IMG/VR virus record: IMGVR_UViG_3300025160_000007
Coordinates: 1-60,672 of that record
Direction: 5' to 3' (one strand)
Source of the DNA: a virus
Lineage: Duplodnaviria; Caudoviricetes
DNA length: 60,672 nt
The translations under genes were made by a program, and so were the position numbers. The stretch's first letter is position 1; each line of letters starts with the position of its first letter. Below the pieces are notes generated by a model. The model was given only the letters and a program-made list of their open reading frames with translations. It had not been told where the DNA came from and did not search any database. Positions 1 through 60,672 of this stretch are shown piece after piece.

Positions 1-99
1 CATTTTAGAAGTTGCGATTTATGTTCCCCATATGAAGGAACTATTGTTTCCCTAGATGGGAAAGACAATAGATATCCAACAATCTGGGATGCTGAGACT
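1..99. repeat. 99-bp direct terminal repeat (copy 1), contig circularisation overlap
   Basis: Identical to 60574-60672; an ORF reads through the join in frame. Confidence 0.95.
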
Positions 100-1482
100 C
101 AGGGCTTATTTCACGCAAATTGTTACAGTGATGATACAGAGGTTTATACTTCTAATGGGTGGAAATTATTTAAGGATGTAGAAAATAAAGATAAAATATT
201 TTCTTTAAATCCTAATAGCCATATACCAGAATGGGTTGATTACGTTAAAAAGTTTGAATATAATCCCGGTAATGAAATGATTTCATTTAAAAGTAATTCT
301 TTTGATTTGTTAGTAACAAAGAATCATAACATGTATATTGGCGTAAATAGCCACGCCGAAAATCAAAAGAAGATTATTAAGTGGAAGATAGAAACCGCGG
401 AGAATTGTTTAACTAAGAATTTTAAGCAATTAAGATGTGTTAACTGGGAAGGTTTAGATTTAGAATATAATACCTTTGGCTATACAAAAAAAGAGCTTTC
501 ATTTTTACTTGGAATTTTTATGGCAGAGGGTCATACAGAAAAAGATAATAATAGAATTGTTATTACCCAATATAAAAAAGCATGTATAGAAAAAATAGAA
601 AAAATTCTTAAGCCGATGGGTTTTTACTTTTCAGGCAATAGATTTATAAAAGACAACAGGGAGCTGGCAAATTATTTAAAAACATTCGGGAAACAACCTG
701 AAAGATATATTCCTGAATTCATATTAAACGAAAAGCCTGGAATTATAAAAGAATTTTTAACGGCCTTTTTAATTGGAGATGGAAGTATTAGAAAAAACAA
801 ATCAAAACTAAAGGATATAGAATCGATTTCAAAAACATATTTTACAACAAGCACAAAGCTGGCTGAGCAGATTGGCGAGTGTATTTTAAAGGTTGGTAAA
901 TACCCATCATTTACACTTCAAAAAACAAAAGGGAAATTACAAAAACATTGGAATGGTGACTATAGTTGTAACTATGATATATGGGTAATAAGAGAAAACA
1001 ACAGTAAAATGAGTTATCATAATATTTCAAAAGCTAACAGCCATCGTGGAATTCAATCTAAAATTATAGATTACAATGGAATGGTCTATTGCTTAGAGCT
1101 TGAAAAACATCACATTATGCTAGTTAGAAGAAATGGGAAAATATCCTGGTGTGGGAATTGCAAACATGATGTCGCTGCTTTTTTTGAAGAATATACAGAG
1201 CCAGTGTCTGCGCCTCTCGACCCTGCCGAAGAAAGACTCGTAAATGAAAACGGCTATTCTGAGGCCCAAAAAATAGCCTATAAGGCTCAAGAAAAACAGA
1301 GGTATATAGAACGCCAAATAAGAATGTATAAGCGAAGAGAAGCCGTTGGCCTTGATGAGTTTTCAAAACAAAAGGCTCGAAACAAAATAAAAGAATGGCA
1401 GGGTGTTCAAAGGCAACATTTAAAAAACAATGAATTCTTAAGACGGAAATATGAACGGGAACAAATTAAAAAGGCTCATTAG
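1..1482 (+). CDS. Phage minor capsid protein, C-terminal part, with intein
   Basis: GLFHAN|CKH motif after splicing; C-terminal QKQRYIERQIRMYKRRE...WQ...LRRKYEREQI typical of minor capsid protein 2. Confidence 0.85.
   Translation, partial: HFRSCDLCSPYEGTIVSLDGKDNRYPTIWDAETQGLFHANCYSDDTEVYTSNGWKLFKDVENKDKIFSLNPNSHIPEWVDYVKKFEYNPGNEMISFKSNSFDLLVTKNHNMYIGVNSHAENQKKIIKWKIETAENCLTKNFKQLRCVNWEGLDLEYNTFGYTKKELSFLLGIFMAEGHTEKDNNRIVITQYKKACIEKIEKILKPMGFYFSGNRFIKDNRELANYLKTFGKQPERYIPEFILNEKPGIIKEFLTAFLIGDGSIRKNKSKLKDIESISKTYFTTSTKLAEQIGECILKVGKYPSFTLQKTKGKLQKHWNGDYSCNYDIWVIRENNSKMSYHNISKANSHRGIQSKIIDYNGMVYCLELEKHHIMLVRRNGKISWCGNCKHDVAAFFEEYTEPVSAPLDPAEERLVNENGYSEAQKIAYKAQEKQRYIERQIRMYKRREAVGLDEFSKQKARNKIKEWQGVQRQHLKNNEFLRRKYEREQIKKAH
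121..1158 (+). mobile_element. Intein (346 aa) with LAGLIDADG homing endonuclease
   Basis: Starts CYSDDTEVYTSNGWK; block B LLVTKNHNM; LGIFMAEG and FLTAFLIGDG motifs; ends VYCLE...SWCGN followed by Cys+1. Confidence 0.9.
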
Positions 1483-1489
1483 ATAATTA

Positions 1490-2698
1490 ATGGAGGATAA
1501 TATTTTGAAAAATGAAATAGTAACAACGAATAATCAATTGCCAGTTAACTTAGAAGACTTGAGTAAATTTGTATTAATAGGCAGGGAGAAATTAATAAGC
1601 GTTAAGGCAGAAATTAGAGCAATGAAAAAACTAGATATTGCCAAAGAAGTCAGGGAACAGAAGAAAGAAGAGGCCCAGAACTTAGCAGAGTTATTAATTG
1701 ATGCTGAAGTTAGAATCGGGCAATTAACAAAATTAATAGAGCCATCAAAAGGGCTAAGAACTGATTTGGAACTTAGTAACAGTGCTGTTACTAGGTCAAA
1801 AAAAGAACAACTAGAAAATTTAGGTTTTTCTAAAATGGATACTTCAAGATTTGAGCAGTTAGCCGATAATCCTGAATCGGTTGAAATGGCCAAAGAAAAA
1901 GCAAAGGAAAACAACGAAGTAATCAATAGAACAGCTATATTGAAAGAAATTCAAGATATAAAAAAAGCTGAATTAAAAAGAAAAAGAGAACAGCTAAAAG
2001 AACAAACCCTTAAAACAACGGATTCAAAGAAATCGGAGATAGTTTTCTTTAATTGTGATTGTTTTGAATTTTTAAAAGAGACAAAAGATAATACCGTTGA
2101 TTGCATTGTTACAGACCCTCCATACTCTGTAACGGATAATAGTTGGGATAATTTCAAGTCTGAGGCCTCTTTCTTAAAGTTTATTGATAAAGTACTAAGT
2201 GAATGTAAAAGGGTTTTAAAGCCTAATTATGCCTTTTTTATGTTTATGGACTCAAGGTTGATGAGTAAAGTTGAAGAGCTTATTATAAAAAATAAATTTG
2301 ACTTAAAATCTAGAATAATCTGGGTGCGTAAAAACATGAGCATGGGAAGAGTTGTAAAAGACCGATTTATATCTCAATGGGAAATTTGTTTCTATTGTGG
2401 AAATAAAGAACTAAACTTTCCAGAGGTCTGGGGAGAAGAACGCGGAGATGTTCAAGAGGCGGCTGTTCCTCAAACAAATTATGAAGATAAGAAAATCCAC
2501 CCAACACAAAAGCCTTTAAAGATTGTTGAGCGATTTATTGAGCTTTCAACGAATCAGGGAGATATTGTTATAGACCCATTCTGCGGTGGTGGTACAACGG
2601 CTGCGGCTTGTTATAATTTGGGAAGGCATTGTTCTACTTCGGATATTTCAAAAGAATATATTGATAATGCTAAAGCGAGGATATTTGGCCATGGATAG
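1490..2698 (+). CDS. DNA N6-adenine/N4-cytosine methyltransferase with helical N-terminal extension
   Basis: TDPPY motif IV, HPTQKP, DPFCGGGTT motif I (beta-class order). Confidence 0.9.
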   Translation: MEDNILKNEIVTTNNQLPVNLEDLSKFVLIGREKLISVKAEIRAMKKLDIAKEVREQKKEEAQNLAELLIDAEVRIGQLTKLIEPSKGLRTDLELSNSAVTRSKKEQLENLGFSKMDTSRFEQLADNPESVEMAKEKAKENNEVINRTAILKEIQDIKKAELKRKREQLKEQTLKTTDSKKSEIVFFNCDCFEFLKETKDNTVDCIVTDPPYSVTDNSWDNFKSEASFLKFIDKVLSECKRVLKPNYAFFMFMDSRLMSKVEELIIKNKFDLKSRIIWVRKNMSMGRVVKDRFISQWEICFYCGNKELNFPEVWGEERGDVQEAAVPQTNYEDKKIHPTQKPLKIVERFIELSTNQGDIVIDPFCGGGTTAAACYNLGRHCSTSDISKEYIDNAKARIFGHG

Positions 2699-3317
2699 GA
2701 CAGTTGCTTTTAAGCAGACTGAAGAATATAAACAAAGTTTAAAAATGAGAAGCTCCTGTGACAAAGTTTTAAAATATGTATTTGGGGTGAATGAATCATC
2801 AATAATAAGATATGAGAAAGAATGTGGCCCTCACGTTCTTGACCAAGAGTTCGCGATTGACTTGAAGGTAATATTGCCAAACAAGATGCAACTAAGTGGA
2901 CAGGAAAAAGCTTTAACATTTAGATATTATAGCTATAAAACGTTCACAATTGAATTCTATCAAAACAGACATGATTATGAAGTACAGAGGCCAGATGGGA
3001 CAATAATGAAACCTAAAGAACCTGGAGAATGGTTCAAGATAGCATCTCAATTTTATTTGTCTGGCTATAGCGATAAATCAGGAGTCAGATTTATTGAATG
3101 GAAGATAATAAAAATGTTTGATTTTATGTTATGGCAGCGGGAACAGGACATAGATAATCTTGAAAAAAAATGCAGGCCATGCACAAATAGCCACGCGAAT
3201 TTTTTACCTATAAGATATAAAGATATTCCATTAGATTGTATATATGCTGAAGGGAATCTTCTTAAGAAAAAAGCGATTATTAGAGGGAAGATAGAAGATT
3301 TTGCTATTTGTAAATAA
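2691..3317 (+). CDS. Hypothetical protein, possible PD-(D/E)xK nuclease fold
   Basis: LDQEFAID...GQEK pattern; overlaps the MTase stop. Confidence 0.4.
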   Translation: MDRTVAFKQTEEYKQSLKMRSSCDKVLKYVFGVNESSIIRYEKECGPHVLDQEFAIDLKVILPNKMQLSGQEKALTFRYYSYKTFTIEFYQNRHDYEVQRPDGTIMKPKEPGEWFKIASQFYLSGYSDKSGVRFIEWKIIKMFDFMLWQREQDIDNLEKKCRPCTNSHANFLPIRYKDIPLDCIYAEGNLLKKKAIIRGKIEDFAICK

Positions 3318-3322
3318 GTAAT

Positions 3323-3347
3323 AAAAAAGGCCTCCAGGCCTTTTTTT
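3323..3347. terminator. Bidirectional intrinsic terminator
   Basis: AAAAAAGGCCT-CC-AGGCCTTTTTTT between convergent genes. Confidence 0.8.
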
Positions 3348-3537
3348 ATCTTCCTTGCTTAAGTTCTCTAATTGCCTGTTCTATAAGTTGTGGCGGCCAG
3401 TCAAAGCCGTTCTCGTCTATAATCCCGGCATATTCTCTTAATTCGTACATGCTAAAGGCTGAGATGTTCTTGTTTTCGTTTTTCATGCTTTCTCTTATTG
3501 CCTCTTTTATTTCTTTTATAATTTCTGAATTCCCCAT
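3346..3537 (-). CDS. Small hypothetical protein, paralog of 46072-46413
   Basis: GGAGG SD; shared E(I/L)IKxIK...ES...LxExA..IxExG..DWP pattern. Confidence 0.7.
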   Translation of the reverse strand: MGNSEIIKEIKEAIRESMKNENKNISAFSMYELREYAGIIDENGFDWPPQLIEQAIRELKQGR

Positions 3538-3596
3538 TTTGAAACCTCCGTTTATTTTTATTTTTTGGGGAGGTTGGGCCTCCCCGGTGTTGCTTT

Positions 3597-3881
3597 TTAT
3601 TTTTTTAAGTAAAGCCTTCTAACTTCATAATCGTTGTTAATTCTATTATTTAAAACTATTGTTATGCTTGTTAGTGCGCCAACTCTGTATTCGTTTTTAA
3701 AGGCCTTAAACATCTCTTCGCTAACTTCGGTGCTTATGTATAGTGTATTAATGTCTCTTGCTGTGCAGGCTGATGTTAATAATTCCGGGTAATCATGGTC
3801 TATTTCGGGTGTTACTACTGGCAAATCGCCGGGTGCTAACTTATAGCTGTTCATCTTTCTAATAGCTTCAAAATTGTTCAT
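3597..3881 (-). CDS. Hypothetical protein
   Basis: GGAGG SD and dedicated promoter. Confidence 0.75.
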   Translation of the reverse strand: MNNFEAIRKMNSYKLAPGDLPVVTPEIDHDYPELLTSACTARDINTLYISTEVSEEMFKAFKNEYRVGALTSITIVLNNRINNDYEVRRLYLKK

Positions 3882-3932
3882 GGTAGTACCTCCAACAAAT
3901 TATTTAGTAACTTCGTTCTTTACTATACTTAT

Positions 3933-3961
3933 ATTATACCATGAAGGTAATACCCAGTCAA
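3933..3961 (-). promoter_or_regulatory. sigmaA promoter with GTATTAC box
   Basis: TTGACT-17-TATAAT; GTATTAC 2 nt after the -35. Confidence 0.8.
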
Positions 3962-4044
3962 TACTTTTTATAAAAATAATTAAAGTTTTTTTATATATTG
4001 CAATTAACCGCAGATTATTATAAAATATTAAATAAAAGAAAGGG

Positions 4045-5019
4045 GTGTTCTATATTTTTAAAGATAAAAAGATTCTGATAATTGGCGGGACTGGCAGCTT
4101 TGGTAATAAATTTATTTCAAGAATATTAGAGACAGATGTAAAGAAAATATATTGTTTTTCTAGGGATGAATTAAAACAATATGAGATGAAACAAAAATTT
4201 GAAGATGAAAGACTTTGTTTTTTTATAGGGGATATAAGGGATTATGACAGGCTGTTAATGGCTTTTAAGGGAATAGACTATGTTATACACGCGGCAGCCT
4301 TAAAGCAAGTTCCAGCCTGTGAGTTTAATCCCTTTGAAGCAGTTAAAACAAACATAATCGGCGCACAAAACATTATACAGGCTGCTATTGAGCGCAGCGT
4401 TGAAAAAGTTATTGCTTTGTCAACAGATAAGGCTGTGGCACCAATAAACCTATATGGAGCGACAAAGTTATGTATGGAAAAACTTTTTATTGCAGGGAAT
4501 AATTATGTTGGAGCTGCAAATACTAAGTTTTCATGCGTTCGATATGGGAATGTCATAGGGTCAAGAGGCTCCGTAATACCGTTGTGGCTCAAAGCCGAAA
4601 AAGAAGACAAGGAGTTTCTTTTAACTGATATTGAAATGACCAGGTTCTGGATAACATTAGATAATGCTGTTAATATGGTTTTTATTGGATTCCAGTCGAT
4701 GCTAGGTAGTGAAATTTTTGTTCCGTGGTTAAGGGCTATAAAGATGATAGACCTTGCAAAGGCAATAAATCCAAAAAGACCCATTAAAATAGTTGGAATA
4801 AGGCAGGGCGAAAAAATTAATGAAACACTTATAAGCTTAGAAGAATCTGAAAGGGCCTTTTCAAATATGGATGGGGATTTTTATATTATTGTTCCAGACA
4901 AAAAAATGTTTTCTAAATACAAGGGCCTGCAAATAAAAACATCTTTCGAATATTCTAGTAATAATGCAGAATATTTAAAAAGAGAAGAAATAGAGGAGAT
5001 GATTAAATGTCTAAAATAA
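4045..5019 (+). CDS. pseB: UDP-GlcNAc 4,6-dehydratase (inverting)
   Basis: GGTGSFG, HAAALKQVPACEFNPFEAVKTN, STDKA...NLYGATK, RYGNVIGSRGSV. Confidence 0.9.
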   Translation: MFYIFKDKKILIIGGTGSFGNKFISRILETDVKKIYCFSRDELKQYEMKQKFEDERLCFFIGDIRDYDRLLMAFKGIDYVIHAAALKQVPACEFNPFEAVKTNIIGAQNIIQAAIERSVEKVIALSTDKAVAPINLYGATKLCMEKLFIAGNNYVGAANTKFSCVRYGNVIGSRGSVIPLWLKAEKEDKEFLLTDIEMTRFWITLDNAVNMVFIGFQSMLGSEIFVPWLRAIKMIDLAKAINPKRPIKIVGIRQGEKINETLISLEESERAFSNMDGDFYIIVPDKKMFSKYKGLQIKTSFEYSSNNAEYLKREEIEEMIKCLK

Positions 5020-6092
5020 TAAGTTATGGGAAACAATTTATTGATGAGGATGATATCGACTCTGTTATTAATGTACTTAAAAGCGATTATTTAACTACTG
5101 GGCCAGCCGTTGATAAGTTTGAAAATGAATTATGCGAGTATACCGGATATAGTCATTGCAGCGTTGTTTCAAGTGGGACAGCGGCTTTACATTGTGCGAT
5201 TGCTTCTTTGATGATGGATTCTCATTCAGAAGTTATAGTTCCAGCGATTTCTTTTGTAGCAACATCGAACTGCGTTCTTTATCAAGGGTGTAGACCTGTT
5301 TTTTGCGATATTGATGAAGATACTTTACTTATTGATGTTAATAAAATTGAATCCTTAATAACTAGAAATACAAAGGCTATAATTGCGATGGATTATGCGG
5401 GCCAGCAATGTGACTATTCTAAAATAAAAGAAATTTGTATCAAATATAATTTAGTTTTTATTTTAGATGCCTGCCATTCTTTAGGGAATATTTTTTCATT
5501 CGGAATAAACCCAGACCCTGATATTATTTGTTATAGTTTTCATCCGGTTAAGCACATAACAACAGGCGAAGGTGGAGCGGCCCTTACAAATGATTATGTC
5601 TACCATCAAAGAATTAAATCTTTTAGAAACCATGGCCGATTTAAACTTGAGATGACTCAACTGGGTTTTAATTATAGAATGTCAGACATTAACGCGGCTC
5701 TGGGAAGTAGCCAATTGTGTGGATTAGATGGTTTTATTTCAAAAAGGCGTGACATAGCAGCTAAATATAATTTCAATCTTGATGCCCATATTCAATTGGC
5801 AAAAATCAACAATCATGTTTATCACTTATATGTCGTCAAAATAAAAAATAGAAATAAATTTATTAGATACATGATGGAAAACGACGTAATTTGTGCCGTT
5901 CATTATCCACCTATTTATAGCCAGCCATATTATAAACTTAACGGATATGGGCATTATAAGGAAATATGTCCTTCAGCAGAAAAGATAAAGGATTTAATTG
6001 TTTCTCTGCCAATATATTATTCTTTGGAAGATGAAGAACAGGAAAAGGTTATTAATTTAGTTAATAACTTTATGGAGGGAAACCAGACATGA
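5007..6092 (+). CDS. pseC: PLP-dependent UDP-sugar aminotransferase (DegT family)
   Basis: YGKQFIDEDDI, LTTGP, DACHSLG, SFHPVKHITTGEGG, GFNYRMSD. Confidence 0.85.
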   Translation: MSKIISYGKQFIDEDDIDSVINVLKSDYLTTGPAVDKFENELCEYTGYSHCSVVSSGTAALHCAIASLMMDSHSEVIVPAISFVATSNCVLYQGCRPVFCDIDEDTLLIDVNKIESLITRNTKAIIAMDYAGQQCDYSKIKEICIKYNLVFILDACHSLGNIFSFGINPDPDIICYSFHPVKHITTGEGGAALTNDYVYHQRIKSFRNHGRFKLEMTQLGFNYRMSDINAALGSSQLCGLDGFISKRRDIAAKYNFNLDAHIQLAKINNHVYHLYVVKIKNRNKFIRYMMENDVICAVHYPPIYSQPYYKLNGYGHYKEICPSAEKIKDLIVSLPIYYSLEDEEQEKVINLVNNFMEGNQT

Positions 6093-6706
6093 GGCAGATT
6101 ATACTTGACATGGGCAGCGGCAATACCTGTCGCAACAACAAATTACTTATTCGGGAAATGTATGATAGTTTGGATTTAATTGATAATCATAAATATGAGG
6201 TAATTGTTAAATGGCAATTATTCCAGCGGGCAGGGGATAATATACCTTTGAATAAAAGGTCTTTTGACTATGCTTATCATTATGGGCATGACCTCGGTTA
6301 TAAGGTAACAGCATCTGCCTTTGACAGAGATTCTTTAGATTTTTTGATGGGATATAAAGTACCATTTATAAAAATTGCAAATAACTCAAAATTGCATTAT
6401 TTAATAAAAAATATCCCCGAAGATATTATGTTATATATATCGTCAGATTTACCTTTGTATTTGGAAAGAAGAAAGGCAACCTATAAACATTTGTGGTGTG
6501 TTAGCAAATACCCAGCATTGATTTCGGATTATGAAAAGTTTAAATTGAAAAAAGGGTCTTATTTATCTGACCATACTCAAGATTTTAAATTATTCTTTGC
6601 AAAGAATCCGGAAATAATAGAGTGGCACTATAAACTTGTTAGTTCGGTCGGGCTTGACGCGGGTGTTTTTGCAAGAACTCCAGAGCAATTAAGTAAAATA
6701 TTATAA
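6089..6706 (+). CDS. Short NeuB/PseI-like nonulosonic acid synthase (no C-terminal SAF domain)
   Basis: VKWQL, SAFD, PFIKIA, CVSKYP, SDHT, IIEWH motifs of the NeuB barrel; only 205 aa. Confidence 0.7.
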   Translation: MRQIILDMGSGNTCRNNKLLIREMYDSLDLIDNHKYEVIVKWQLFQRAGDNIPLNKRSFDYAYHYGHDLGYKVTASAFDRDSLDFLMGYKVPFIKIANNSKLHYLIKNIPEDIMLYISSDLPLYLERRKATYKHLWCVSKYPALISDYEKFKLKKGSYLSDHTQDFKLFFAKNPEIIEWHYKLVSSVGLDAGVFARTPEQLSKIL

Positions 6707-6729
6707 AAAGTAAAAGGGGATGAGTTTGA

Positions 6730-7383
6730 ATGATAACAATGTTGATTCCATCAAGAATAGATTCAAATAGGCTATATGGGAAGGCTTTAATGCGGATAAA
6801 CGGAAGGGAACTTCTTGATTATGTATTAGAGGCTTGTTTAAAGGCTCATTTAATTGATTTTATTGGAATAATAACAACAGATAGAAACGATGATTTTGAT
6901 ATTTATGAAAAATTCTGCAGTAAAATTTTTGTTTATAGATGTCCGGAGCCTGATTATAATAATGTGTTGTTAAGATATGATTTAGCAATTAGGGAAATTG
7001 AACAAACAATCGGCAAAAAATTAAAGCATATTATGAGAATAACAAATGACTGCCCGCTGTTGTACTATAAACCACACATAATAGATAAGGTAATAGCTTA
7101 TCATTTAAAGGATAATAATGATTTTACCCATAATCGAGGGCTTCTTGGATATCCCAGTGGATTTGATGTTGAGATAATGAAGAGGGAGGCAATTAAAAAA
7201 GCTTTAAAGGCCGCAACTCAAGAAGAGCGAGAACATGTAACTTTGCACATAAAAAACAACCCAGAATTATTTAAAATTGGAGAGGTAAATGCTCCATTTA
7301 TAATGGAAAATAGAAAATATAGTATAGATACAAAGGAAGAGCTAGAGAATATTAAGAAAATAATTGAACTGTTGGAGGTTTAA
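6730..7383 (+). CDS. SpsF/PseF-like cytidylyltransferase
   Basis: SRIDSNRLYGKAL, RITNDCPL, PSGFDVE, EREHVT. Confidence 0.8.
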   Translation: MITMLIPSRIDSNRLYGKALMRINGRELLDYVLEACLKAHLIDFIGIITTDRNDDFDIYEKFCSKIFVYRCPEPDYNNVLLRYDLAIREIEQTIGKKLKHIMRITNDCPLLYYKPHIIDKVIAYHLKDNNDFTHNRGLLGYPSGFDVEIMKREAIKKALKAATQEEREHVTLHIKNNPELFKIGEVNAPFIMENRKYSIDTKEELENIKKIIELLEV

Positions 7384-7384
7384 A

Positions 7385-7984
7385 ATGGGATTAGGTTTTG
7401 ATGTTAAATTAGGCGAAATGAATATACATACATGCGAATTAGTAAGACGATGGAGAAATACCATGGAGGGTGTCTTAAGAACTCCTTTTTTATTAACTGC
7501 GGAAATGCAAGCAGATTTTTATAATAAAACTGTATGTAATAGATTTTCTAATGCTAGATTTTGGAGCGTTAATGCAAAGGCTATCACAGAAATAAATGAT
7601 ACAAATGAAAAGGCTCTCGCTGCTGAAGGCGGAGATGGTCGATTTGTTGGCATGGTTGGTTTGATAAATATAGAATGGGAGAATAGTTTGGCTGAGATTT
7701 CTATGTTATTAAATCCAGATTGTCACGGGCTTGGAATTGGAGACAAGGCTTTTGATTTATTATTGGAAAAAGGATTCGACCATTTAAACTTAGCCAGTAT
7801 ATATGGCGAATGTTACGAATGTAACAGTGCAATTCCTTTTTGGGAGAAACAAATTGATAAGTATAAGGCATATAAAACAAAGTTACCTAACAAAAAATAT
7901 TATAAGGGTGAACACCATGATTCAATTTATTTTAACTTTGATTTTGTCAATTACTTAGGGTATAAGAGACCAGTTCATCCTTAA
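7385..7984 (+). CDS. GNAT N-acetyltransferase (PseH-like)
   Basis: VRRWRN, VGMVGLINIEW, HGLGIG acetyl-CoA motif, RimJ/RimL-type layout. Confidence 0.75.
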   Translation: MGLGFDVKLGEMNIHTCELVRRWRNTMEGVLRTPFLLTAEMQADFYNKTVCNRFSNARFWSVNAKAITEINDTNEKALAAEGGDGRFVGMVGLINIEWENSLAEISMLLNPDCHGLGIGDKAFDLLLEKGFDHLNLASIYGECYECNSAIPFWEKQIDKYKAYKTKLPNKKYYKGEHHDSIYFNFDFVNYLGYKRPVHP

Positions 7985-8013
7985 TTGAAAATCTTTAAGA
8001 AAAGAGGCGTTTT

Positions 8014-9339
8014 ATGAATCTTTTAGTAATAAGTAACCAGTCAGAGGCCATTGAATTAATGAAAAGATATAAGGGTAATTATACTTTTATTAGTAAGAGA
8101 AAACTAACAAAAGAGCAGCTGCCAGCTGGTTATAAAATAGGAGCAAATGTTAGAACATATGCCCACACAAGAATGAAAAAGGGATTATATTATACAAAAA
8201 TTAACTGGAATAATATCCCTCCATTGGATAGCCAGACTATTGAAGCCCTTTCATATTGCGAAGCAGAAACTCTTAAGATGTTTGAGAGAATTGGGAAGGT
8301 TAACGCTCAATTGTATTCAAGCCGAAAACAACATTATATGAACCATCTAAGGTATTGGAATTATATTCTTGATGTTAATAAGATAGATGTTTTTTATAGA
8401 TGTGCTCCTCCGCATGAGGGCTATGATAATGTAATTTATCATTTATGTCTTTATAAAAAGATTCCAATTTATATGTTTTACCAGCTACATCCCAAGCTTG
8501 CATATTTCGCGAGGAATGTAAGGGAGCCGCTGCCTAACATCACAGATATTTATAAAAAAATGTTAGACGATTATAAAGACAACAACAATAAAGAGGAAAT
8601 ATTAAGAAAGGGTCTGAGGACTTTGATGGATGAACATTGGAACAAAAAGATTCCAAGCGTTTCTCCAACAATTATCCCTGATAAAAAAAAGGGAACACAA
8701 AAAAACTTATTAAAACTTCATAAGGGCCTGTTAAAATTTTATGCATCTCAATGTGTAAAACCAAACTATAACAAGCCATATATTTATTTTCCTTTACATT
8801 ATCAATATGAGGCAACAACGTGTCCCATGGGCGGGATATACAGCGACCAACTATTAGCAATTGAACTATTATCAAGAGCTGGCATTCAGGTATATGTAAA
8901 AGAACATCCAAGGATGTCAAAAAACCGGTCTCTGGCTTATTATAAAAAATTATTATCAATGCCGAATGTTAGTCTTGTTTCAATTAAGGCCGACAATTAT
9001 GCTTTGATAGATAATAGCTTTTGTGTTTCAACAATAACTGGAACGGCTGGGTGGCAGGCTATATTACGCGGGAAAACTTGTCTAATGTTTGGATTTAATT
9101 TTTATCAATATGCACCCGGGTGTTTCCAGATAAAAACTTTGGAAGATTTAAAGCCAGCTATTGATGGAATAAAAAGTTATGTTCCTAATAGAGCCCATAT
9201 TGAAATATTTTTAAAAAGTATGGAGGAGTTCCTTTTTGACCATAATACTATTTCAAATATGACGGCATTTTCAAATGAATTAAAAAAACTTGAAAAAGAA
9301 AGGTTGATGAACGATGAAGAATCAAAGCGACATATTTAA
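8014..9339 (+). CDS. Capsule polysaccharide biosynthesis (KpsS-like) protein, putative ulosonic acid transferase
   Basis: YFPLHYQYEAT, VKEHP, TITGTAGWQAILRGK. Confidence 0.7.
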   Translation: MNLLVISNQSEAIELMKRYKGNYTFISKRKLTKEQLPAGYKIGANVRTYAHTRMKKGLYYTKINWNNIPPLDSQTIEALSYCEAETLKMFERIGKVNAQLYSSRKQHYMNHLRYWNYILDVNKIDVFYRCAPPHEGYDNVIYHLCLYKKIPIYMFYQLHPKLAYFARNVREPLPNITDIYKKMLDDYKDNNNKEEILRKGLRTLMDEHWNKKIPSVSPTIIPDKKKGTQKNLLKLHKGLLKFYASQCVKPNYNKPYIYFPLHYQYEATTCPMGGIYSDQLLAIELLSRAGIQVYVKEHPRMSKNRSLAYYKKLLSMPNVSLVSIKADNYALIDNSFCVSTITGTAGWQAILRGKTCLMFGFNFYQYAPGCFQIKTLEDLKPAIDGIKSYVPNRAHIEIFLKSMEEFLFDHNTISNMTAFSNELKKLEKERLMNDEESKRHI

Positions 9340-9961
9340 TTCAACAATAGAGCTGACACATGAATTTTGGGAAAACCCTGGTAATAGAAACAGGCCAAAG
9401 GATTATGCGGCTCATAAAGAAAGAAGTAAATTTTTAATTAATAATGTATTTAGCAAGTTAAAAACTAAAAAAGACGCTCCAATATTAGAGATTGGATGTA
9501 ACTGTGGAAGGAATTTAAAATTTCTTCAAGATGATGGTTATACTAATTTAACCGGGATTGATATAAGTCAAGAGGCTATTGACTACAGTAAAAAGGTTTA
9601 CCCAGAATTAAATGCTTATTTAATAGTTTCTCCAATAGAAGAGATTATTGACTCGTTCAAACTTAAGAGTTTTGATGTTGTTTTTACTTTCGCGGTTTTA
9701 ATGCATATCCACCAAGACAGCGAATGGGTGTTCAATAGAATAAAAAGGATATCAAAAAAATATATAGTAATTTGTGAAGACCAGAGAAGAGATTATAAAA
9801 AAATATTTGAATCAGGCCAAAATAAATTTATCCAAGTTGAAGAGATTCAAACAGGCAAATTTATCAAGCTTGATAAAAAATATATTACAAGAATATTTGA
9901 GAGAAAAATAAAAGAATCCCCTTCTTTAGAATTTAGTGGAGTATCTCATGACCTCGATTGA
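9314..9961 (+). CDS. Class I SAM-dependent methyltransferase
   Basis: ILEIGCNCGRNL, GIDIS, FDVVFTFAVLMHI. Confidence 0.85.
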   Translation: MKNQSDIFNSTIELTHEFWENPGNRNRPKDYAAHKERSKFLINNVFSKLKTKKDAPILEIGCNCGRNLKFLQDDGYTNLTGIDISQEAIDYSKKVYPELNAYLIVSPIEEIIDSFKLKSFDVVFTFAVLMHIHQDSEWVFNRIKRISKKYIVICEDQRRDYKKIFESGQNKFIQVEEIQTGKFIKLDKKYITRIFERKIKESPSLEFSGVSHDLD

Positions 9962-10649
9962 TGTTGTTTACTTAGCTGGTGGGGAGGGTATCCGAGCAGG
10001 TTTGGGATACCCTAAGCAATTTTACAGATTGGGTGGGAAACCTATATTAGTTCATGGGCTTGAGACACTTAGAAAAATTGATATGATTGGGGACATATTA
10101 ATTCCATGTGCCGATGAAGGTTATATATATAAAATATGTAAAGATTTTAATATCCAAGGAATTAGACCCGTCTGCGCGGGAGCGACTCGGCAGACATCTG
10201 TTTATAACGGAATAACAGAGACCTTAACGCCGTTCGTTATAATAATGGAAGCCGTCAGGCCTTTTATAACCGAGGAGCTAATAAGAAAGGTTATAGAAAC
10301 GGATGGAGAAGCCGTTACTCCGGTTAAGAAAAATATTTCAACGCCGCTCTCAATAATTGAGGTTGGTGACCAAATATTTGTTCATCCTTTATCAAGAGGC
10401 TCTGTGGGAGAAGTTCAAATGCCTCAAAAGTTTAATAATAAGTTATTGCTCCGAGCCCATAGAAGGGCATTGAGTAATAACAGAATAGACTATTCCGATG
10501 ATGTTGCTTTGTTGCATTCAGAATTTGGGAAACATGCGAGATATGTTGATGGAATAGAAGAAAATATAAAAGTAACAAGCCCTTTGGATTTAGTTGTTGC
10601 TGAAGCTATATATAACTCTTTGCATGGAGTAAAGGGAGAGAGAGAGTAA
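9948..10649 (+). CDS. IspD/TarI-family cytidylyltransferase
   Basis: LAGGEGIR...PKQF, GATRQTSVYNG, EAVRPF, QMPQKF, NIKVTSPLDL. Confidence 0.85.
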   Translation: MTSIDVVYLAGGEGIRAGLGYPKQFYRLGGKPILVHGLETLRKIDMIGDILIPCADEGYIYKICKDFNIQGIRPVCAGATRQTSVYNGITETLTPFVIIMEAVRPFITEELIRKVIETDGEAVTPVKKNISTPLSIIEVGDQIFVHPLSRGSVGEVQMPQKFNNKLLLRAHRRALSNNRIDYSDDVALLHSEFGKHARYVDGIEENIKVTSPLDLVVAEAIYNSLHGVKGERE

Positions 10650-10656
10650 CTGAATT

Positions 10657-11310
10657 ATGGATAAAACAATAATGATAACAGGCTCAAGCAGAGGCCTTGG
10701 TGCACAAATAGCAAAGGATGCCTGTAAAAAAGGATATTACTATTATGGGATATCTAGATTTAACGATTTGGACGTTGTTAACTATGATGATATTAAAAAT
10801 TATATATTAGGCTTTTATGATAGTTATTATGATGAACACTCAAGTGGAAGGCCGGTCGCCTTAATAAATAACGCGGGGATATGTGTTCCAGAAAATATCT
10901 TTGAATTAAATATTGAAAATTTTATTGAAACGTTTAGAGTTAATCTTTTTGGTCTTGTAAATTGTTGTAATCTATATGCAAAACTTTGTAAGGATTTCTC
11001 AATTAAAGGGAAAATAATCAATATTGCAAGCACTGCGGGTTTGGGTGCTCGACCGGGTCGGTCTGCCTATTCAGCATCCAAAGCAGCGGTTATAAACTTT
11101 AGTTTATCTTTAACCGAAGAGCTAAGGCCTTATGGTCTTAAAGTATATTGTGTGGCTCCGGGAGCCTTTGAAAGCGATATGAGGAGGGAAATAGCTCCGG
11201 ACGATGATTTTGAAAAAATGTTGAAGCCTGACAAGGTTGCTAAGTTTATTTTAAGTTTAGTTGAGGATGGAGACCTGCTGGATGGTCAAATTATAAAAAT
11301 TATAAAATGA
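10657..11310 (+). CDS. Short-chain dehydrogenase/reductase (Bcs1-type ribulose-5-P reductase candidate)
   Basis: TGSSRGLG, NNAG, YSASK; adjacent to IspD-like gene. Confidence 0.8.
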   Translation: MDKTIMITGSSRGLGAQIAKDACKKGYYYYGISRFNDLDVVNYDDIKNYILGFYDSYYDEHSSGRPVALINNAGICVPENIFELNIENFIETFRVNLFGLVNCCNLYAKLCKDFSIKGKIINIASTAGLGARPGRSAYSASKAAVINFSLSLTEELRPYGLKVYCVAPGAFESDMRREIAPDDDFEKMLKPDKVAKFILSLVEDGDLLDGQIIKIIK

Positions 11311-11320
11311 GGATAAAACA

Positions 11321-11473
11321 ATGAATCTAACAAAGATAAAAAGAATGAAAGAATGCAAGGTATGTGGATGTTATACAGATGAAAAATGTGAAATCTGTAT
11401 AACATGCCAAAGTAAACAATGGCAAAAAAATTTAGGATATGGAAAGGAAGATAAGAAAAATGAAACTAAATGA
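11321..11473 (+). CDS. Small Cys-rich protein (50 aa)
   Basis: Manual translation: CKVC...CEICITC; GAGGA upstream. Confidence 0.55.
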   Translation: MNLTKIKRMKECKVCGCYTDEKCEICITCQSKQWQKNLGYGKEDKKNETK

Positions 11474-11870
11474 TTTATTACCGTTAATACACGATGAGCA
11501 GGTTTTTGAAATTAAAATAGGAGATAAACTTATTGACAACTTAAAAAAAATGGCTCTTGTTGAAGAGATAGAATTCCCAGAGGGTGACATGGAGATTGAT
11601 AAAATTAGAATTTTAGGCGACGAATACACGTTCGTTATCCATATAGAGCTTGTTAATTCAGGATTTGAGAAAGAGCTTAGCGACCTTATAAACAGACACT
11701 CTCTTGAAAATGGGAGCGATACTCCTGATTTTGTTCTTGCAAAATATTTATCTGATTGCTTAACAACTTTTAACAAGGCAATAGAGAAAAGAGACGAATG
11801 GTATAAATTTAAACCATGGGGAAGATTAACAAACTTAGAAAATCCCGAAAGGAACGGAAATGATTCATAA
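11439..11870 (+). CDS. Hypothetical phage protein
   Basis: C-terminal LINRHSLENGSDTPDFVLAKYL motif. Confidence 0.7.
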   Translation: MERKIRKMKLNDLLPLIHDEQVFEIKIGDKLIDNLKKMALVEEIEFPEGDMEIDKIRILGDEYTFVIHIELVNSGFEKELSDLINRHSLENGSDTPDFVLAKYLSDCLTTFNKAIEKRDEWYKFKPWGRLTNLENPERNGNDS

Positions 11871-13197
11871 TATATTCTTTTATAATGATTCAAAAAGAGG
11901 GATAACAATAGAAGGCTTATATTTTCCTTCTTTTGAACTTATAGCTTATAAATTAGAAACTGGGTCATCAATACTAAGGGAAGTTAGAAAACATAAAAAT
12001 ATCTTTTATGGGAATGAAGAATGTTTAAGAAAAAGACTTGAAATTGGAGGGAAGAAAATGCTTGTAAATATTATGAATAAAGCCCACTGGACAATTAATG
12101 TGGGCCGATATTCATTTAAACCTTATAAAGAGACGTCAATTAATGTGGGGTCTTGTGACTCTGAATTTAAAGCAATTAGAAGTAATAAAAATCTTAGAGT
12201 GGGGAAAACAAACAACGAACACTATATTAAAAGCCACAAGTTAGTAAAAGGCCTTAAGTATAACTTTATTTTTGATGTAATATCTCAACACGCGGGAGCC
12301 GCTTATATTCATTCAATTGAGGCTCTGGCGAATCCAATTAAAGAAAGTCTGCCTAAAAAAGAGGCTGCTTTCTTTAATCGACCAGCTCCAGGGCCAAAGG
12401 AAAAAGGACTAAACTGCAGATTTTTTAACAGTGCGAGAATTGCCGAACACGGAAAATGTCCAGTCGGGCCTAAGGATGTGTTCATATCTCACGGAATTGG
12501 AGATAAAGACTACTGGACTGCTAAAAAAATAAAAGCGTTTAATTATGCTTTTGTGCCTGGTCCAACTTGGGAAGCCAGAATGCGGGCGACTGGCTATAAA
12601 GGGGAGATTTTTGTTGTTGGCTATACAAAACTCGACCCAATATTCCAAGGCAAATATAATAAAACAGAAAGAGATAAACCTTATATTGCATGGCTTCCAA
12701 CTCATGGTTATGCGAATAAACACAGGGGACGGTCTAGTTATCCCCAATTTTTACAGGATATTCCGCAGATTCCTTTGGACGTATATGACATTTGTCAAGG
12801 AATGCATCCAACAACAAAGCTTCATTCATGTCAAAAGCAAGTTCCAACCATGCAGGAATTAGTAGATGCGGATGTTGTAATAGCAGATGCCGGCTCGACG
12901 TTGTACGAGGCGTGGGCTATTGGAAAGCCTGTAATATTCCCAGATTGGATTTGTAAAAAAGATGTTCTGGGCCATTTTGGGCCTGACAACCTAGAATACC
13001 AGATTTATAAAGAGGGCATTGGATATCATGCAAAGGATATGGCCCATATGCTTCAATTAATAGAAATTGCCTTAAGAGATGGAATGGGAGAAAGAGAAAA
13101 AGAGTTTATTGAAGGAATCTTCCCGGGATCATTAAGGGGAGTTGCCGGAAAGACCGCGGCAGATTCTTTGATTGAAATAAGTAATACATTTAATTAA
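11860..13197 (+). CDS. TagF/TarL-like CDP-polyol phosphotransferase (GT-B) with duplicated N-terminal module
   Basis: ISHGIGDK, VGYTKLD, AWLPTH, ADVVIADAGSTLYEAWAIGKPVIF. Confidence 0.7.
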   Translation: MIHNIFFYNDSKRGITIEGLYFPSFELIAYKLETGSSILREVRKHKNIFYGNEECLRKRLEIGGKKMLVNIMNKAHWTINVGRYSFKPYKETSINVGSCDSEFKAIRSNKNLRVGKTNNEHYIKSHKLVKGLKYNFIFDVISQHAGAAYIHSIEALANPIKESLPKKEAAFFNRPAPGPKEKGLNCRFFNSARIAEHGKCPVGPKDVFISHGIGDKDYWTAKKIKAFNYAFVPGPTWEARMRATGYKGEIFVVGYTKLDPIFQGKYNKTERDKPYIAWLPTHGYANKHRGRSSYPQFLQDIPQIPLDVYDICQGMHPTTKLHSCQKQVPTMQELVDADVVIADAGSTLYEAWAIGKPVIFPDWICKKDVLGHFGPDNLEYQIYKEGIGYHAKDMAHMLQLIEIALRDGMGEREKEFIEGIFPGSLRGVAGKTAADSLIEISNTFN

Positions 13198-13296
13198 ATA
13201 AAAATTTTATAGGTTTGTTGACATATTTAAAAAAACATAGTAATATATAGTTAACTTAAATATATCAATAAACCTACTTTTAAAAAGGAGGATTAT

Positions 13297-13560
13297 ATGA
13301 CATCAATTGAAATATCAAAAGAATTAAATATTCAGCATTTTAGCATAGGGCGAATAATAGAAAAGTATTCTAATGAATTAGAGCTTTTTGGTGATTTGAA
13401 ATTTAAAATAACCCAATATGGCACCGGGAAAGGCACCGCGGGTGGAAGGCCGACTAAGTTGTATTTCTTAAATGAAAAACAAAGAGACTTCCTAATTGTC
13501 TTATTGAAAAACACAAGAGAGAGCGTAAAGCTAAAGGCTGAAATTATAAAAAGGAGTTGA
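13297..13560 (+). CDS. Rha-family phage regulatory protein
   Basis: MTSIEISKEL...H, GGRPTKLYFLNEKQ; own TTGACA promoter at 13218. Confidence 0.75.
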   Translation: MTSIEISKELNIQHFSIGRIIEKYSNELELFGDLKFKITQYGTGKGTAGGRPTKLYFLNEKQRDFLIVLLKNTRESVKLKAEIIKRS

Positions 13561-13567
13561 AGGGAAG

Positions 13568-13948
13568 ATGAGTGAACAAACAAAGAAAATATTTTTACCT
13601 CTTTATCTATTACTATTAACTATTGCTTTTTTAGTTAGCTTTGCAGTGGTCATGTATACAACGGATATATTTTTAAAAGAATCTGATATTAATAAAATTT
13701 TTGAAGAGGAGAACATCGAAAATGTAACAAGGATATACACATCTTCAATGTACCGATTTGATTGGAAGGACAATGGAGAAGAGTGTTCTCTTGAAATCTA
13801 TAATAGTTATGACCAGGTTAATTGGGAAGAAAAACAAATGAGCCAGGTGGATGTAGGTACTTTTTTTAAATATAAAAACATTTTATTTAGAAGTTCCAAC
13901 AAGGAATTAATAAGAAAATATTATGCAAAGATAAAAAGTTTAAAATAA
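13568..13948 (+). CDS. Hypothetical membrane protein
   Basis: N-terminal hydrophobic helix. Confidence 0.65.
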   Translation: MSEQTKKIFLPLYLLLLTIAFLVSFAVVMYTTDIFLKESDINKIFEEENIENVTRIYTSSMYRFDWKDNGEECSLEIYNSYDQVNWEEKQMSQVDVGTFFKYKNILFRSSNKELIRKYYAKIKSLK

Positions 13949-13962
13949 AAGGGGATCAAATT

Positions 13963-14523
13963 ATGGATAATTTTTTAGAAGAACCAAACAACGAGCAGGG
14001 CGAATTAGATTATGCTTTCGAAAATGAAATTGAAGAACTTCAAATGGCCGAAAAAGAAGCTGGCCGATATATTTATGTATGTAAATTAAAAATAAAAGAA
14101 TGGGAAGATAAACTAAAAAAGGCTGAGGAACGAATAGAATATAGGAAAGACTGTTCTAAACATAACATCTATAACTTGTTAAACAAAGCTATTGTGGACG
14201 GGGTCGTTGGGCCTGAAAGTATAAAGGAAGGTAGTCAAACAACTTATACTATCCCATCTGCAAAACTTATATTTCACAAAGAAGAAGAGCAGATAGAAAT
14301 GGTTGATGAAAATAAGCTTTTATTATATCTTAAGGATAATAGTAAATGGGATTATTTAAGCATAAAGGAAAATGTTAAATGGGATGAATTTAGGAAGACA
14401 ATCAGGGCTAAAGATGGAAATATAATTGATGAACACGGAGAGATACTTGAATCAATAAAAGGCCTTAATATAACAACGAAGCCGTCTAAATTTGAAATTA
14501 AGTATTTAGGTAAAAAGAAATAA
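13963..14523 (+). CDS. Gam-like host-nuclease inhibitor family protein
   Basis: Coiled-coil N-terminus, TYTIPSAKL, KENVKWDEFRK, DEHGEI. Confidence 0.6.
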   Translation: MDNFLEEPNNEQGELDYAFENEIEELQMAEKEAGRYIYVCKLKIKEWEDKLKKAEERIEYRKDCSKHNIYNLLNKAIVDGVVGPESIKEGSQTTYTIPSAKLIFHKEEEQIEMVDENKLLLYLKDNSKWDYLSIKENVKWDEFRKTIRAKDGNIIDEHGEILESIKGLNITTKPSKFEIKYLGKKK

Positions 14524-14615
14524 AAGAAACGTTAAATATCATTAATGGATAATAGTGAATTATAAAATAATTATGTTATAATATAATTATTAATTTTGAA
14601 AGGATTGATAATTAT

Positions 14616-15347
14616 ATGAATAATTTATTAACAGTTAAAAAGGATGAAATTTATGTTGCTACTGATATTTTAGCAAGTGAATTAAAAAGACCTCATCAAG
14701 TTATAATAAAATTAATAAAAGTATATGAAAATGAATTAAAAAAACTTGGAATACTCTCCTTTGAAAACCAACTAAAATCTGGAAAAAGAGGACAGCCGAA
14801 AAATATTTATTATCTAAACGAAGAACAATATTTATTTTTAATAATGAATATGAGAACAAAATCAAATGAAAAAGATTTAGTATTAAATTTAAAAATGAAA
14901 ATATCAAAACAGTTTGTTAAAATGAGAAAATGGATATTGGAACAAAAAACACAAAAAGCAAATGCGGAATATATAGCGACAAGAGGAATGTCTAAAATAG
15001 GAAGAAAACAGGAAACAGATATAATAAAAGAATTTATTGATTATGCTAAAAAACAAGGGAGTCAATCAGCTGAAAAATATTATATGATAATTTCAAAAAT
15101 GGAAAACTCAGCTTTTTTTATACTTAAGGAGAAATTTAAAAATGTGAGAGAAGTATTAAGTATAACTCAATTAAGCAAGATAATTGTAGCTGATATGATA
15201 GTTAAGACTGCGATTATAGAAGGCATGGAAAAAGAAATGTATTATAAAGATATATTCCAATTGGCTAAAAAAAAGGTTGTTGAAATGGCTAATAGTGTGG
15301 GAATAAAAGAAGTTTTACCTTCTATTGATTTTAAGCAGATAGAATAA
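14616..15347 (+). CDS. Rha-family regulatory protein
   Basis: LASELKRPH, RGQPKNIYYLNEEQYLFLI, C-terminal ETDIIKEFIDYAKKQGS. Confidence 0.8.
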   Translation: MNNLLTVKKDEIYVATDILASELKRPHQVIIKLIKVYENELKKLGILSFENQLKSGKRGQPKNIYYLNEEQYLFLIMNMRTKSNEKDLVLNLKMKISKQFVKMRKWILEQKTQKANAEYIATRGMSKIGRKQETDIIKEFIDYAKKQGSQSAEKYYMIISKMENSAFFILKEKFKNVREVLSITQLSKIIVADMIVKTAIIEGMEKEMYYKDIFQLAKKKVVEMANSVGIKEVLPSIDFKQIE

Positions 15348-15363
15348 ACCGGAGGTTTTTAAA

Positions 15364-16389
15364 TTGGGTAATAATGAAATTATAAAAAATAGCTTAGATA
15401 AAATATTGATGTATTATGGAGCAATTCCTCCAAGAGGAACAGGCAATTGGACATGCTTAAGTTCGAGACATAAAAATCCGCGAGATAATTTATCGGTTAA
15501 AGGAGACATCTGTTGTTGTCACTGCGGGATTAAAGGGGATTCTTTCGCCGTTATTGGTGAACTAGAAGGCCTCGGCCATAAAGATAAAGAGCAGTTCCTT
15601 TTAATTGTAAAAAAAGCATTTGAAATTTTAAACATGCCTGTTGAATGCAAAAAACCCAACAGGCATGAACAATATGAAAGCAAAAAAACAAAGAAACAAG
15701 ACGGAAATACAATTAATGAATTAACTCAAATTATATCAGAAGTTTCTAAGAAAGCAAAAACAATGAACTATATTTATTTTAAAACAAGAGGGATAATAAA
15801 TCCCTATCTCTTTAAAAAATATAGACTTATTGTTGGAAATCCAAAAAGGATATTCCCATCAAAACTTTTACCCAATTTAACAAATATTTGGGCCTATGAA
15901 TATATAATCCCAATTATAAAAGATGGCAGAGTTGTAAATTGTATCTTAAGAAGGAACGACAACAAGAGCAATTCGAACAATAAAACATTAAATTTAAAAG
16001 GGCTCCCTGTGGAGTTCTTTAATGGAGATTACCTGAAGGAAACAAACTTAAAATATATATTTATATGCGAGGGTGTATTTGATGCCCTTACGTTTTTAAA
16101 TTTTGGGCATAAAGCCTTGTCAATTAATTCAATAGTAATGATTAATAAACTATTCCAAGAGGTTAAAAACAATAAAGAAGGGCTAAAAAATACTATATTC
16201 TTTATAGCTTTTGACCAAGATGAAAAAGGCTGGGGACAAAAAGCTGCAGCAGAATTAATAAACAAATTAAAAAGTATTAATATCAAAGCTAAAAGCCTAA
16301 AGTTAAAGGAATACAAAGACATAAATGAATATTATTGCAATAATCAAAAAAGTTTCTTAGAAAGTATTGACAAAGTAATACCCATATAG
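15364..16389 (+). CDS. DNA primase (Zn-binding + Toprim)
   Basis: Cys/His N-terminus; ICEGVFDAL, AFDQDEKG, KDINE. Confidence 0.85.
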   Translation: MGNNEIIKNSLDKILMYYGAIPPRGTGNWTCLSSRHKNPRDNLSVKGDICCCHCGIKGDSFAVIGELEGLGHKDKEQFLLIVKKAFEILNMPVECKKPNRHEQYESKKTKKQDGNTINELTQIISEVSKKAKTMNYIYFKTRGIINPYLFKKYRLIVGNPKRIFPSKLLPNLTNIWAYEYIIPIIKDGRVVNCILRRNDNKSNSNNKTLNLKGLPVEFFNGDYLKETNLKYIFICEGVFDALTFLNFGHKALSINSIVMINKLFQEVKNNKEGLKNTIFFIAFDQDEKGWGQKAAAELINKLKSINIKAKSLKLKEYKDINEYYCNNQKSFLESIDKVIPI

Positions 16390-16395
16390 TATTAT
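16367..16395 (+). promoter_or_regulatory. sigmaA promoter with GTAATAC box
   Basis: TTGACA-17-TATTAT; box 2 nt after the -35. Confidence 0.75.
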
Positions 16396-16442
16396 GTGAG
16401 CATAGTAAATAAAATAAATTAAAATATTAGGAGGAACTAAAA

Positions 16443-17132
16443 ATGAAAAATATAATTAAAGTATTAGGATGGTTGTTATTCCCATACATAATGGTGGGGA
16501 TTTTGGTTGGAAGGAAAAGCGAGAGTAAATTAGCCGGATTCATGTCAGGGTTTTTTGTATTTATTCTTGTATATGCTGTAATAATAGAGCCTTATGGCGA
16601 AAACTCAACAACGTATAATACAGGGACACCAATTAGCGTCTCGGCAAAAGATATCCCCGAAAGTAAAAAGACGTTACAACCGTCACCAAGTCAATCAGTT
16701 AAACCTTCAATTAAGCCATCACCGAGCCCAACAGTTAAAACAACATCAGTCAAGCCATCAGTTAAACCATCACCAAGCCCAACAGTTAAGCCTTCTGTTA
16801 AACCATCAGTTAAGCCATCACCAAAAATTATTGTAAAAAAAGAAACGCTTTCTCAAAAAAATGCAGTAAAAGCAGCAGAAAACTATATTAGGATTATGCC
16901 TTTCTCAAGAGATGGCCTAATAAAACAGTTAAAATATGAAGGTTACTCGACAGCAGACGCGACTTATGCGGTTGATAAGCTTAAGATTGATTATAATAAA
17001 CAGGCTCTAAAAGCGGCAGAAACGTACCTCGACATGATGGCTTTCTCAAGGAGTGGATTAATAAAACAGTTAAAATATGAGGGCTATACAACTAAGCAGG
17101 CCACATATGCAGTTGATAAGGTTGGTTTATAG
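16443..17132 (+). CDS. Ltp-family surface protein (superinfection exclusion-like) with Pro/Ser/Thr/Lys linker
   Basis: Two N-terminal TM helices, (S/T)VKPS repeats, two A.Y...M.FSR.GLIKQLKYEGY...A.YAVDK domains. Confidence 0.85.
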   Translation: MKNIIKVLGWLLFPYIMVGILVGRKSESKLAGFMSGFFVFILVYAVIIEPYGENSTTYNTGTPISVSAKDIPESKKTLQPSPSQSVKPSIKPSPSPTVKTTSVKPSVKPSPSPTVKPSVKPSVKPSPKIIVKKETLSQKNAVKAAENYIRIMPFSRDGLIKQLKYEGYSTADATYAVDKLKIDYNKQALKAAETYLDMMAFSRSGLIKQLKYEGYTTKQATYAVDKVGL

Positions 17133-17485
17133 GAGGAGCGAAATGGAATTTATAACTCCAGAAGATTCAAAAAAGATTATTGAAGCTTCTATTAAAAAAG
17201 ATAATCTGTTATATCATTTTAAAATAGAGAATCAACAGAGAATATTTTTAAAAGATTTAGATGAGATGATATGGAAATTTAATAGTTTAGTTAACAATAT
17301 AAATTGTATTGATTTTAAAAGCTATTATCTTGATAAGGATTATAAAAGCAAAGATATTATTAAAGAGCTATTTAAAATAAATAACCTTGTTAAACAATAT
17401 ACAGAGATGGTTATTGATAGGCATGGGATTGATAAAAAGGAATTCATTAATACTGTTTTAAATTTAAGCGGTGGGATAACTTGGG

Positions 17486-17887
17486 ATGAAGATGGGGGTC
17501 GAAACATTGGACTGCAAAATATGTGGAAGACGGATGGAATTAAAAGATTCCAATTATGAATATTGGAATCTTCAATATTGGGAAGGGTTTAGTTGCATTT
17601 GTGGGAACGTTGAACTTATTTATTACTCAGAAGATGAATACAGAAATAGGCAGCAAAAAGCAAAGAAAATAAATCAATATGATTATATGAAGATTTGTCC
17701 TAATTGTAAGAGCGATTTAATTGAAGATATTGGACTAGAGGGCTTTAGTTGTAAAAATTACAAATGCAAGAGATTTTATACCTTTGAGGAGTTGTATGAA
17801 ATGAAAACAGGAGGGCTTGAATTATCAAAAGCATTCAACCAGGGTTCAAACCCATTCTCTTTTTTGAAACTGCCGAAAGGTAATTAA
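17486..17887 (+). CDS. Cys-rich (Zn-ribbon) hypothetical protein
   Basis: CKIC, CIC, CPNC, CKNYKC. Confidence 0.6.
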   Translation: MKMGVETLDCKICGRRMELKDSNYEYWNLQYWEGFSCICGNVELIYYSEDEYRNRQQKAKKINQYDYMKICPNCKSDLIEDIGLEGFSCKNYKCKRFYTFEELYEMKTGGLELSKAFNQGSNPFSFLKLPKGN

Positions 17888-17908
17888 TTATTAAAGGAGG
17901 TATGCTAA

Positions 17909-18073
17909 GTGGCTGATATAGGTAAATGTAAATTATGCGGAGGCGATTTGGTTAATTTTGAATACAAGATAGTTAATCAGAATATAGTAAAAGCATATGT
18001 TTTTAAAGGCGTAAAATGTTCAAATTATCCTAGGTGCGAATTCAAAGTACCGAAAGATGCCAAAGAATTATAA
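17909..18073 (+). CDS. Small Zn-ribbon protein (54 aa)
   Basis: AAAGGAGG SD, GTG start, CKLC...CSNYPRC. Confidence 0.65.
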   Translation: MADIGKCKLCGGDLVNFEYKIVNQNIVKAYVFKGVKCSNYPRCEFKVPKDAKEL

Positions 18074-18446
18074 TTATTGAGAGGAGATTTAAAAAATGAA
18101 ACATTATATTATAAAGACTAACGCAACAAACAAAAACAATGTTGACTGCTATGAAGTTATTAATGGGAATGCTGGATATATGAAAAGAGTTAACTCTTTT
18201 GAAATAGCCAATATGATAGAAGCTGACAAGGTTGGAACGATAAAACTTGAAGATAGGCGAACATATAAAAGCGATAAGAATGATTTAGATTAGAGGTTAA
18301 AATGAAAGCTAAAATTATAAATAACAAAATCTTTATTAGGTTAACAAAGGAAGAGTCGGAACGGCTGGCAGCAAAAGAATCAACTAAAATCAGGCTAAGG
18401 GCGAGTGGTAATTTAATAATAATTAATTGGATTAAGGAGAATAAAA

Positions 18447-19103
18447 ATGGCAGAGATTAACTTGATAAACAAAGACACTAACTTGAAAAATATTCAAATA
18501 GAATGGATAAGATGGGATGCCTATTATGGCATCATCCCATTGACCATTTATAAAATACCGGGTTATATCCATTCTATTGGCGGTAAATGGGGAGAAAACG
18601 ATTATTGGTGCACAAAAAGAGGCCTGGACGTTAATTACGAAACTTTGATGGAATTTAGTGGTTCTCCTTGTAATTGGAGTTTTTCTTTAACTGAAGATAA
18701 TTATTTAAAATGTAAATGGGAAGAGAAGAGAATTGAAAGGAAAATCCAAGTAAAAATTCTTAGGAACAATGATGTTTTTTATACCTTTGGAGCAAACAAT
18801 CTGGATTGGGCCTTAACAAGAGTAAGAATGCTATTGTTTGAAATTGATGAACACCCAATTGAATTTTATGAAATAAATTTTAAGAAACACATTATTGGCA
18901 GAAAGATAGAATGGAAAGGCATACCTTGTATAATAGAAAGCTATTGTATGAATGGGAACTTAATTATAGTTCCAGACCTGAAGCTATCAAGCCATGAAGA
19001 GTTAATGAAAGTATCTCATCAAAAAGCAGATTATGACGGTTATGTTGCCGAAGATTTGTTTGCTGGTTCGATTTTTTGGTTTAGGAGGAGTGAAGATGAA
19101 TAA
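18447..19103 (+). CDS. Hypothetical protein
   Basis: Long ORF with AAGGAG SD. Confidence 0.7.
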   Translation: MAEINLINKDTNLKNIQIEWIRWDAYYGIIPLTIYKIPGYIHSIGGKWGENDYWCTKRGLDVNYETLMEFSGSPCNWSFSLTEDNYLKCKWEEKRIERKIQVKILRNNDVFYTFGANNLDWALTRVRMLLFEIDEHPIEFYEINFKKHIIGRKIEWKGIPCIIESYCMNGNLIIVPDLKLSSHEELMKVSHQKADYDGYVAEDLFAGSIFWFRRSEDE

Positions 19104-19507
19104 GTTATTTATTGATAAAGTTGGTGTTGAAAATGCAGAAATTATGTGGAATGAAATACAAACTATAGGATATGTAGACCCAAACAAAACAACTAATTAT
19201 TTAGATATTATAAATAATGTTGAAGATTTATATAAGAAAATCCTACAAAGGGAAAACATAAATAAAAGGTATTTAGTAAGGGGATGTCCAGCGAGAAGGA
19301 ATCGGTTAATAGTAGACTATAGGGTTCCTATTTCAAACTGCATATTACTAGGGTTAAATGAGGAAAGAATAATAATGTTTAATCAATTAGCAGGAATGCC
19401 GGGCAATATCTTATGTTTATTTGAATCTTGTGTAGAACTCTGGGAAATTAGAAGTTTAATTAGAGAGTTTATATGATGTTTTATTTAATTGAAAGGAGAA
19501 ATGCTAG

Positions 19508-19657
19508 ATGTATACAGGAAATGTTAAGACAACCAAATGCCCTGAATGTGGCCATGAAGTAGAAGTTAACCCAAATCAAGAAGAGGTCACCTGCAATAAA
19601 TGCGACACAGATTTTTATCCAGAACTTGAAATACTATTAACCGAATTAGAATTATGA
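19508..19657 (+). CDS. Small Zn-ribbon protein (49 aa)
   Basis: Manual translation: CPEC...CNKC; AAGGAG upstream. Confidence 0.6.
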   Translation: MYTGNVKTTKCPECGHEVEVNPNQEEVTCNKCDTDFYPELEILLTELEL

Positions 19658-19872
19658 TATAATATAAAAAACCTGTAAACCTATTGTATTTTTGATTTTT
19701 AATAAAAAGCCCTTTTTAGGGCTTTTGTTCTGTTTTCAAATGCATTCTATATGTCTATGTGGACGAATATAGAATATATTTGTTTTTTTTTGTCGTGTTA
19801 TGATATACTAATGTTACGTTATGAAACGGACAGTCGACGGACTTAAAACGGAAATAGTCGACAGACTTAAAA

Positions 19873-20532
19873 ATGGAGGTTTATATGAATTTGAAACGAT
19901 TTTTTAGTTTATTGTTGTTTGCACCATTAATTCCTTTGGTTGGAGTGCCTGGTGAAGGCGGAGAAGCTGGAGCGGCAGGCGGTGAAAATGCAGAGGGCGA
20001 CGAGGGCAAAAATACAAACCTCGATGGCGAATCCAACGATGGGGAAAAAGGGCAAAAACAAGAGTCTACATTTTCTTCACAGGCTGATTTTGACAAAGCT
20101 TTTGAAAGAAGAATGGCCCGGGAAAGAAAGAAAATGGAGACTGAGTTTAACACTAAGCTTGAAAGAGAAAAAATGGATGAGACCCAAAAAGCAAAGGCAG
20201 AAAAGGCCGATGCAGAATTAAAAGCAACTGAGGCAATTAAGAAAGCAAACTCGCGATTAATAAAAAGCGAAGTTAATCTCAAATCAGTTGAACTTGGAAT
20301 TATAGATGCCGAGGCTGCATATGCCCTAGTCAACAAAGAAGATATTGATGTTGATGACCATGGCAATGTAACGGGTATTGAAGCGGCTTTAAAATCTTTA
20401 ATTACAAGAAAACCATATTTAGTAAAACCTGCAGAACAGCAACATCAAAAAGCGGGAGATGACCAAAGTTCATCAACCAAAAAAAATAATTTTAATATCA
20501 ATGATATGTTCAGAAAAGCTGCTGGCAGGTAA
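19873..20532 (+). CDS. Capsid scaffolding protein
   Basis: Acidic/Gly N-terminus, TFSSQADFDK..ERRMARERKK, coiled coil, KPYL, NDMFRKAAGR; directly before MCP. Confidence 0.85.
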   Translation: MEVYMNLKRFFSLLLFAPLIPLVGVPGEGGEAGAAGGENAEGDEGKNTNLDGESNDGEKGQKQESTFSSQADFDKAFERRMARERKKMETEFNTKLEREKMDETQKAKAEKADAELKATEAIKKANSRLIKSEVNLKSVELGIIDAEAAYALVNKEDIDVDDHGNVTGIEAALKSLITRKPYLVKPAEQQHQKAGDDQSSSTKKNNFNINDMFRKAAGR

Positions 20533-20552
20533 ATTAAAAAAATAATAAAGAG

Positions 20553-21542
20553 GTGTATTTTATGTCAACTTATATCCCAAGGACAGGAGCCGAGGCTCTT
20601 ATGCCAGAAGAATATACAAGAGAGATTCTTGAAAGCGTACCAGAGTCAAGTTCTGTCATGAGCTTAGGTTATAGAGCTCCAAATATGTCCAGAGCTCAAA
20701 GAAGAATGCCTGTATTATCTGTTTTACCCACAGCATACTTTACAAATCCAGGCCCTGGAGACGTTGGAGATTTGGGCTGGAAGAAAACAACAAGATTAAT
20801 GTGGGAAAATAAATACCTTGACGCTGAAGAATTGAATGTAATTGTAGCAATTCCCGAGGCGGTTTTGGACGACGCTGATTATGACATATGGGGTGAAGTT
20901 AAACCAAAGCTCCTTGAAGCATATGGCTTAGCATTTGACCAAGCTGTCTATTATGGCGTTAACGCTCCTGCAGTATGGCCAACAAATATCGTCGCAGCAG
21001 CAACTGCCGCTGGTAATTGGGTATCTGCTCCAGTAGGAACAAATGATTGGTATGATGTAATACTTGGAGAAGATGGTCTTGTTGCTAAAGTTGAAGAGGA
21101 CGGTTATATGGTTAATGGTTATGTTTCTGCCTTAACTATGAGGGGTAAACTAAGAGGGCTGAGAGATAGCAATAAACAGCCAATATTTAAGCCAATTACA
21201 AGAGAAGGCGTTCAAGGCCCATCCAGATATGAGTTAGATGGGGAATTAATGTATTTCCCAAAAAACGGTGCAATAATTCCAGATAGAAGCTTGCTTATTG
21301 CCGGAGACTGGTCAAAGTTAATTTATTCAATTAGAAAAGATATTACTTGGAAAATCATGACTGAGGCTGTTATCCAAGACCCAGTTACTGGAGAGATTGT
21401 ATACAATCTGGCTCAACAGAATATGGTTGGACTTAGAAGTTGCATGAGAATTGCGTGGCAGGTTCCGAATCCTATTAATAGGGTGAATGAGGATGAAGAT
21501 AGCAGATATCCATTCAGCGTTTTAGGTAATCTTGGAAGCTAA
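20553..21542 (+). CDS. Major capsid protein
   Basis: ALMPEEYTREI, MPVLSVLPTAYF, AEELNVIVAIPEAVLDD, NLAQQNMVGLR. Confidence 0.9.
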   Translation: MYFMSTYIPRTGAEALMPEEYTREILESVPESSSVMSLGYRAPNMSRAQRRMPVLSVLPTAYFTNPGPGDVGDLGWKKTTRLMWENKYLDAEELNVIVAIPEAVLDDADYDIWGEVKPKLLEAYGLAFDQAVYYGVNAPAVWPTNIVAAATAAGNWVSAPVGTNDWYDVILGEDGLVAKVEEDGYMVNGYVSALTMRGKLRGLRDSNKQPIFKPITREGVQGPSRYELDGELMYFPKNGAIIPDRSLLIAGDWSKLIYSIRKDITWKIMTEAVIQDPVTGEIVYNLAQQNMVGLRSCMRIAWQVPNPINRVNEDEDSRYPFSVLGNLGS

Positions 21543-21573
21543 TATTTAATAAATAAATTAAAGAGGTTAGATT

Positions 21574-21837
21574 ATGAAAGTTAAATTTTTGAAAAAGGGA
21601 ATATACAGAGGCACTCAATATCCAAAAGATTCTATCGTTGAAATGGCCAATATGGACATGAAGGCATTTATCGATTGTAAAGTTGTCGAACTGTATAGAC
21701 GTGAAAAGAAAGTTAAAGCAATAGAAGAGATGGGATATAAAGAACTTAGAGTTCTTTGTAAAGAAAAAGGTCTTCCAGCTGTTGGAAGTAAGGAAGAATT
21801 AGCTTTGTCTTTAAAAGGATTAACAATTAATAAATAA
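21574..21837 (+). CDS. Small SAP/HeH-like domain protein
   Basis: MGYKELRVLCKEKGLPAVGSKEEL; follows MCP. Confidence 0.6.
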   Translation: MKVKFLKKGIYRGTQYPKDSIVEMANMDMKAFIDCKVVELYRREKKVKAIEEMGYKELRVLCKEKGLPAVGSKEELALSLKGLTINK

Positions 21838-21853
21838 AAGTTAATGATGGAGG

Positions 21854-22273
21854 TTGGAAATGTATATTACAAGTACAGAATATAATACATTAACAGGACG
21901 CCCGGCATTAGAAGCAAATACTATCAGACTAACAATTGCATGTAAATTATTAGACTCAAGAATAGGCAATTATCCAATAAACACAGATGGTTATAAAATA
22001 TCATCTGCATGGGTACTTTATACTGAGGGTGAAAATGTAACTTTACATCAATCTAAAATAGATGCTGTAAAAATGTGGGTCGCCACAATGATATCTTATT
22101 TAACTGATAATAATAATAAGCCACCCTCTTCAGCTAATAACTTAAAGCTTGGAAGATTTAGTGTAGGGAAAGCTGGGTCAATTGGAGATTCCTTTTTACC
22201 CGCTGAATTAGGTTATGCTGATAGCATTTTAGTATCTTCCGGAATAATTAACAGGAAGGTAAAAATGGGATGA
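21854..22273 (+). CDS. Head-tail adaptor protein
   Basis: Synteny; MYIT..EY and LGRFSV motifs. Confidence 0.65.
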   Translation: MEMYITSTEYNTLTGRPALEANTIRLTIACKLLDSRIGNYPINTDGYKISSAWVLYTEGENVTLHQSKIDAVKMWVATMISYLTDNNNKPPSSANNLKLGRFSVGKAGSIGDSFLPAELGYADSILVSSGIINRKVKMG

Positions 22274-22611
22274 GTTTAGCTGAATTTGTAAGTATGATGA
22301 CACATGATGTTGTCTTAAAAAAAAGGAAAAGAAGTTCTAGCGGCGACTTTTCTGTTGTTTCAACATCTCCGAGTTTAAAAGGTTTTGTGCAATATGGAAA
22401 CTTTTTAGTAACAACCGAAAAGGGAGAAGAGGTAAAAGCCACTGCCCTTGTATTTTTGCAAGATGATTGTGGGATTGACGTTAATTATCCATATTGGATG
22501 ATTGACCAAACAGCTCCTCAAGTTAGAGGCGATATGGAGGTCATAAAGATTGATCCCGTCTCAAACCCTTTAACTGGGAATACACATCATTTTGAATGTG
22601 CTGTTAGATAG
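22270..22611 (+). CDS. Head closure/stopper protein
   Basis: Synteny; C-terminal HHFE. Confidence 0.6.
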   Translation: MSLAEFVSMMTHDVVLKKRKRSSSGDFSVVSTSPSLKGFVQYGNFLVTTEKGEEVKATALVFLQDDCGIDVNYPYWMIDQTAPQVRGDMEVIKIDPVSNPLTGNTHHFECAVR

Positions 22612-22636
22612 AAAGATAATGAAAGGATGATTAAGG

Positions 22637-23005
22637 ATGTCATGGACTAGATGGAACGGGCCTTCAATTAAAAGGAAAATTAGAGAAGCCACAATAAATA
22701 CCGTCGTTAAAACAGGCGACGTTGTTTTATCCGCTTCAAAACAAGAAGTGCCACTGGATGATGGTTTTTTATTGCGGTCAGGAATAGTTGTATTAAAGCA
22801 TGATAATGTTCCTGTTGCTATTATTAGCTTTGGTGGAGGCCCTGGAACTGGACATCCTCAAATCCCCTATGCAAGAAGATGGCATGAAAATCAGGCAAAT
22901 TTTCAGCACGGTCGTAAATGGAAATATTTAAAAGACCCTTTTAATCGGCTGGCCTCAAGTAGTTTAACAAGAATATTAGAGGCAGAGTTAAGGAGGATTT
23001 TATGA
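22637..23005 (+). CDS. Neck/tail completion protein (HK97 gp10-like)
   Basis: VPLDDGFLLRSG, PYARRWHE, KYLKDP. Confidence 0.75.
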   Translation: MSWTRWNGPSIKRKIREATINTVVKTGDVVLSASKQEVPLDDGFLLRSGIVVLKHDNVPVAIISFGGGPGTGHPQIPYARRWHENQANFQHGRKWKYLKDPFNRLASSSLTRILEAELRRIL

Positions 23006-23412
23006 GTATTGCTTTTGACATGTTGAAATATTTAGAATTAAAGGGATTAGGTGTTGAGGGAATAAATTTATTTTTAGGGTTTGAGCCTGAGTCACCAGAT
23101 AATTGTATTACTATATATGATGAGTCGGCTTCTACAATTCCCGAATCTGCGTGTTTATCTGTTGATAGTTTAGGCATCCAGATTACGGTACGAAATAATA
23201 ATTATGCCTTAGCAGAACAAATATCAAGAAGTATTCACAAGAGAATTGTAGGATTTGGGGGAGCGGCTTTAGTGCCGGGCGGAGAAATAGTATCTTATTT
23301 AACCGTTGAAACAGCTCCCAATAGTTTGGGAAAAGATATTAAAGGGCGAAATCAATGGTCGGCCCATTATGTTGTTAGGGCCGAATCTAGTGATGATGCC
23401 TTTAGATTATAA
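23002..23412 (+). CDS. Tail terminator protein
   Basis: PESPDNCITIYD, IQITVR, LGKDIKGR; synteny. Confidence 0.7.
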   Translation: MSIAFDMLKYLELKGLGVEGINLFLGFEPESPDNCITIYDESASTIPESACLSVDSLGIQITVRNNNYALAEQISRSIHKRIVGFGGAALVPGGEIVSYLTVETAPNSLGKDIKGRNQWSAHYVVRAESSDDAFRL

Positions 23413-23429
23413 ATAAAGGGGATGAAATT

Positions 23430-23855
23430 ATGCCAGAAGTTAAATTTGCCAGAACGCAAATAATGGTGGATAACGAGATAGTCGCAAAAGTTACATCTTT
23501 TAATAGGGACGTAGCAATTGCCGAGGAGGATATCACGGGCTCCGAAGATTATATTGCCGGAACTAATGTTTTACATCAACAGTTTGCAAGTATATCCGTC
23601 GGAGAAACTGCAGCGGTTGAGGGAATTGCTATTGAATCTGCTGCCGCTGGTCTTGATGATGGACAGTCAGAATTAAGGGATTCGGCAGAAACCGGAGCAA
23701 TGGTAACAATGAGACATGTTAGACACACCGGATATGGTTATGTTTTAACAGGTTTCTTTACTGCCTATTCAGAAAATGGAAATACTGGAGAAGTATATAA
23801 ATATAAAGGAACTTTCAGGGTTAATAGTAAAGTAGCTATAACACCAGGAAGCTAA
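23430..23855 (+). CDS. Major tail tube protein
   Basis: Synteny before chaperone and tape measure; beta-rich, 141 aa. Confidence 0.7.
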   Translation: MPEVKFARTQIMVDNEIVAKVTSFNRDVAIAEEDITGSEDYIAGTNVLHQQFASISVGETAAVEGIAIESAAAGLDDGQSELRDSAETGAMVTMRHVRHTGYGYVLTGFFTAYSENGNTGEVYKYKGTFRVNSKVAITPGS

Positions 23856-23885
23856 TAAAATTAATAAAGCGGAGGGAATAAATTA

Positions 23886-24565
23886 ATGGATAAGAAATTG
23901 AAAAGCAATGAGGAAAGAGAAGCCTTTCTTGAAGAAAAGTTCGAACAAATACAAGAAGAGCAGGAAGCGGGCCTCTTGCTAGACTTTGACAAAGCAATAG
24001 AAGAAAAACAAGCAAAGCCATTTACAATTAAAATTTTAGGCAAATTCTATAATATACCAAAGCAAATGCCTTTTAAATTTGCTACATTCTTTTTTAGACA
24101 TTGCTATAAAAAGGTAAATGGTAAATTAACAGTTGATGTTCCAGAGGAAAAGCTGTTTCTATTTATTCAGCTTATGTTTGGGAATGAGATGTTAGTAGCT
24201 TTGGAACATTCTAATGTATCTGTCGAAGATGTTTTTGATACTTTAGCTTTAGAAATCCTTAGTAAATGGGGATATGATATCAAGGGTAAAAAAGGAAATG
24301 CAGCTAATACTGAAAAAAAAACCTAGACCCTCGCATAGTTATTTGGGGATGGGCTTCTCTGGAGGCTGATTTTATGCGATTTTATAAAATTGATTTAGTT
24401 GAAGAGGGTTTCAATGATAAGTTAACATGGCGCAGATTTTTAGTATTTATAAGAGGGCTTCCAGAGGATTCCTCTTTTAATTATTTTTGCAAGAATAAAG
24501 AGAACAGGGATTTTGTTGAATATGATGATGAAATAATAGAAAAAGAAATAAAAAGATTGAAGTGA
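23886..24565 (+). CDS. Tail assembly chaperone (23886-24326) with -1 frameshift extension to 24565
   Basis: A9 run at 24313-24321 just before TAG; the -1 frame is open: NLDPRIVIWGWASLEADFMRFYKIDL... Confidence 0.8.
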
Positions 24566-24574
24566 GGCGATTAA

Positions 24575-27500
24575 ATGAGCTTATTATTAGGAGAAATTAA
24601 TGTAAATATAAGGGCCGATAATAGCAGGTTTAATGCAGATTTAGACACAGCTGAAAATCGCGGTCGAAGATTTTCGGGTGATTTATCTAACAATGTCTTA
24701 AATCTATCGCAACAAATCGGAGAGGCTGGGCGTTCAATTGGAACAAACTTTTCCAAGGTTGGAGGGGTTATGCAGGCCGCTGGACAGTCTATCCAAGCCG
24801 TCGGAGCCAGTCTTATAAAATACATTACCCTTCCTTTGGCGGCTGCTGGAGTTGCTATATTTAAATTTGGGAAAGACTTTGAATATGAATTAAGTAAGGT
24901 CGTCGGGCTTGTTGGTGTTTCAAGAGACCAAGTTTCTGCATGGGGAGATGAAATTTTAGACTTAGCTCCTAAAATTGGAAGACCACCAAAGGAGCTCGCT
25001 GAGGCTTTGTTTTTCGTAACATCTGCAGGCATAAAAGGAGCCGAAGCCATGGATATTCTTGAAGCTTCGGGAAAGGCTGCAGCGGTTGGAATGGGCGAAA
25101 CTAAAACTATTGCCGACTTAGTAACATCAGCGATGAATGCCTATGGAAAGGAAAACTTAAGCGCGGCCCAGGCGGTTGATATAATTACAAACGCTGTGCG
25201 TGAAGGAAAGGCTGAGGCTTCGGAGATGGCTTCAAGTATGGGTCAAGTATTACCGCTCGCCACCGAGATGGGCGTTTCTTTTGACCAAGTAGCGGCGGCT
25301 CAAGCGGCAATGACAAGAACCGGAACAAATGCCAGTGAAGCTGCTACTCATTTAAAAAGCATCTTTGCAGGAATGTTAAAGCCCGCTAAACAGGCAGAGG
25401 AACAGCTAAAAGCAATGGGAACAAGTAGTTCCGAAATGCGAAGAAAGATAAGGGAAGACGGATTATTGTCTGCTTTAACTGATTTAAGAAATATGACCAA
25501 CAAATATGGCGAAGAGGCCATGGCTCGTGTTTATCCAAACATTAGGGCCTTAATAGGCGTTTTGGATTTAATGGGAGCTAATTCTAAGGAGAATGCGGTC
25601 ATATTTGAACATCTGGCAGATTCTACCGGCATTCTTGATGAGGCCTTTCAATCAGCATCGGAAACTCTAGACTTTAAATGGAACCAGGCAATATCAAAAG
25701 TTCAAGCCACGGCGATTAGCTTTTTTGATATTCTTAGAGCTCGGTTAATTCCAGTTTTAGAGACAGTTATTAGAGTTCTTGATTTTGTTGTTGAAAAATT
25801 CCAAGGGTTATCTGAGCCAATTCAAAATGCAATATTAAGTTTTGCAGGAATTGCTTTTATAATTGGGCCGATTGTTTTAGGGCTTGGAACGGCTATCGTT
25901 ATGTTAGGCTCTACCATTGCAGCCGTTGGAACAATAATAACAGTGGTTAGTTCTATTATTGCCACAGTTGGAATTCCGGTTATCCTAGCAATTGTGGCAG
26001 CGGCTTATATAGTAGTTGACTCCTTATTAGTTCTTATAGGAACTTTTGTTCTTCTTTGGAAAACTAACGAAGATTTTAGAACTAAAGTTTTAGATACCTG
26101 GAATTCAATCAAGGAAAACGGAAAGATAATATTTGAAGAACTTAAAACAACAATTATATATATCTTTAATGCTATTCAAGAATTTTGGTCAAAACATGGA
26201 GAGGATATATCCAGCATTCTAGGTGCTGTGTGGGATGACATCCTTGATATAATAAAATTTGCTACTGAATCAATAAAAAACGTGGTTCTTCTTTTTGGAG
26301 CCGTTGTTAAGGGAGACTGGGGTGGTATTTGGGAAGCCATGAAAGGCCAGTTATTTAATATTCTTGACCTTATGAACGCAACTGTTGGAGAAAAGTTCAA
26401 TGCAATGACTGCTGTTATTTTGGAAAAGCTTGGAGAGACTAAAAATCAATTAAAGACAGACTTTGACGAAATGAATGAAACCGTTGGAACAAAACTTAAT
26501 ACGATGGCATCTGTAGTATCTGAGAAGTTTACAACTATTAAGGCCCAACTGAAAACAGACTTCGAAGAGATGAAAACAGAAATAAGTGTCTGGATAACTG
26601 AACTTCCGGAAAGATTCCGAGAAGGCTTTGAATTAGTTAAGGCAGCCATTATAGAAAAATTTACAGAAACAAAAGAATCAATAATAATAAAGCTTGAAGA
26701 ATGGAAACTTTCAATAATAGAATGGTTTACTAATATGCCAACAGTTATCAAAGAACTTTTATCCGCATGGGGAGCTGCAATAGTTGAGTGGACAACCGCC
26801 CAAAATGAAGAAAATATAAAGCAGTTTACAATTTGGGCGGATGCCATAAGTGAATGGTTCTTATCTATCCCTGGGAAAATAAGCGAACTTCTGGAAACAT
26901 GGAAAACGAGCATTGTTGAATGGTTTGATAGTACAAAGGAAAAAATAATAGAAAAATTAACAGGCTGGTGGGAAGGAATAACAGTTTGGTTCCAAGAGGC
27001 TCCGGGGAAAATTACGGGATTTTTTGAGGCTTGGTGGGAAAGTATTAAAACATGGTTCGAAGAAACTAAAAATAAAATAACCTCTAAGCTTGATGGTTGG
27101 TGGGAAAGTATAAAGATATGGTTCCAAGAGGCACCGGGAAAAATTACAGGATTCCTTGAGAGCTGGTGGAGCAACATGAAAAAATGGTTTGAAGAAACTA
27201 AAAATAAAATACAGGGAAAACTTGAAGAATGGTGGTCAGCTATAAGAGCATGGTTTAATGGATTAGCAAGTAAACCAGAAGTTAGAAATGCAGGCCAAAA
27301 TATGATTAAAAAAGTAAGCGACGGAACTAAGGACAAGAAAGGCGATTTCATCGATAAGTTAGGTAAATTAATTATTGATGTTGCTGGCGCTGCCATAATG
27401 TTCGCGGGAGTTGCTTTGCTGGCGGCAGGTAGAGAACTAGTAAAAAGGATGATAAAAGGAATAGGCGAGGTGAACTTAAGAGAGTCAGGTCAAAAAATTG

Positions 27501-27892
27501 TAAATAGCTTAATTAGTGGAATAAAAAGCAAGTACAGTGATGTGACAAAAGTTGTCAGGGAATTAGCGACAAGAATAAGAGATTTTTTTCCGTTCTCGCC
27601 AGCTAAAGACGGCCCATTGAAAGACCTTGATAAAATTGATTTTTTTAGTTCAATAAATAAATCTTTAATGAATGCAACAAGTAAATTGGATTTACCTAGT
27701 TTGAAATTAGGAGAAAAGATAATGAATAATTTATCTCAAACTCCTTCATTTGATAGGGCCGCGTCCTTTGGAACGGCAGCAAATGCTATTAATATAACTG
27801 GGCCTATGAATTTTTATGGTGTTGAAGATGTCCCTGCATTTATGCAAGAAATGAGAACAACAATAAAAAGATATGGAGGTAAATTTATATGA
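24575..27892 (+). CDS. Tail tape measure protein
   Basis: 1105 aa, TP901-like N-terminal region, periodic Trp/Phe repeats, FFPFSPAKDGPL. Confidence 0.92.
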   Translation: MSLLLGEINVNIRADNSRFNADLDTAENRGRRFSGDLSNNVLNLSQQIGEAGRSIGTNFSKVGGVMQAAGQSIQAVGASLIKYITLPLAAAGVAIFKFGKDFEYELSKVVGLVGVSRDQVSAWGDEILDLAPKIGRPPKELAEALFFVTSAGIKGAEAMDILEASGKAAAVGMGETKTIADLVTSAMNAYGKENLSAAQAVDIITNAVREGKAEASEMASSMGQVLPLATEMGVSFDQVAAAQAAMTRTGTNASEAATHLKSIFAGMLKPAKQAEEQLKAMGTSSSEMRRKIREDGLLSALTDLRNMTNKYGEEAMARVYPNIRALIGVLDLMGANSKENAVIFEHLADSTGILDEAFQSASETLDFKWNQAISKVQATAISFFDILRARLIPVLETVIRVLDFVVEKFQGLSEPIQNAILSFAGIAFIIGPIVLGLGTAIVMLGSTIAAVGTIITVVSSIIATVGIPVILAIVAAAYIVVDSLLVLIGTFVLLWKTNEDFRTKVLDTWNSIKENGKIIFEELKTTIIYIFNAIQEFWSKHGEDISSILGAVWDDILDIIKFATESIKNVVLLFGAVVKGDWGGIWEAMKGQLFNILDLMNATVGEKFNAMTAVILEKLGETKNQLKTDFDEMNETVGTKLNTMASVVSEKFTTIKAQLKTDFEEMKTEISVWITELPERFREGFELVKAAIIEKFTETKESIIIKLEEWKLSIIEWFTNMPTVIKELLSAWGAAIVEWTTAQNEENIKQFTIWADAISEWFLSIPGKISELLETWKTSIVEWFDSTKEKIIEKLTGWWEGITVWFQEAPGKITGFFEAWWESIKTWFEETKNKITSKLDGWWESIKIWFQEAPGKITGFLESWWSNMKKWFEETKNKIQGKLEEWWSAIRAWFNGLASKPEVRNAGQNMIKKVSDGTKDKKGDFIDKLGKLIIDVAGAAIMFAGVALLAAGRELVKRMIKGIGEVNLRESGQKIVNSLISGIKSKYSDVTKVVRELATRIRDFFPFSPAKDGPLKDLDKIDFFSSINKSLMNATSKLDLPSLKLGEKIMNNLSQTPSFDRAASFGTAANAINITGPMNFYGVEDVPAFMQEMRTTIKRYGGKFI

Positions 27893-29475
27893 GTTTTAGA
27901 GTAACAATTGATAATAATTTACCTACCAATGAAAATAATAATTTTGGATTCCCAGATGGAGTTGTTGTAAAAACTAAAACCTTAAATATAAATACAACAA
28001 TGAGCGAAAGAAGTGTGGCCTCTTTTATTCTCCTTGATAGAATACCTGTTGGATTCCATTTTAACCAAATAATAGGAAGACCTGTTCAAATATGGGAATA
28101 TATTGATGGGCCCTTTGATAATATTAATTCATGGGAGTTGATATTCGCGGGCCAGGTTGATGAACCCGAAACAAGCAATGTAAACCGTCTTATTTTTAGG
28201 AATGCAATAGTTTGTATAGACCATCATGCAATATGCGACCGGATAGCTGTTAATCAAAGCTATCCAAAAATTAACATTGATGAATTAGTAAAGTTAATTA
28301 TAGACGATTATCTGACTGAAGATGGTATTTGGTATGATTCAACTTCAATTCAATCAACGACCAAAGAGGTTCAAATAGTTTGTCCATATGTATTCTGCAC
28401 ACAAATTTTTAACGAATTATCGGCTCTCCTTAATTGGACATGGAAAATAACTCCCGATAAGAAGTTTTATTTTAATGATGGGAGTTCTAATGTTGCGGCA
28501 GCGATTGTTGAAACCCGTGGGCAATTGGCTCATTCAATAAATGTAAAATTAGATAGGTCTGATTATAGGAATGTTCAAATATTAAAAGAAGTTAAATGTG
28601 AAGTAGAGGCCTTATTAGAGATATCACAACCTTATCCCGATGGAGTAAATATGGTTTATCAAGTTTTATATGAGATACAATATAAGCCACGTTTATTCAT
28701 AACAACATGGGCCAACAAGAGCCATCCATTGCCAGCTGAGGAGGTTGACCCGGCCACAATAGGTATTTATGGACTTGACGAGGCGGGAACCTATGCCTGG
28801 TATTGGAACAAAAATCAAAAAACTGTTTATCATGATGGAGCAGAGGCTCCTATTGCCATAAACCTATATTTAGTTATTGAATATATTCCAATTTTAGAAT
28901 TTGATATAATTAGGACAGATGCTGCAGAAATTGCGAATAGAAAATTAGTTGAGGGTGGAAGCGGAATTTATACGGACGTTATGTCTGGCTCGGATTTATA
29001 CGGCGAAATTCTGGCTGAGGAAAAAGGCGATGCTCTTTTACAAAGATATGCCAGAATTGCTAAAAAGATAAGCTTTAGCAGTTTTGATAATTATAAAACT
29101 GGAGAAATTAGAGATGTTATATTCCCAAGTTATAATATAAATAGTTTAACATCTGAAGGAGCTGGATATTTAGTTTGGAGTGTTTCAATTAGGGATATAG
29201 GAACACCAAAATTATTAAGAGCTATTGAATTAATTGATGGAGAGCCAGTTGGTGGCTGGATAGCATTTTTTAAAAAGATGTTATCTACAGAAAACTATTT
29301 TGAAATAAGAACTGATTTAACAATTAGTATTCAAATTATAGAATCTGAGGCTGTTGATTATTCGGAAGTTTTAAACATCTTAAGAATTGATTCTTTATAT
29401 CCGGCGGTCGATTTATATCCAGCAGTCGACTTATATCCGGGGACTCAAGTATCATCTAACAATTATTCTAATTAA
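27889..29475 (+). CDS. Tail tip/baseplate hub protein
   Basis: Follows TMP; WKITPDKKFYF; C-terminal LYPAVD repeats. Confidence 0.6.
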   Translation: MSFRVTIDNNLPTNENNNFGFPDGVVVKTKTLNINTTMSERSVASFILLDRIPVGFHFNQIIGRPVQIWEYIDGPFDNINSWELIFAGQVDEPETSNVNRLIFRNAIVCIDHHAICDRIAVNQSYPKINIDELVKLIIDDYLTEDGIWYDSTSIQSTTKEVQIVCPYVFCTQIFNELSALLNWTWKITPDKKFYFNDGSSNVAAAIVETRGQLAHSINVKLDRSDYRNVQILKEVKCEVEALLEISQPYPDGVNMVYQVLYEIQYKPRLFITTWANKSHPLPAEEVDPATIGIYGLDEAGTYAWYWNKNQKTVYHDGAEAPIAINLYLVIEYIPILEFDIIRTDAAEIANRKLVEGGSGIYTDVMSGSDLYGEILAEEKGDALLQRYARIAKKISFSSFDNYKTGEIRDVIFPSYNINSLTSEGAGYLVWSVSIRDIGTPKLLRAIELIDGEPVGGWIAFFKKMLSTENYFEIRTDLTISIQIIESEAVDYSEVLNILRIDSLYPAVDLYPAVDLYPGTQVSSNNYSN

Positions 29476-29487
29476 GGAGGTGACAAC

Positions 29488-29991
29488 TTGGAAACTAAAT
29501 TTAAAATGAGTGGACTTGTAGAAATTAAAAAATTTAAAGATGGAAAATGTGTCTCAAAGACTATAAAGAAGAACAACATAATGGATGATGCCTTAGATGA
29601 ATTAATAAAAAGTTTTTATTCAGTAGCAAACAGCAACATGCTTTTTATGCATATTGCCTTTGGAGATGATGACACGCCAAATACCGATGATATGGGAACT
29701 CTGGTTAACGAATATTATAGAATACAAATATTAAGTAAAAGAAGAACAAATGTTGGAGTCGTCCAAATAAGAGCTGTAATGACCGACTTAGAGCCGGCCC
29801 ATATGGGAGCAGCCTGTACGATAAAAGAGGTGGGTCTTTTTGGAGGCTCTGGCTCTTATGATTACAATCCGCTGGCAATTGGAAATCATTTAAATACTGG
29901 GCTTTTAATATCGAGGGTTGTTGTTGATGAGGTTAAAGACACTTTTGAACAAATACAAATAACATGGACTATTACATTAGAAAGGGGGTAA
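29488..29991 (+). CDS. Minor tail/baseplate protein
   Basis: KNNI, IAFGDD, IKEVGLF, QITWTITL. Confidence 0.6.
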   Translation: METKFKMSGLVEIKKFKDGKCVSKTIKKNNIMDDALDELIKSFYSVANSNMLFMHIAFGDDDTPNTDDMGTLVNEYYRIQILSKRRTNVGVVQIRAVMTDLEPAHMGAACTIKEVGLFGGSGSYDYNPLAIGNHLNTGLLISRVVVDEVKDTFEQIQITWTITLERG

Positions 29992-30318
29992 TAAATAAAT
30001 GAAAAGATATAAAGTTGCTTTTGATATTGAGGCAGAAAAAAAGAAAGTTGAAGTAACTGTTGAATCTTCGGTTAAGGATAAACCTGTATTTGAAAAAGTT
30101 TACCCAGAATTTTGTAAGTTTTTTCTAGACCAATTCGGGGACAAACTTAATTTCACTCAAGAAGAAATAATAAGCAATGGTAAAAAATTGTTAGTTTTGG
30201 AGATAGATGTTCCAAGGAGTAGTAATTTAAAAAGATGTTCACATTCCGAAGATAGAGCTATTTTAAACCCAATAGAGACTGATAAGGTTGTTATTCCAAA
30301 AGAGGAGGTTGATATTTA

Positions 30319-32055
30319 ATGGCTATTTTTGGAAATTGGACTCCTATTACTTTTATAAATACAACGCCTCCGGCCATTGACCAAGATGCCCTAAACGACA
30401 TAGAGGATTGGATTGATATTGCCGATGAGGAAAACAGGAAGTCTCAAACTGTAAACTTTGAAAAAATTATGACTTATTTTTGGCAGAGAAACATAAATGA
30501 AATTGAAAATTTCTCTGCAGCATCCGAGTGGACAGCAGACGCGTCTTCTACTTTATCAGACGACACAACTAATAATGTTATTGGATCAAATGCTGTCAAA
30601 TTACTTGAGAGTGATAATGTAGCATCTTGGGTTGGAATGTCGCGAAATATAACCGCCCTTGATTTAACAAAATTTCATGATGGGTCTGCTTCTACAACAG
30701 CAGATTTAATTATGGTTTTATTTTATGTTACTGATATAACTAAATATACTTTATTTCAGATAAAGCTAGGAACTTCTAATGCACATAATTATAATTATGC
30801 TTGGAATCCAGCAGGCTTTTCGAATGGATGGAATGTAAGATGGATTAGAAAGAGTGTTATGACAACAACTGGAGCTCCGGCTTGGAATAACATTACTTAT
30901 TTAAGGGTTGATAGTTATTCAACAATAAACGCTCAAAATCAATATTTTACATTGCAATATCTTCAAATGATAAGAGCCGACCCTGATTTTGCTACATATA
31001 CAAATGCATTCCAAGAGTATTTTGGAGCTGCTACTGGTTGGATAAGCAAGTTTAGTGTATATTATGACTTATTTTCAATTATTTATGATGAGAAAATTAA
31101 TAAGTTGGGAACAATGAAGTTGGTTCCGGCCGATTTGTATGCGGGCCTCCATATTTATTGTTCGGTTTTATCTTTTCAAGGTAAATTTGAAATATATTCA
31201 AAGCTCGCTGGATATACGAATTCTATAGTTTGGATGGTAGATGCAACTAATTATATTGAATGTTATGTTAATGCAAATACTTTTTATTTAAATGCTGTTG
31301 AAGGTGGCGCGGCTACACCGACAAGTATTGCATTAACAAATAGTTTGCTTTTAAATGAAAGGGTTTTAATAGGCTTTGAAAAGGATGGCGATGTTGTAAG
31401 GGCTATTTTATCAAAAAATGGAGAGACCATAAAAATACTTGAATACGAGACAAGTATAGCCGATGAAGGATGTCTATATTTAGGAACCCAAGGAACCAGC
31501 GCGTGGGGTCTCGTAACTGATTTTGCTGTTGCTAACAATGTCGGTAATTTAAATATTTACAATGAAGAGGCAAAAGGCCCGAGGCTTATAAGGCTGTCCG
31601 CAGACCAGACTTATGCAAATAATACGATGACAGCTATTGCTGATTTTCTAATAAGATTAAAGCCAAATAGAATTTATAAAGTTGAAGCGATTATAAATGC
31701 ACATAACTCTGGCTCAGAGTTAGCAGATTTAAAAACTGATTGGGCTTCAAGTGGAGTCTCTTTATTAGGTTTAAAAAACTGTGTAGGAAGCGAAACAACA
31801 GCAGCGACTTCACAGCCAAACACTACTAAAAATAGATGTTCAGCTCATGCCCTCGCAACAGCTGTGCGTTATGAAATATCTGCATCTACAACATATGTCG
31901 CTATAAAAGAGGATTTTATAGTAAAGACAACCCAGGCCGGAGCTTATATTAATTTAAGAGCAGCACAGTATACAACCACCGCGGGGGCGGGCAACGAAAC
32001 AATCGTTGATGATACTTCATATGTTTTAGTTACAGAGGTATTTTGTGAAAAATAA
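30319..32055 (+). CDS. Putative receptor-binding/tail fiber protein
   Basis: PPAIDQDALNDIE N-terminal anchor; beta-rich Thr/Ala/Asn domains; end of tail module. Confidence 0.6.
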   Translation: MAIFGNWTPITFINTTPPAIDQDALNDIEDWIDIADEENRKSQTVNFEKIMTYFWQRNINEIENFSAASEWTADASSTLSDDTTNNVIGSNAVKLLESDNVASWVGMSRNITALDLTKFHDGSASTTADLIMVLFYVTDITKYTLFQIKLGTSNAHNYNYAWNPAGFSNGWNVRWIRKSVMTTTGAPAWNNITYLRVDSYSTINAQNQYFTLQYLQMIRADPDFATYTNAFQEYFGAATGWISKFSVYYDLFSIIYDEKINKLGTMKLVPADLYAGLHIYCSVLSFQGKFEIYSKLAGYTNSIVWMVDATNYIECYVNANTFYLNAVEGGAATPTSIALTNSLLLNERVLIGFEKDGDVVRAILSKNGETIKILEYETSIADEGCLYLGTQGTSAWGLVTDFAVANNVGNLNIYNEEAKGPRLIRLSADQTYANNTMTAIADFLIRLKPNRIYKVEAIINAHNSGSELADLKTDWASSGVSLLGLKNCVGSETTAATSQPNTTKNRCSAHALATAVRYEISASTTYVAIKEDFIVKTTQAGAYINLRAAQYTTTAGAGNETIVDDTSYVLVTEVFCEK

Positions 32056-32071
32056 GAAGGGATGAATAAAA

Positions 32072-32398
32072 ATGGCTGAAGAAAAAATATTAAATTTAAT
32101 TCTTGAGAATATGAAAGAAATGAAAACAGATATGAAGGAAGACCTGAAAAATTTAAGAGTTGAAATGAATTCCAAGTTTGATAACATCGAGAATGTTGTT
32201 AAAGGAATAAAAGAGGACATGGTTAAAAAAAACGATTGTAAGGAGGCTCGAGAGGGATGTACGAAATTAACCGAATTAGAGGTCGTCAAACATGAGTGGT
32301 CTTATAAAAAGATAATTGCTGTCGGCGGGGTTATAACCGCAACACTAACAGGTTCCACCGTGGCAATAACCACCATATTGAAGGCCATCTATGGTTAA
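32072..32398 (+). CDS. Coiled-coil protein with C-terminal TM helix (holin/XhlA-like)
   Basis: Heptad pattern plus hydrophobic C-terminus; position after tail genes. Confidence 0.5.
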   Translation: MAEEKILNLILENMKEMKTDMKEDLKNLRVEMNSKFDNIENVVKGIKEDMVKKNDCKEAREGCTKLTELEVVKHEWSYKKIIAVGGVITATLTGSTVAITTILKAIYG

Positions 32399-32573
32399 GT
32401 AAAAAGCAACGGTTAAAGGAAAACTTAAGATGTTTTTCTTTAACTGCTTGCTTTTTAATTTTATTGTGTTATAATCTCTTTAGGTAATATTTAAGGTCTC
32501 GTGAGGGGACATTGTATTTATACAATCTTTGTATTACCTAAAGAAATGGACATTGAAAAAAGAAGTTGCTTTG

Positions 32574-32678
32574 TATAGTTTGGTTTGAATCGCAGCCGAA
32601 CCAAACTATATAATCATAGTTGTATAGAAGTCTTGTAAATCCGAGCTGCGAAATTTGGATTTATGGGACTTCTTTTTA
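32574..32678 (+). ncRNA. Kissing-loop double hairpin RNA element, copy A
   Basis: Stem 32574-87/32597-610, loop AATCGCAGC; stem 32626-44/32655-73 (Watson-Crick and G-U only), loop GCTGCGAAAT; 7-nt loop complementarity; U-tract. Confidence 0.65.
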
Positions 32679-32697
32679 TATAGGGAGGAAATTTAAA

Positions 32698-33045
32698 ATG
32701 AATATTGAAAAATATGAAGCATTAAAACAAGCTATTCCCAGCAAATATCAAATTAAATTAAGATTTGATAATGGGAAACTGGGCCTTGATGTATTTAAGG
32801 GTAGCAAATTTTTAAAGCCAACACAGCGAACCGGAATGAAAACAACATATTTCAAATTATATGGAATTTATGAAGGGAAATTAAAAGGATATGCAGTCTC
32901 TAAGTATGAATTGTTTTGTTTTATATCTGGTGTTGATGTGGTTCAGCAGGAGGTTAGCCTAGAATATATTAATAAGAATATTGATAAAATCAAAAAATAT
33001 GCTAGGAAGGAATTGATTAAAAATCGATTAAGGGAAACATCTTAA
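32698..33045 (+). CDS. Hypothetical protein
   Basis: AGGGAGG SD before ATG at 32698. Confidence 0.7.
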   Translation: MNIEKYEALKQAIPSKYQIKLRFDNGKLGLDVFKGSKFLKPTQRTGMKTTYFKLYGIYEGKLKGYAVSKYELFCFISGVDVVQQEVSLEYINKNIDKIKKYARKELIKNRLRETS

Positions 33046-33081
33046 GGATTTATTTTAATTGAGAGAAAGAAGGGAGTTATT

Positions 33082-33270
33082 ATGATTGAGTTGGATGAAA
33101 CAAAAAAGAAGTATGACCGAATAGTGGATGAAGTTATCCTTAAGTTAACAATACTATTTACAGGGTTAGGCCTTATTTTTGGGGTATTACTTGATAATTT
33201 AACATTGACAATTGGCAGTTCTTGTTGTTTTTTAGTTATAAATATGTGGGCAATGAAATCTACTAAATAA
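33082..33270 (+). CDS. Small 2-TM protein, possible holin
   Basis: Two hydrophobic helices; next to amidase. Confidence 0.45.
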   Translation: MIELDETKKKYDRIVDEVILKLTILFTGLGLIFGVLLDNLTLTIGSSCCFLVINMWAMKSTK

Positions 33271-33387
33271 GAAAAATAAAAATATCTTTAATAAGTTTTT
33301 TTATAAAAAAGAAACCTAAAGATATTTTTTTTATGTTATAATAAGTATATCAAAACCAATATATCAAACGGTCTTAGCTATTGAAAC

Positions 33388-33431
33388 AAAAATAAGGCAC
33401 CCAACGGACAGCATGGTGCCTTATTTTTTTT
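33388..33431. terminator. Bidirectional terminator
   Basis: AAAAATAAGGCACC...GGTGCCTTATTTTT. Confidence 0.75.
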
Positions 33432-33436
33432 ATGTC

Positions 33437-34153
33437 TTAAGTATTTTTAACTTTTTTAATTATAGGTTTGTAACCTAATTTAGTTAAATCAGCTGCTTGT
33501 TTTTTTGCATTGGCTTCTATCCCAAATGCACCCGTCTGCACCTGCCAAATATAATCGCTCTTTGTCGGGTCTTTTTTCATCTCAATACCAAATAACCCTT
33601 GCAAAATATTATAAGCGAAAAAATCGGCAGTCTTGTCAATATAGTTGGCATCTGTTAATATCTCAAAGTCTTCTGGATTATCAATAAACAATGGTTCAAC
33701 GATAAAAACCGTTGTATCTTTCCCGGATAATCTATGAACTCCATAATGGTCTCTACCTGCTGAATTTAATTTAACTTGAGCTCCCCTGTTTGGAATGCCC
33801 ATTAATTTTGAATATCCTTTACACAAATAACTTGCAAAGTCTTTATTTTTCTGTGCTGTAAAATTACTTGTAAGGATTTCAATCCCTCTCGCTTTTTTAT
33901 TAAAAGCGTTGTGATGCCATTCGAACCAATAAACTGGAGCCATCTTGTCGGCTATTTTACACCTGTCAGATATCTCTATAAAAGTATCTCCGGTTCTTAA
34001 GATTCGTGCATTGGTTCCTAAATAAGGGGAAACTCTCTCATGAACAGCTTTGCATAATTTTAAATTGTAGGTCTTTTCATAACTCTTGTCGCAGGCTATT
34101 GCGCCCACGTCTTTCCCGCCATGGCCCGCACCATTTAATAATATTCTTGACAT
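33437..34153 (-). CDS. N-acetylmuramoyl-L-alanine amidase (Amidase_3) with SPOR-like C-terminus; endolysin
   Basis: AGHGGKDVGA, EK, HHNA, VEPLFIDN; WQVQTGAF...NA. Confidence 0.9.
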   Translation of the reverse strand: MSRILLNGAGHGGKDVGAIACDKSYEKTYNLKLCKAVHERVSPYLGTNARILRTGDTFIEISDRCKIADKMAPVYWFEWHHNAFNKKARGIEILTSNFTAQKNKDFASYLCKGYSKLMGIPNRGAQVKLNSAGRDHYGVHRLSGKDTTVFIVEPLFIDNPEDFEILTDANYIDKTADFFAYNILQGLFGIEMKKDPTKSDYIWQVQTGAFGIEANAKKQAADLTKLGYKPIIKKVKNT

Positions 34154-34293
34154 TTAATTACACTCTCCTTTTTGTTTTTTTTGCATTTCTTACATAAAAT
34201 TTTAGTTATTAATTCGTTTTTATGGTCTTCCTGTAACAATTGTTTATTACAGACAACACAATATACATACTTAACCAACTTAAAACACCTGCC

Positions 34294-35052
34294 CTATAAT
34301 ATTTTTATCTTAAGAACGCCGCCAGCTTTGGTTCCTATTTGGACAGGCTTAACTTCGCCCGTCTCTTTATCAATTGCATTATTATTATGGATTAATAATG
34401 TTTTTTTATAGTTTTCCCAGTCAACTTCTTTTTTGGTTTTTATATATTTATCAGGTACTTTATCAATGTCTTCAGGTTTAATTAAAAAAGGAACTTCCCG
34501 GCTAAAGCTGATTTTAGCTGAAGGAAATTTAAGACTATATTCTGTTTTTGCTTTTGTACACTCGTCAATTCTTATTTGAGGCCTGATATAACCTAACAAA
34601 TCCTCTTCGGCAGCTTTTATATTTTGATTATATTGTTGTATTTTTTGAACATATTCGTCCCTCATTGCTTCAGCAATGTGAATCAATCTTCTATTACTTT
34701 CTTCAAGTGCTTTAAATTCTTGGATTCTTTTTTCAATTAAAAAATCCCTATCAGCCAGCTTTTTTATTTGGCTGACATCTATAAACTTTTTTACTTTTAT
34801 AGTTTCTTCAATTTCCTCAACTTCAACGGCTATCTGCGGAAAATATTCATTTTCTTGGTTCTCAGTCAATCCTTTGTCGTATTCAACTGAATATAATTTG
34901 CCATCTATCTTTAAAATTACTTCACAGCTTTGGCTCCAACGCCTGCTTTCTCCTACTATTGTTTTAACCTGGTCGAAGCTCCATATTGTTTTTTCTACTT
35001 CGTCTGAGGTTAATTCTACACCGTTTTTAATCTTGTCTATTATATTATCCAT
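34294..35052 (-). CDS. Gam-like protein with extra N-terminal domain
   Basis: SLKFPSAKI, IKTKKEVDWENYKK, IDKETGEV; similar to 13963-14523. Confidence 0.6.
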   Translation of the reverse strand: MDNIIDKIKNGVELTSDEVEKTIWSFDQVKTIVGESRRWSQSCEVILKIDGKLYSVEYDKGLTENQENEYFPQIAVEVEEIEETIKVKKFIDVSQIKKLADRDFLIEKRIQEFKALEESNRRLIHIAEAMRDEYVQKIQQYNQNIKAAEEDLLGYIRPQIRIDECTKAKTEYSLKFPSAKISFSREVPFLIKPEDIDKVPDKYIKTKKEVDWENYKKTLLIHNNNAIDKETGEVKPVQIGTKAGGVLKIKIL

Positions 35053-35077
35053 AATTCTATTCTCCTTTTAAGTTATT

Positions 35078-35818
35078 TTAATTGTTTTTCCAGCCCTTTA
35101 AATCTTTTAAAAAAAACTGTTCTTCTTTCATTGCTGCCTTTGGAAGCCCTTTTATTTCCTTTGGAGGTTTTCCTATGCAATAAATATCTTTTTCTGGCAG
35201 CTTATTTTGGCCCTGGTTATCCACATTATCAACAGAGTTATCCACAGGTTTAGATTCCTTAAATAGCAAAACATTATTGAATCCTTCTATTATTTTATCA
35301 GCGGCATTTTGGAATATGTTTGGTTGTCTTGCATTTATTTTTATTTTTGGTTTTTCAATAAAAGGCTCATCATAAATAACCTCTGTCCTTTCATCTGTCT
35401 GTTTTGGAACTATTCTTTTTTGTTTTGGGTTAAAGAAAGATGTCTCTTTGTTGGGTTCGAAGTTGCTGACATTATTATATTTGTTTATATTTAATTGAGA
35501 TTGCATCTCTTCATCAATTACTTTTAATAGTTGAGTATCAAAGGCCTCCCCTTTATGGGCAATTAATATTTTTCTTATTTCTTTTAAAAATTCCAATGTT
35601 GCCTTATTATGCTTATCTATTGTATAAGATGACTGTTCAAAGCTTTGTAGGGCAATTTGATGGCAATTAACCATCTTTGAACAGTCGTCCAGTCTTTCAA
35701 TTATCTTTCGAGTTTTTACGGTTAAAAAGAATATAAAAGCAATTAGGAACACAATGCTCCCAATTACAACAATCGCCGAATTCGCTAAAACAAAACTTAA
35801 AAATTCATATTTATTCAT
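35078..35818 (-). CDS. Hypothetical membrane-anchored protein
   Basis: N-terminal TM helix. Confidence 0.65.
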   Translation of the reverse strand: MNKYEFLSFVLANSAIVVIGSIVFLIAFIFFLTVKTRKIIERLDDCSKMVNCHQIALQSFEQSSYTIDKHNKATLEFLKEIRKILIAHKGEAFDTQLLKVIDEEMQSQLNINKYNNVSNFEPNKETSFFNPKQKRIVPKQTDERTEVIYDEPFIEKPKIKINARQPNIFQNAADKIIEGFNNVLLFKESKPVDNSVDNVDNQGQNKLPEKDIYCIGKPPKEIKGLPKAAMKEEQFFLKDLKGWKNN

Positions 35819-36344
35819 TTCTATTTACCATCCTTTAATTTTTTTTTAAAAGTATTATCGGGCAAATTGCCCGATATTATGTAATTTGCTGCATTTAGAA
35901 GACTAAGCTGGTAATACTTATCGCCGTCCTGAACCGCTAAAGTTAAAGAATAAAGTGTGTCCCCATAGGAGTATACATCTGCTCGTAAATCCTTAAGGCT
36001 TAAAAATGTTTTACTATTTCCGTTTAGTTTTGCATAAATTTTAAACATATACAATTCTCCTTTTATATATATATCTTCTACTTACAATGGTCAAGAATCA
36101 AAGAATCCAAACGATGTAAATACATTATATTATGGGTCTCTTTACAGTTATAATAATCAAGGCAAAATGCTGTAAAATTAAAGTCATTAGGGACTTCTTT
36201 TGTTATTCTGTTACAGTTTACAACTGAAGGGCTATATAGAAAACATGGACTGTAAAAAGCTAAAAACTTTTTCCCCTCAGATTCTTCAATTCGAAACGAT
36301 ACGATTTTAAAACTAGTCTGCTCCTCTTCGTTAATAATATACAA

Positions 36345-36650
36345 TTATAAAACAACTCCCTTCATATATTCTTTAACTCCATGCCCTAATTTACAATTAA
36401 TATCAGAGCATGCAAAGTTTCCTTCTGTTAATATAATTTGTTTTTTGCAAATAGGACATAATTTATCAATAGGATGAAAAATTATGTTTTCCAATTTTTC
36501 AAAGGGATAATTATACCCTCTGATATAAACTTTTAGCGCGTCCTCTATTATCTTACTAATAGGTAGGTCTGCTTCAATCTTATTTATTGCTTTTACCTGC
36601 AGGTAAATATCTCTGTCTATTTTTACATTCATACTTACTTTATTATCCAT
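36345..36650 (-). CDS. Ribbon-helix-helix-like protein with C-terminal Zn ribbon
   Basis: VSMNVKIDRDIY...ISKIIEDALKVYI; CPIC...CSDINC. Confidence 0.55.
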   Translation of the reverse strand: MDNKVSMNVKIDRDIYLQVKAINKIEADLPISKIIEDALKVYIRGYNYPFEKLENIIFHPIDKLCPICKKQIILTEGNFACSDINCKLGHGVKEYMKGVVL

Positions 36651-36700
36651 GCTGGACCACCCTCTCCTGAATGTTTTTATTAACCGATTAATTTATTCTT

Positions 36701-36775
36701 ATTATACATCAAGTTTTTAAAATAGTCAAATACATTTAAAAAGTGGTTGACTTCTTTTGTAGGAAGAACTATAAT
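36701..36775. promoter_or_regulatory. Back-to-back sigmaA promoters
   Basis: Minus strand TTGACT(36729)-17-TATAAT(36706); plus strand TTGACT(36747)-17-TATAAT(36770). Confidence 0.8.
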
Positions 36776-36784
36776 ATAAGAAGG

Positions 36785-36833
36785 TGAGACGTGAACGGTG
36801 GTTCTTAACCCGGTTCGAGGCCGGGCGTTTCAA
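36785..36833 (+). ncRNA. Truncated tRNA-like structure in the recT leader
   Basis: 7-bp acceptor-like stem TGAGACG/CGTTTCA, T-arm CCCGG-TTCGAGG-CCGGG, single 4-bp inner hairpin. Confidence 0.55.
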
Positions 36834-36868
36834 TAGGGTAAAAGCCCTTATATTAAGGAGGTTATATA

Positions 36869-37897
36869 ATGCCAGATTATAAAAACGAGGTTATAAAAGT
36901 ACAAACAGACAACGGAGACATCGTTTTGTCGAATCAAATTGTTAGGGAAACCCTGGCAATAGGTAATAACATCACGGACAGCGAAATATACAACTTTATG
37001 ATGTTATGTAAATATAGAAACTTGAATCCCTTTCTAAAGGAGGCATATATTGTTAAGTTTAACGATACTGCTCAGATACTTGTAGGGAAGGATGCCATGA
37101 TAAAAAGGCTTCATAACAATCCGGCCTGTGAAGGTTGGGAGGCTGGAATTATTGCATGGGATAAAGAAAACTCAAAGATAATTGAAAGGGAAGGTTCTTT
37201 CTTTTTAAAGGATGAAGAGCTGGTTGGAGCATATTGTATTATCCGCAGGAGGGGTTGGGTAAATCCATATAAATGGACGATTAACCTTAGAGACTACCTG
37301 AGAACACATAAAAATAAGGCTGGTCAAATTGTGCCGATGGGCAATTGGGGAATAATGCCTGGCGTTATGTTAACAAAATGTGCAATTGTAGCAACAATCC
37401 GGAATGTCTTCCCAGAGGATGTTGGCGGGTGTTATACAGAGGATGAAGTTGGTATTCCATCGGATGCAATTGATGTGACGCCAGACACTGATTCGCCTAA
37501 GCAGCCATCTAAACAAAAATCGGAGCCTGTAAAGACAACTATTGAACAAAATCAAATCGCCCAGCTTTGTATCACGGCTGCTGGGAATTCTAAAACTGCA
37601 GGATATAATCCGGAAGACTTACTTAAATTTGCAATGGAATCGTTGGTTCAAGGGAAAATATTAGAAAGCACATCAAAACGTGAGATTCCAAAGGATAAAT
37701 TTAAAACTGTATTAGATTATGTAAAAAAATTAGCTGAAAATAAACTAAAGGCTCATTTAAAAAAAGAATCTGATAAAAAGTTGAAAGAAGAACCTGCTGT
37801 CCCAGAAGGTCTGCCAATTGAGGACGCTAAACACGCACAGCCTGCCGGTAAAAAAGAAGATAGTAAAATGGAGGGAGATTCTAAAGTTGGAAATTAG
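36869..37897 (+). CDS. bet: RecT/Bet single-strand annealing protein
   Basis: FMMLCKYRNLNPFLKEAYIVKF, LVGAYC, WGIMPGVMLTKCA...IRNVFPEDVGGCYTEDE. Confidence 0.85.
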   Translation: MPDYKNEVIKVQTDNGDIVLSNQIVRETLAIGNNITDSEIYNFMMLCKYRNLNPFLKEAYIVKFNDTAQILVGKDAMIKRLHNNPACEGWEAGIIAWDKENSKIIEREGSFFLKDEELVGAYCIIRRRGWVNPYKWTINLRDYLRTHKNKAGQIVPMGNWGIMPGVMLTKCAIVATIRNVFPEDVGGCYTEDEVGIPSDAIDVTPDTDSPKQPSKQKSEPVKTTIEQNQIAQLCITAAGNSKTAGYNPEDLLKFAMESLVQGKILESTSKREIPKDKFKTVLDYVKKLAENKLKAHLKKESDKKLKEEPAVPEGLPIEDAKHAQPAGKKEDSKMEGDSKVGN

Positions 37898-38048
37898 AAA
37901 AGTCGTGAAAGTAGGGAAGACCAGCTGCGGCGTTGGTCTCCCTAAAAAATTTATGAAGCTGTTAGGAATCGAACATAAAGATATCCTAAAAGTCTACATA
38001 GATGGAAATAAAATAGTATTTGAAAAGTATAATTTGAAGGAGGAGTAA
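37887..38048 (+). CDS. AbrB/MazE-like DNA-binding protein
   Basis: RKVVKVGKTSCGVGLPK...LGI..KD.L. Confidence 0.7.
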   Translation: MEIRKVVKVGKTSCGVGLPKKFMKLLGIEHKDILKVYIDGNKIVFEKYNLKEE

Positions 38049-38289
38049 TTATGGATTATTGCGAAAAGTGTGGCTCGCTTATTGTTGACAAAAGGTGTTC
38101 TAATAGAGGCTGTTACGGGCTAAATAAAAGGAATCAAGAAGTAAAAAGGAAAAAGTGGATGATAGGGAGCGATATTATTTACTTTTCGCATCCAGTTACT
38201 TTTAATGAGGCTCAAGAGCTCCAGCAAAAAGCTTTTGACGATATGACCGATAAAAGAATGAAATATTATTAAAAAAAAGGGGAGTTATT

Positions 38290-38505
38290 ATGTTATTTAC
38301 TGATAATAAAAAGAAAAATCTTATAAGAAACTGGCGAGTTTATAATGGTTGGACTCAGGAAGAACTGGCCGAAAAAGCAAAAATATCAACAAATTTAATT
38401 AGATTATATGAATTAAATCAAAAGACACTAAAATATCAAACTGCAAAAAAAATCGCAGATTTATTTGGCATAAGTTTAAAACAATTATATGAAGAGGGGA
38501 AATGA
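38290..38505 (+). CDS. XRE-family HTH regulator
   Basis: WTQEELAEKAKISTNLIRLYE...KIADLFGIS. Confidence 0.85.
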   Translation: MLFTDNKKKNLIRNWRVYNGWTQEELAEKAKISTNLIRLYELNQKTLKYQTAKKIADLFGISLKQLYEEGK

Positions 38506-39334
38506 TTAAAATGGGAGATTATTTTGCAGACTGGTTAGATAAAATATTAGGTTCTGTCGAAGAATTGTTTAATGCGTTCTGGGATGCATCAGAATATGCA
38601 ATTGAAACTGCATTAAATGAATCAGGGAAAAGCCTTGAATCAAGTGTTGGCTGGTATAAAGAATTGATAATAAAAGAGTATAGAGCAGCATATGAAAAAA
38701 TCAAAGATGACAGAGCAAAGACAATTAATAAGATATACGATAAATTAACAGATGAAAAAGAGATAAAAAAAGCAATACAGCAAACAGATGAATTGAAAGA
38801 AAAAAGAGAGAAGAAATTAGAAGCAAAAAAAGCCGCTCAATTAGATAAATTAACCAAAGCAAGAGAGCGGAGACTTGAAAAATTAAAAAAATTAGGATAA
38901 AAACAAAACATTAATTAATTTCAGCAGGCCTTAATTAAGCCTGCTGAAATTAAAAGACTGGAGAAAAGCTTTATGGATATGAATAATTATAACACTAAAA
39001 AAGATTGTAGAAAAAATTTGGGTGAACTTATAAAGTATAAAGAAAATTTTAGTTTTTTAACCTTGGAATTCAAAAAGAAAGAAACCTACAGGTATAACTT
39101 AATTAAGTTATTAATATTTCTTGAAAAATTCCAGAAGGCTCAAATGTGTGTAAAAGCATGCGGGCCAAACAGAATGGGAACTGCTTTTATTTTTATTCCT
39201 ATAAAAACCGAAGCACAGGTTCGGGAGGCTTTTAGCGATATAGTTGATTTTGCTAAAAGATTAAATCTTAAGCACCCAGAGCTTGATTTTAAATCTGTTG
39301 AAAATATTAAAAATAATTTTAAGGAAGATTAAAA

Positions 39335-39689
39335 TGTATAAAGGATTTGAAGAAAAATGGAGAGATATTAAGGAATATGAAGGACTCTATCAGATAAGCA
39401 ACTATGGAAACGTTAAAAGTCTTTCGTATAGGAGGATGGGAATATGCAAGGAATTAGCAAAAATAAAAAATTCTAACGGATATATATCTGCTTCACTAAC
39501 CTGAGAATAATGCCCAAATCTGACTATGAAAATAATGGAAACTCAAAACTTACTAAAAAAGATGTAATTGAAATAAATTTACTGATTAACAATAATCTAA
39601 AAATAAAAGATATAGCCTGGAAATATAACGTTTCTTATTATGCTATATGGGCTATAAAGAAAGGAATAACATGGAAGGGTATAGTATAG
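39335..39689 (+). pseudogene. Split NUMOD4-HNH-HTH endonuclease remnant (HNH core absent)
   Basis: 39335-39504 EKWRDIKEYEGLYQISNYGNVKS; 39510-39689 ENNGNSKLT...IAWKYNVS...GITW. Confidence 0.7.
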
Positions 39690-40192
39690 AAAAAAATATG
39701 GTTATTCTTTGCGATACGAGAGAAAAAAAGAAAGAACACATAACAAAGGTCTGGGATGAAAAAAATATAAAATATAAGGAGCAAAAACTATTAACCGGAG
39801 ATTATAGCTTTACTTTGGATGGGATAAATCTGGAGTATGAAATAGTAATTGAAAGAAAGGCCTCTTTGGATGAATTGTGTTTAAACTTTACAAAGACAAG
39901 GGAAAGATTCGAGCGGGAATTTATAAGGGCTGACCTTAAGAAAACCTTCATGTTCCTTTTAATTGAAAACGCAACAATGCAAGATATTATCAATCATAAT
40001 TATAGGAGCAAAATGCATCCAAATTCCCTTATTGGTTCCCTAAAAAGCTGGAAAGAAAAATATAATATCTATTTGGTTTTTTGCCAAAGAGACAAGGTTG
40101 CAATATATATCTTGGAAACCTTCAAGAGATATATAAAAAAATACCTGCTGAAGGATTCCATTGATAATAAAATAATTGATTTAAAAGAATAA
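39671..40192 (+). CDS. ERCC4-domain nuclease
   Basis: CDTRE, LLTGDYS, IERKASLDEL, LLIE. Confidence 0.88.
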   Translation: MEGYSIEKNMVILCDTREKKKEHITKVWDEKNIKYKEQKLLTGDYSFTLDGINLEYEIVIERKASLDELCLNFTKTRERFEREFIRADLKKTFMFLLIENATMQDIINHNYRSKMHPNSLIGSLKSWKEKYNIYLVFCQRDKVAIYILETFKRYIKKYLLKDSIDNKIIDLKE

Positions 40193-40195
40193 GGC

Positions 40196-40381
40196 CTAAA
40201 AATTAGGCCCTTCGTTCTCTTGTATGTATTCCAACATCTTCATTCTTAGCCATGCACCCATAGCTAAACCGGTTTTTTCTTTCACTATTTTTTGAGCTTT
40301 TTTGTAAATTGAAAGCTCGATTTTTAAACTTTTTGGAACTCTAATCTCGTCGCCATTCTCGTTATATTTTACATCTTCCAT
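40196..40381 (-). CDS. Small RHH-like regulator (candidate GTAWTAC-binding repressor)
   Basis: PKSLKIELSIY...MGAWLRMKMLEYI; GGAGGG SD; own boxed promoter. Confidence 0.55.
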   Translation of the reverse strand: MEDVKYNENGDEIRVPKSLKIELSIYKKAQKIVKEKTGLAMGAWLRMKMLEYIQENEGPNF

Positions 40382-40410
40382 AAAAATCCCTCCATTAACT
40401 TATTACTCAT

Positions 40411-40496
40411 ATTATACTATATAAGTAATACTAAATCAAATAATTTAAATTATTTTTATAAAAAGTATTGACTAAGTAATACCTTCATGGTATAAT
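40411..40496. promoter_or_regulatory. Divergent promoter pair, each with a GTAWTAC box
   Basis: Minus strand TTGATT-17-TATAAT (40439-40411); plus strand TTGACT-17-TATAAT (40468-40496). Confidence 0.8.
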
Positions 40497-40531
40497 ATGA
40501 GTATAGTAAAGAACGGAGGGAGGTGGACGAA

Positions 40532-40672
40532 TTGGCTAAAAAGAAAGACAAGAACGACTGCCCATACTGCGGCGAATCGAAAACAAACAACAAAATTATA
40601 GGGTTTGACGAAGATGGGAACGGAATAGCAAAATGCAGCAACTGCGGCAAAAATTACACAATACAAAAATAA
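40532..40672 (+). CDS. Small Zn-ribbon protein (46 aa)
   Basis: GGAGG SD, TTG start, CPYC...CSNC. Confidence 0.6.
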   Translation: MAKKKDKNDCPYCGESKTNNKIIGFDEDGNGIAKCSNCGKNYTIQK

Positions 40673-41760
40673 AATTAGGGGAGACGGCTCCCCTTAATAA
40701 AATAAAAGTTGGAGGAATTATTATGTTAAAAAATAAAATTAGTTCAAAGGTAACAGCTGCAAACATAACAACCTGGCTAAACAATTACAATGCCTTTTTA
40801 ATTGAGAATAACTTAATAAAAAAAGAAGATATAAAAGCCATTAAACAAAGTACTAGAAACCTATTTTTAAGCCTCGTTAATAACCCGGACAACTTTACAT
40901 TTGATGAGAGATTTTACGTTTTTATAAATAAATATTCTAAAAACTTTATAAGCACATCATTGGTTCTGGGAGTTTTAAAGCAAGCAAATGAAACTGCCTT
41001 ATACCTTGAAATACATGAAAAAACATATTAAGGAGGTTTTTAAATTGGAGAAAAGAGAAATAATATTATTAAAAGCTGTTGTTAGGTTGCTGGCACAGCA
41101 GGAGAGGTCTAGTTATGTTATTGATATGTTATCTGCGCTGGTTGTTTATGACGGCGCAGAATGCGACGGCTCATGTTTGTTGGATGATATTAGACTATTC
41201 CTAGAGGAGGTTGAAATAACAAGTAAAGGCCTAAATATTAACCAGGGTTAACCGGGCAATTTAACCAGCCAATTTTACAAGTAAATTATACTTAAATAAA
41301 ATGGGCCTTTTAAAAGGCCTTTTTGTTTAAAATAAAAGCTATTAGATATAATAAAAAAAATAGTCAAATACATTTAAAAAGTAGTTGACTTTGTATCAAA
41401 CTTGTATTAATATGTATATAGTAAGAGATTGGAGGATAAAACATGCAGGATGAAATTAAACTTTTAATACAAAAGGAAATCAGAACTATTCAAAGTCTAT
41501 TAATTAGATTAGAAAAACATGTTTGTGTTGATGACGAGCAGTCGGTTGTTTGGTTGCAAGAACGAATGGCTGACCTTTGTTCTAAGTATGTAATTGAAGA
41601 GCCCGAAGAAACTATAAATAAAATTACCCTAGATAGTAGCTATATAACAGAGGAGGATAAAAAAAGAACTCTCCAGTTTATAGAAAGGGAAGAGGCTAAA
41701 ATAAAAGATATTTTAGCCGAAGAGGATATATTTTAAAAATTTTTGTAGGAGGTTTTTATT

Positions 41761-42786
41761 ATGGGAGTAACCATTATTTTACCAGCGCATAACGAGGAAA
41801 AGATTATAAAGCAAGCAATTGAGAGTTTGTTAAATCAAAGCTATTGGGACACAGAGATAATTGTTTGTTTGGATAATTGCACTGACCAGACCGAGTCTAT
41901 TTTAAATAATAATTTTGGGGATAATTACGCAGTTAAGATATTTAAAAGCGTAAAGAATGAAAAGAAAAAGGCGGGAGCCTTGAATCAATTATTCAATTGT
42001 TATTTTAAAAATATGAGAAAATACATTCTTGTTATGGATGCCGACACAATACTACATCATAAGGCAATAGAAGAAGGCGTTCGATACTTAAAGAAAAATG
42101 AACAGCACGGAGTTGTTTGCTCTAAGGCTGGAGTTATAAAAGAACATGGATTCATTTGGAATATTCAAAATATTGAATATGGAAGGTTTGATACAGACCG
42201 AACCGAGACACTTGATTTTTGCATGGTTGCCCACGGGATGTTTTCAATGTATAGAAAAAAAGTTTTAAGCAAAATCTTACAAAGGGGATATCTTTACGAC
42301 GAGGATTGTATAACAGAAGATTATGAATTAACTTTAGCAGTTAATCAAACTGGCTATAAAATAGGAAATAGCCTGAGAATAAAAGCCTATACAGATGTGC
42401 CTTTAACTGTAAAAGATTATTGGGTTCAGAGAGTTAGATGGATGACAGGCGGATTGAACGCTTTGTCTAAATATAGTTTTAATAAACACACTGCCCGAGA
42501 TATGCTCGGCCATGTATTGTTTGTAATATTATTTACTTTACAATTCTTTTTAATAATAAACAGCATTATAAACAAATATAATCCGCTTGGATTTGGGCTT
42601 GTTATAATACTAGGAATAAGCACAATAAATGCAATAGTTAGATATAAGTATGTATCGCACAAAAGCCTTAAAACGTTTATTTTTGCAGTTATTTTAATAC
42701 CGGATATCTTTATAAGTTGGTTTCAAACAACGGTGATGATAAATGCATATGCAAGACACTTTTTAAAAATCGAGACAAAATGGTAA
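41761..42786 (+). CDS. Processive GT2 glycosyltransferase (IcaA/PgaC/cellulose-synthase-like)
   Basis: PAHNEE, DNCTD, KKAGALN, DAD, TED, QRVRW, C-terminal TM helices. Confidence 0.9.
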   Translation: MGVTIILPAHNEEKIIKQAIESLLNQSYWDTEIIVCLDNCTDQTESILNNNFGDNYAVKIFKSVKNEKKKAGALNQLFNCYFKNMRKYILVMDADTILHHKAIEEGVRYLKKNEQHGVVCSKAGVIKEHGFIWNIQNIEYGRFDTDRTETLDFCMVAHGMFSMYRKKVLSKILQRGYLYDEDCITEDYELTLAVNQTGYKIGNSLRIKAYTDVPLTVKDYWVQRVRWMTGGLNALSKYSFNKHTARDMLGHVLFVILFTLQFFLIINSIINKYNPLGFGLVIILGISTINAIVRYKYVSHKSLKTFIFAVILIPDIFISWFQTTVMINAYARHFLKIETKW

Positions 42787-42837
42787 TTTATTACCTTTTT
42801 AAATAAAATAAAATAAAATTAAATGGAGGATTTGAAA

Positions 42838-43005
42838 ATGTATAATAATAGTGGAATGGTTTTACCTCAGACTGGCATGATTGCAAGTGGAGCATTTGGA
42901 TTAACTGGGCACCAGAGTATTGCCCTGGGATTGTTTTGTGTAGTAGTAGGGATAATGTTATTTAAGTTAGTAAGGTTTAAAGCTAAAGATATTAAGAACA
43001 ATTAA
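42838..43005 (+). CDS. Tiny membrane peptide with LPQTG motif, TM helix and basic tail
   Basis: GGAGG SD before ATG at 42838; MYNNSGMV-LPQTG...hydrophobic...KLVRFKAK. Confidence 0.7.
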   Translation: MYNNSGMVLPQTGMIASGAFGLTGHQSIALGLFCVVVGIMLFKLVRFKAKDIKNN

Positions 43006-43115
43006 TTAAAACCTTCTTAGTTCCTTAAATAATTTGTAGTTGCAGCCTGCAGCAGTCAACGTAAATCTGTATTAAGGAACTAAGATTTAATTAAAAGGGA
43101 GATAGGAGGCGGGAA

Positions 43116-43484
43116 ATGATAGGCATGGATATTAAAAATTTTAATCTAATAAAAAATATCAAAGATAATAAAGTTTTATCAATAAGTGTGGGAAGTATAT
43201 TATTAACCTTAATAGTATTAGGATTTATGGGGTATTTAGACGACTTGATTGCCGGAATTTTTGCCGTTATAGTCATTTTATTGTTAGGTCTATTTGGAGC
43301 CTTAGCAACATTAATCCCCATAGTTTTTGGCCTTGGATTATATTGTTTACCAACAATTGTCGCCTTAATTAGGAAGCATGCCAATAAAAGCCCGATAATA
43401 CTTGTGAACCTATTATTAGGCTGGACGCTTATTGGATGGGCTGTGGCCCTAATTTGGGCCTTCACGGATAACGCTGCCGACTAG
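43116..43484 (+). CDS. Superinfection immunity (Imm-like) membrane protein
   Basis: LYCLPTIVALIRKH.N...ILVNLLLGWTLIGWAVALIWA. Confidence 0.85.
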   Translation: MIGMDIKNFNLIKNIKDNKVLSISVGSILLTLIVLGFMGYLDDLIAGIFAVIVILLLGLFGALATLIPIVFGLGLYCLPTIVALIRKHANKSPIILVNLLLGWTLIGWAVALIWAFTDNAAD

Positions 43485-45508
43485 ATTAGAATAGAAAAAG
43501 AAAGGGAGTTTACAATGGACGCAGGTGAAATTATAAGAATGATTAATACAAAAGCATCTTTATGCCTTGAGAAAGCAAAAATATTTTCAAAAGGGGAACC
43601 AGTATCAGATGAAGACCAGGCTCGATTAAGTGAAATTAAAGATATCCTGGAGGTAATAAATAGCCAATTAGAAGCAGAATTAACTCAACTAAAAACAAAG
43701 AATGAAAGGATAAAAGAATTATGATTAACAAAAATAAAGCTCGAGCCATAATGCTATTAACCCATTATTTTAGAACTACATTCGAACAGGCAGGATTAAA
43801 GTTTGATAATGATAACGAGGCAGAGATTGCCGAAATTATCAATTGTATTTTTGACACAATCATTGAACAAAGTTAAGGGGAAAGGTGATGAAAGACCATG
43901 TTAAATTATATAAATATAGCTGTGATAATAATAGGGATAATTGGAGTGGTACTTTCGATAAAAGCAAGCAAAAAGAAGTAATGAGTTTTATTGCAGGCAG
44001 CTCTTTTTTTATAGGCTTTATTATAAGAATTATTATATATTGTCTTGGATTTATGATAGGTATTTTAAAAGCTATGGAGCTGGGCTGCTGGCAATTCTTT
44101 TTAATTGGAATGATTGCCTTTGGATTAGGATTAACAACATCAATAAAAGACCTTATTTTTTTTGAAATATTTAAACTTGAAAGGAGGGAATAATTATGGG
44201 TTGGTGTGCGATTAATTTTTGCGATAATATTTGGAACCTGTTTGTAAAGTATATTCCAAAAAAAGAAAGAAAAGAGATAGCCTTGGAACTAATAAAAATG
44301 TTTGAAGCAAGAGATATGGATGATGGATATTGTGAGTCATCTGTTGAAAAGGCTGCTGGGATAAAGTATGAAGATGGTTAAAAACTAGGGGAAAAGGATT
44401 ATGAATATTAAAAAATTCTATTTATTGAATTCTCTGAAAGATTTGTATGACATAGCTGAAGATGGAACGGTAACAAATAAAAAGAACGGAAAGATACTTA
44501 AATATTCCACACATAAGGGCCAGCGATTCGTTAGTTTATATTTAACTGGCAAAAGCTATCAATACACCGAAAGGCAATTGAAGGACTTCTTAAGCGGGGA
44601 ATACAATAAAAAAAATAAATGCAAAATTTGTAATTGTGTCACAAATAACGACTGGTGTAATATGTGCCAGTTAAAATTGCAAAATGTAAAAAACATTATA
44701 TTGAAAACTAGGGAAGGGAAGAGATTATATTGACAAATGCAAATAAAAAAAGGTACAGGCGAGGAGACCCGATTATTTATAAGGGCCTGCCTACTCAACT
44801 TGGATGCTCGGCTAATATAATATATTATTGTTTAACTAATAAAAGAGGCGTTTATAGCTTTACAAATAGAAGTTTAAATGAAACTGAATGCAAAAATACA
44901 AAAAGGATATATTTAAAAGCAGTCAAGAATGTTAGAAAGGAATATCCAGACATTAGATTTGATGATATTAAAATTATAAGAGAAATGGTTAAAATAAAAA
45001 ATAACGAAGGTTTAAAAAGTATCGCTGATGATTTGTCCTAATTGAAAAAAAGAGGAGGTTTTATAATGAGTTATGATTTTTATAATTTTAGTGCAGGGCC
45101 CGAGAAGGAAGAGAATACTATAAAAAATATAAATACTACCACCAAGGAAGGGAAATATTTGTTAGCTGCTTTGGCAATATTAACAACAAGTACATTTGTA
45201 TTTAAGGGCGATGAGATAAACGGCGGCGGGTTAACACCTGATTCAATTTTAAAAAAACTAGAAATAATTTCTAATGAGATGTTTGGAACTGGAGGAGAAT
45301 AGATGAATAAATTAATTACAACAATATATCTCCATCGGGACAAAGATGAAAACTCAGAATTATCCGAACTGGCGGTGGCTCAAGGAATAAAAAGGGAAGA
45401 CCTTTTATACGTTGGATATGAAATAGAAATGAAAATCGAAATAACCGAATCTCACATTAAAATATTAGAAATTGACGGGGTGCCAATTGAAAAGGATGTG
45501 TTTATATA

Positions 45509-45676
45509 ATGTCTTCGCTGGTTAAAAAAGAAACATGTATTTTTTGCAGGAGGGACTTTAATGTATTACTTGAAATAAGGGAGAATCGTAAAAGCTTAGA
45601 TGTTGAGTGTCCCTATTGTAAAAAGGTAGGGGAGACAACAGGCACTAAGGTTTTAAAAGTAGAAGGGAAGAGTTAA
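45509..45676 (+). CDS. Small Zn-ribbon protein (55 aa)
   Basis: Manual translation: CIFC...CPYC; coupled TAATG start. Confidence 0.6.
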   Translation: MSSLVKKETCIFCRRDFNVLLEIRENRKSLDVECPYCKKVGETTGTKVLKVEGKS

Positions 45677-46044
45677 AATGAAACTGGAACAAACATGGAA
45701 AATTGAAGAAACTATATATGAACCAAAGTATCATGATTTTAAGTCCGTTTATTTGGCTCGGTTAAAAGGAAGACTATTGGAATCGGTCAAAGATATTTTT
45801 AATGGTCAATATGTACCATGGTTAGTATTTAAAGAAAAGCCATGTAAACAATTAGGCGGGTTATGTGTAAGAGATGTGGTAATAATAGAAATGAACTTAT
45901 ATCTATATAAACCGAAAAGCGAAACACCAGAAGAACTAGAAATAAGAAAACAAATCTTATATAAAAATGGCTTTGAATTTGTAGACCAGATATTAGAAAA
46001 GTTAAGAATAGATGATATAATACTTCGTAAAATTTAAAAAAAAT

Positions 46045-46070
46045 AAGGCCCTTTGGTTAGGGCCTTTTTA
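46045..46070. terminator. Bidirectional terminator
   Basis: AAGGCCCT...AGGGCCTTTTT between convergent genes. Confidence 0.75.
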
Positions 46071-46071
46071 T

Positions 46072-46413
46072 TTAGCTAAAACTTTTTATAAAAAATAGTA
46101 TTTCTTCAGCTTGGGTTTTATATAATTCTATCTGCAAATTTATCTCGCCAGCCGCTTCGCTAATTAATTCTAAATACTTTTTATTTATGTTTTGTATTCC
46201 AATTTCAATATATAAATCTTTGGCGGCTGCTGCTAAATACAACTCTTTCCCGCCGGTTTTTAAATGGTTAGGCCAGTCAATTGCGCCTGTTTCGTTTATA
46301 AATTCAGCTATTTCTAATAAGTTCTCTACTGTCGCGCTGTTTGGCTTTACTTCTACATCGTTGTAACTTTCAATTACTAAACTTTTAATTCCTTTTATTA
46401 ATTCCTTATTCAT
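46072..46413 (-). CDS. Hypothetical protein, paralog of 3346-3537
   Basis: Shared DWP motif region; GGAGG SD. Confidence 0.75.
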   Translation of the reverse strand: MNKELIKGIKSLVIESYNDVEVKPNSATVENLLEIAEFINETGAIDWPNHLKTGGKELYLAAAAKDLYIEIGIQNINKKYLELISEAAGEINLQIELYKTQAEEILFFIKSFS

Positions 46414-46465
46414 GGTAGTACCTCCAACAAATTTAATTTAGTAGGTTATTAACTACTATACACAC

Positions 46466-46494
46466 ATTATACTATGTAAGTAATACTAAGTCAA
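46466..46494 (-). promoter_or_regulatory. sigmaA promoter with GTATTAC box
   Basis: TTGACT-17-TATAAT. Confidence 0.8.
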
Positions 46495-46550
46495 TACCTA
46501 TTTAATAATATATTTGAATAAAAAAAAGGCCGTGTGGCCTTAATAATTAT

Positions 46551-48803
46551 TTATTCAAATAGATTATGGGCTTTTTTATATTTTGGAACCTCTTTATATC
46601 TTGGAGCTTCTATAGCTTTAATTAACCTTTCTTTTAGTCTCGTAAATCTTTTATAAGTATTATTTCTTTTAGCTATTTTGTTGAATGTATCTATATTAGA
46701 CAATATTATTACTGTCTCTTTTCCCCGAGTTATTCCAGTATATAGTATTTTTGAATCTAAAAATATTGAATCAGATTCGATTATTAGTACTATATATTTA
46801 TATTCTGACCCTTGTAACTTATGAACTGTGCAGCAATAAGCAAGTATAAAATTATTTTTATCTTCAAATTTAAAAGGAATTTCTCTTCCTAATGAGTTAA
46901 AATAAACGATAAAAGTATCTTTTGATATCTCTTTTATAACTCCGCATTCGCCATTAAAAATATCTTTATCTCTATTGTTTTTAATATTCATAACTTTATC
47001 ATTTACTTTGAAATTCAAATATTTATGCATGGTATTTTCATTGTATTTATTTTGTATGTATTTATTAATAGCATCGCATCCAGTCTCTCCTTTTTTTATA
47101 GGCGATATAAATTGTACATTATTTAAAAAACTTGAATAATCATCATATTTACTCCTTAAGTGAATCCACATTTTATCAATCTGGATATAAAAATCTTCTT
47201 TTGAATAGCAACTTTGAAAGAAAAAATCTTTTTCCCTAACTATTGGAATTGATTCATTTTCTCTTATTTTGTAAGCACAATCTATTATGTTGCTGTCCTT
47301 TCCTTGTCTATGAATTTTATTTAACCTAGATACGTTAATAACACCCGACTGAATAATATCATATAAATTATTTCCAGGCTGAACCGAAGGAAGCTGTCCA
47401 TCATCACCAACAAATATTATTTTTTTATAATTAAGACAATTGCAAATATAAAGTAACTTGTAAAGAAGATATAAATCGCACATTGAAAATTCATCAATAA
47501 TTAAAACATCATCATAACTAACAAGTTTTCTATTGTTTTCGTAATTAGATATACTTATATCATCCTTTTCTGGGTTTTCTATTGACATTGACTTATTAGT
47601 TTTTTTATCAGCATTATATTCGACGGAATAAAGATATGAATGGATAGTAGAAGCTGGATTATTTGTTGCTTCCTCAAGCCTTCGGCTGGCCTTCCCTGTT
47701 GGGGCTAAGCACTTAACACTGTATCTTAATTTCCTTAATACAAATATTATCGCTTTTAGAGTGGTGCTCTTCCCGCTGCCGGCATTCCCTACTAAACAGC
47801 TTACATTATCATTTACAACACTTATAATTGATTTTATCTGGCTATCATCGTATTTAATATCAAAAGAAGTCTCAGCCTCTTTAATATATTTTTTTAAGAC
47901 ATCTTCATCAAAAAGTATATAGGTATTATCTTGTATAAAACTATTTAAAATTTCAGGAATAGCAGTCTCTGCTTTATATAAATCAAAAGGATAGCATCTA
48001 TCGTCTTCTATTGTAATTAAGGCATTATGTATAATTTTTTCAAGAGGATTATCTATATTATTTTTTTTAACTTCATCAACAAAATCTGGTAGTTCCATGT
48101 ATGTGTTTCCATTAATAGCTTTTCCCAATATATATGCTATTAAATAAGTTATCCGCTCTTCGTTATTTTCATCTATATTTAATAAGGTTAAAGATATATC
48201 ATCAGCCTTTTTAAATCCAATTTCTAATTCTTCAATAAGTAGCCGATAAGGATATTCATATAAAGAACCAACGGATGTCATTCCTATACATTTGGATAAT
48301 TCTCGTATTTTCCCTGGTTTTAATTTTTCAGATAAAAGAACCTGCAATTCACTAAACAGAACATTGTCGTTAAGACTATCAATTGTGGCTGTAATGTTTT
48401 CTATTAATTGGGGCAATGTTTTCTTTCCAAAGCCTTTTATTTTTAACCTTTCTATAAACCCAGAATTTTTAACATTGAAAATATTGTTATCAAGACTTTT
48501 TAATATATTTTCTAGGTTGGTAACACCGACGCCCTTTATGTTTGACAATATACTTTTTTGAACATCTATGTCTTTGTAATTAGTTTTTTCATATCTTACA
48601 TCTATTGTTTTTTTTCCATTATAAGACCCCTCATCTCCAACAAGCGTTTTAATTCCACTCTCAGAAGAAAGTGAAAACCCTCTAGTTTTAAAAGATGTCT
48701 CGCTAAAATCTCCCTCTATTATGCCTGAATAAATATGGAAATCGTCGTTATTATAAAACTCCCTTAAGATGTTTACTTTGTATTCCATTCTACTTCCCTC
48801 CAA
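46551..48803 (-). CDS. RecD2-like SF1B helicase
   Basis: HhH GVG/GFG motifs, GNAGSGKST, APTGKAS, IIDEFSM, VGDDGQLPSV, TVHKLQGSE, LYTGITR. Confidence 0.9.
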   Translation of the reverse strand: MEGSRMEYKVNILREFYNNDDFHIYSGIIEGDFSETSFKTRGFSLSSESGIKTLVGDEGSYNGKKTIDVRYEKTNYKDIDVQKSILSNIKGVGVTNLENILKSLDNNIFNVKNSGFIERLKIKGFGKKTLPQLIENITATIDSLNDNVLFSELQVLLSEKLKPGKIRELSKCIGMTSVGSLYEYPYRLLIEELEIGFKKADDISLTLLNIDENNEERITYLIAYILGKAINGNTYMELPDFVDEVKKNNIDNPLEKIIHNALITIEDDRCYPFDLYKAETAIPEILNSFIQDNTYILFDEDVLKKYIKEAETSFDIKYDDSQIKSIISVVNDNVSCLVGNAGSGKSTTLKAIIFVLRKLRYSVKCLAPTGKASRRLEEATNNPASTIHSYLYSVEYNADKKTNKSMSIENPEKDDISISNYENNRKLVSYDDVLIIDEFSMCDLYLLYKLLYICNCLNYKKIIFVGDDGQLPSVQPGNNLYDIIQSGVINVSRLNKIHRQGKDSNIIDCAYKIRENESIPIVREKDFFFQSCYSKEDFYIQIDKMWIHLRSKYDDYSSFLNNVQFISPIKKGETGCDAINKYIQNKYNENTMHKYLNFKVNDKVMNIKNNRDKDIFNGECGVIKEISKDTFIVYFNSLGREIPFKFEDKNNFILAYCCTVHKLQGSEYKYIVLIIESDSIFLDSKILYTGITRGKETVIILSNIDTFNKIAKRNNTYKRFTRLKERLIKAIEAPRYKEVPKYKKAHNLFE

Positions 48804-49248
48804 ACATAGTATCTATCTCAGCCTGTTCTAATAATGTCCTTTTTAGCTCCATCTTTTTTACAAAAGGGCTCTGGGGACATTCTTTAAATGAATTGCAATT
48901 TTCGCAACTATCATCGCCTGAAGAACTTGTAATTAAACAATTAATAGTTATTTGATAGGCTTTAACCTTCTTATCAATGCAGCTTCTTAAGAACTTAGAG
49001 ATATCTGTGTTCTCTCCAGTTAAAGCCTCTTTTAATATTTTTAGCTTATCTTTATCAACGCTGAAACTATAGTTAAAATAATTATTTTGTTTTGCCATTT
49101 TAACTCCTCCAATAATTTAATTTAATTAATGATAACATCTTTTCAATAAAATTTCAATAAAAACTTTTTTTTAGAACCCTGTTGCATATTCCAAATATTC
49201 TAGTTATAATTGAATAAACCGAATTTTAAAAGGGAGCGGGGACGAATT

Positions 49249-49413
49249 ATGTTTTTAGTTAGAAAATTACGAAAAATTGGGCCATCATTTTATTTTTTAA
49301 TTCCAAAGGATTTAAAAGAATTAGTGGGAATTGAAAAGGACATAAAGGTTTCTATTGAAAATGGGAAAATAACCATAGAAAAACATGCTGATGAAGAGGT
49401 CTTAATTAAATAA
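49249..49413 (+). CDS. AbrB-like protein
   Basis: RKLRKIGPSFYFLIPK...GI. Confidence 0.65.
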   Translation: MFLVRKLRKIGPSFYFLIPKDLKELVGIEKDIKVSIENGKITIEKHADEEVLIK

Positions 49414-49475
49414 CAACAATAAAAAAAATTATGAAAGGGGAAGCCTCTAATGATTTATTTTAGTGGCGTTATTTT

Positions 49476-50819
49476 ATGGCCGAAAAAAAGAATAAAAAAG
49501 ACTTTATCAAAGTAAAATGGAATCCGAATTATGTTATGGTTACTTATACACATAATTCGGAATCCGTAACGGAACCATTGAATGAGTATTTTGATAAGTT
49601 TAAAGAAGGGAAAAAACCAAAGATAACAAAGTATGATGTTATGAAAGTTATTGAAAATATAAAATGCCTTCTATTTCATTATAATATTGTTGCTAGATTT
49701 AATGTTTTAAAAGCATCTTATGAAATATTTGTTAATAATGGAGTTTATAAGATGGAGGATTGTCTTATAAATATTCAAGATAAGGCCACAAAACATAATT
49801 TTAAAATAACTAAAGAAAGGCTAATGGATTCATTAATCTATATAGCTAAAGGGAAGAGATACAATCCGGTTAAAGATTATTTAATCGGATGCCATAAATA
49901 TTTTTTAAAAAAACCAGACCTTGCTATTTTTAAAAAAATTGCAGATACAATAGAAAGCCCATGTCAGTTAAAAGAAAAATATATCGGCAGGTTTTTACTT
50001 CAGATGGTTCACTTAGTTTGTTCTAAAGATGACGACCAAACAGCCTCTCAATATTTATTAGTATTACAAGGGAAACAAGGTCTTGGAAAGACGACCTGGC
50101 TTCAGAACTTATTACCTAAAAAATTTAGGGCTCAGTATTTTTTAGGTGGCCGAGTTTTAGACCTTTCTAATAAAGACCATGTAATGGAAACAATAACAAA
50201 CTGGTTATGTGAAATGGGAGAGATATCTTCAACATTTAAAAAGTCAGACCAGGAAGCTCTTAAAAACTTTATTACATCATTTAAAGATAAGTTTAGACTT
50301 CCATATGCAAAGGAACCTATTGAACAAAAAAGAAGAACAACTTTATGTGGAACAACAAATGATAGGGAATATTTAAAAGATTTAACAGGAACCAGACGCT
50401 TTTTAACTCTCAATTGCACGGGAATTAACTTTAATCATAATATTGATTTAGATATGCTCTGGGGATATATGTATAGTTTTTATCTTCAAGATAGACCATA
50501 TTGGTTTGAAAATGATGAGATAGAAGAAATAATGACCGAAAACAACAAATTCCTTTCTAAGTCCGAGCTGATTTTGACTATAGAAGAATACTTCGATTTA
50601 TTCCCCAAGGAGCCTGATGGCGATGCGAATGAAGAGGCTGGTAAATGGATGAAGGCCGTGGATATTTACGATGTCTTAAAACCTTTTATGGCAGACCTTC
50701 AATTAAATAAATTTAATGTAAACAAGTTTTCTATTAGTAGGGAATTAAAGAAGTTAAACATGAAAATGAGTTATGACAATCATAAAAATGTAACGATGTT
50801 TTATGTTAAAAGGCTTTAA
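49476..50819 (+). CDS. VapE/VirE-family P-loop ATPase (replicative helicase-like)
   Basis: YNPVKDYL, QGKQGLGKTT, FRLPY, GTTNDREYLKDLTGTRRF. Confidence 0.9.
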   Translation: MAEKKNKKDFIKVKWNPNYVMVTYTHNSESVTEPLNEYFDKFKEGKKPKITKYDVMKVIENIKCLLFHYNIVARFNVLKASYEIFVNNGVYKMEDCLINIQDKATKHNFKITKERLMDSLIYIAKGKRYNPVKDYLIGCHKYFLKKPDLAIFKKIADTIESPCQLKEKYIGRFLLQMVHLVCSKDDDQTASQYLLVLQGKQGLGKTTWLQNLLPKKFRAQYFLGGRVLDLSNKDHVMETITNWLCEMGEISSTFKKSDQEALKNFITSFKDKFRLPYAKEPIEQKRRTTLCGTTNDREYLKDLTGTRRFLTLNCTGINFNHNIDLDMLWGYMYSFYLQDRPYWFENDEIEEIMTENNKFLSKSELILTIEEYFDLFPKEPDGDANEEAGKWMKAVDIYDVLKPFMADLQLNKFNVNKFSISRELKKLNMKMSYDNHKNVTMFYVKRL

Positions 50820-50849
50820 AGCCTTTTTTTTTGTGTTTTTTTATTTAGC

Positions 50850-51050
<201 letters not shown>

Positions 51051-51815
51051 ATATCTATAACTGACATTGAGGGAATTACTTGCTAAAAAAATGAACCGAT
51101 TGGTTCTTAACTTCCTAGCAGATAAAAGATAACGCTTGTATTATTATAATCCATTTTATTGTATTTTATGTAAGATTTTTAAATTTTCTTCCGAGCAGAT
51201 TTAAAAAACGTTAAAAATTGAGATTCTTGAATAGCCCTAAAAATGCGGCTTCCATTAAATTCTTAGGATTTTTGTGAAGTTTTATTATAAAAAAAGCGAT
51301 TTTGTGAATTCTACTTTTATAATAAAAACAATCCGCAACCCTTTAATATTGTGGCTTAGAGGTTATTTTGCGAGGAAGTGAGAAAAAGCTAAAAAGTGAT
51401 GGTTTTTGGTCAAAAACGAACTATTAGCTCTTTAGGGTATTACCGAAAAAACCAACAAAAAAAAACACTTAAATACTTTTAATTCTTGTATTTGTAAATA
51501 ATTATATTGTTATGACAAGAAAAGCTAATAATATGAGTAATACCGTGAATCAGCAGAATTAACAAAAAGGGTGTTTTTTATCAAAAGCGGCACTTTTTAT
51601 TAAATAATAAATTCCTGATAAAAGTTTGATGGTTTACTTTTAACCGAATATATTTTACAATGTCTTCAAAGAATAAATTTTATTTGATTAGTAGATTAGT
51701 AAAGAGTTAGTTAAGCAGGCGAGGTATTATAATATAGATTTTTCTTTCTTTTAGCTCCCTTCAGTAGAATATAAGATAAGTTGTTAGGTTGTATAAGTTT
51801 GTTAATTTAATTTTT

Positions 51816-51854
51816 GCACAAAAAAGGGCCCTTCGATAAGGCCCTTTTTTGTGC
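51816..51854. terminator. Strong hairpin/terminator
   Basis: GCACAAAAAAGGGCC...GGCCCTTTTTTGTGC. Confidence 0.75.
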
Positions 51855-52277
51855 GGTTAGAATTATGAACAATTTCTTGCAAACACTTGAAAGTTAACAA
51901 ATAGTTCAGATGATGTTTTAATTTTAACACAAAACATCAAAATAAACTATTGCATTATATTTGCTGACGAGGTATAATGTGAGCATAGTAATTAATTATT
52001 ATTTTTGAAGGGAGACAAAAATGAAAAAGTTATTTTGCGAAGTTTGTGAAGACCAAATGAATTCAATTTTTGATTACGACTCAGACACTTTAAACCCAAA
52101 GACCATTGAAGTACATCAATGTACAAACAAAGACTGCAAACAACACAAAATTTTAAAACACTACTGGATAAACAAAAATCGGGCGATTTTCTTAGGAACC
52201 ACTGGGTCGGCAGAGCCAAAGTTTTAAATAAACCGGGAGGCATTTCCGGTTTATAATAAAGGGAGGGAGAGCTTAAG

Positions 52278-52592
52278 ATGGAGAAGGTTAAACCTTTAGA
52301 CCATAATAAAAGGGTATTTGATATGATTGGCCTATTAAGAAAGAACGGAAGGATGAAGGCCCATGAACTAGCAACAGCCATGGGTTTTAAGAACACCCGG
52401 TCAATTAACAAGTATAAGAACCAGATTGAAAAGATGGGTTTACAAGTTCAGACATTCGGCGGATTCTATGGAGGTTATGAGCTGGTGCAACCAAACAGGC
52501 TGACAGAATATGAATTAAATTTAGTTAAATCTTATTTACCCGCTAACATAACAGACAAGATTAAAAACTTAAATGATGGTGTTTTACTTTAA
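52278..52592 (+). CDS. Winged HTH protein
   Basis: MKAHELATAMG...RSINKYKNQIEKMG...GFYGGYEL. Confidence 0.75.
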   Translation: MEKVKPLDHNKRVFDMIGLLRKNGRMKAHELATAMGFKNTRSINKYKNQIEKMGLQVQTFGGFYGGYELVQPNRLTEYELNLVKSYLPANITDKIKNLNDGVLL

Positions 52593-52945
52593 AATAATAG
52601 GGCTTAAGACGTTTAAAATTTTAATAGTAGTTTTATAGCCTTTTTAGATTCAAAGTGCCGGAAGGATAAACCTGAGCGATATTTTAAATATTATAAGGGG
52701 ATTTTAAGAGGAGGATAACAAATGGATGATAAAAAAAGTAAGAAAGAAATTATAGTTAAGCATAAGCATAATTTTAATTTATTTGGTGTTGTTTTTTTAA
52801 TATTATTAACAACAAAGCTTTTAGGAGTTGCAGATATATCTTGGATATGGGTGTTTTCGCCCTTTATAATTCTATTGGGCCTGATTATATTATTCATAGG
52901 TCTCGCGATTGTAATTGAAATATTAAAGGCATTAGAAGGACTGGA

Positions 52946-53223
52946 ATAAATGCGGGAGAGTATTTAAAAGATAAAAATTGCAGTATTTGCGGAATTTCAA
53001 ATGATGAGCATTTAAAAAAATATAATCAAAGGCTTCATATTCATCATAAAAAAAATACAGGAAGACACTACATAGAGAACGGCAAAAAACCTATCCATGA
53101 TGATTTAGCTATTCTCTGTGTCTCTTGTCATACATCGCATGCCGTAAAAAACAAACAGCATTCTAGTTTTGATAATTCAAAAGCCTTATTAAAAGGCTGG
53201 GAAACGAGGAGGAGTAAAAATGA
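52946..53223 (+). pseudogene. HNH endonuclease-like frame without a canonical start
   Basis: CSIC...LHIHH...LAILCVSCH; in-frame TGA at 52916 and no ATG/GTG/TTG start. Confidence 0.55.
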
Positions 53224-54863
53224 AATTCGAAAAAGTTAAACTAAAAGACTTGATTTTTTCAACTTATAATCCAAGGAAAAAACTAACACCGAAAGACGAC
53301 GAATATAAAAAAATAAAAGCAAGCATTAATGAGTTTGGATATGTTGACCCGATTATTGTTAATTCAAATAACGTAATTGTGGGTGGATTCCAGCGCGGAC
53401 AGGTACTGAAAGAACTGGGATATAAGGAAATAGACATTGTTAGGATTGACATTTCTCCAGAGAAAGAAAAGGCTCTTAATATTGCTCTAAACAAAATAGA
53501 TTGTGGCTATCAAATAAAGGCCCAAATTATCTGGGCCAAACAACACTTCGCGTTGTCGCGTGGCAACTTTAACTGGCAGCATGAACCTTGTCAGCCGGCT
53601 GGAACTATTATATCAACACCAAGTGGGCAGATTCCAATTGAAAAATTAAAAGATGGAGATAGAGTTATAACATATAATAGCTATTCATCTTCAATTATTG
53701 GCAAAAGAAAGGGCTTTAAAATTAAAACAAGTAAAAGATTTTATAATGGTGATATGTTTAATATTTTTGTAGGGAACAAGAATACTAAAACAACAGACAA
53801 CCATAAATTTACAACTAGATTTTCAAATGATTGTGATTCTAAATATGGTATCTATTTAATGAAAAAAGGCGAATGGTGGAGGATTGGAATAACTAAATTG
53901 TTTAATTCTCGTGGTTTTGGCTTAACTGTAAGATTAGGAAACGAAAAAGCAGATGCGGCATGGTTGTTAAAAATTTGCAATAAAAAAAACGAGGCAGAAG
54001 TTTATGAACACATGTTATCTTGCAAGTATGGAATCCCAACAACTATATGGGAACTGGCAAGACCAAGAAAAGGCATTCCAGAAAATTTAAATTGGAGAAG
54101 CGAAGAACAAATAAAGTGGATTTATTCAATGTTGGATTTAGATTTAATGTTTTTAAATGTTTTAAAAATGTTGAAAGATTTTAATAAAAGAATTGAATTT
54201 CCTATGGTAACAAAAGAAGAAACGCAATATAAACCATTTGGAAGAAATAAAACTAAATTAATTAATGCATGTAATTTATTTGAGGATATCATGTGCATAC
54301 CAGTTCCTCATAATAGTGGGGATTCATTTGATTGGATTAAAATTTCAAAAATAAAAATTTCTAAATTTGAAGATTTTGTCTATTCTCTTGATGTTGATAA
54401 ATATGAGCATTATATTGCAGATGGAATTGTTACTCATAACTGTTTATATGTTGTAAAGAATAAAAAGAAACATAACTGGCAGGGAGTTAACAATGCTTCG
54501 ACCATCTGGAATATAAAAAATAACAATAGTTTTGGAAATTCAGATAAGGAACAAACATATGGGCATGGAACACAAAAGCCCATCGAATGTATGTTAAAGC
54601 CTATAAACTATAATTCATGTCCGGGCCAGGCAGTCTATGACCCATTTTTAGGTTCGGGAACTTCTTTAATTGCATCGGAACAGTCGGGCCGAATTTGTTA
54701 TGGCATGGAGATTGATCCCATCTATTGTGATGTAATCTTACAAAGATATATTGATTTTGTAAACAACGATAGTTTATTCTTAATTGAAAATAATAAAAAA
54801 GTTAATCTAAGGGATATCCCTAAATATAAAAAAATAGTTGGTGATGGAAATGCCAAAAAGTAA
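53220..54863 (+). CDS. ParB-like domain fused to a partial DNA methyltransferase, with intein
   Basis: YNPRK...FGYVDPIIV..GGFQR; IIWAK, WQHEP, HGTQKP, DPFLGSGT; no DPPY motif. Confidence 0.85.
   Translation: MKFEKVKLKDLIFSTYNPRKKLTPKDDEYKKIKASINEFGYVDPIIVNSNNVIVGGFQRGQVLKELGYKEIDIVRIDISPEKEKALNIALNKIDCGYQIKAQIIWAKQHFALSRGNFNWQHEPCQPAGTIISTPSGQIPIEKLKDGDRVITYNSYSSSIIGKRKGFKIKTSKRFYNGDMFNIFVGNKNTKTTDNHKFTTRFSNDCDSKYGIYLMKKGEWWRIGITKLFNSRGFGLTVRLGNEKADAAWLLKICNKKNEAEVYEHMLSCKYGIPTTIWELARPRKGIPENLNWRSEEQIKWIYSMLDLDLMFLNVLKMLKDFNKRIEFPMVTKEETQYKPFGRNKTKLINACNLFEDIMCIPVPHNSGDSFDWIKISKIKISKFEDFVYSLDVDKYEHYIADGIVTHNCLYVVKNKKKHNWQGVNNASTIWNIKNNNSFGNSDKEQTYGHGTQKPIECMLKPINYNSCPGQAVYDPFLGSGTSLIASEQSGRICYGMEIDPIYCDVILQRYIDFVNNDSLFLIENNKKVNLRDIPKYKKIVGDGNAKK
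53589..54440 (+). mobile_element. Intein (284 aa) with GIY-YIG-like central domain
   Basis: Starts CQPAGT...IPIEKLKDGDRV; TTDNHKF; YGIYLM...WRIG; ends VYSLDV...YIADGIVTHN then Cys+1. Confidence 0.9.
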
Positions 54864-55422
54864 ATATCCTACGCATATCGAACCAAATTTAAAATTAATA
54901 ACAAGTTGGAGAGAAGCTGGAAAAACGGAAGAGCAAATCGCGGAGAAATTAAAAGTTGCCTGTAGTACTTTAAGGGAACATAAAAACATGTATCCGGCAT
55001 TGATGGCGGCTCTTAGCACCTCAAAGGAAAAATTAGTTGCTAATTTAAAGAAGAGCCTATGGGAAGAGGCTCTTGGTTATGAATATACCGAGGTTCAAGA
55101 ATCGGCAGAAATAATAACAGGCAAAGATGAGGACGATAATCCAAACAAAAAACCTAAAAAGTTACGAAGAACAAAAATAACTAAAAAATTTAGAGGAGTT
55201 CCTAATCTGTTAATTTTTGCATTATGCAACTTAGCACCAGATGAATTTAAAAGAATTGATAAAGAAGCCATGAAAGAGATTGAAGATAAAATAGCCGAAG
55301 ACCGAAGACAGGCGCAAAGTTACACGGATGAAGCTATTCGCAGGGCCTATAATAGCTTATATGAGGACGTGACGAAAACAATTAAAGAGAAAAAGGCGGC
55401 GGCCGATAATGATTCAACTTGA
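54838..55422 (+). CDS. Terminase small subunit (HTH type)
   Basis: GKTEEQIAEKLKVACSTL, ALGYEYTE, IFALCN; overlaps the large subunit start. Confidence 0.7.
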   Translation: MVMEMPKSKYPTHIEPNLKLITSWREAGKTEEQIAEKLKVACSTLREHKNMYPALMAALSTSKEKLVANLKKSLWEEALGYEYTEVQESAEIITGKDEDDNPNKKPKKLRRTKITKKFRGVPNLLIFALCNLAPDEFKRIDKEAMKEIEDKIAEDRRQAQSYTDEAIRRAYNSLYEDVTKTIKEKKAAADNDST

Positions 55423-56782
55423 GCGAGCGTTAAATGTTAGGGACGTCGGGTATACCTTCGAAAAGATAGCACCAAAAACAAAAGAGCATCTCGCGGTTTA
55501 TTGCTCTGTTGTTTTAAATAATAGGTTCCCTCATCCAGCCTATTGCCCTGACCATGATTCCCCTTTGGATGCAATTTGGGCAGCCTATGCGGAAATTGAA
55601 GATTTTAGTATTTGGTATGCCATGAGAGGCTCGGGGAAAACATATGACCTCTCTATTTTGGCATGGCTTGAAAGTCTTTTTAAACCGCAGTGTGGAACGA
55701 CGGTTCTAGGAGGCTCGCTTGAACAAAGTACAAAAGCCGTGGGCTATTTAGATTATTTATGGAGAATGCCAGGCGTCCCGCATGAGATGTTAATAAATGG
55801 GAGTGTTGCTGGAAGAGGCTTTAAACTTAATAATGGCTCATGGGTTCAGGCTTTGGCAGCCTCTCCAAAATCTGTCAGAGGCCCTCATCCACAAAAGTTG
55901 CGTTTAGACGAACTCGACGAAATGGACAGGGTTATTTATGACGCGGCTCTGGGCCAGCCAAAGTCGAACCATGGAATAAAGGATAATGTAGTTATATCTT
56001 CAACGCTTCATCATGCCTTTGGATTAATGACAGAAGTTATAGATGAACGGGAAAAAATCGGAGCCCGCCTTTACAAATGGTGTGTTGAAGAGGTTCGGGA
56101 ACCTCGCGGATTTTGGACAAATGATGAAATTGGAAGAAAACTAAAACAATTAACAACGGCCATGTGGGATTCGGAGTACTTATTAAAAAGACCAATGGTT
56201 GGAGACACTGTCTTTGATTTTGAGTCTGTTGATAGGGCATATAGAAGAGGATTTAATATCTTATTTGAAAAATATCCGGCCGAAGGATGTATTGACTGGG
56301 GATATACGTGCACAGTTTTACACGTTATCCAGGATTTTAAAGAATATATAAATGTCCCTGAGTCTTATTCATGGGAATATACCGAGTTAACAGAAAGATG
56401 TAAATTAATTGTTGATATTTGCATTGAAAAAAATATAAGAGTTATATATTGTGACTCTAATCCAAAGGATAGCCACATGACCTTAAGAAAGATAATAAAA
56501 AAGAAAAGGGCTCCAGTTACCGTCATTCCCATTGCTTTTAATGTATGGAAAGACATCGCGATTAATGTTGTTAGATTCTATCTTGAAAGGGATTTAATGA
56601 ACATAAGAGACAAGGTATTCCAAGACAAGATGAAAAAGTACCATTATAAAAACGTTGATTTAGAGATAATAGATAAGGTTGATGACCATTATCCCGATGC
56701 TTTAATTGCTTGGGGAGCATCTAGATGGAGAATCCTTGGAGACATAACTCCACCAAGGAATGCCGAAGAGTTAAACGGTTAA
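55409..56782 (+). CDS. terL: Terminase large subunit
   Basis: RGSGKT Walker A, RG...LDE Walker B, SST, IDWG, DDHYPDAL. Confidence 0.9.
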   Translation: MIQLERALNVRDVGYTFEKIAPKTKEHLAVYCSVVLNNRFPHPAYCPDHDSPLDAIWAAYAEIEDFSIWYAMRGSGKTYDLSILAWLESLFKPQCGTTVLGGSLEQSTKAVGYLDYLWRMPGVPHEMLINGSVAGRGFKLNNGSWVQALAASPKSVRGPHPQKLRLDELDEMDRVIYDAALGQPKSNHGIKDNVVISSTLHHAFGLMTEVIDEREKIGARLYKWCVEEVREPRGFWTNDEIGRKLKQLTTAMWDSEYLLKRPMVGDTVFDFESVDRAYRRGFNILFEKYPAEGCIDWGYTCTVLHVIQDFKEYINVPESYSWEYTELTERCKLIVDICIEKNIRVIYCDSNPKDSHMTLRKIIKKKRAPVTVIPIAFNVWKDIAINVVRFYLERDLMNIRDKVFQDKMKKYHYKNVDLEIIDKVDDHYPDALIAWGASRWRILGDITPPRNAEELNG

Positions 56783-56808
56783 GGGAAACATCAAGAGTTT
56801 ATCCTTAA

Positions 56809-56930
56809 TTGATTATTATCTTTTTTGTGTTATAATTAACTAAGTTGTTTTTTTGATATATTCATGATTTATTTTGTTGATTGTTTACTTGGGGAAGTGG
56901 CGCGTGACACCATACACGCGCCATTCCTTT
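56809..56930 (+). ncRNA. Candidate small RNA unit (promoter, ~50-nt U-rich segment, GC hairpin)
   Basis: TTGATT-16-(TG)TATAAT; hairpin 56892-56929. Confidence 0.45.
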
Positions 56931-56965
56931 GTTATAAAGGGTTTATGTATATGATAAAAAAAACC

Positions 56966-56994
56966 TTGACGGATAAAAAGTATTTTGTTATAAT
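56966..56994 (+). promoter_or_regulatory. sigmaA promoter with extended -10
   Basis: TTGACG-17-TATAAT with TG. Confidence 0.85.
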
Positions 56995-57001
56995 CGTTCT
57001 T

Positions 57002-57153
57002 GCATGGTAGTTTTTCAAGTTTTAGAACCTTCAACAAATTTGTTACGCCGCACTTTTGAAATGCATTCCGGCCATTTCAAAAGTGCGGTGGGTAACTGCA
57101 TAAAGACCTATAAATATTCGAGCCGGAAATCTAGGATATTTATAGGTCTTTTT
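57002..57153 (+). ncRNA. Candidate antisense RNA: bipartite 5' segment plus kissing-loop double hairpin (copy B)
   Basis: CATGGTAGT + ACCTTCAACAAATTT match 3879-3901 and 46411-46434; stems 57048-63/57073-88 and 57102-19/57134-51; loops TTCCGGC/GCCGGAA. Confidence 0.65.
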
Positions 57154-57179
57154 AATATAAAAGAATGGAGAAATAAATT

Positions 57180-57665
57180 ATGAATAATTTTGAATTTAAA
57201 CACAATGGGGAAAGTTTGTGGTACTCTAGGGCTGTGGCGGTTGTTGGCCTTATTTTAGCTCACGACTATATTTGGGATTGGTATGTATTGGCAAATAAAA
57301 GAGGTAAAAATACTCCTGATTTTCAGGGATATTGGAGCCTTCCATGTGGTTACTTGGATTTTAACGAGACGTGTGAAGAGGCAATTATTAGAGAGATTTT
57401 TGAAGAGACTGGCCTTAAGATTCAAAAGGACAGGTATTTGGATTTAATTGGTGTGGATAGCATCCCTGTCGGAAAGCAAAACGTAACGATTCGATTTAAA
57501 TGTAATATGATGGAGGATATAACTGCTTTAAAATTAACCAACAAAAATGCAGATGACGGCGAAGTTGATGAAGCTAAGTGGATAAACTTAAGAGATGTTA
57601 AGTCTTTTAGATGGGCCTTTAATCACTTAGAACTTATCTCTACTTATTGGGAATCAGATTTATAA
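57180..57665 (+). CDS. Nudix hydrolase
   Basis: LPCGYLDFNETCEEAIIREIFEETGL Nudix box; AFNH. Confidence 0.9.
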   Translation: MNNFEFKHNGESLWYSRAVAVVGLILAHDYIWDWYVLANKRGKNTPDFQGYWSLPCGYLDFNETCEEAIIREIFEETGLKIQKDRYLDLIGVDSIPVGKQNVTIRFKCNMMEDITALKLTNKNADDGEVDEAKWINLRDVKSFRWAFNHLELISTYWESDL

Positions 57666-57873
57666 TTTTAATTTATAGGAAGGGTGGTATAACTATGGCG
57701 GATAAGATAATAATAAATAATAGCAGGCCTGGTTCACAGATAAATATTGTTTCGGGAAATGCTAAAATAAATGCAAGTCAAACAATAATTACTAGCAAGA
57801 ATGAAACAACTATAGTGAATAATAAAGATGTCAAAAAATAAATGGAATTATTAAATTTAAGGAGTTGATATAA

Positions 57874-59367
57874 TTGTTTTTACAAGAAAACTCAAACTTT
57901 CCACCTGACGACTGGACATATTGGTATGATAAATATGACGAATATTGCAGCTGGTATTCGGGCGACCCGAACGAATTATTAAGATTTTATTCTACAAAAA
58001 AGCCGATAATTTATTCTCAGAACATATTTTGGCAAAAAATAAGAGAGACTGAGGACGACAATGCTATTCATATGCCAGCCGCTGGAGATATTTCTGCAAT
58101 GTCATCTAATTTATTGTTTTCTGAAAAACCAGAATTTAACTTTGAGAAAAAAACTGTTGGAGGCGAACGGCTGAGTCTATTCATAGAAGATAATAGTTTT
58201 TATAGTTTGCTATTAGAGGCTGCGGAAATGGCTGCCGCCTTGAGTGGAGTCTTCTTAAAGTTGGAAATAGACACCCGGTTATCAAAGACTCCAATAATTA
58301 GCGTTATAACTCCTCTCGCGGCTTTCCCGACATTTATAAGGGGAAGGCTGTGGGAAGTTTTATTTTATAGGGAAGTTAAAACAGAAAAAGGCGGGACGGT
58401 TGTATATAGGCTCTTTGAAAATAGAAAGAGAACTGCAGACGGATTTACAATTGAATACAAACTTTATAAGGGAACGAAGGACAAAACTGGAAAAGTTATA
58501 GATATTAATGCCATTGAAGAAACGGCTTCATTGGGATTAATTGATGTTGTTTATAATAAGGTTGATGGGCTTGGAGTTGTTTATGTTCCCAATATGCGGC
58601 CCAATAGATTACAACCGGGTTCCCCTCTTGGGATAAATGATTATGCCGGAGTAATTGGCATGATGGATTCCCTTGATTTATCTTATAGCTCATGGATTAG
58701 AGACATTGAGCTGGGGATGGGACAGATTTTTGTTGATGAAGAATTGCTTCAGAGAGAGGAGACTTCAATTTTTGGAACAGAAAAAAGTGTGTTAAACAAA
58801 TTTTCTAAATTCCAAAAATGCTTCATGAAGTTGAATCTTTCAAGCCAAAGAATGTCTGGAACAAATACAAAGCCAATTGAAAGCGTTCAATTCGAAATGA
58901 GGACAGATGAACATTTAAGAACCTGCGAATATCTATTTAGTCAAATCGTATCACAGTGCGGATATTCGCCATCAGGCTTTGGCCTTGACACCGATGGGAA
59001 CGCCGAAAGTGGCAGGGCCTTAAGAATGAAAGAAAGAAAAAGTTTATTAACCCGGGAAAAGAAATCAAGTTATTGGCTGCAGGCAATAAACAAACTTTTT
59101 ATGCAGGTTCAGCAACTAGACAATGCTGCTTTTACAATTTTTTATAATTTAGAGGATGTAAAAACAGAGCTGCAGGATTCAATTATTGTCGACTCGGGCG
59201 AGTTATCCGAAACAATAAGAAATCTAGACCAAGCAATGGCAATCTCGACGCTTCTAAAGGTTAAAATGCAACATCCAGATTGGACAGATGAAGATGTCGA
59301 TGCCGAGGTAAAAAGAATAAACGATGAAAAAGGCGTTGAGAAAAGCGTCTTTGACATAGAAACTTAA
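57874..59367 (+). CDS. Portal protein (SPP1/A118-like)
   Basis: Between terminase and minor capsid; YVPN, LGINDY, GYSPSGFG, HPDWTDEDVDAEVKRI. Confidence 0.88.
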   Translation: MFLQENSNFPPDDWTYWYDKYDEYCSWYSGDPNELLRFYSTKKPIIYSQNIFWQKIRETEDDNAIHMPAAGDISAMSSNLLFSEKPEFNFEKKTVGGERLSLFIEDNSFYSLLLEAAEMAAALSGVFLKLEIDTRLSKTPIISVITPLAAFPTFIRGRLWEVLFYREVKTEKGGTVVYRLFENRKRTADGFTIEYKLYKGTKDKTGKVIDINAIEETASLGLIDVVYNKVDGLGVVYVPNMRPNRLQPGSPLGINDYAGVIGMMDSLDLSYSSWIRDIELGMGQIFVDEELLQREETSIFGTEKSVLNKFSKFQKCFMKLNLSSQRMSGTNTKPIESVQFEMRTDEHLRTCEYLFSQIVSQCGYSPSGFGLDTDGNAESGRALRMKERKSLLTREKKSSYWLQAINKLFMQVQQLDNAAFTIFYNLEDVKTELQDSIIVDSGELSETIRNLDQAMAISTLLKVKMQHPDWTDEDVDAEVKRINDEKGVEKSVFDIET

Positions 59368-59381
59368 AAAAACTAAGGGAG

Positions 59382-59810
59382 ATGAAAGATATGAAAAAAG
59401 AAGATTCCAAAAAAATGGAATGGGAATCGGTTAATGAATATCAATATAGAATGAAAGTGCATGATGTTATAACAAGGGTTTCTCTGGCCTTGGGAAGTTT
59501 AGAAGGATTAAAAACAGATTTTAATTTTAACTGCGCAGGGCTCCAAGAGTCTATTAAAAAAGCATTAAACGAAATAAGGTCAATACCGGTGCCAGAGATT
59601 TATACCGAATCGCATAAGGTTATTCTTAATTGTATAAAATCGTATAGGCGGGCCATGGATTTATTAATTGATGGGATAGCAAAGAAGGACGCTCCAACAA
59701 CATACAAAGCCGGACGGTATATCCACGAAGGAAATGCCTGGATGGTAATTGCAAAGACTAGAATTTGGGAAGAGGTCGAAAAGAAAGAAGGAGAAAGAAA
59801 ACCTAAATAA
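59382..59810 (+). CDS. Hypothetical protein
   Basis: ORF with SD between portal and minor capsid. Confidence 0.65.
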   Translation: MKDMKKEDSKKMEWESVNEYQYRMKVHDVITRVSLALGSLEGLKTDFNFNCAGLQESIKKALNEIRSIPVPEIYTESHKVILNCIKSYRRAMDLLIDGIAKKDAPTTYKAGRYIHEGNAWMVIAKTRIWEEVEKKEGERKPK

Positions 59811-59829
59811 CTTTTAAAGGATTGGTAAA

Positions 59830-60672
59830 ATGATAAATCAGGGAACTTATGAAAATCTAAGTTATGACTTAGAAATCGCGGCAGAACAGGCCGTGTATGA
59901 TATCGGGATGGCTCTTGTTGCTTTAAATAAGGCACTTATAAGAGACCATAATAATGTGTCTAAAGCAAGGGCCATCTTTCAATTAAAAGTAAATAGAATT
60001 GCTAAAGAATTTAAGAAAGCTGCTGATAAGTTTTCCAATAATAGTATGTCCGATGCTTATATTCTAGGAATAAGAAGCTCGGATGCCGAATTAAGAGCTG
60101 CAGGTAAAAAGGGCCTCGCAACAAACAAAATCGTTCGCGGGAGTTCTCTTATTAGAAATCCACCAATGGCTCCAATTCCAGAAATACCTGGCCAAATATT
60201 ATTGAAGTTCAAGGGATTTGAATCCCATACACAGTTTTTTGGAGTATTTAGGTCGGCAGCTTACTATTCCCTTGAAGATAAACCTTTTCAAATAATGCGA
60301 AAAGCAGATGATATCTTTAGGAAAATAGCCGTTCAAGTTGGAGAACAGAGTTTTAAAGAGGGAGACATTATTACTAGAAGGCAAATATCTCAAAAGTTAC
60401 TTGATGGATATGCAAAGGCAGGGCTTCAAAGTATAACATATAAAAACGGAGCCCGGCATTCCTTGGATACCTATTGTGAAATGTTAGGGAGAACAATGAC
60501 CGGGAGATGTGCTGTCCAGGCATCCTTAAATAGATTCGTTGAAAGAGGTTATAGCCTGGGTATAATTTCGGCACATTTTAGAAGTTGCGATTTATGTTCC
60601 CCATATGAAGGAACTATTGTTTCCCTAGATGGGAAAGACAATAGATATCCAACAATCTGGGATGCTGAGACT
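59830..60672 (+). CDS. Phage minor capsid protein, N-terminal part (continues across the join into 1-1482)
   Basis: ATG at 59830 opens a frame (MINQGTY...GARHSLDTYCEMLGRT...SAHFRSCDLCSPYEG) in frame with base 1; two genes downstream of portal; absent from the ORF track because it lacks a stop in the window. Confidence 0.85.
   Translation, partial: MINQGTYENLSYDLEIAAEQAVYDIGMALVALNKALIRDHNNVSKARAIFQLKVNRIAKEFKKAADKFSNNSMSDAYILGIRSSDAELRAAGKKGLATNKIVRGSSLIRNPPMAPIPEIPGQILLKFKGFESHTQFFGVFRSAAYYSLEDKPFQIMRKADDIFRKIAVQVGEQSFKEGDIITRRQISQKLLDGYAKAGLQSITYKNGARHSLDTYCEMLGRTMTGRCAVQASLNRFVERGYSLGIISAHFRSCDLCSPYEGTIVSLDGKDNRYPTIWDAET
60574..60672. repeat. 99-bp direct terminal repeat (copy 2)
   Basis: Identical to 1-99. 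Confidence 0.95.

What the first reader, a model, noticed from the sequence alone, without database searches (positions are those of the whole stretch)
32574..57153. Two copies of a kissing-loop double-hairpin RNA motif with compensatory changes (32574-32678 and 57048-57153)
Seen: both have a 14-16 bp hairpin with a 9-nt loop, a 13-15 nt linker, a ~19-bp hairpin with a ~10-nt loop, a U-tract, then an SD and gene start. The last 7 nt of loop 1 are complementary to the first 7 nt of loop 2: TCGCAGC/GCTGCGA in copy A and TTCCGGC/GCCGGAA in copy B. That is three compensatory pair changes while the stem sequences are unrelated. The imperfect pairs in copy A are all G-U on the + strand, which favours an RNA structure. 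Inference: a conserved pseudoknotted ncRNA, such as an sRNA scaffold, a terminator/antiterminator switch or an oligomerising RNA. I do not recognise the family.
Basis: seen in the sequence. Interest (0 to 1): 0.85.

Follow-up and report, generated by a model that had tools for sequence, protein, structure and literature searches.

The report
Kissing-loop terminator leader RNA of phages
Two accessory genes of this phage are each preceded by a short folded RNA in which the tip of a first hairpin base-pairs with the tip of a transcription-stop hairpin; related phages keep this pairing through matched mutations, so it is a real, uncatalogued RNA element that probably gates gene expression.

Summary
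The window is a complete 60.7-kb phage record. Both sites have the same layout: upstream terminator, sigma-70-type promoter, 17-18-bp hairpin with a 9-nt loop, 10-12-nt linker, 18-20-bp hairpin with a U-tract, SD and gene. A 7-bp loop-loop complement sits in the same register in both copies.

I found 24 distinct members of the family in uncultivated phage and metagenome contigs, with 12 different loop-pair "types". On a covariance-model alignment that does not model the loop-loop helix, that helix is 97.3% paired, against 73% when shuffled and 29-51% when slid. Five of its 8 pairs change on both sides. Both stems also covary. G-U outnumbers A-C 72 to 12, which marks a + strand RNA.

There is no Rfam match and no GenBank phage match. 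Downstream genes are diverse accessory or early genes. In 18 of 24 members the -10 box ends 3-9 nt before hairpin 1.

My best reading is a portable promoter-leader cassette whose intrinsic terminator is gated by the kissing helix. The logic resembles the guanidine-IV riboswitch, but I see no sign of a ligand. Action in trans or as a dimer (P4 CI, IsrK or pRNA-like) remains open. Function is untested.

Earlier notes of this scan describe the same design on other phage DNA.

The parts
32410..32446 (+). Terminator-like hairpin closing the upstream gene (32072-32398). It insulates cassette A from tail-gene transcription.
   Evidence: 15 pairs, followed by a T-rich tail.
32448..32475 (+). Promoter of cassette A. 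The -35 is TTGCTT (32448-32453). After a 16-nt spacer comes TGT plus the -10 TATAAT (32470-32475). The predicted start is near 32483, about 87 nt before H1.
   Evidence: Read. The -35 matches only 3 of 6, so the scan did not list it. That an extended -10 can compensate is recalled knowledge.
32571..32613 (+). Copy A hairpin 1: a 17-bp stem with a 9-nt loop (32588-32596). The loop letters 32590-32596 form the kissing strand.
   Evidence: covariation.
32626..32677 (+). Copy A hairpin 2, an intrinsic-terminator-like hairpin. The stem is 32626-32644 with 32655-32673, and the loop is 32645-32654. The kissing strand is 32645-32651. The U run is 32673-32677.
   Evidence: 20 pairs, then a T-rich tail; H2 -23.1 kcal/mol; kiss duplex -12.0.
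32683..33045 (+). SD GGGAGG (32683-32688) and a 115-aa ORF (32698-33045) of unknown family. By position the ORF can be transcribed only through hairpin 2.
   Evidence: (no Pfam or PHROG family).
56896..56925 (+). Terminator-like hairpin after the large terminase gene (55409-56782).
   Evidence: 11 pairs, 7 of them G-C.
56966..56994 (+). Promoter of cassette B. TTGACG, a 17-nt spacer, then TG-extended TATAAT (11 of 12). The predicted start is near 57002, about 44 nt before H1.
57046..57090 (+). Copy B hairpin 1: an 18-bp stem with a 9-nt loop (57064-57072). The kissing strand is 57066-57072. The G-U pair at 57047/57089 is G-C in a relative.
   Evidence: L002; the variant 57089 T>C.
57102..57153 (+). 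Copy B hairpin 2, terminator-like. It has an 18-bp stem and a loop at 57120-57133. The kissing strand is 57122-57128. The U run is 57149-57153.
   Evidence: H2 -20.2 kcal/mol; kiss duplex -11.9.
57167..57665 (+). SD GGAG (57167-57170) and a NUDIX hydrolase gene (57180-57665). The gene is inserted between the large terminase and the portal (57874-59367).
   Evidence: (PF00293, E 7e-15).

Best explanation
Each copy is a portable promoter-leader cassette of a phage RNA family. A sigma-70-type promoter drives an RNA that starts with a 17-18-bp hairpin (H1). In most members H1 sits at the very 5' end; in the two window copies it follows a 44-87-nt leader. H1 is followed by an 18-21-bp A/U-rich hairpin with a U run (H2, an intrinsic terminator). 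H2 ends 10-25 nt before the SD of an accessory or early gene.

The last 7-8 letters of the 9-nt H1 loop form a Watson-Crick helix with the first 7-8 letters of the H2 loop. Each cassette uses its own letters.

Most likely working:
- The H2 loop emerges from RNA polymerase before the 3' arm of H2.
- At that moment it can pair with the H1 loop, using the still-unpaired H2 5' arm as a tether.
- A fully paired loop-loop helix stacked between two long stems cannot coexist with a complete H2 across a 6-17-nt linker.

This is the logic proposed for the guanidine-IV riboswitch. Here there is no conserved ligand pocket, and the loop letters are freely exchangeable.

Shown: the family, the three helices, the RNA strand, and the promoter/terminator/SD layout. 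Inferred: that H2 terminates, that the kiss gates it, and in which direction.
For: Structure and covariation:
- There are 24 distinct members. They were aligned by a covariance model that contains only H1 and H2.
- H1 is 96.1% paired, and 16 of its 17 pairs change on both sides.
- H2 is 95.4% paired, and 15 of its 19 pairs change on both sides.
- The kiss is 97.3% paired, and 5 of its 8 pairs change on both sides. It scores 0 of 500 shuffles on percentage paired, on cells with double changes and on covariation score. It scores 31 of 500 on the number of pairs with a double change, and 3 of 500 on further pair types. Slid controls give 29-51% paired.

Natural control:
- I searched a pattern that fixes conserved loop letters and leaves 3 kissing positions free.
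- Of the 42 loci it newly fetched, 6 fold as the element, and all 6 are 3 of 3 complementary.
- The other 36 are G+C-rich chance matches, and none is 3 of 3 complementary.

RNA strand: G-U 72 against A-C 12 over the three helices.

Layout:
- In 18 of 24 members a -10 hexamer ends 3-9 nt before H1.
- 21 of 24 have an SD plus start codon after H2.
- There are 4-7 U in the 8 letters after H2.
- An H2 without H1 sits at a gene end in G006, as an ordinary terminator would.

Energies: kiss duplex -11.5 to -13.7 kcal/mol in 24 of 24 members, median H2 -20.4.

Precedent: passages of PMC11611296 state that in guanidine-IV a kissing loop hinders completion of the terminator stem. They also state that elongation of the terminator stem shortens the linker and sterically hinders the kiss.

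No partner protein: no ORF is shared by all element-bearing genomes. No known antiterminator family appears among the 40 window proteins scanned.
Against: - There is no expression or termination data of any kind.
- The steric conflict is my own estimate from helix rise and linker length. It is not a model or a measurement.
- The kiss is so strong that it should form without any signal. If it blocks the terminator, it is unclear what ever turns the terminator on. If it instead stabilises H2, the direction is the opposite of what I propose.
- The U runs are short and partly paired with the A-rich base of H2, so termination may be weak.
- The family is shallow: all members are alignable and many share stem halves. 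The shuffle control therefore overstates independence.
- D and E were first picked up by a scan that required at least 5 complementary loop letters.
Confidence: 0.55

Rival explanations
1. The element works between molecules. Transcripts that stop at H2 give a stable RNA of about 105-195 nt with both loops free. Alternatively, the free RNA could bind the loops of nascent copies of the same leader and set their termination. That would be an antisense-like, dose-dependent control without an antisense gene. The loop types would then act as addresses or immunity groups.
For: - A fully paired 7-8-bp kiss between 9-10-nt loops should stack between the stems. That gives a rod of about 45 bp, which a 6-17-nt linker cannot close within one molecule (linker lengths; the geometry is my inference). 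Two antiparallel rods joined by the linkers would fit.
- Co-resident cassettes are orthogonal. Cognate duplexes are -11.9 to -13.7 kcal/mol. Cross pairs are -2.1/-5.9 (A and B), -2.1/-2.5 (C and D) and -8.0/-6.9 (the two copies in G007).
- Loops and stems are mosaic. Seven pairs of members have H1 stems at least 90% identical but different loops. Eleven pairs have the same loop but diverged stems. L246 has the flanks of copy A but another loop type.
- Precedents read here: P4 CI RNA pairs with seqA and seqC of its own leader and causes premature termination; short IsrK acts on its own read-through transcript (passage and abstract of PMC4825925). pRNA multimerises through kissing between identical molecules (abstract of PMC4201828).
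Against: - Nearly every member is followed at once by an SD and a gene, as a cis leader would be.
- With about 12 types, two random cassettes would differ anyway, so orthogonality is weak evidence.
- Dimerisation would consume the free loops needed for action on nascent RNA.
- No longer complementary third partner of the loops was seen in the window, only bare 7-mers.
- There are no data on RNA abundance.
Confidence: 0.25
2. It is a passive expression module. H1 is only a 5' stabiliser, and H2 is only a leaky terminator that sets a fixed low read-through. The kiss merely compacts or protects the RNA and carries no regulation.
For: - H1 lies at the predicted 5' end in 18 of 24 members.
- Downstream genes are unrelated to one another, so no common signal is evident.
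- No partner protein was found.
Against: - Maintaining 7-8 covarying pairs in 12 types is a strong constraint for a merely protective contact.
- A 9-nt loop in 24 of 24 members and conserved register suggest a precise architecture.
Confidence: 0.1
3. It is a ligand-sensing riboswitch of the guanidine-IV kind, with an unknown ligand bound at the kissing interface.
For: - It has the same two-hairpin, kissing-loop, terminator architecture.
- A few letters next to the kiss are conserved: A at loop-1 position 1, and GA before the loop-2 kissing strand.
Against: - The mepA/guanidine-IV model is not among the matches up to E = 10.
- The kissing letters themselves vary in 12 types, which leaves little room for a conserved pocket.
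- Downstream genes share no pathway.
- The kiss duplex is strong without any ligand.
Confidence: 0.04
4. It is a DNA-level feature. The two palindromes would be protein-binding operators, or paired recombination sites whose spacers must match.
For: - Each hairpin is an inverted repeat around an 8-10-bp spacer, as in lox/FRT-type sites (a recalled comparison).
- H1 overlaps the start of transcription.
- One half-site of H1 is conserved in many members.
Against: - G-U 72 against A-C 12 shows selection on one RNA strand.
- The arms of H1 and H2 are unrelated to each other, so one recombinase could not bind both.
- The U run, the SD and the fixed promoter spacing fit an RNA leader.
- No recombinase or repressor co-occurs with the element.
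Confidence: 0.03

Closest known systems
Guanidine-IV riboswitch (mepA motif)
   Same: Two hairpins in a 5' leader, the second being the intrinsic terminator. A kissing loop between their tips competes with completion of the terminator stem (passages of PMC11611296).
   Different: - There is no match to the Rfam model.
- The kiss here is 7-8 bp, strong, and variable in sequence (12 types), not a conserved ligand pocket.
- The genes are phage accessory genes, not guanidine exporters.
- No ligand is indicated.
P4 CI RNA with seqA/seqC (and, recalled, P1/P7 c4 RNA); Gifsy-1 IsrK
   Same: - A promoter-proximal, untranslated leader carries a segment complementary to another segment of the same transcript. 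The pairing decides premature termination or activation of the downstream genes (PMC4825925).
- Heteroimmune relatives differ by matched changes (recalled for P1/P7).
- Some members here precede Rha/antirepressor-like genes.
   Different: - No C4 or IsrK model match.
- Both partners here are hairpin loops only about 55 nt apart.
- The target is the loop of the terminator itself.
- No processing signal is known.
- The element occurs in front of many unrelated genes.
phi29-family prohead RNA (pRNA)
   Same: A phage RNA whose two loops are complementary to each other and covary between phages. Copy B lies between the terminase and portal genes.
   Different: - No pRNA model match.
- There are two separate hairpins, not a three-way junction.
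- The phage has small and large terminase subunits.
- There are two copies per genome in front of unrelated genes.
- H2 is a terminator followed by an SD.
Lambda PR'-6S RNA-tR' unit, and RNA antiterminators (HK022 put, Tn916 canT)
   Same: A strong promoter followed closely by a terminator, so that downstream genes need read-through. For put, two stem-loops lie right after the promoter (recalled). canT acts in cis as RNA (PMC11658703).
   Different: - No Q-like or other antiterminator family was found among the 40 proteins scanned.
- put and canT suppress distant terminators and contain none themselves.
- canT needs about 340-450 nt.
- None of these has covarying complementary loops.
Countertranscript-driven attenuators of pT181/pIP501-type plasmids
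   Same: Kissing between hairpin loops decides whether a leader terminator forms. Orthogonal loop variants exist. (Recalled; the abstract of PMC4878617 appeared in the listing.)
   Different: There the partner is an antisense RNA from the opposite strand, and a pre-emptor helix alternates with the terminator. Here both loops are on the sense RNA, the G-U bias disfavours a folded minus-strand RNA, and I saw no alternative helix on comparing the stem arms by eye.

Membership tests
Guanidine-IV riboswitch (mepA motif) | Match to the curated covariance model (conserved loops and stems). | tested here: not met
   Not among the matches up to E = 10 on either region. No gathering-score match in the window.
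Guanidine-IV riboswitch (mepA motif) | Two hairpins whose loops kiss, the second being an intrinsic terminator. | tested here: met
   The architecture of the known class was taken from PMC11611296.
Guanidine-IV riboswitch (mepA motif) | Controls guanidine export or detoxification genes, and responds to guanidine. | tested here: not met
   Downstream genes are NUDIX, an unknown 115-aa ORF, PseB/PseC-like, ParB-like, Rha-like and ERCC4-like (by motif) genes. Ligand response is not testable here.
P4 CI / P1-P7 c4 / IsrK leader antisense RNAs (Rfam C4, IsrK) | Match to the curated models. | tested here: not met
   no such match.
P4 CI / P1-P7 c4 / IsrK leader antisense RNAs (Rfam C4, IsrK) | A leader segment complementary to another segment of the same transcript, with matched changes between relatives. 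| tested here: met
   (12 loop-pair types).
P4 CI / P1-P7 c4 / IsrK leader antisense RNAs (Rfam C4, IsrK) | The small RNA is released by processing or termination and acts in trans. | not testable with these tools
   No RNA data available. See Tried and rejected.
phi29-type pRNA | Match to the pRNA model; a three-way junction with a prohead-binding domain. | tested here: not met
   No match. The folds show two independent hairpins.
phi29-type pRNA | Two mutually complementary loops that covary. | tested here: met
phi29-type pRNA | Occurs in phi29-like phages that package with pRNA. | tested here: not met
   The phage has a small terminase (PHROG 309), a TerL-like 457-aa ORF and a portal-like ORF. 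Relatives were found with the TerL-like ORF.
Q-type late unit (PR'-6S-tR') | A promoter-proximal terminator before the controlled genes. | tested here: met
Q-type late unit (PR'-6S-tR') | A phage antiterminator protein that co-occurs with the unit. | tested here: inconclusive
   No ORF is shared by all element-bearing genomes. No antiterminator family appears among the 40 window proteins scanned. About half of the ORFs were not scanned.
Intrinsic (Rho-independent) terminator | A stable hairpin directly followed by a U run. | tested here: met
   One search lists copy A. H2 is -17.4 to -26.0 kcal/mol, with 4-7 U in the next 8 letters, in 24 of 24 members. Actual termination was not tested.

The most novel reading that the evidence does not exclude
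The leaders are address-coded, self-recognising RNAs. The short terminated RNA exposes two loops that recognise only copies of itself. This would give each cassette a private, dose-dependent switch without any antisense gene or protein. The 12 or more loop types would act as immunity or incompatibility groups between co-infecting phages. They would also be a natural library of orthogonal RNA-RNA addresses.
Probability: 0.3. Interest if true: 0.85.

Novelty: new variant of a known kind. Interest (0 to 1): 0.7.

Why it matters
If the kiss gates the terminator, this is a compact RNA-only switch of about 105 nt. Its specificity can be rewritten by changing 3-5 loop letters, and nature already supplies at least 12 mutually orthogonal versions. 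That is directly useful for synthetic RNA regulators.

It would also add a new way in which phages time or dose accessory and early genes: glycan genes, NUDIX, ParB-like nucleases and Rha/antirepressor-like genes. If it acts between molecules, it would be a rare natural case of RNA self-recognition, alongside pRNA and the large ROOL, GOLLD and OLE assemblies (abstract of PMC12286853).

Earlier notes of this scan (unchecked) describe the same design in unrelated phage groups. That suggests a widespread principle that is absent from Rfam 15.

Tried and rejected
- **Rfam.** No gathering-score match in the window. In relaxed scans of 32440-32720 and 56950-57200, the best matches were bglG-cis-reg at 21 bits against a threshold of 80, and STnc361 at 24.7 against 80. 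I take these as chance.
- **GenBank phages, blastn.** No match for either cassette, nor for a typical family member.
- **Relatives through the downstream proteins.** None for the 115-aa ORF or for NUDIX.
- **Relatives through TerL.** 13 viral loci. Only the three at 93% identity carry copy B. TerL in species-representative genomes gave none.
- **H2 pattern in species-representative genomes.** None is the element by my check.
- **Covariance model R1 in 5 genomes and in 151 sampled Clostridia genomes.** No match. Few candidates per genome were scored, and the host is unknown, so this shows nothing.
- **RNA evidence.** No RNA holder is listed for 56700-57900.
- **DNA contigs of four runs laid on that stretch.** Among the differences listed (101 more are not shown), only 57089 T>C lies inside the element, while several lie in each flank. 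The table is truncated, so I give this no weight.
- **Third partner for the loops.** In the window the four 7-mers occur 1-4 further times each, with no longer complementarity around them by eye.
- **Partner protein.** ORFs of the window were compared with 8 related or element-bearing phage records. None is present in all element-bearing records and absent from the element-free G001. Pfam and PHROGs on 40 window proteins show no Q, RinA, ArpU, NusG-like, Hfq or ProQ family.
- **Alternative helices between H1 and H2 arms.** None was seen on comparing the stem arms by eye; I ran no call for this.
- **Literature searches.** None of the listed titles or abstracts describes this family. I saw listings and abstracts only, plus passages of PMC11658703, PMC4825925 and PMC11611296. 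Supplements were not opened.
- **Type III toxin-antitoxin and retron readings.** I considered these and dropped them. The downstream genes are diverse and neither toxins nor reverse transcriptases.
- **MAFFT alignment A2.** It misplaced gaps in copy B and in some loops. I used it only to build the model; the counts come from the model-based alignment A4.

Full report
**What the window is.** The window is a complete virus record of 60,672 bases with direct terminal repeats and 33% G+C. It encodes:
- a small terminase (PHROG 309);
- a TerL-like 457-aa ORF at 55409-56782 and a portal-like ORF at 57874-59367 (TerL relatives);
- RecT, an ERCC4 nuclease and a Cro/C1-type HTH protein;
- an amidase with a SPOR domain;
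- a RecD-like helicase and a VapE-type primase/helicase.

Rfam finds nothing at gathering score, and there are no tRNAs.

**Checking the observation.** Both sites are as described.
- Copy A: H1 is 32571-32613 (17 bp, loop 32588-32596). H2 is 32626-32673, followed by the U run 32673-32677, the SD at 32683-32688 and the ATG at 32698.
- Copy B: H1 is 57046-57090 (18 bp, loop 57064-57072). H2 is 57102-57151, followed by the U run 57149-57153, the SD at 57167-57170 and the ATG at 57180.
- The 7-mers TCGCAGC/GCTGCGA and TTCCGGC/GCCGGAA are exact. They lie in the same register: letters 3-9 of a 9-nt loop, and the letters right after a conserved GA in loop 2.
- Three of the seven pairs differ between the copies, each on both sides.

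Both regions fold far better than shuffles: z is -5.8 and -7.9, and 0 of 200 shuffles folds as well in either case. My own scan listed 37 adjacent hairpin pairs in the window. Only A and B (and B read on the other strand) have 6 or more complementary loop letters; all others have 5 or fewer.

Each site is preceded by a terminator-like hairpin that closes the upstream gene, and then by a promoter. So each is a self-contained cassette. Cassette A sits after the tail genes, before a 115-aa ORF with no family. Cassette B sits between terminase and portal, before a NUDIX hydrolase.

**Finding relatives.**
- TerL gave 13 viral loci. The three at 93% identity carry copy B unchanged, except for one G-U to G-C change in L002. 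The more distant ones lack the NUDIX cassette.
- I fetched whole related records and scanned them for adjacent hairpins with complementary loops. This found three further copies with the same build. C has the loops of copy A, compensatory stem changes, and lies before a gene whose N-terminus I read as PseB-like. D has an 8-bp pair TTGAGGGC/GCCCTCAA. E has TGGCCTC/GAGGCCA on an H1 stem almost identical to that of A.
- Pattern scans that fix only one hairpin then retrieved more. The H1-stem pattern gave 31 viral stretches. The H2 pattern gave 28. Model R1 later confirmed 19 full elements and one H2 without H1 among these loci.
- A third pattern fixes conserved loop letters and leaves three kissing positions free. 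It gave 15 viral and 39 metagenome stretches.

In all I have 24 distinct members with 12 loop-1 types. None was found in GenBank phages. None was among 120 pattern hits in species-representative genomes.

**Is the pairing real?** I built a covariance model from H1 and H2 only and realigned the 24 members to it. The loop-loop helix is therefore not fitted by the alignment.

| Helix | Cells paired | Pairs changed on both sides |
|---|---|---|
| H1 | 96.1% | 16 of 17 |
| H2 | 95.4% | 15 of 19 |
| Loop-loop | 97.3% | 5 of 8 (2 invariant) |

For the loop-loop helix alone:
- 97.3% paired, against 73.0% in shuffles;
- 40 cells with double changes, against 9.1;
- covariation score 0.617, against 0.128;
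- 0 of 500 shuffles reach the observed value for these three measures, 31 of 500 for the number of pairs with a double change, and 3 of 500 for further pair types;
- sliding the partner by 1-3 columns gives 29-51% paired.

The third pattern gives a natural control. It newly fetched 42 loci. Six fold as the element, and all six have 3 of 3 free positions complementary. Three of those six are the same sequence, and four of the six went into the model. The other 36 loci are G+C-rich chance matches, and none has 3 of 3.

Non-Watson-Crick cells are G-U on the + strand 72 times and A-C 12 times. So the selected structure is an RNA on the strand of the downstream gene.

Two caveats apply. The members are related and share stem halves, so the shuffles overstate independence. 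D and E were first found by a scan that asked for complementary loops.

**Anatomy of the family.**
- Loop 1 is 9 nt in 24 of 24 members, and the linker is 6-17 nt.
- The kiss duplex is -11.5 to -13.7 kcal/mol. Median H1 is -17.3 and median H2 is -20.4 kcal/mol. There are 4-7 U in the 8 letters after H2.
- In 18 of 24 members a -10 hexamer ends 3-9 nt before H1, so H1 is the 5' end of the transcript. In L075 the distance is 17 nt. In A, B, L002 and L246 it is 52-95 nt. For L040 no promoter was found.
- 21 of 24 have an SD and a start codon soon after H2.
- By my reading of their N-termini, with no family search run on them, the downstream genes are ParB-like, Rha/antirepressor-like, PseB-like, a PseC-like aminotransferase, an ERCC4-like nuclease and unknowns. 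NUDIX is the one confirmed by Pfam.
- No ORF is shared by all element-bearing genomes and missing from the element-free relative G001.
- In G006 an H2 of one type stands alone at a gene end, and no matching loop 1 exists in that genome. H2 alone thus looks like an ordinary terminator.

**How it most likely works.** Three things are shown: the three helices, the RNA strand and the layout. That H2 terminates is inferred from its form.

For the role of the kiss I rely on geometry and on one precedent. When 7-8 of 9-10 loop letters pair, the loop-loop helix should stack between the stems. This is recalled from solved kissing complexes and was not tested here. H1, the kiss and H2 would then form a rod of about 45 bp, roughly 125 Å long. 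A 6-17-nt linker cannot close that within one molecule.

Before the 3' arm of H2 is made, however, the H2 loop can reach the H1 loop on the unpaired 5' arm. [quoted passage not shown]

This is the mechanism proposed for the guanidine-IV riboswitch. There the kissing loop hinders completion of the terminator stem, and the growing stem shortens the linker and hinders the kiss (passages of PMC11611296).

I therefore rate a kiss-gated attenuator as most likely (0.55). The kiss probably favours read-through. The direction and the input signal remain open, because the kiss is strong enough to form unaided.

**The main rival (0.25)** is action between molecules: a closed homodimer, or the terminated RNA acting on nascent leaders.
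- The same geometry favours it.
- Co-resident cassettes are orthogonal. Cognate duplexes are about -12 to -14 kcal/mol, and cross pairs are -2 to -8.
- Loops and stems are mosaic, and L246 looks like an allele of copy A with another loop type.
- Known systems behave this way: P4 CI RNA and IsrK (PMC4825925) and pRNA (abstract of PMC4201828).

Passive, riboswitch and DNA-level readings are less likely, for the reasons given under the rivals.

**Comparison with the known, and novelty.** The element fails the model-match test for guanidine-IV, C4, IsrK, pRNA and plasmid countertranscripts. It shares their logic in part. My literature searches listed no description of this family.

Earlier notes of this scan report the same design on other phage DNA. 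One of them, e1-3291353, describes two-hairpin leaders before two Rha paralogs, with a copy at 45330-45455 and at least 12 types. That fits the record I call G007, with copies at 45347-45448 and 19594-19715. If so, the same family has been reported before from another genome. One note, e1-5925297, gave me the lead to guanidine-IV, which I then read up. These notes are unchecked and add no independent evidence.

I class the element as a new variant of a known kind, namely kissing-loop control of a leader terminator. Function is untested.

Noticed in passing
window 32546-32578 and 32698-32720: Just before H1 of copy A there is a 10-codon mini-ORF whose first five codons nearly repeat the start of the downstream 115-aa gene (read). 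L246, which has the same flanks but another loop type, keeps a similar ATG stretch. This may be a footprint of how the cassette was inserted, or a leader peptide.
   Followed up: no
window 32585-32614: The promoter scan finds a 10-of-12 sigma-70-like match inside H1: TTGAAT, 18 nt, TATAAT. It is formed by the end of the 5' arm plus the loop start, and by the end of the 3' arm. By eye, a similar TTGATT ... TATAAA arrangement recurs in some members, though not in B or D. It is probably a by-product of A/T-rich palindromes.
   Followed up: no
window 50819-52000: A non-coding stretch of about 1.2 kb after the primase/helicase gene carries several long hairpins, for example 51814-51856 (17 bp, G+C-rich) and 51280-51327 on the minus strand. 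It also holds one extra copy of the A-type loop-2 7-mer, at 50848. It is a possible replication origin or another RNA.
   Followed up: no
L257:15343-15439 (G006:35173-35224): An H2-type hairpin (loop type of L064) stands without H1 at the end of a gene, in a 40.9-kb phage of 40% G+C. The same phage also carries one complete element of another type at G006:38339-38441. No matching loop 1 exists in that genome.
   Followed up: partly
L009:4150-4326: A phage with TerL 71% identical has a different arrangement at the place of cassette B: two successive promoter-like boxes, each followed by a short imperfect hairpin. It was cut by the contig end.
   Followed up: no
window 57139-57174 in runs X10, X12, X19: Environmental contigs match only the 3' half of H2 and the U run, and then continue into other sequence. 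In X19 a different gene start follows the element (loose ends). This is consistent with the cassette being moved in front of different genes.
   Followed up: no
window 14616-15347: This 243-aa ORF is 62% identical to ORFs in G006 and G007, two phages that otherwise share almost nothing with the window except the RNA element and a distant small terminase.
   Followed up: no
window 43116-43484 and 53220-54863: The first is a superinfection-immunity protein (PF14373). I did not examine it.
   Followed up: no

Follow-up and report, generated by a model that had tools for sequence, protein, structure and literature searches.

Can a phage silence two of its own genes with an RNA made from the leader of a third? 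The question is raised by a 398-nt gap between the terL gene and a NUDIX hydrolase gene in the window, by which we mean the whole 60,672-nt stretch of DNA analyzed here. Right after a promoter-like site, this gap carries two short segments, called the 5′ and 3′ arms below, that together read as the antisense of the start regions of two distant genes (Table 1). An initial annotation, made from the letters alone, had proposed a trans-acting small RNA with a guide-like 5′ part on a structured scaffold.

The phage and its locus

The window comprises the complete genome of an uncultured phage, assembled as one contig whose ends overlap by 99 nt. Downstream of the NUDIX gene lie a 49-aa ORF and then the portal gene (57874-59367). 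In a relative with 61% TerL identity (L011), a 496-aa ORF begins 7 nt past terL, and we therefore regard the RNA unit plus the NUDIX gene as inserted, in the window's own lineage, into the packaging operon. That lineage has no sequenced cultured relative in the GenBank phage collection, since a tblastn search with TerL (E 1e-5) against 50,697 GenBank phage records gave no match. A blastn search of GenBank phages with the intergenic region likewise returned none. The host is probably an SD-rich, low-GC bacterium; a sequence-pattern scan of genome contigs gave just three chance matches, all in unrelated MAGs, and pointed to no host.

Other features of the genome were recorded along the way. A ParB-like/DNA methyltransferase fusion is encoded at 53220-54863, with PHROG matches restricted to residues 1-94 and 407-535. 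Contigs from runs X12 and X15 join 53588 to 54441 and so skip 852 nt of this gene, which fits an intein-like insert missing from relatives. A long series of + strand genes (4045-13197) adjoins the second target cassette and opens with a PseB-like polysaccharide biosynthesis protein (PF02719, E 2e-94). The genome also encodes an Ltp-like superinfection-exclusion protein (16443-17132) and an immunity-type protein (43116-43484; PHROGs 4980 and 1039). Among the phage proteins scanned, which make up part of the proteome, none was recognized as an integrase.

Table 1. Features of the candidate RNA locus, its two targets and the leader modules (window positions unless a contig is named)
Feature	Position	Strand	Remarks
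TerL	55409-56782		PHROG terminase large subunit
RNA promoter (predicted)	56966-56994	+	TTGACG-17-TGnTATAAT; 11/12 consensus, TG present
5′ arm	57003-57011	+	CATGGTAGT; antisense of ATG and SD-ATG spacer of both targets
Linker, 15 nt	57012-57026	+	TTTTCAAGTTTTAGA; no counterpart in targets; 22 nt in relatives
3′ arm	57027-57041	+	ACCTTCAACAAATTT; antisense of SD and upstream leader, one G-U
Leader module copy B	57042-57157	+	Fold and covariance model R1, 135.9 bits
Copy B hairpin 1 (H1)	57046-57063 / 57073-57090		Loop 57064-57072
Copy B hairpin 2 (H2)	57102-57119 / 57134-57151		Loop 57120-57133; U-run 57149-57153
Copy B loop-loop pairing	57066-57072 with 57122-57128
SD (GGAG) of NUDIX gene	57167-57170	+
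NUDIX hydrolase gene	57180-57665	+	Directly 3′ of leader module; Pfam PF00293 (E 7e-15), PHROG 1198
Target site 1	46411-46434	-	SD and ATG of gene 46072-46413 (113 aa, orphan)
Promoter of target cassette 1	46464-46496 (family repeat 46459-46496)	-	Repeated promoter family
Target site 2	3879-3901	-	SD and ATG of gene 3597-3881 (94 aa, orphan)
Promoter of target cassette 2	3928-3963 (family repeat 3926-3963)	-	Same repeated promoter family
63-aa gene	3346-3537		Second gene of target cassette 2, after 3597-3881
Leader module copy A	32565-32680	+	R1 98.8 bits; 5′ of 115-aa gene 32698-33045
Module copy, L073	7583-7696
Module copy, L045	1501-1612
Module copy, L074	76-194
Module copy, L049	4376-4487	-
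Module copy, L081	1908-2018	-
Module copy, L086	1012-1122	-
Module copy, L089	2677-2782
Module copy, L061	1425-1544	-

Antisense arms match two start regions

The bipartite antisense of the SD and start codon of two genes, as first described, proved exact in its letters and coordinates. The + strand reads CATGGTAGTACCTCCAACAAATTT at 46411-46434, and 3879-3901 is identical minus the final T. Arms and target sites all lie on the + strand, where they read as the antisense of an SD (GGAGG) plus ATG on the minus strand. Complementarity to the two genes is exact over 9 + 15 nt and spans both SD and ATG, with a single wobble: T57031, where the target sites have C, gives the G-U pair inside GGAGG to which the initial annotation had also pointed. 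By our own count, 14 of the 24 possible transitions would keep pairing just as this C-to-T change does, so the substitution carries little information.

The match is specific within the window. Searched with up to three mismatches, the 23-mer finds only the two target sites (two matches, 0.00 expected; 0 of 100 shuffles). The 14-mer ACCTYCAACAAATT occurs without mismatch at exactly three sites, 3888, 46420 and 57027; with up to two mismatches it yields 6 matches against 2.57 expected, and only exact 14-mer matches can therefore count as evidence.

Duplex energies set the same two genes apart when they are compared with all leaders and with shuffled controls, as the initial annotation had suggested doing. 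The predicted duplexes with the 5′ part of the RNA reach -30.7 kcal/mol for target 1 and -29.1 kcal/mol for target 2, the best and second-best values in the genome. The 949 candidate start regions average -11.6 (sd 3.5), and the next value after the two targets, -24.9, belongs to an internal start; if only the 146 start regions of the longest ORFs are considered, the runner-up stands at -21.4 kcal/mol. When the 44 nt were shuffled with dinucleotides preserved, the best target reached -29.1 in 1 of 200 cases and the second-best in 0 of 200. Within related contigs, duplexes between the RNA and the start of that contig's own target-2 homolog come to -29.2 and -33.0 kcal/mol.

The predicted RNA has an unstructured tail on a stable body

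From the near-consensus promoter, which had been noticed at first reading and is invariant in three related contigs (L001, L002 and L003), we infer a transcript; promoter spacing would place its start at ~57001-57004. A search of sequencing runs turned up no RNA run covering this DNA. Prediction assigns essentially no structure to the first 44 nt (MFE -1.5 kcal/mol, z +1.29; 186 of 200 shuffles fold at least as well). The whole 156-nt RNA is predicted at -55.4 kcal/mol (z -7.3), a stability that none of 200 shuffles attains. Its 3′ part, called structured in the initial annotation, is predicted to be very stable and forms two long hairpins followed by a U-run. Our reading of the second hairpin as a terminator follows from its 18-bp stem and five U; the terminator scan did not list it, as its loop is 14 nt long and the limit of the scan is 8. 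When the full-length RNA is folded, weak pairing links 57007-57012, in the 5′ arm, to 57094-57099, in the linker that joins the two hairpins. The 3′ arm, complementary to the SD, stays free in the centroid fold, and the arms stop 4 nt short of H1.

Several other identities for this segment were considered and rejected. No Rfam family reached its gathering score anywhere in the window and a permissive scan of 56700-57400 (E up to 10) gave no C4 match, which rules out a known Rfam family. An inner promoter within the 5′ extension did not appear in the promoter scan, and the 7-nt indel seen in relatives would alter its spacing. A casual look for a CRISPR-like guide noticed no repeats or nuclease nearby.

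A second promoter-like site (TTGATT-16-TATAAT with TG) lies upstream, within 56809-56930, together with a hairpin and U-rich tail at 56896-56925; the bin around it (56800-56899) is 100% conserved in relatives. Part of this unit, 56859-56874, is antisense to the NUDIX start region 57171-57186 over 16 nt with one G-U (blast E 0.12). This match may be due to chance: it is weaker in the relatives, whose NUDIX leader differs.

The targets head paralogous orphan cassettes

Both target ORFs translate cleanly, into 113 and 94 aa. The proteins are acidic (pI 4.7 and 5.8, respectively), with maximum 19-aa hydropathy windows of 0.83 and 0.45. These are not the short hydrophobic membrane peptides of type I toxin-antitoxin systems, and we rejected that class. 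Searches of Pfam, PHROGs and the ESM Atlas and a word-index homology search yielded no usable match for either protein. A scan for relatives of target 1 found no match; target 2 has an 89% homolog (P0004), encoded on a 34.7-kb contig. The two cassettes are nonetheless related to each other, as the 113-aa protein of cassette 1 and the 63-aa protein of cassette 2 are paralogs (blastp, 36% identity over 50 aa, E 2.5e-6), and their shared start region is therefore common by descent.

Each cassette consists of a family promoter and a homologous leader of ~45 nt ahead of its genes, and both leaders are predicted to be weakly structured. Besides the two cassette promoters (Table 1), the family has members at 16346-16412 (+), 40404-40439 (-), 40447-40513 (+) and 51929-51995 (+), which also drive the Ltp-like exclusion gene and a divergent gene pair. 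The members are near-identical, with conserved bases between and after the hexamers that probably form an operator. Small acidic orphan proteins behind strong, operator-bearing promoters of their own have the profile of dose-limited host-takeover or anti-defence genes. If the candidate RNA does silence them, it singles out both cassettes as worth study.

A kissing-loop leader module forms the scaffold

The 3′ part of the predicted RNA recurs in the window. Copies A and B of the module align across hairpin 1, linker, hairpin 2, U-run, SD and ATG, and the common layout is H1, an AUAGU-like linker and a terminator-like H2 with U-run, the two loops being complementary, followed by SD and ATG. A covariance model built from the two copies (R1) recovers only those two in the window at E < 1e-20, other + strand hits having E >= 0.28. 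It found three further copies in two of the three whole records of relatives and five new ones among 46 loci fetched with the hairpin-1 pattern, for a total of 10 distinct copies, two in the window and eight in other viral contigs. An SD and ATG stand within a few bases 3′ of every copy, and the genes that follow are unrelated (NUDIX, a PseB-like dehydratase and several unknowns). In one relative (G002), the module lies directly 5′ of the PseB-like gene. The H1 palindrome pattern of copy B matched, beyond the same three IMG/VR contigs that carry the RNA region, only unrelated 28-nt terminators.

Base changes across the copies support the structure. In the alignment of 11 rows (the 10 distinct copies plus a variant of copy B from L014), 94.4% of cells pair, against 68.7% in shuffles (0 of 500), and 36 of 43 pairs have changed on both sides. 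The 7-bp loop-loop helix did not enter the model used for aligning. It is 93.3% paired, 5 of its 7 pairs have changed on both sides, and at least six different complementary loop pairs are represented. The module is new in that it has no counterpart in Rfam 15, and its covarying loop-loop structure around a terminator-like hairpin makes the family of interest in itself.

The position of the promoters bears directly on the 5′ arms. In 6 of the 10 copies, a promoter-like site with the best or equal-best score ends 2-6 nt before the module, and the transcript would accordingly begin at the base of H1. Promoter and module are separated by 47 nt in copy B, 89 nt in copy A and 107 nt in L061; for G003, no promoter-like site was found within its 75 nt of upstream sequence. 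The 89-nt extension of copy A is structured and unlike that of copy B, and an antisense scan with it, and with the unit 56843-56895, gave no outstanding real start site. The unstructured 44-nt extension with antisense arms is thus confined to copy B. Given that transcripts would begin at the H1 base in six of the ten copies, this extension is a lineage-specific addition that needs its own explanation.

These results do not sustain the initial view of a guide held by a dedicated, undescribed scaffold. With 10 copies before unrelated genes, mostly starting at the promoter, the scaffold is a general promoter-proximal cis-leader and not a guide holder; six copies have no 5′ part at all, and the extension of copy A has no outstanding target. 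The module itself could be an attenuator awaiting an antiterminator, a stabilizer of the mRNA 5′ end, or both.

The intergenic block is conserved and the target leaders are mosaic

A TerL scan of IMG/VR gave 13 loci, three of them with the intergenic region, and these three contigs, with 93% TerL identity, carry the RNA region. A scan of metagenomes returned at least three loci: the same phage, an already known contig and one 70% relative. A scan with NUDIX found no match, and patterns for the arms and for the start region retrieved only the same three IMG/VR contigs. Among metagenome records, run X15 record 11 spans 56758-57382 with 7 extra letters at 57016/57017, run X12 record 3 spans 55018-57247, and run X20 record 16 spans 56602-57053 and 57051-57652 with ~42 extra letters between.

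The intergenic region is far more conserved than the silent sites of its neighbors. Over 378 nt, the window differs from L001 and L003 by five substitutions, all within 56908-56953 and none in promoter, arms or module. Four-fold degenerate sites have changed at 44 of 153 positions in terL (28.8%) and 51 of 160 in the portal gene (31.9%). The extension differs in relatives just by the 7-nt indel that lengthens the linker from 15 to 22 nt, and L002/L014 show one more change, from G-U to G-C in hairpin 1. In 100-nt bins, identity is 95-100% for the intergenic region, 81-97% for terL and 64-82% for the NUDIX gene. At the neutral rate, 24 unchanged nucleotides in the arms would have a probability of 0.7^24, or ~2e-4 by our own arithmetic. 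The arms are no better conserved than the remaining intergenic sequence, so their constancy is no specific evidence, and the sequences point to strong constraint on, or recent homogenization of, the whole block.

On the target side, a 20-nt core of the target-2 start region, TTGTTGGAGGTACTACCATG, is kept in three of three related contigs, two of which also carry the RNA, and the leader upstream of this core varies by indels. In L016 and L017 the leader of the target-2 homolog is of the target-1 type with 2 extra nt; positions 160-245 of L016 correspond to 46411-46496 of the window, which places a target-2 gene behind a target-1-type leader. Promoter-leader pieces have thus moved between cassettes by recombination, and the leaders are mosaic. 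A third variant (L018 1369-1515, from the same contig as L014) has an 85-nt insert in the leader and an ORF cut to ~23 codons. The insert holds a second, diverged SD-start-like segment, and 10 consecutive nt of the leader are complementary to the 22-nt linker in the RNA of that contig. The arms do not track changes at the far end of the target site, and uninterrupted pairing shrinks to 22 nt in L016 and to 20 nt in L018. Arms and start-region motif co-occur in the window's lineage, and both are missing from two complete relatives, G001 and G002; a 30-nt match in G001 was rejected as lying inside a coding region.

A trans-acting leader RNA and its alternatives

Our leading explanation, built on sequence and held with about even confidence, is that a terminated leader RNA uses its 5′ extension to block, in trans, the translation of two paralogous orphan cassettes. 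A strong promoter of constitutive type would drive a ~150-nt RNA that mostly ends at the hairpin and U-run of 57102-57153 and would represent the terminated form of the NUDIX leader. Its 3′ two-thirds would be the kissing-loop module that this phage group puts before many genes, and its first ~40 nt an unstructured add-on. The 3′ arm would pair with the SD region and upstream leader of the mRNAs of both target genes, and the 5′ arm with the spacer and AUG, in a duplex of 23-24 bp with a 15-nt bulge and one G-U. Such a duplex would exclude the ribosome and perhaps create an RNase III substrate. In this way, two cassettes with separate promoters, both encoding small acidic orphan proteins, would be silenced post-transcriptionally.

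The chief competitor, which we consider possible and distinctly less probable, is a recombination scar. A piece of cassette leader, from SD to ATG, would have been caught inverted between promoter and module while the NUDIX cassette was assembled or moved, and the RNA would be only a cis leader or attenuator of NUDIX with no function in trans. Relatives do have leaders that are mosaic between cassettes, and the module is a cis element found in 10 copies before unrelated genes. Most of these copies work without a 5′ extension, a point that weighs against the trans role. Compared with the targets, the arms show one insertion and one substitution, which would suit a copy in decay. Compensatory covariation between arms and targets is absent among the four sequences, in all of which the arms are identical; this lack of covariation speaks for a scar and against pairing in trans. 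The uniform conservation of the intergenic block is explicable by recent exchange and, with leaders recombining, homogenization could mimic selection. The predicted pairing of part of the 5′ arm in the full-length fold is a further point against the trans role.

A scar accounts less well for what was kept and where it lies. Homology is limited to the SD-ATG segment: just the 24 nt relevant to ribosome binding are present, and their flanks have no promoter or other leader homology. The arms stand exactly at the predicted +1, in the orientation that would yield antisense RNA. Conservation drops at the gene borders, to 89-91% identity in the 56500 and 56600 bins and 79% in the 57200 bin, a pattern that fits selection better than a random exchange tract. 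The 44-nt single-stranded tail departs from the usual design, with the module at +1, and nothing in it is recognizable beyond the antisense of a start region. Also in favor of a role in trans are the accessibility of this tail, the high stability of the RNA body, the existence of two targets and the strong conservation.

Alternatively, the pairing may be functional and serve another main purpose, which we judge rather unlikely. The RNA might block the same cassettes of related superinfecting phages, as a form of immunity or exclusion, or the target mRNAs might act on the NUDIX leader, for instance on its stability or processing. The conserved target start region among related phages, the Ltp-like and immunity-type genes, and a read-through NUDIX mRNA, which would bear the same arms, speak for such readings. 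Against them, there is no sign of a temperate phage, with no integrase among the proteins scanned, and the arms stop 4 nt before H1, so that pairing would not open the module.

It is highly improbable that the three same-strand copies of a 24-bp sequence and the perfect palindrome AACAAATTTGTT at 57032-57043 mark a DNA-level site for a recombinase or operator, or that the region encodes protein, since the similarity covers exactly SD, spacer and ATG, the third copy is split by 15 or 22 nt, the palindrome is missing from both targets, the 59-aa + strand ORF starting in the 5′ arm ends after 20 codons in L001 owing to the 7-nt indel, and the reading on the minus strand amounts to just 5 codons.

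If a trans-acting leader RNA is indeed at work, the locus offers a clean, sequence-readable case of a phage RNA that regulates its own genes in trans, in a lineage without a cultured relative, and of a cis-leader turned into a trans-regulator by the addition of 40 nt. A long shot beyond this is that the kissing-loop leader serves as a portable, very stable platform whose 5′ end receives short antisense copies of start regions and is retargeted in this way. It would then be a programmable silencer of the phage's own moron cassettes or those of competing relatives, an RNA-based heteroimmunity with no dedicated protein. A general "guide plus scaffold" system is not supported.

Comparison with known systems

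The candidate resembles two kinds of described regulator. The c4 RNA, which sets the heteroimmunity of phages P1 and P7, is encoded upstream of its target, an antirepressor, in the same transcription unit, and Rfam includes a C4 family. PMC12197685 describes c4 as a phage RNA with more than one complementary segment, which pairs around the ribosome-binding site of its target mRNA and blocks translation. Here, too, two separate segments (9 nt and 15 nt, 15 nt apart) are complementary to the ribosome-binding region of the targets. Unlike c4, the locus has no match to the C4 covariance model, and its arms lie in a linear, unstructured 5′ tail, whereas those of c4 are in loops. Its targets are 10.6 kb and 7.4 kb away on the opposite strand, the latter across the junction of the circle, and the two are not antirepressors but proteins without a Pfam or PHROG match or a usable Atlas hit.

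Phage P22 makes its sar RNA from the DNA strand opposite the gene that it targets. According to PMC12197685, this small antisense RNA prevents the start of translation on a phage mRNA whose gene is also under repressor control. The RNA gene considered here differs in being distant from both of its targets.

Among bacterial RNAs, the closest parallels are leaders with a second role. In SreA and SreB of Listeria (PMC8079631), a terminated leader doubles as a trans RNA that masks the SD of a distant mRNA; leader-derived small RNAs of this kind include rnTrpL, from an attenuator (PMC6614838), and a SAM-I example (10.1101/803072). Like these, the candidate combines promoter, structured leader and predicted terminator directly 5′ of a gene on the same strand, a layout that recurs in the 10 module copies. 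Unlike SreA and rnTrpL, it is phage-borne, and its leader is a kissing-loop module in place of a known riboswitch or ribosome-dependent attenuator.

In phage lambda (PR′-tR′, 6S RNA) and HK022 (put RNA), a strong promoter, a structured RNA and a terminator likewise precede phage genes, and the short RNA is the default product. We know of no role for the lambda 6S and HK022 put RNAs as antisense regulators. The candidate shows no sequence relation to either, and a Q-like or N-like factor was not identified in this phage.

We put the odds at about even that the candidate works in the manner of c4 and SreA, being homologous to neither. It is a candidate phage antisense regulator carried on an undescribed leader module, and the scaffold family is the more novel object.
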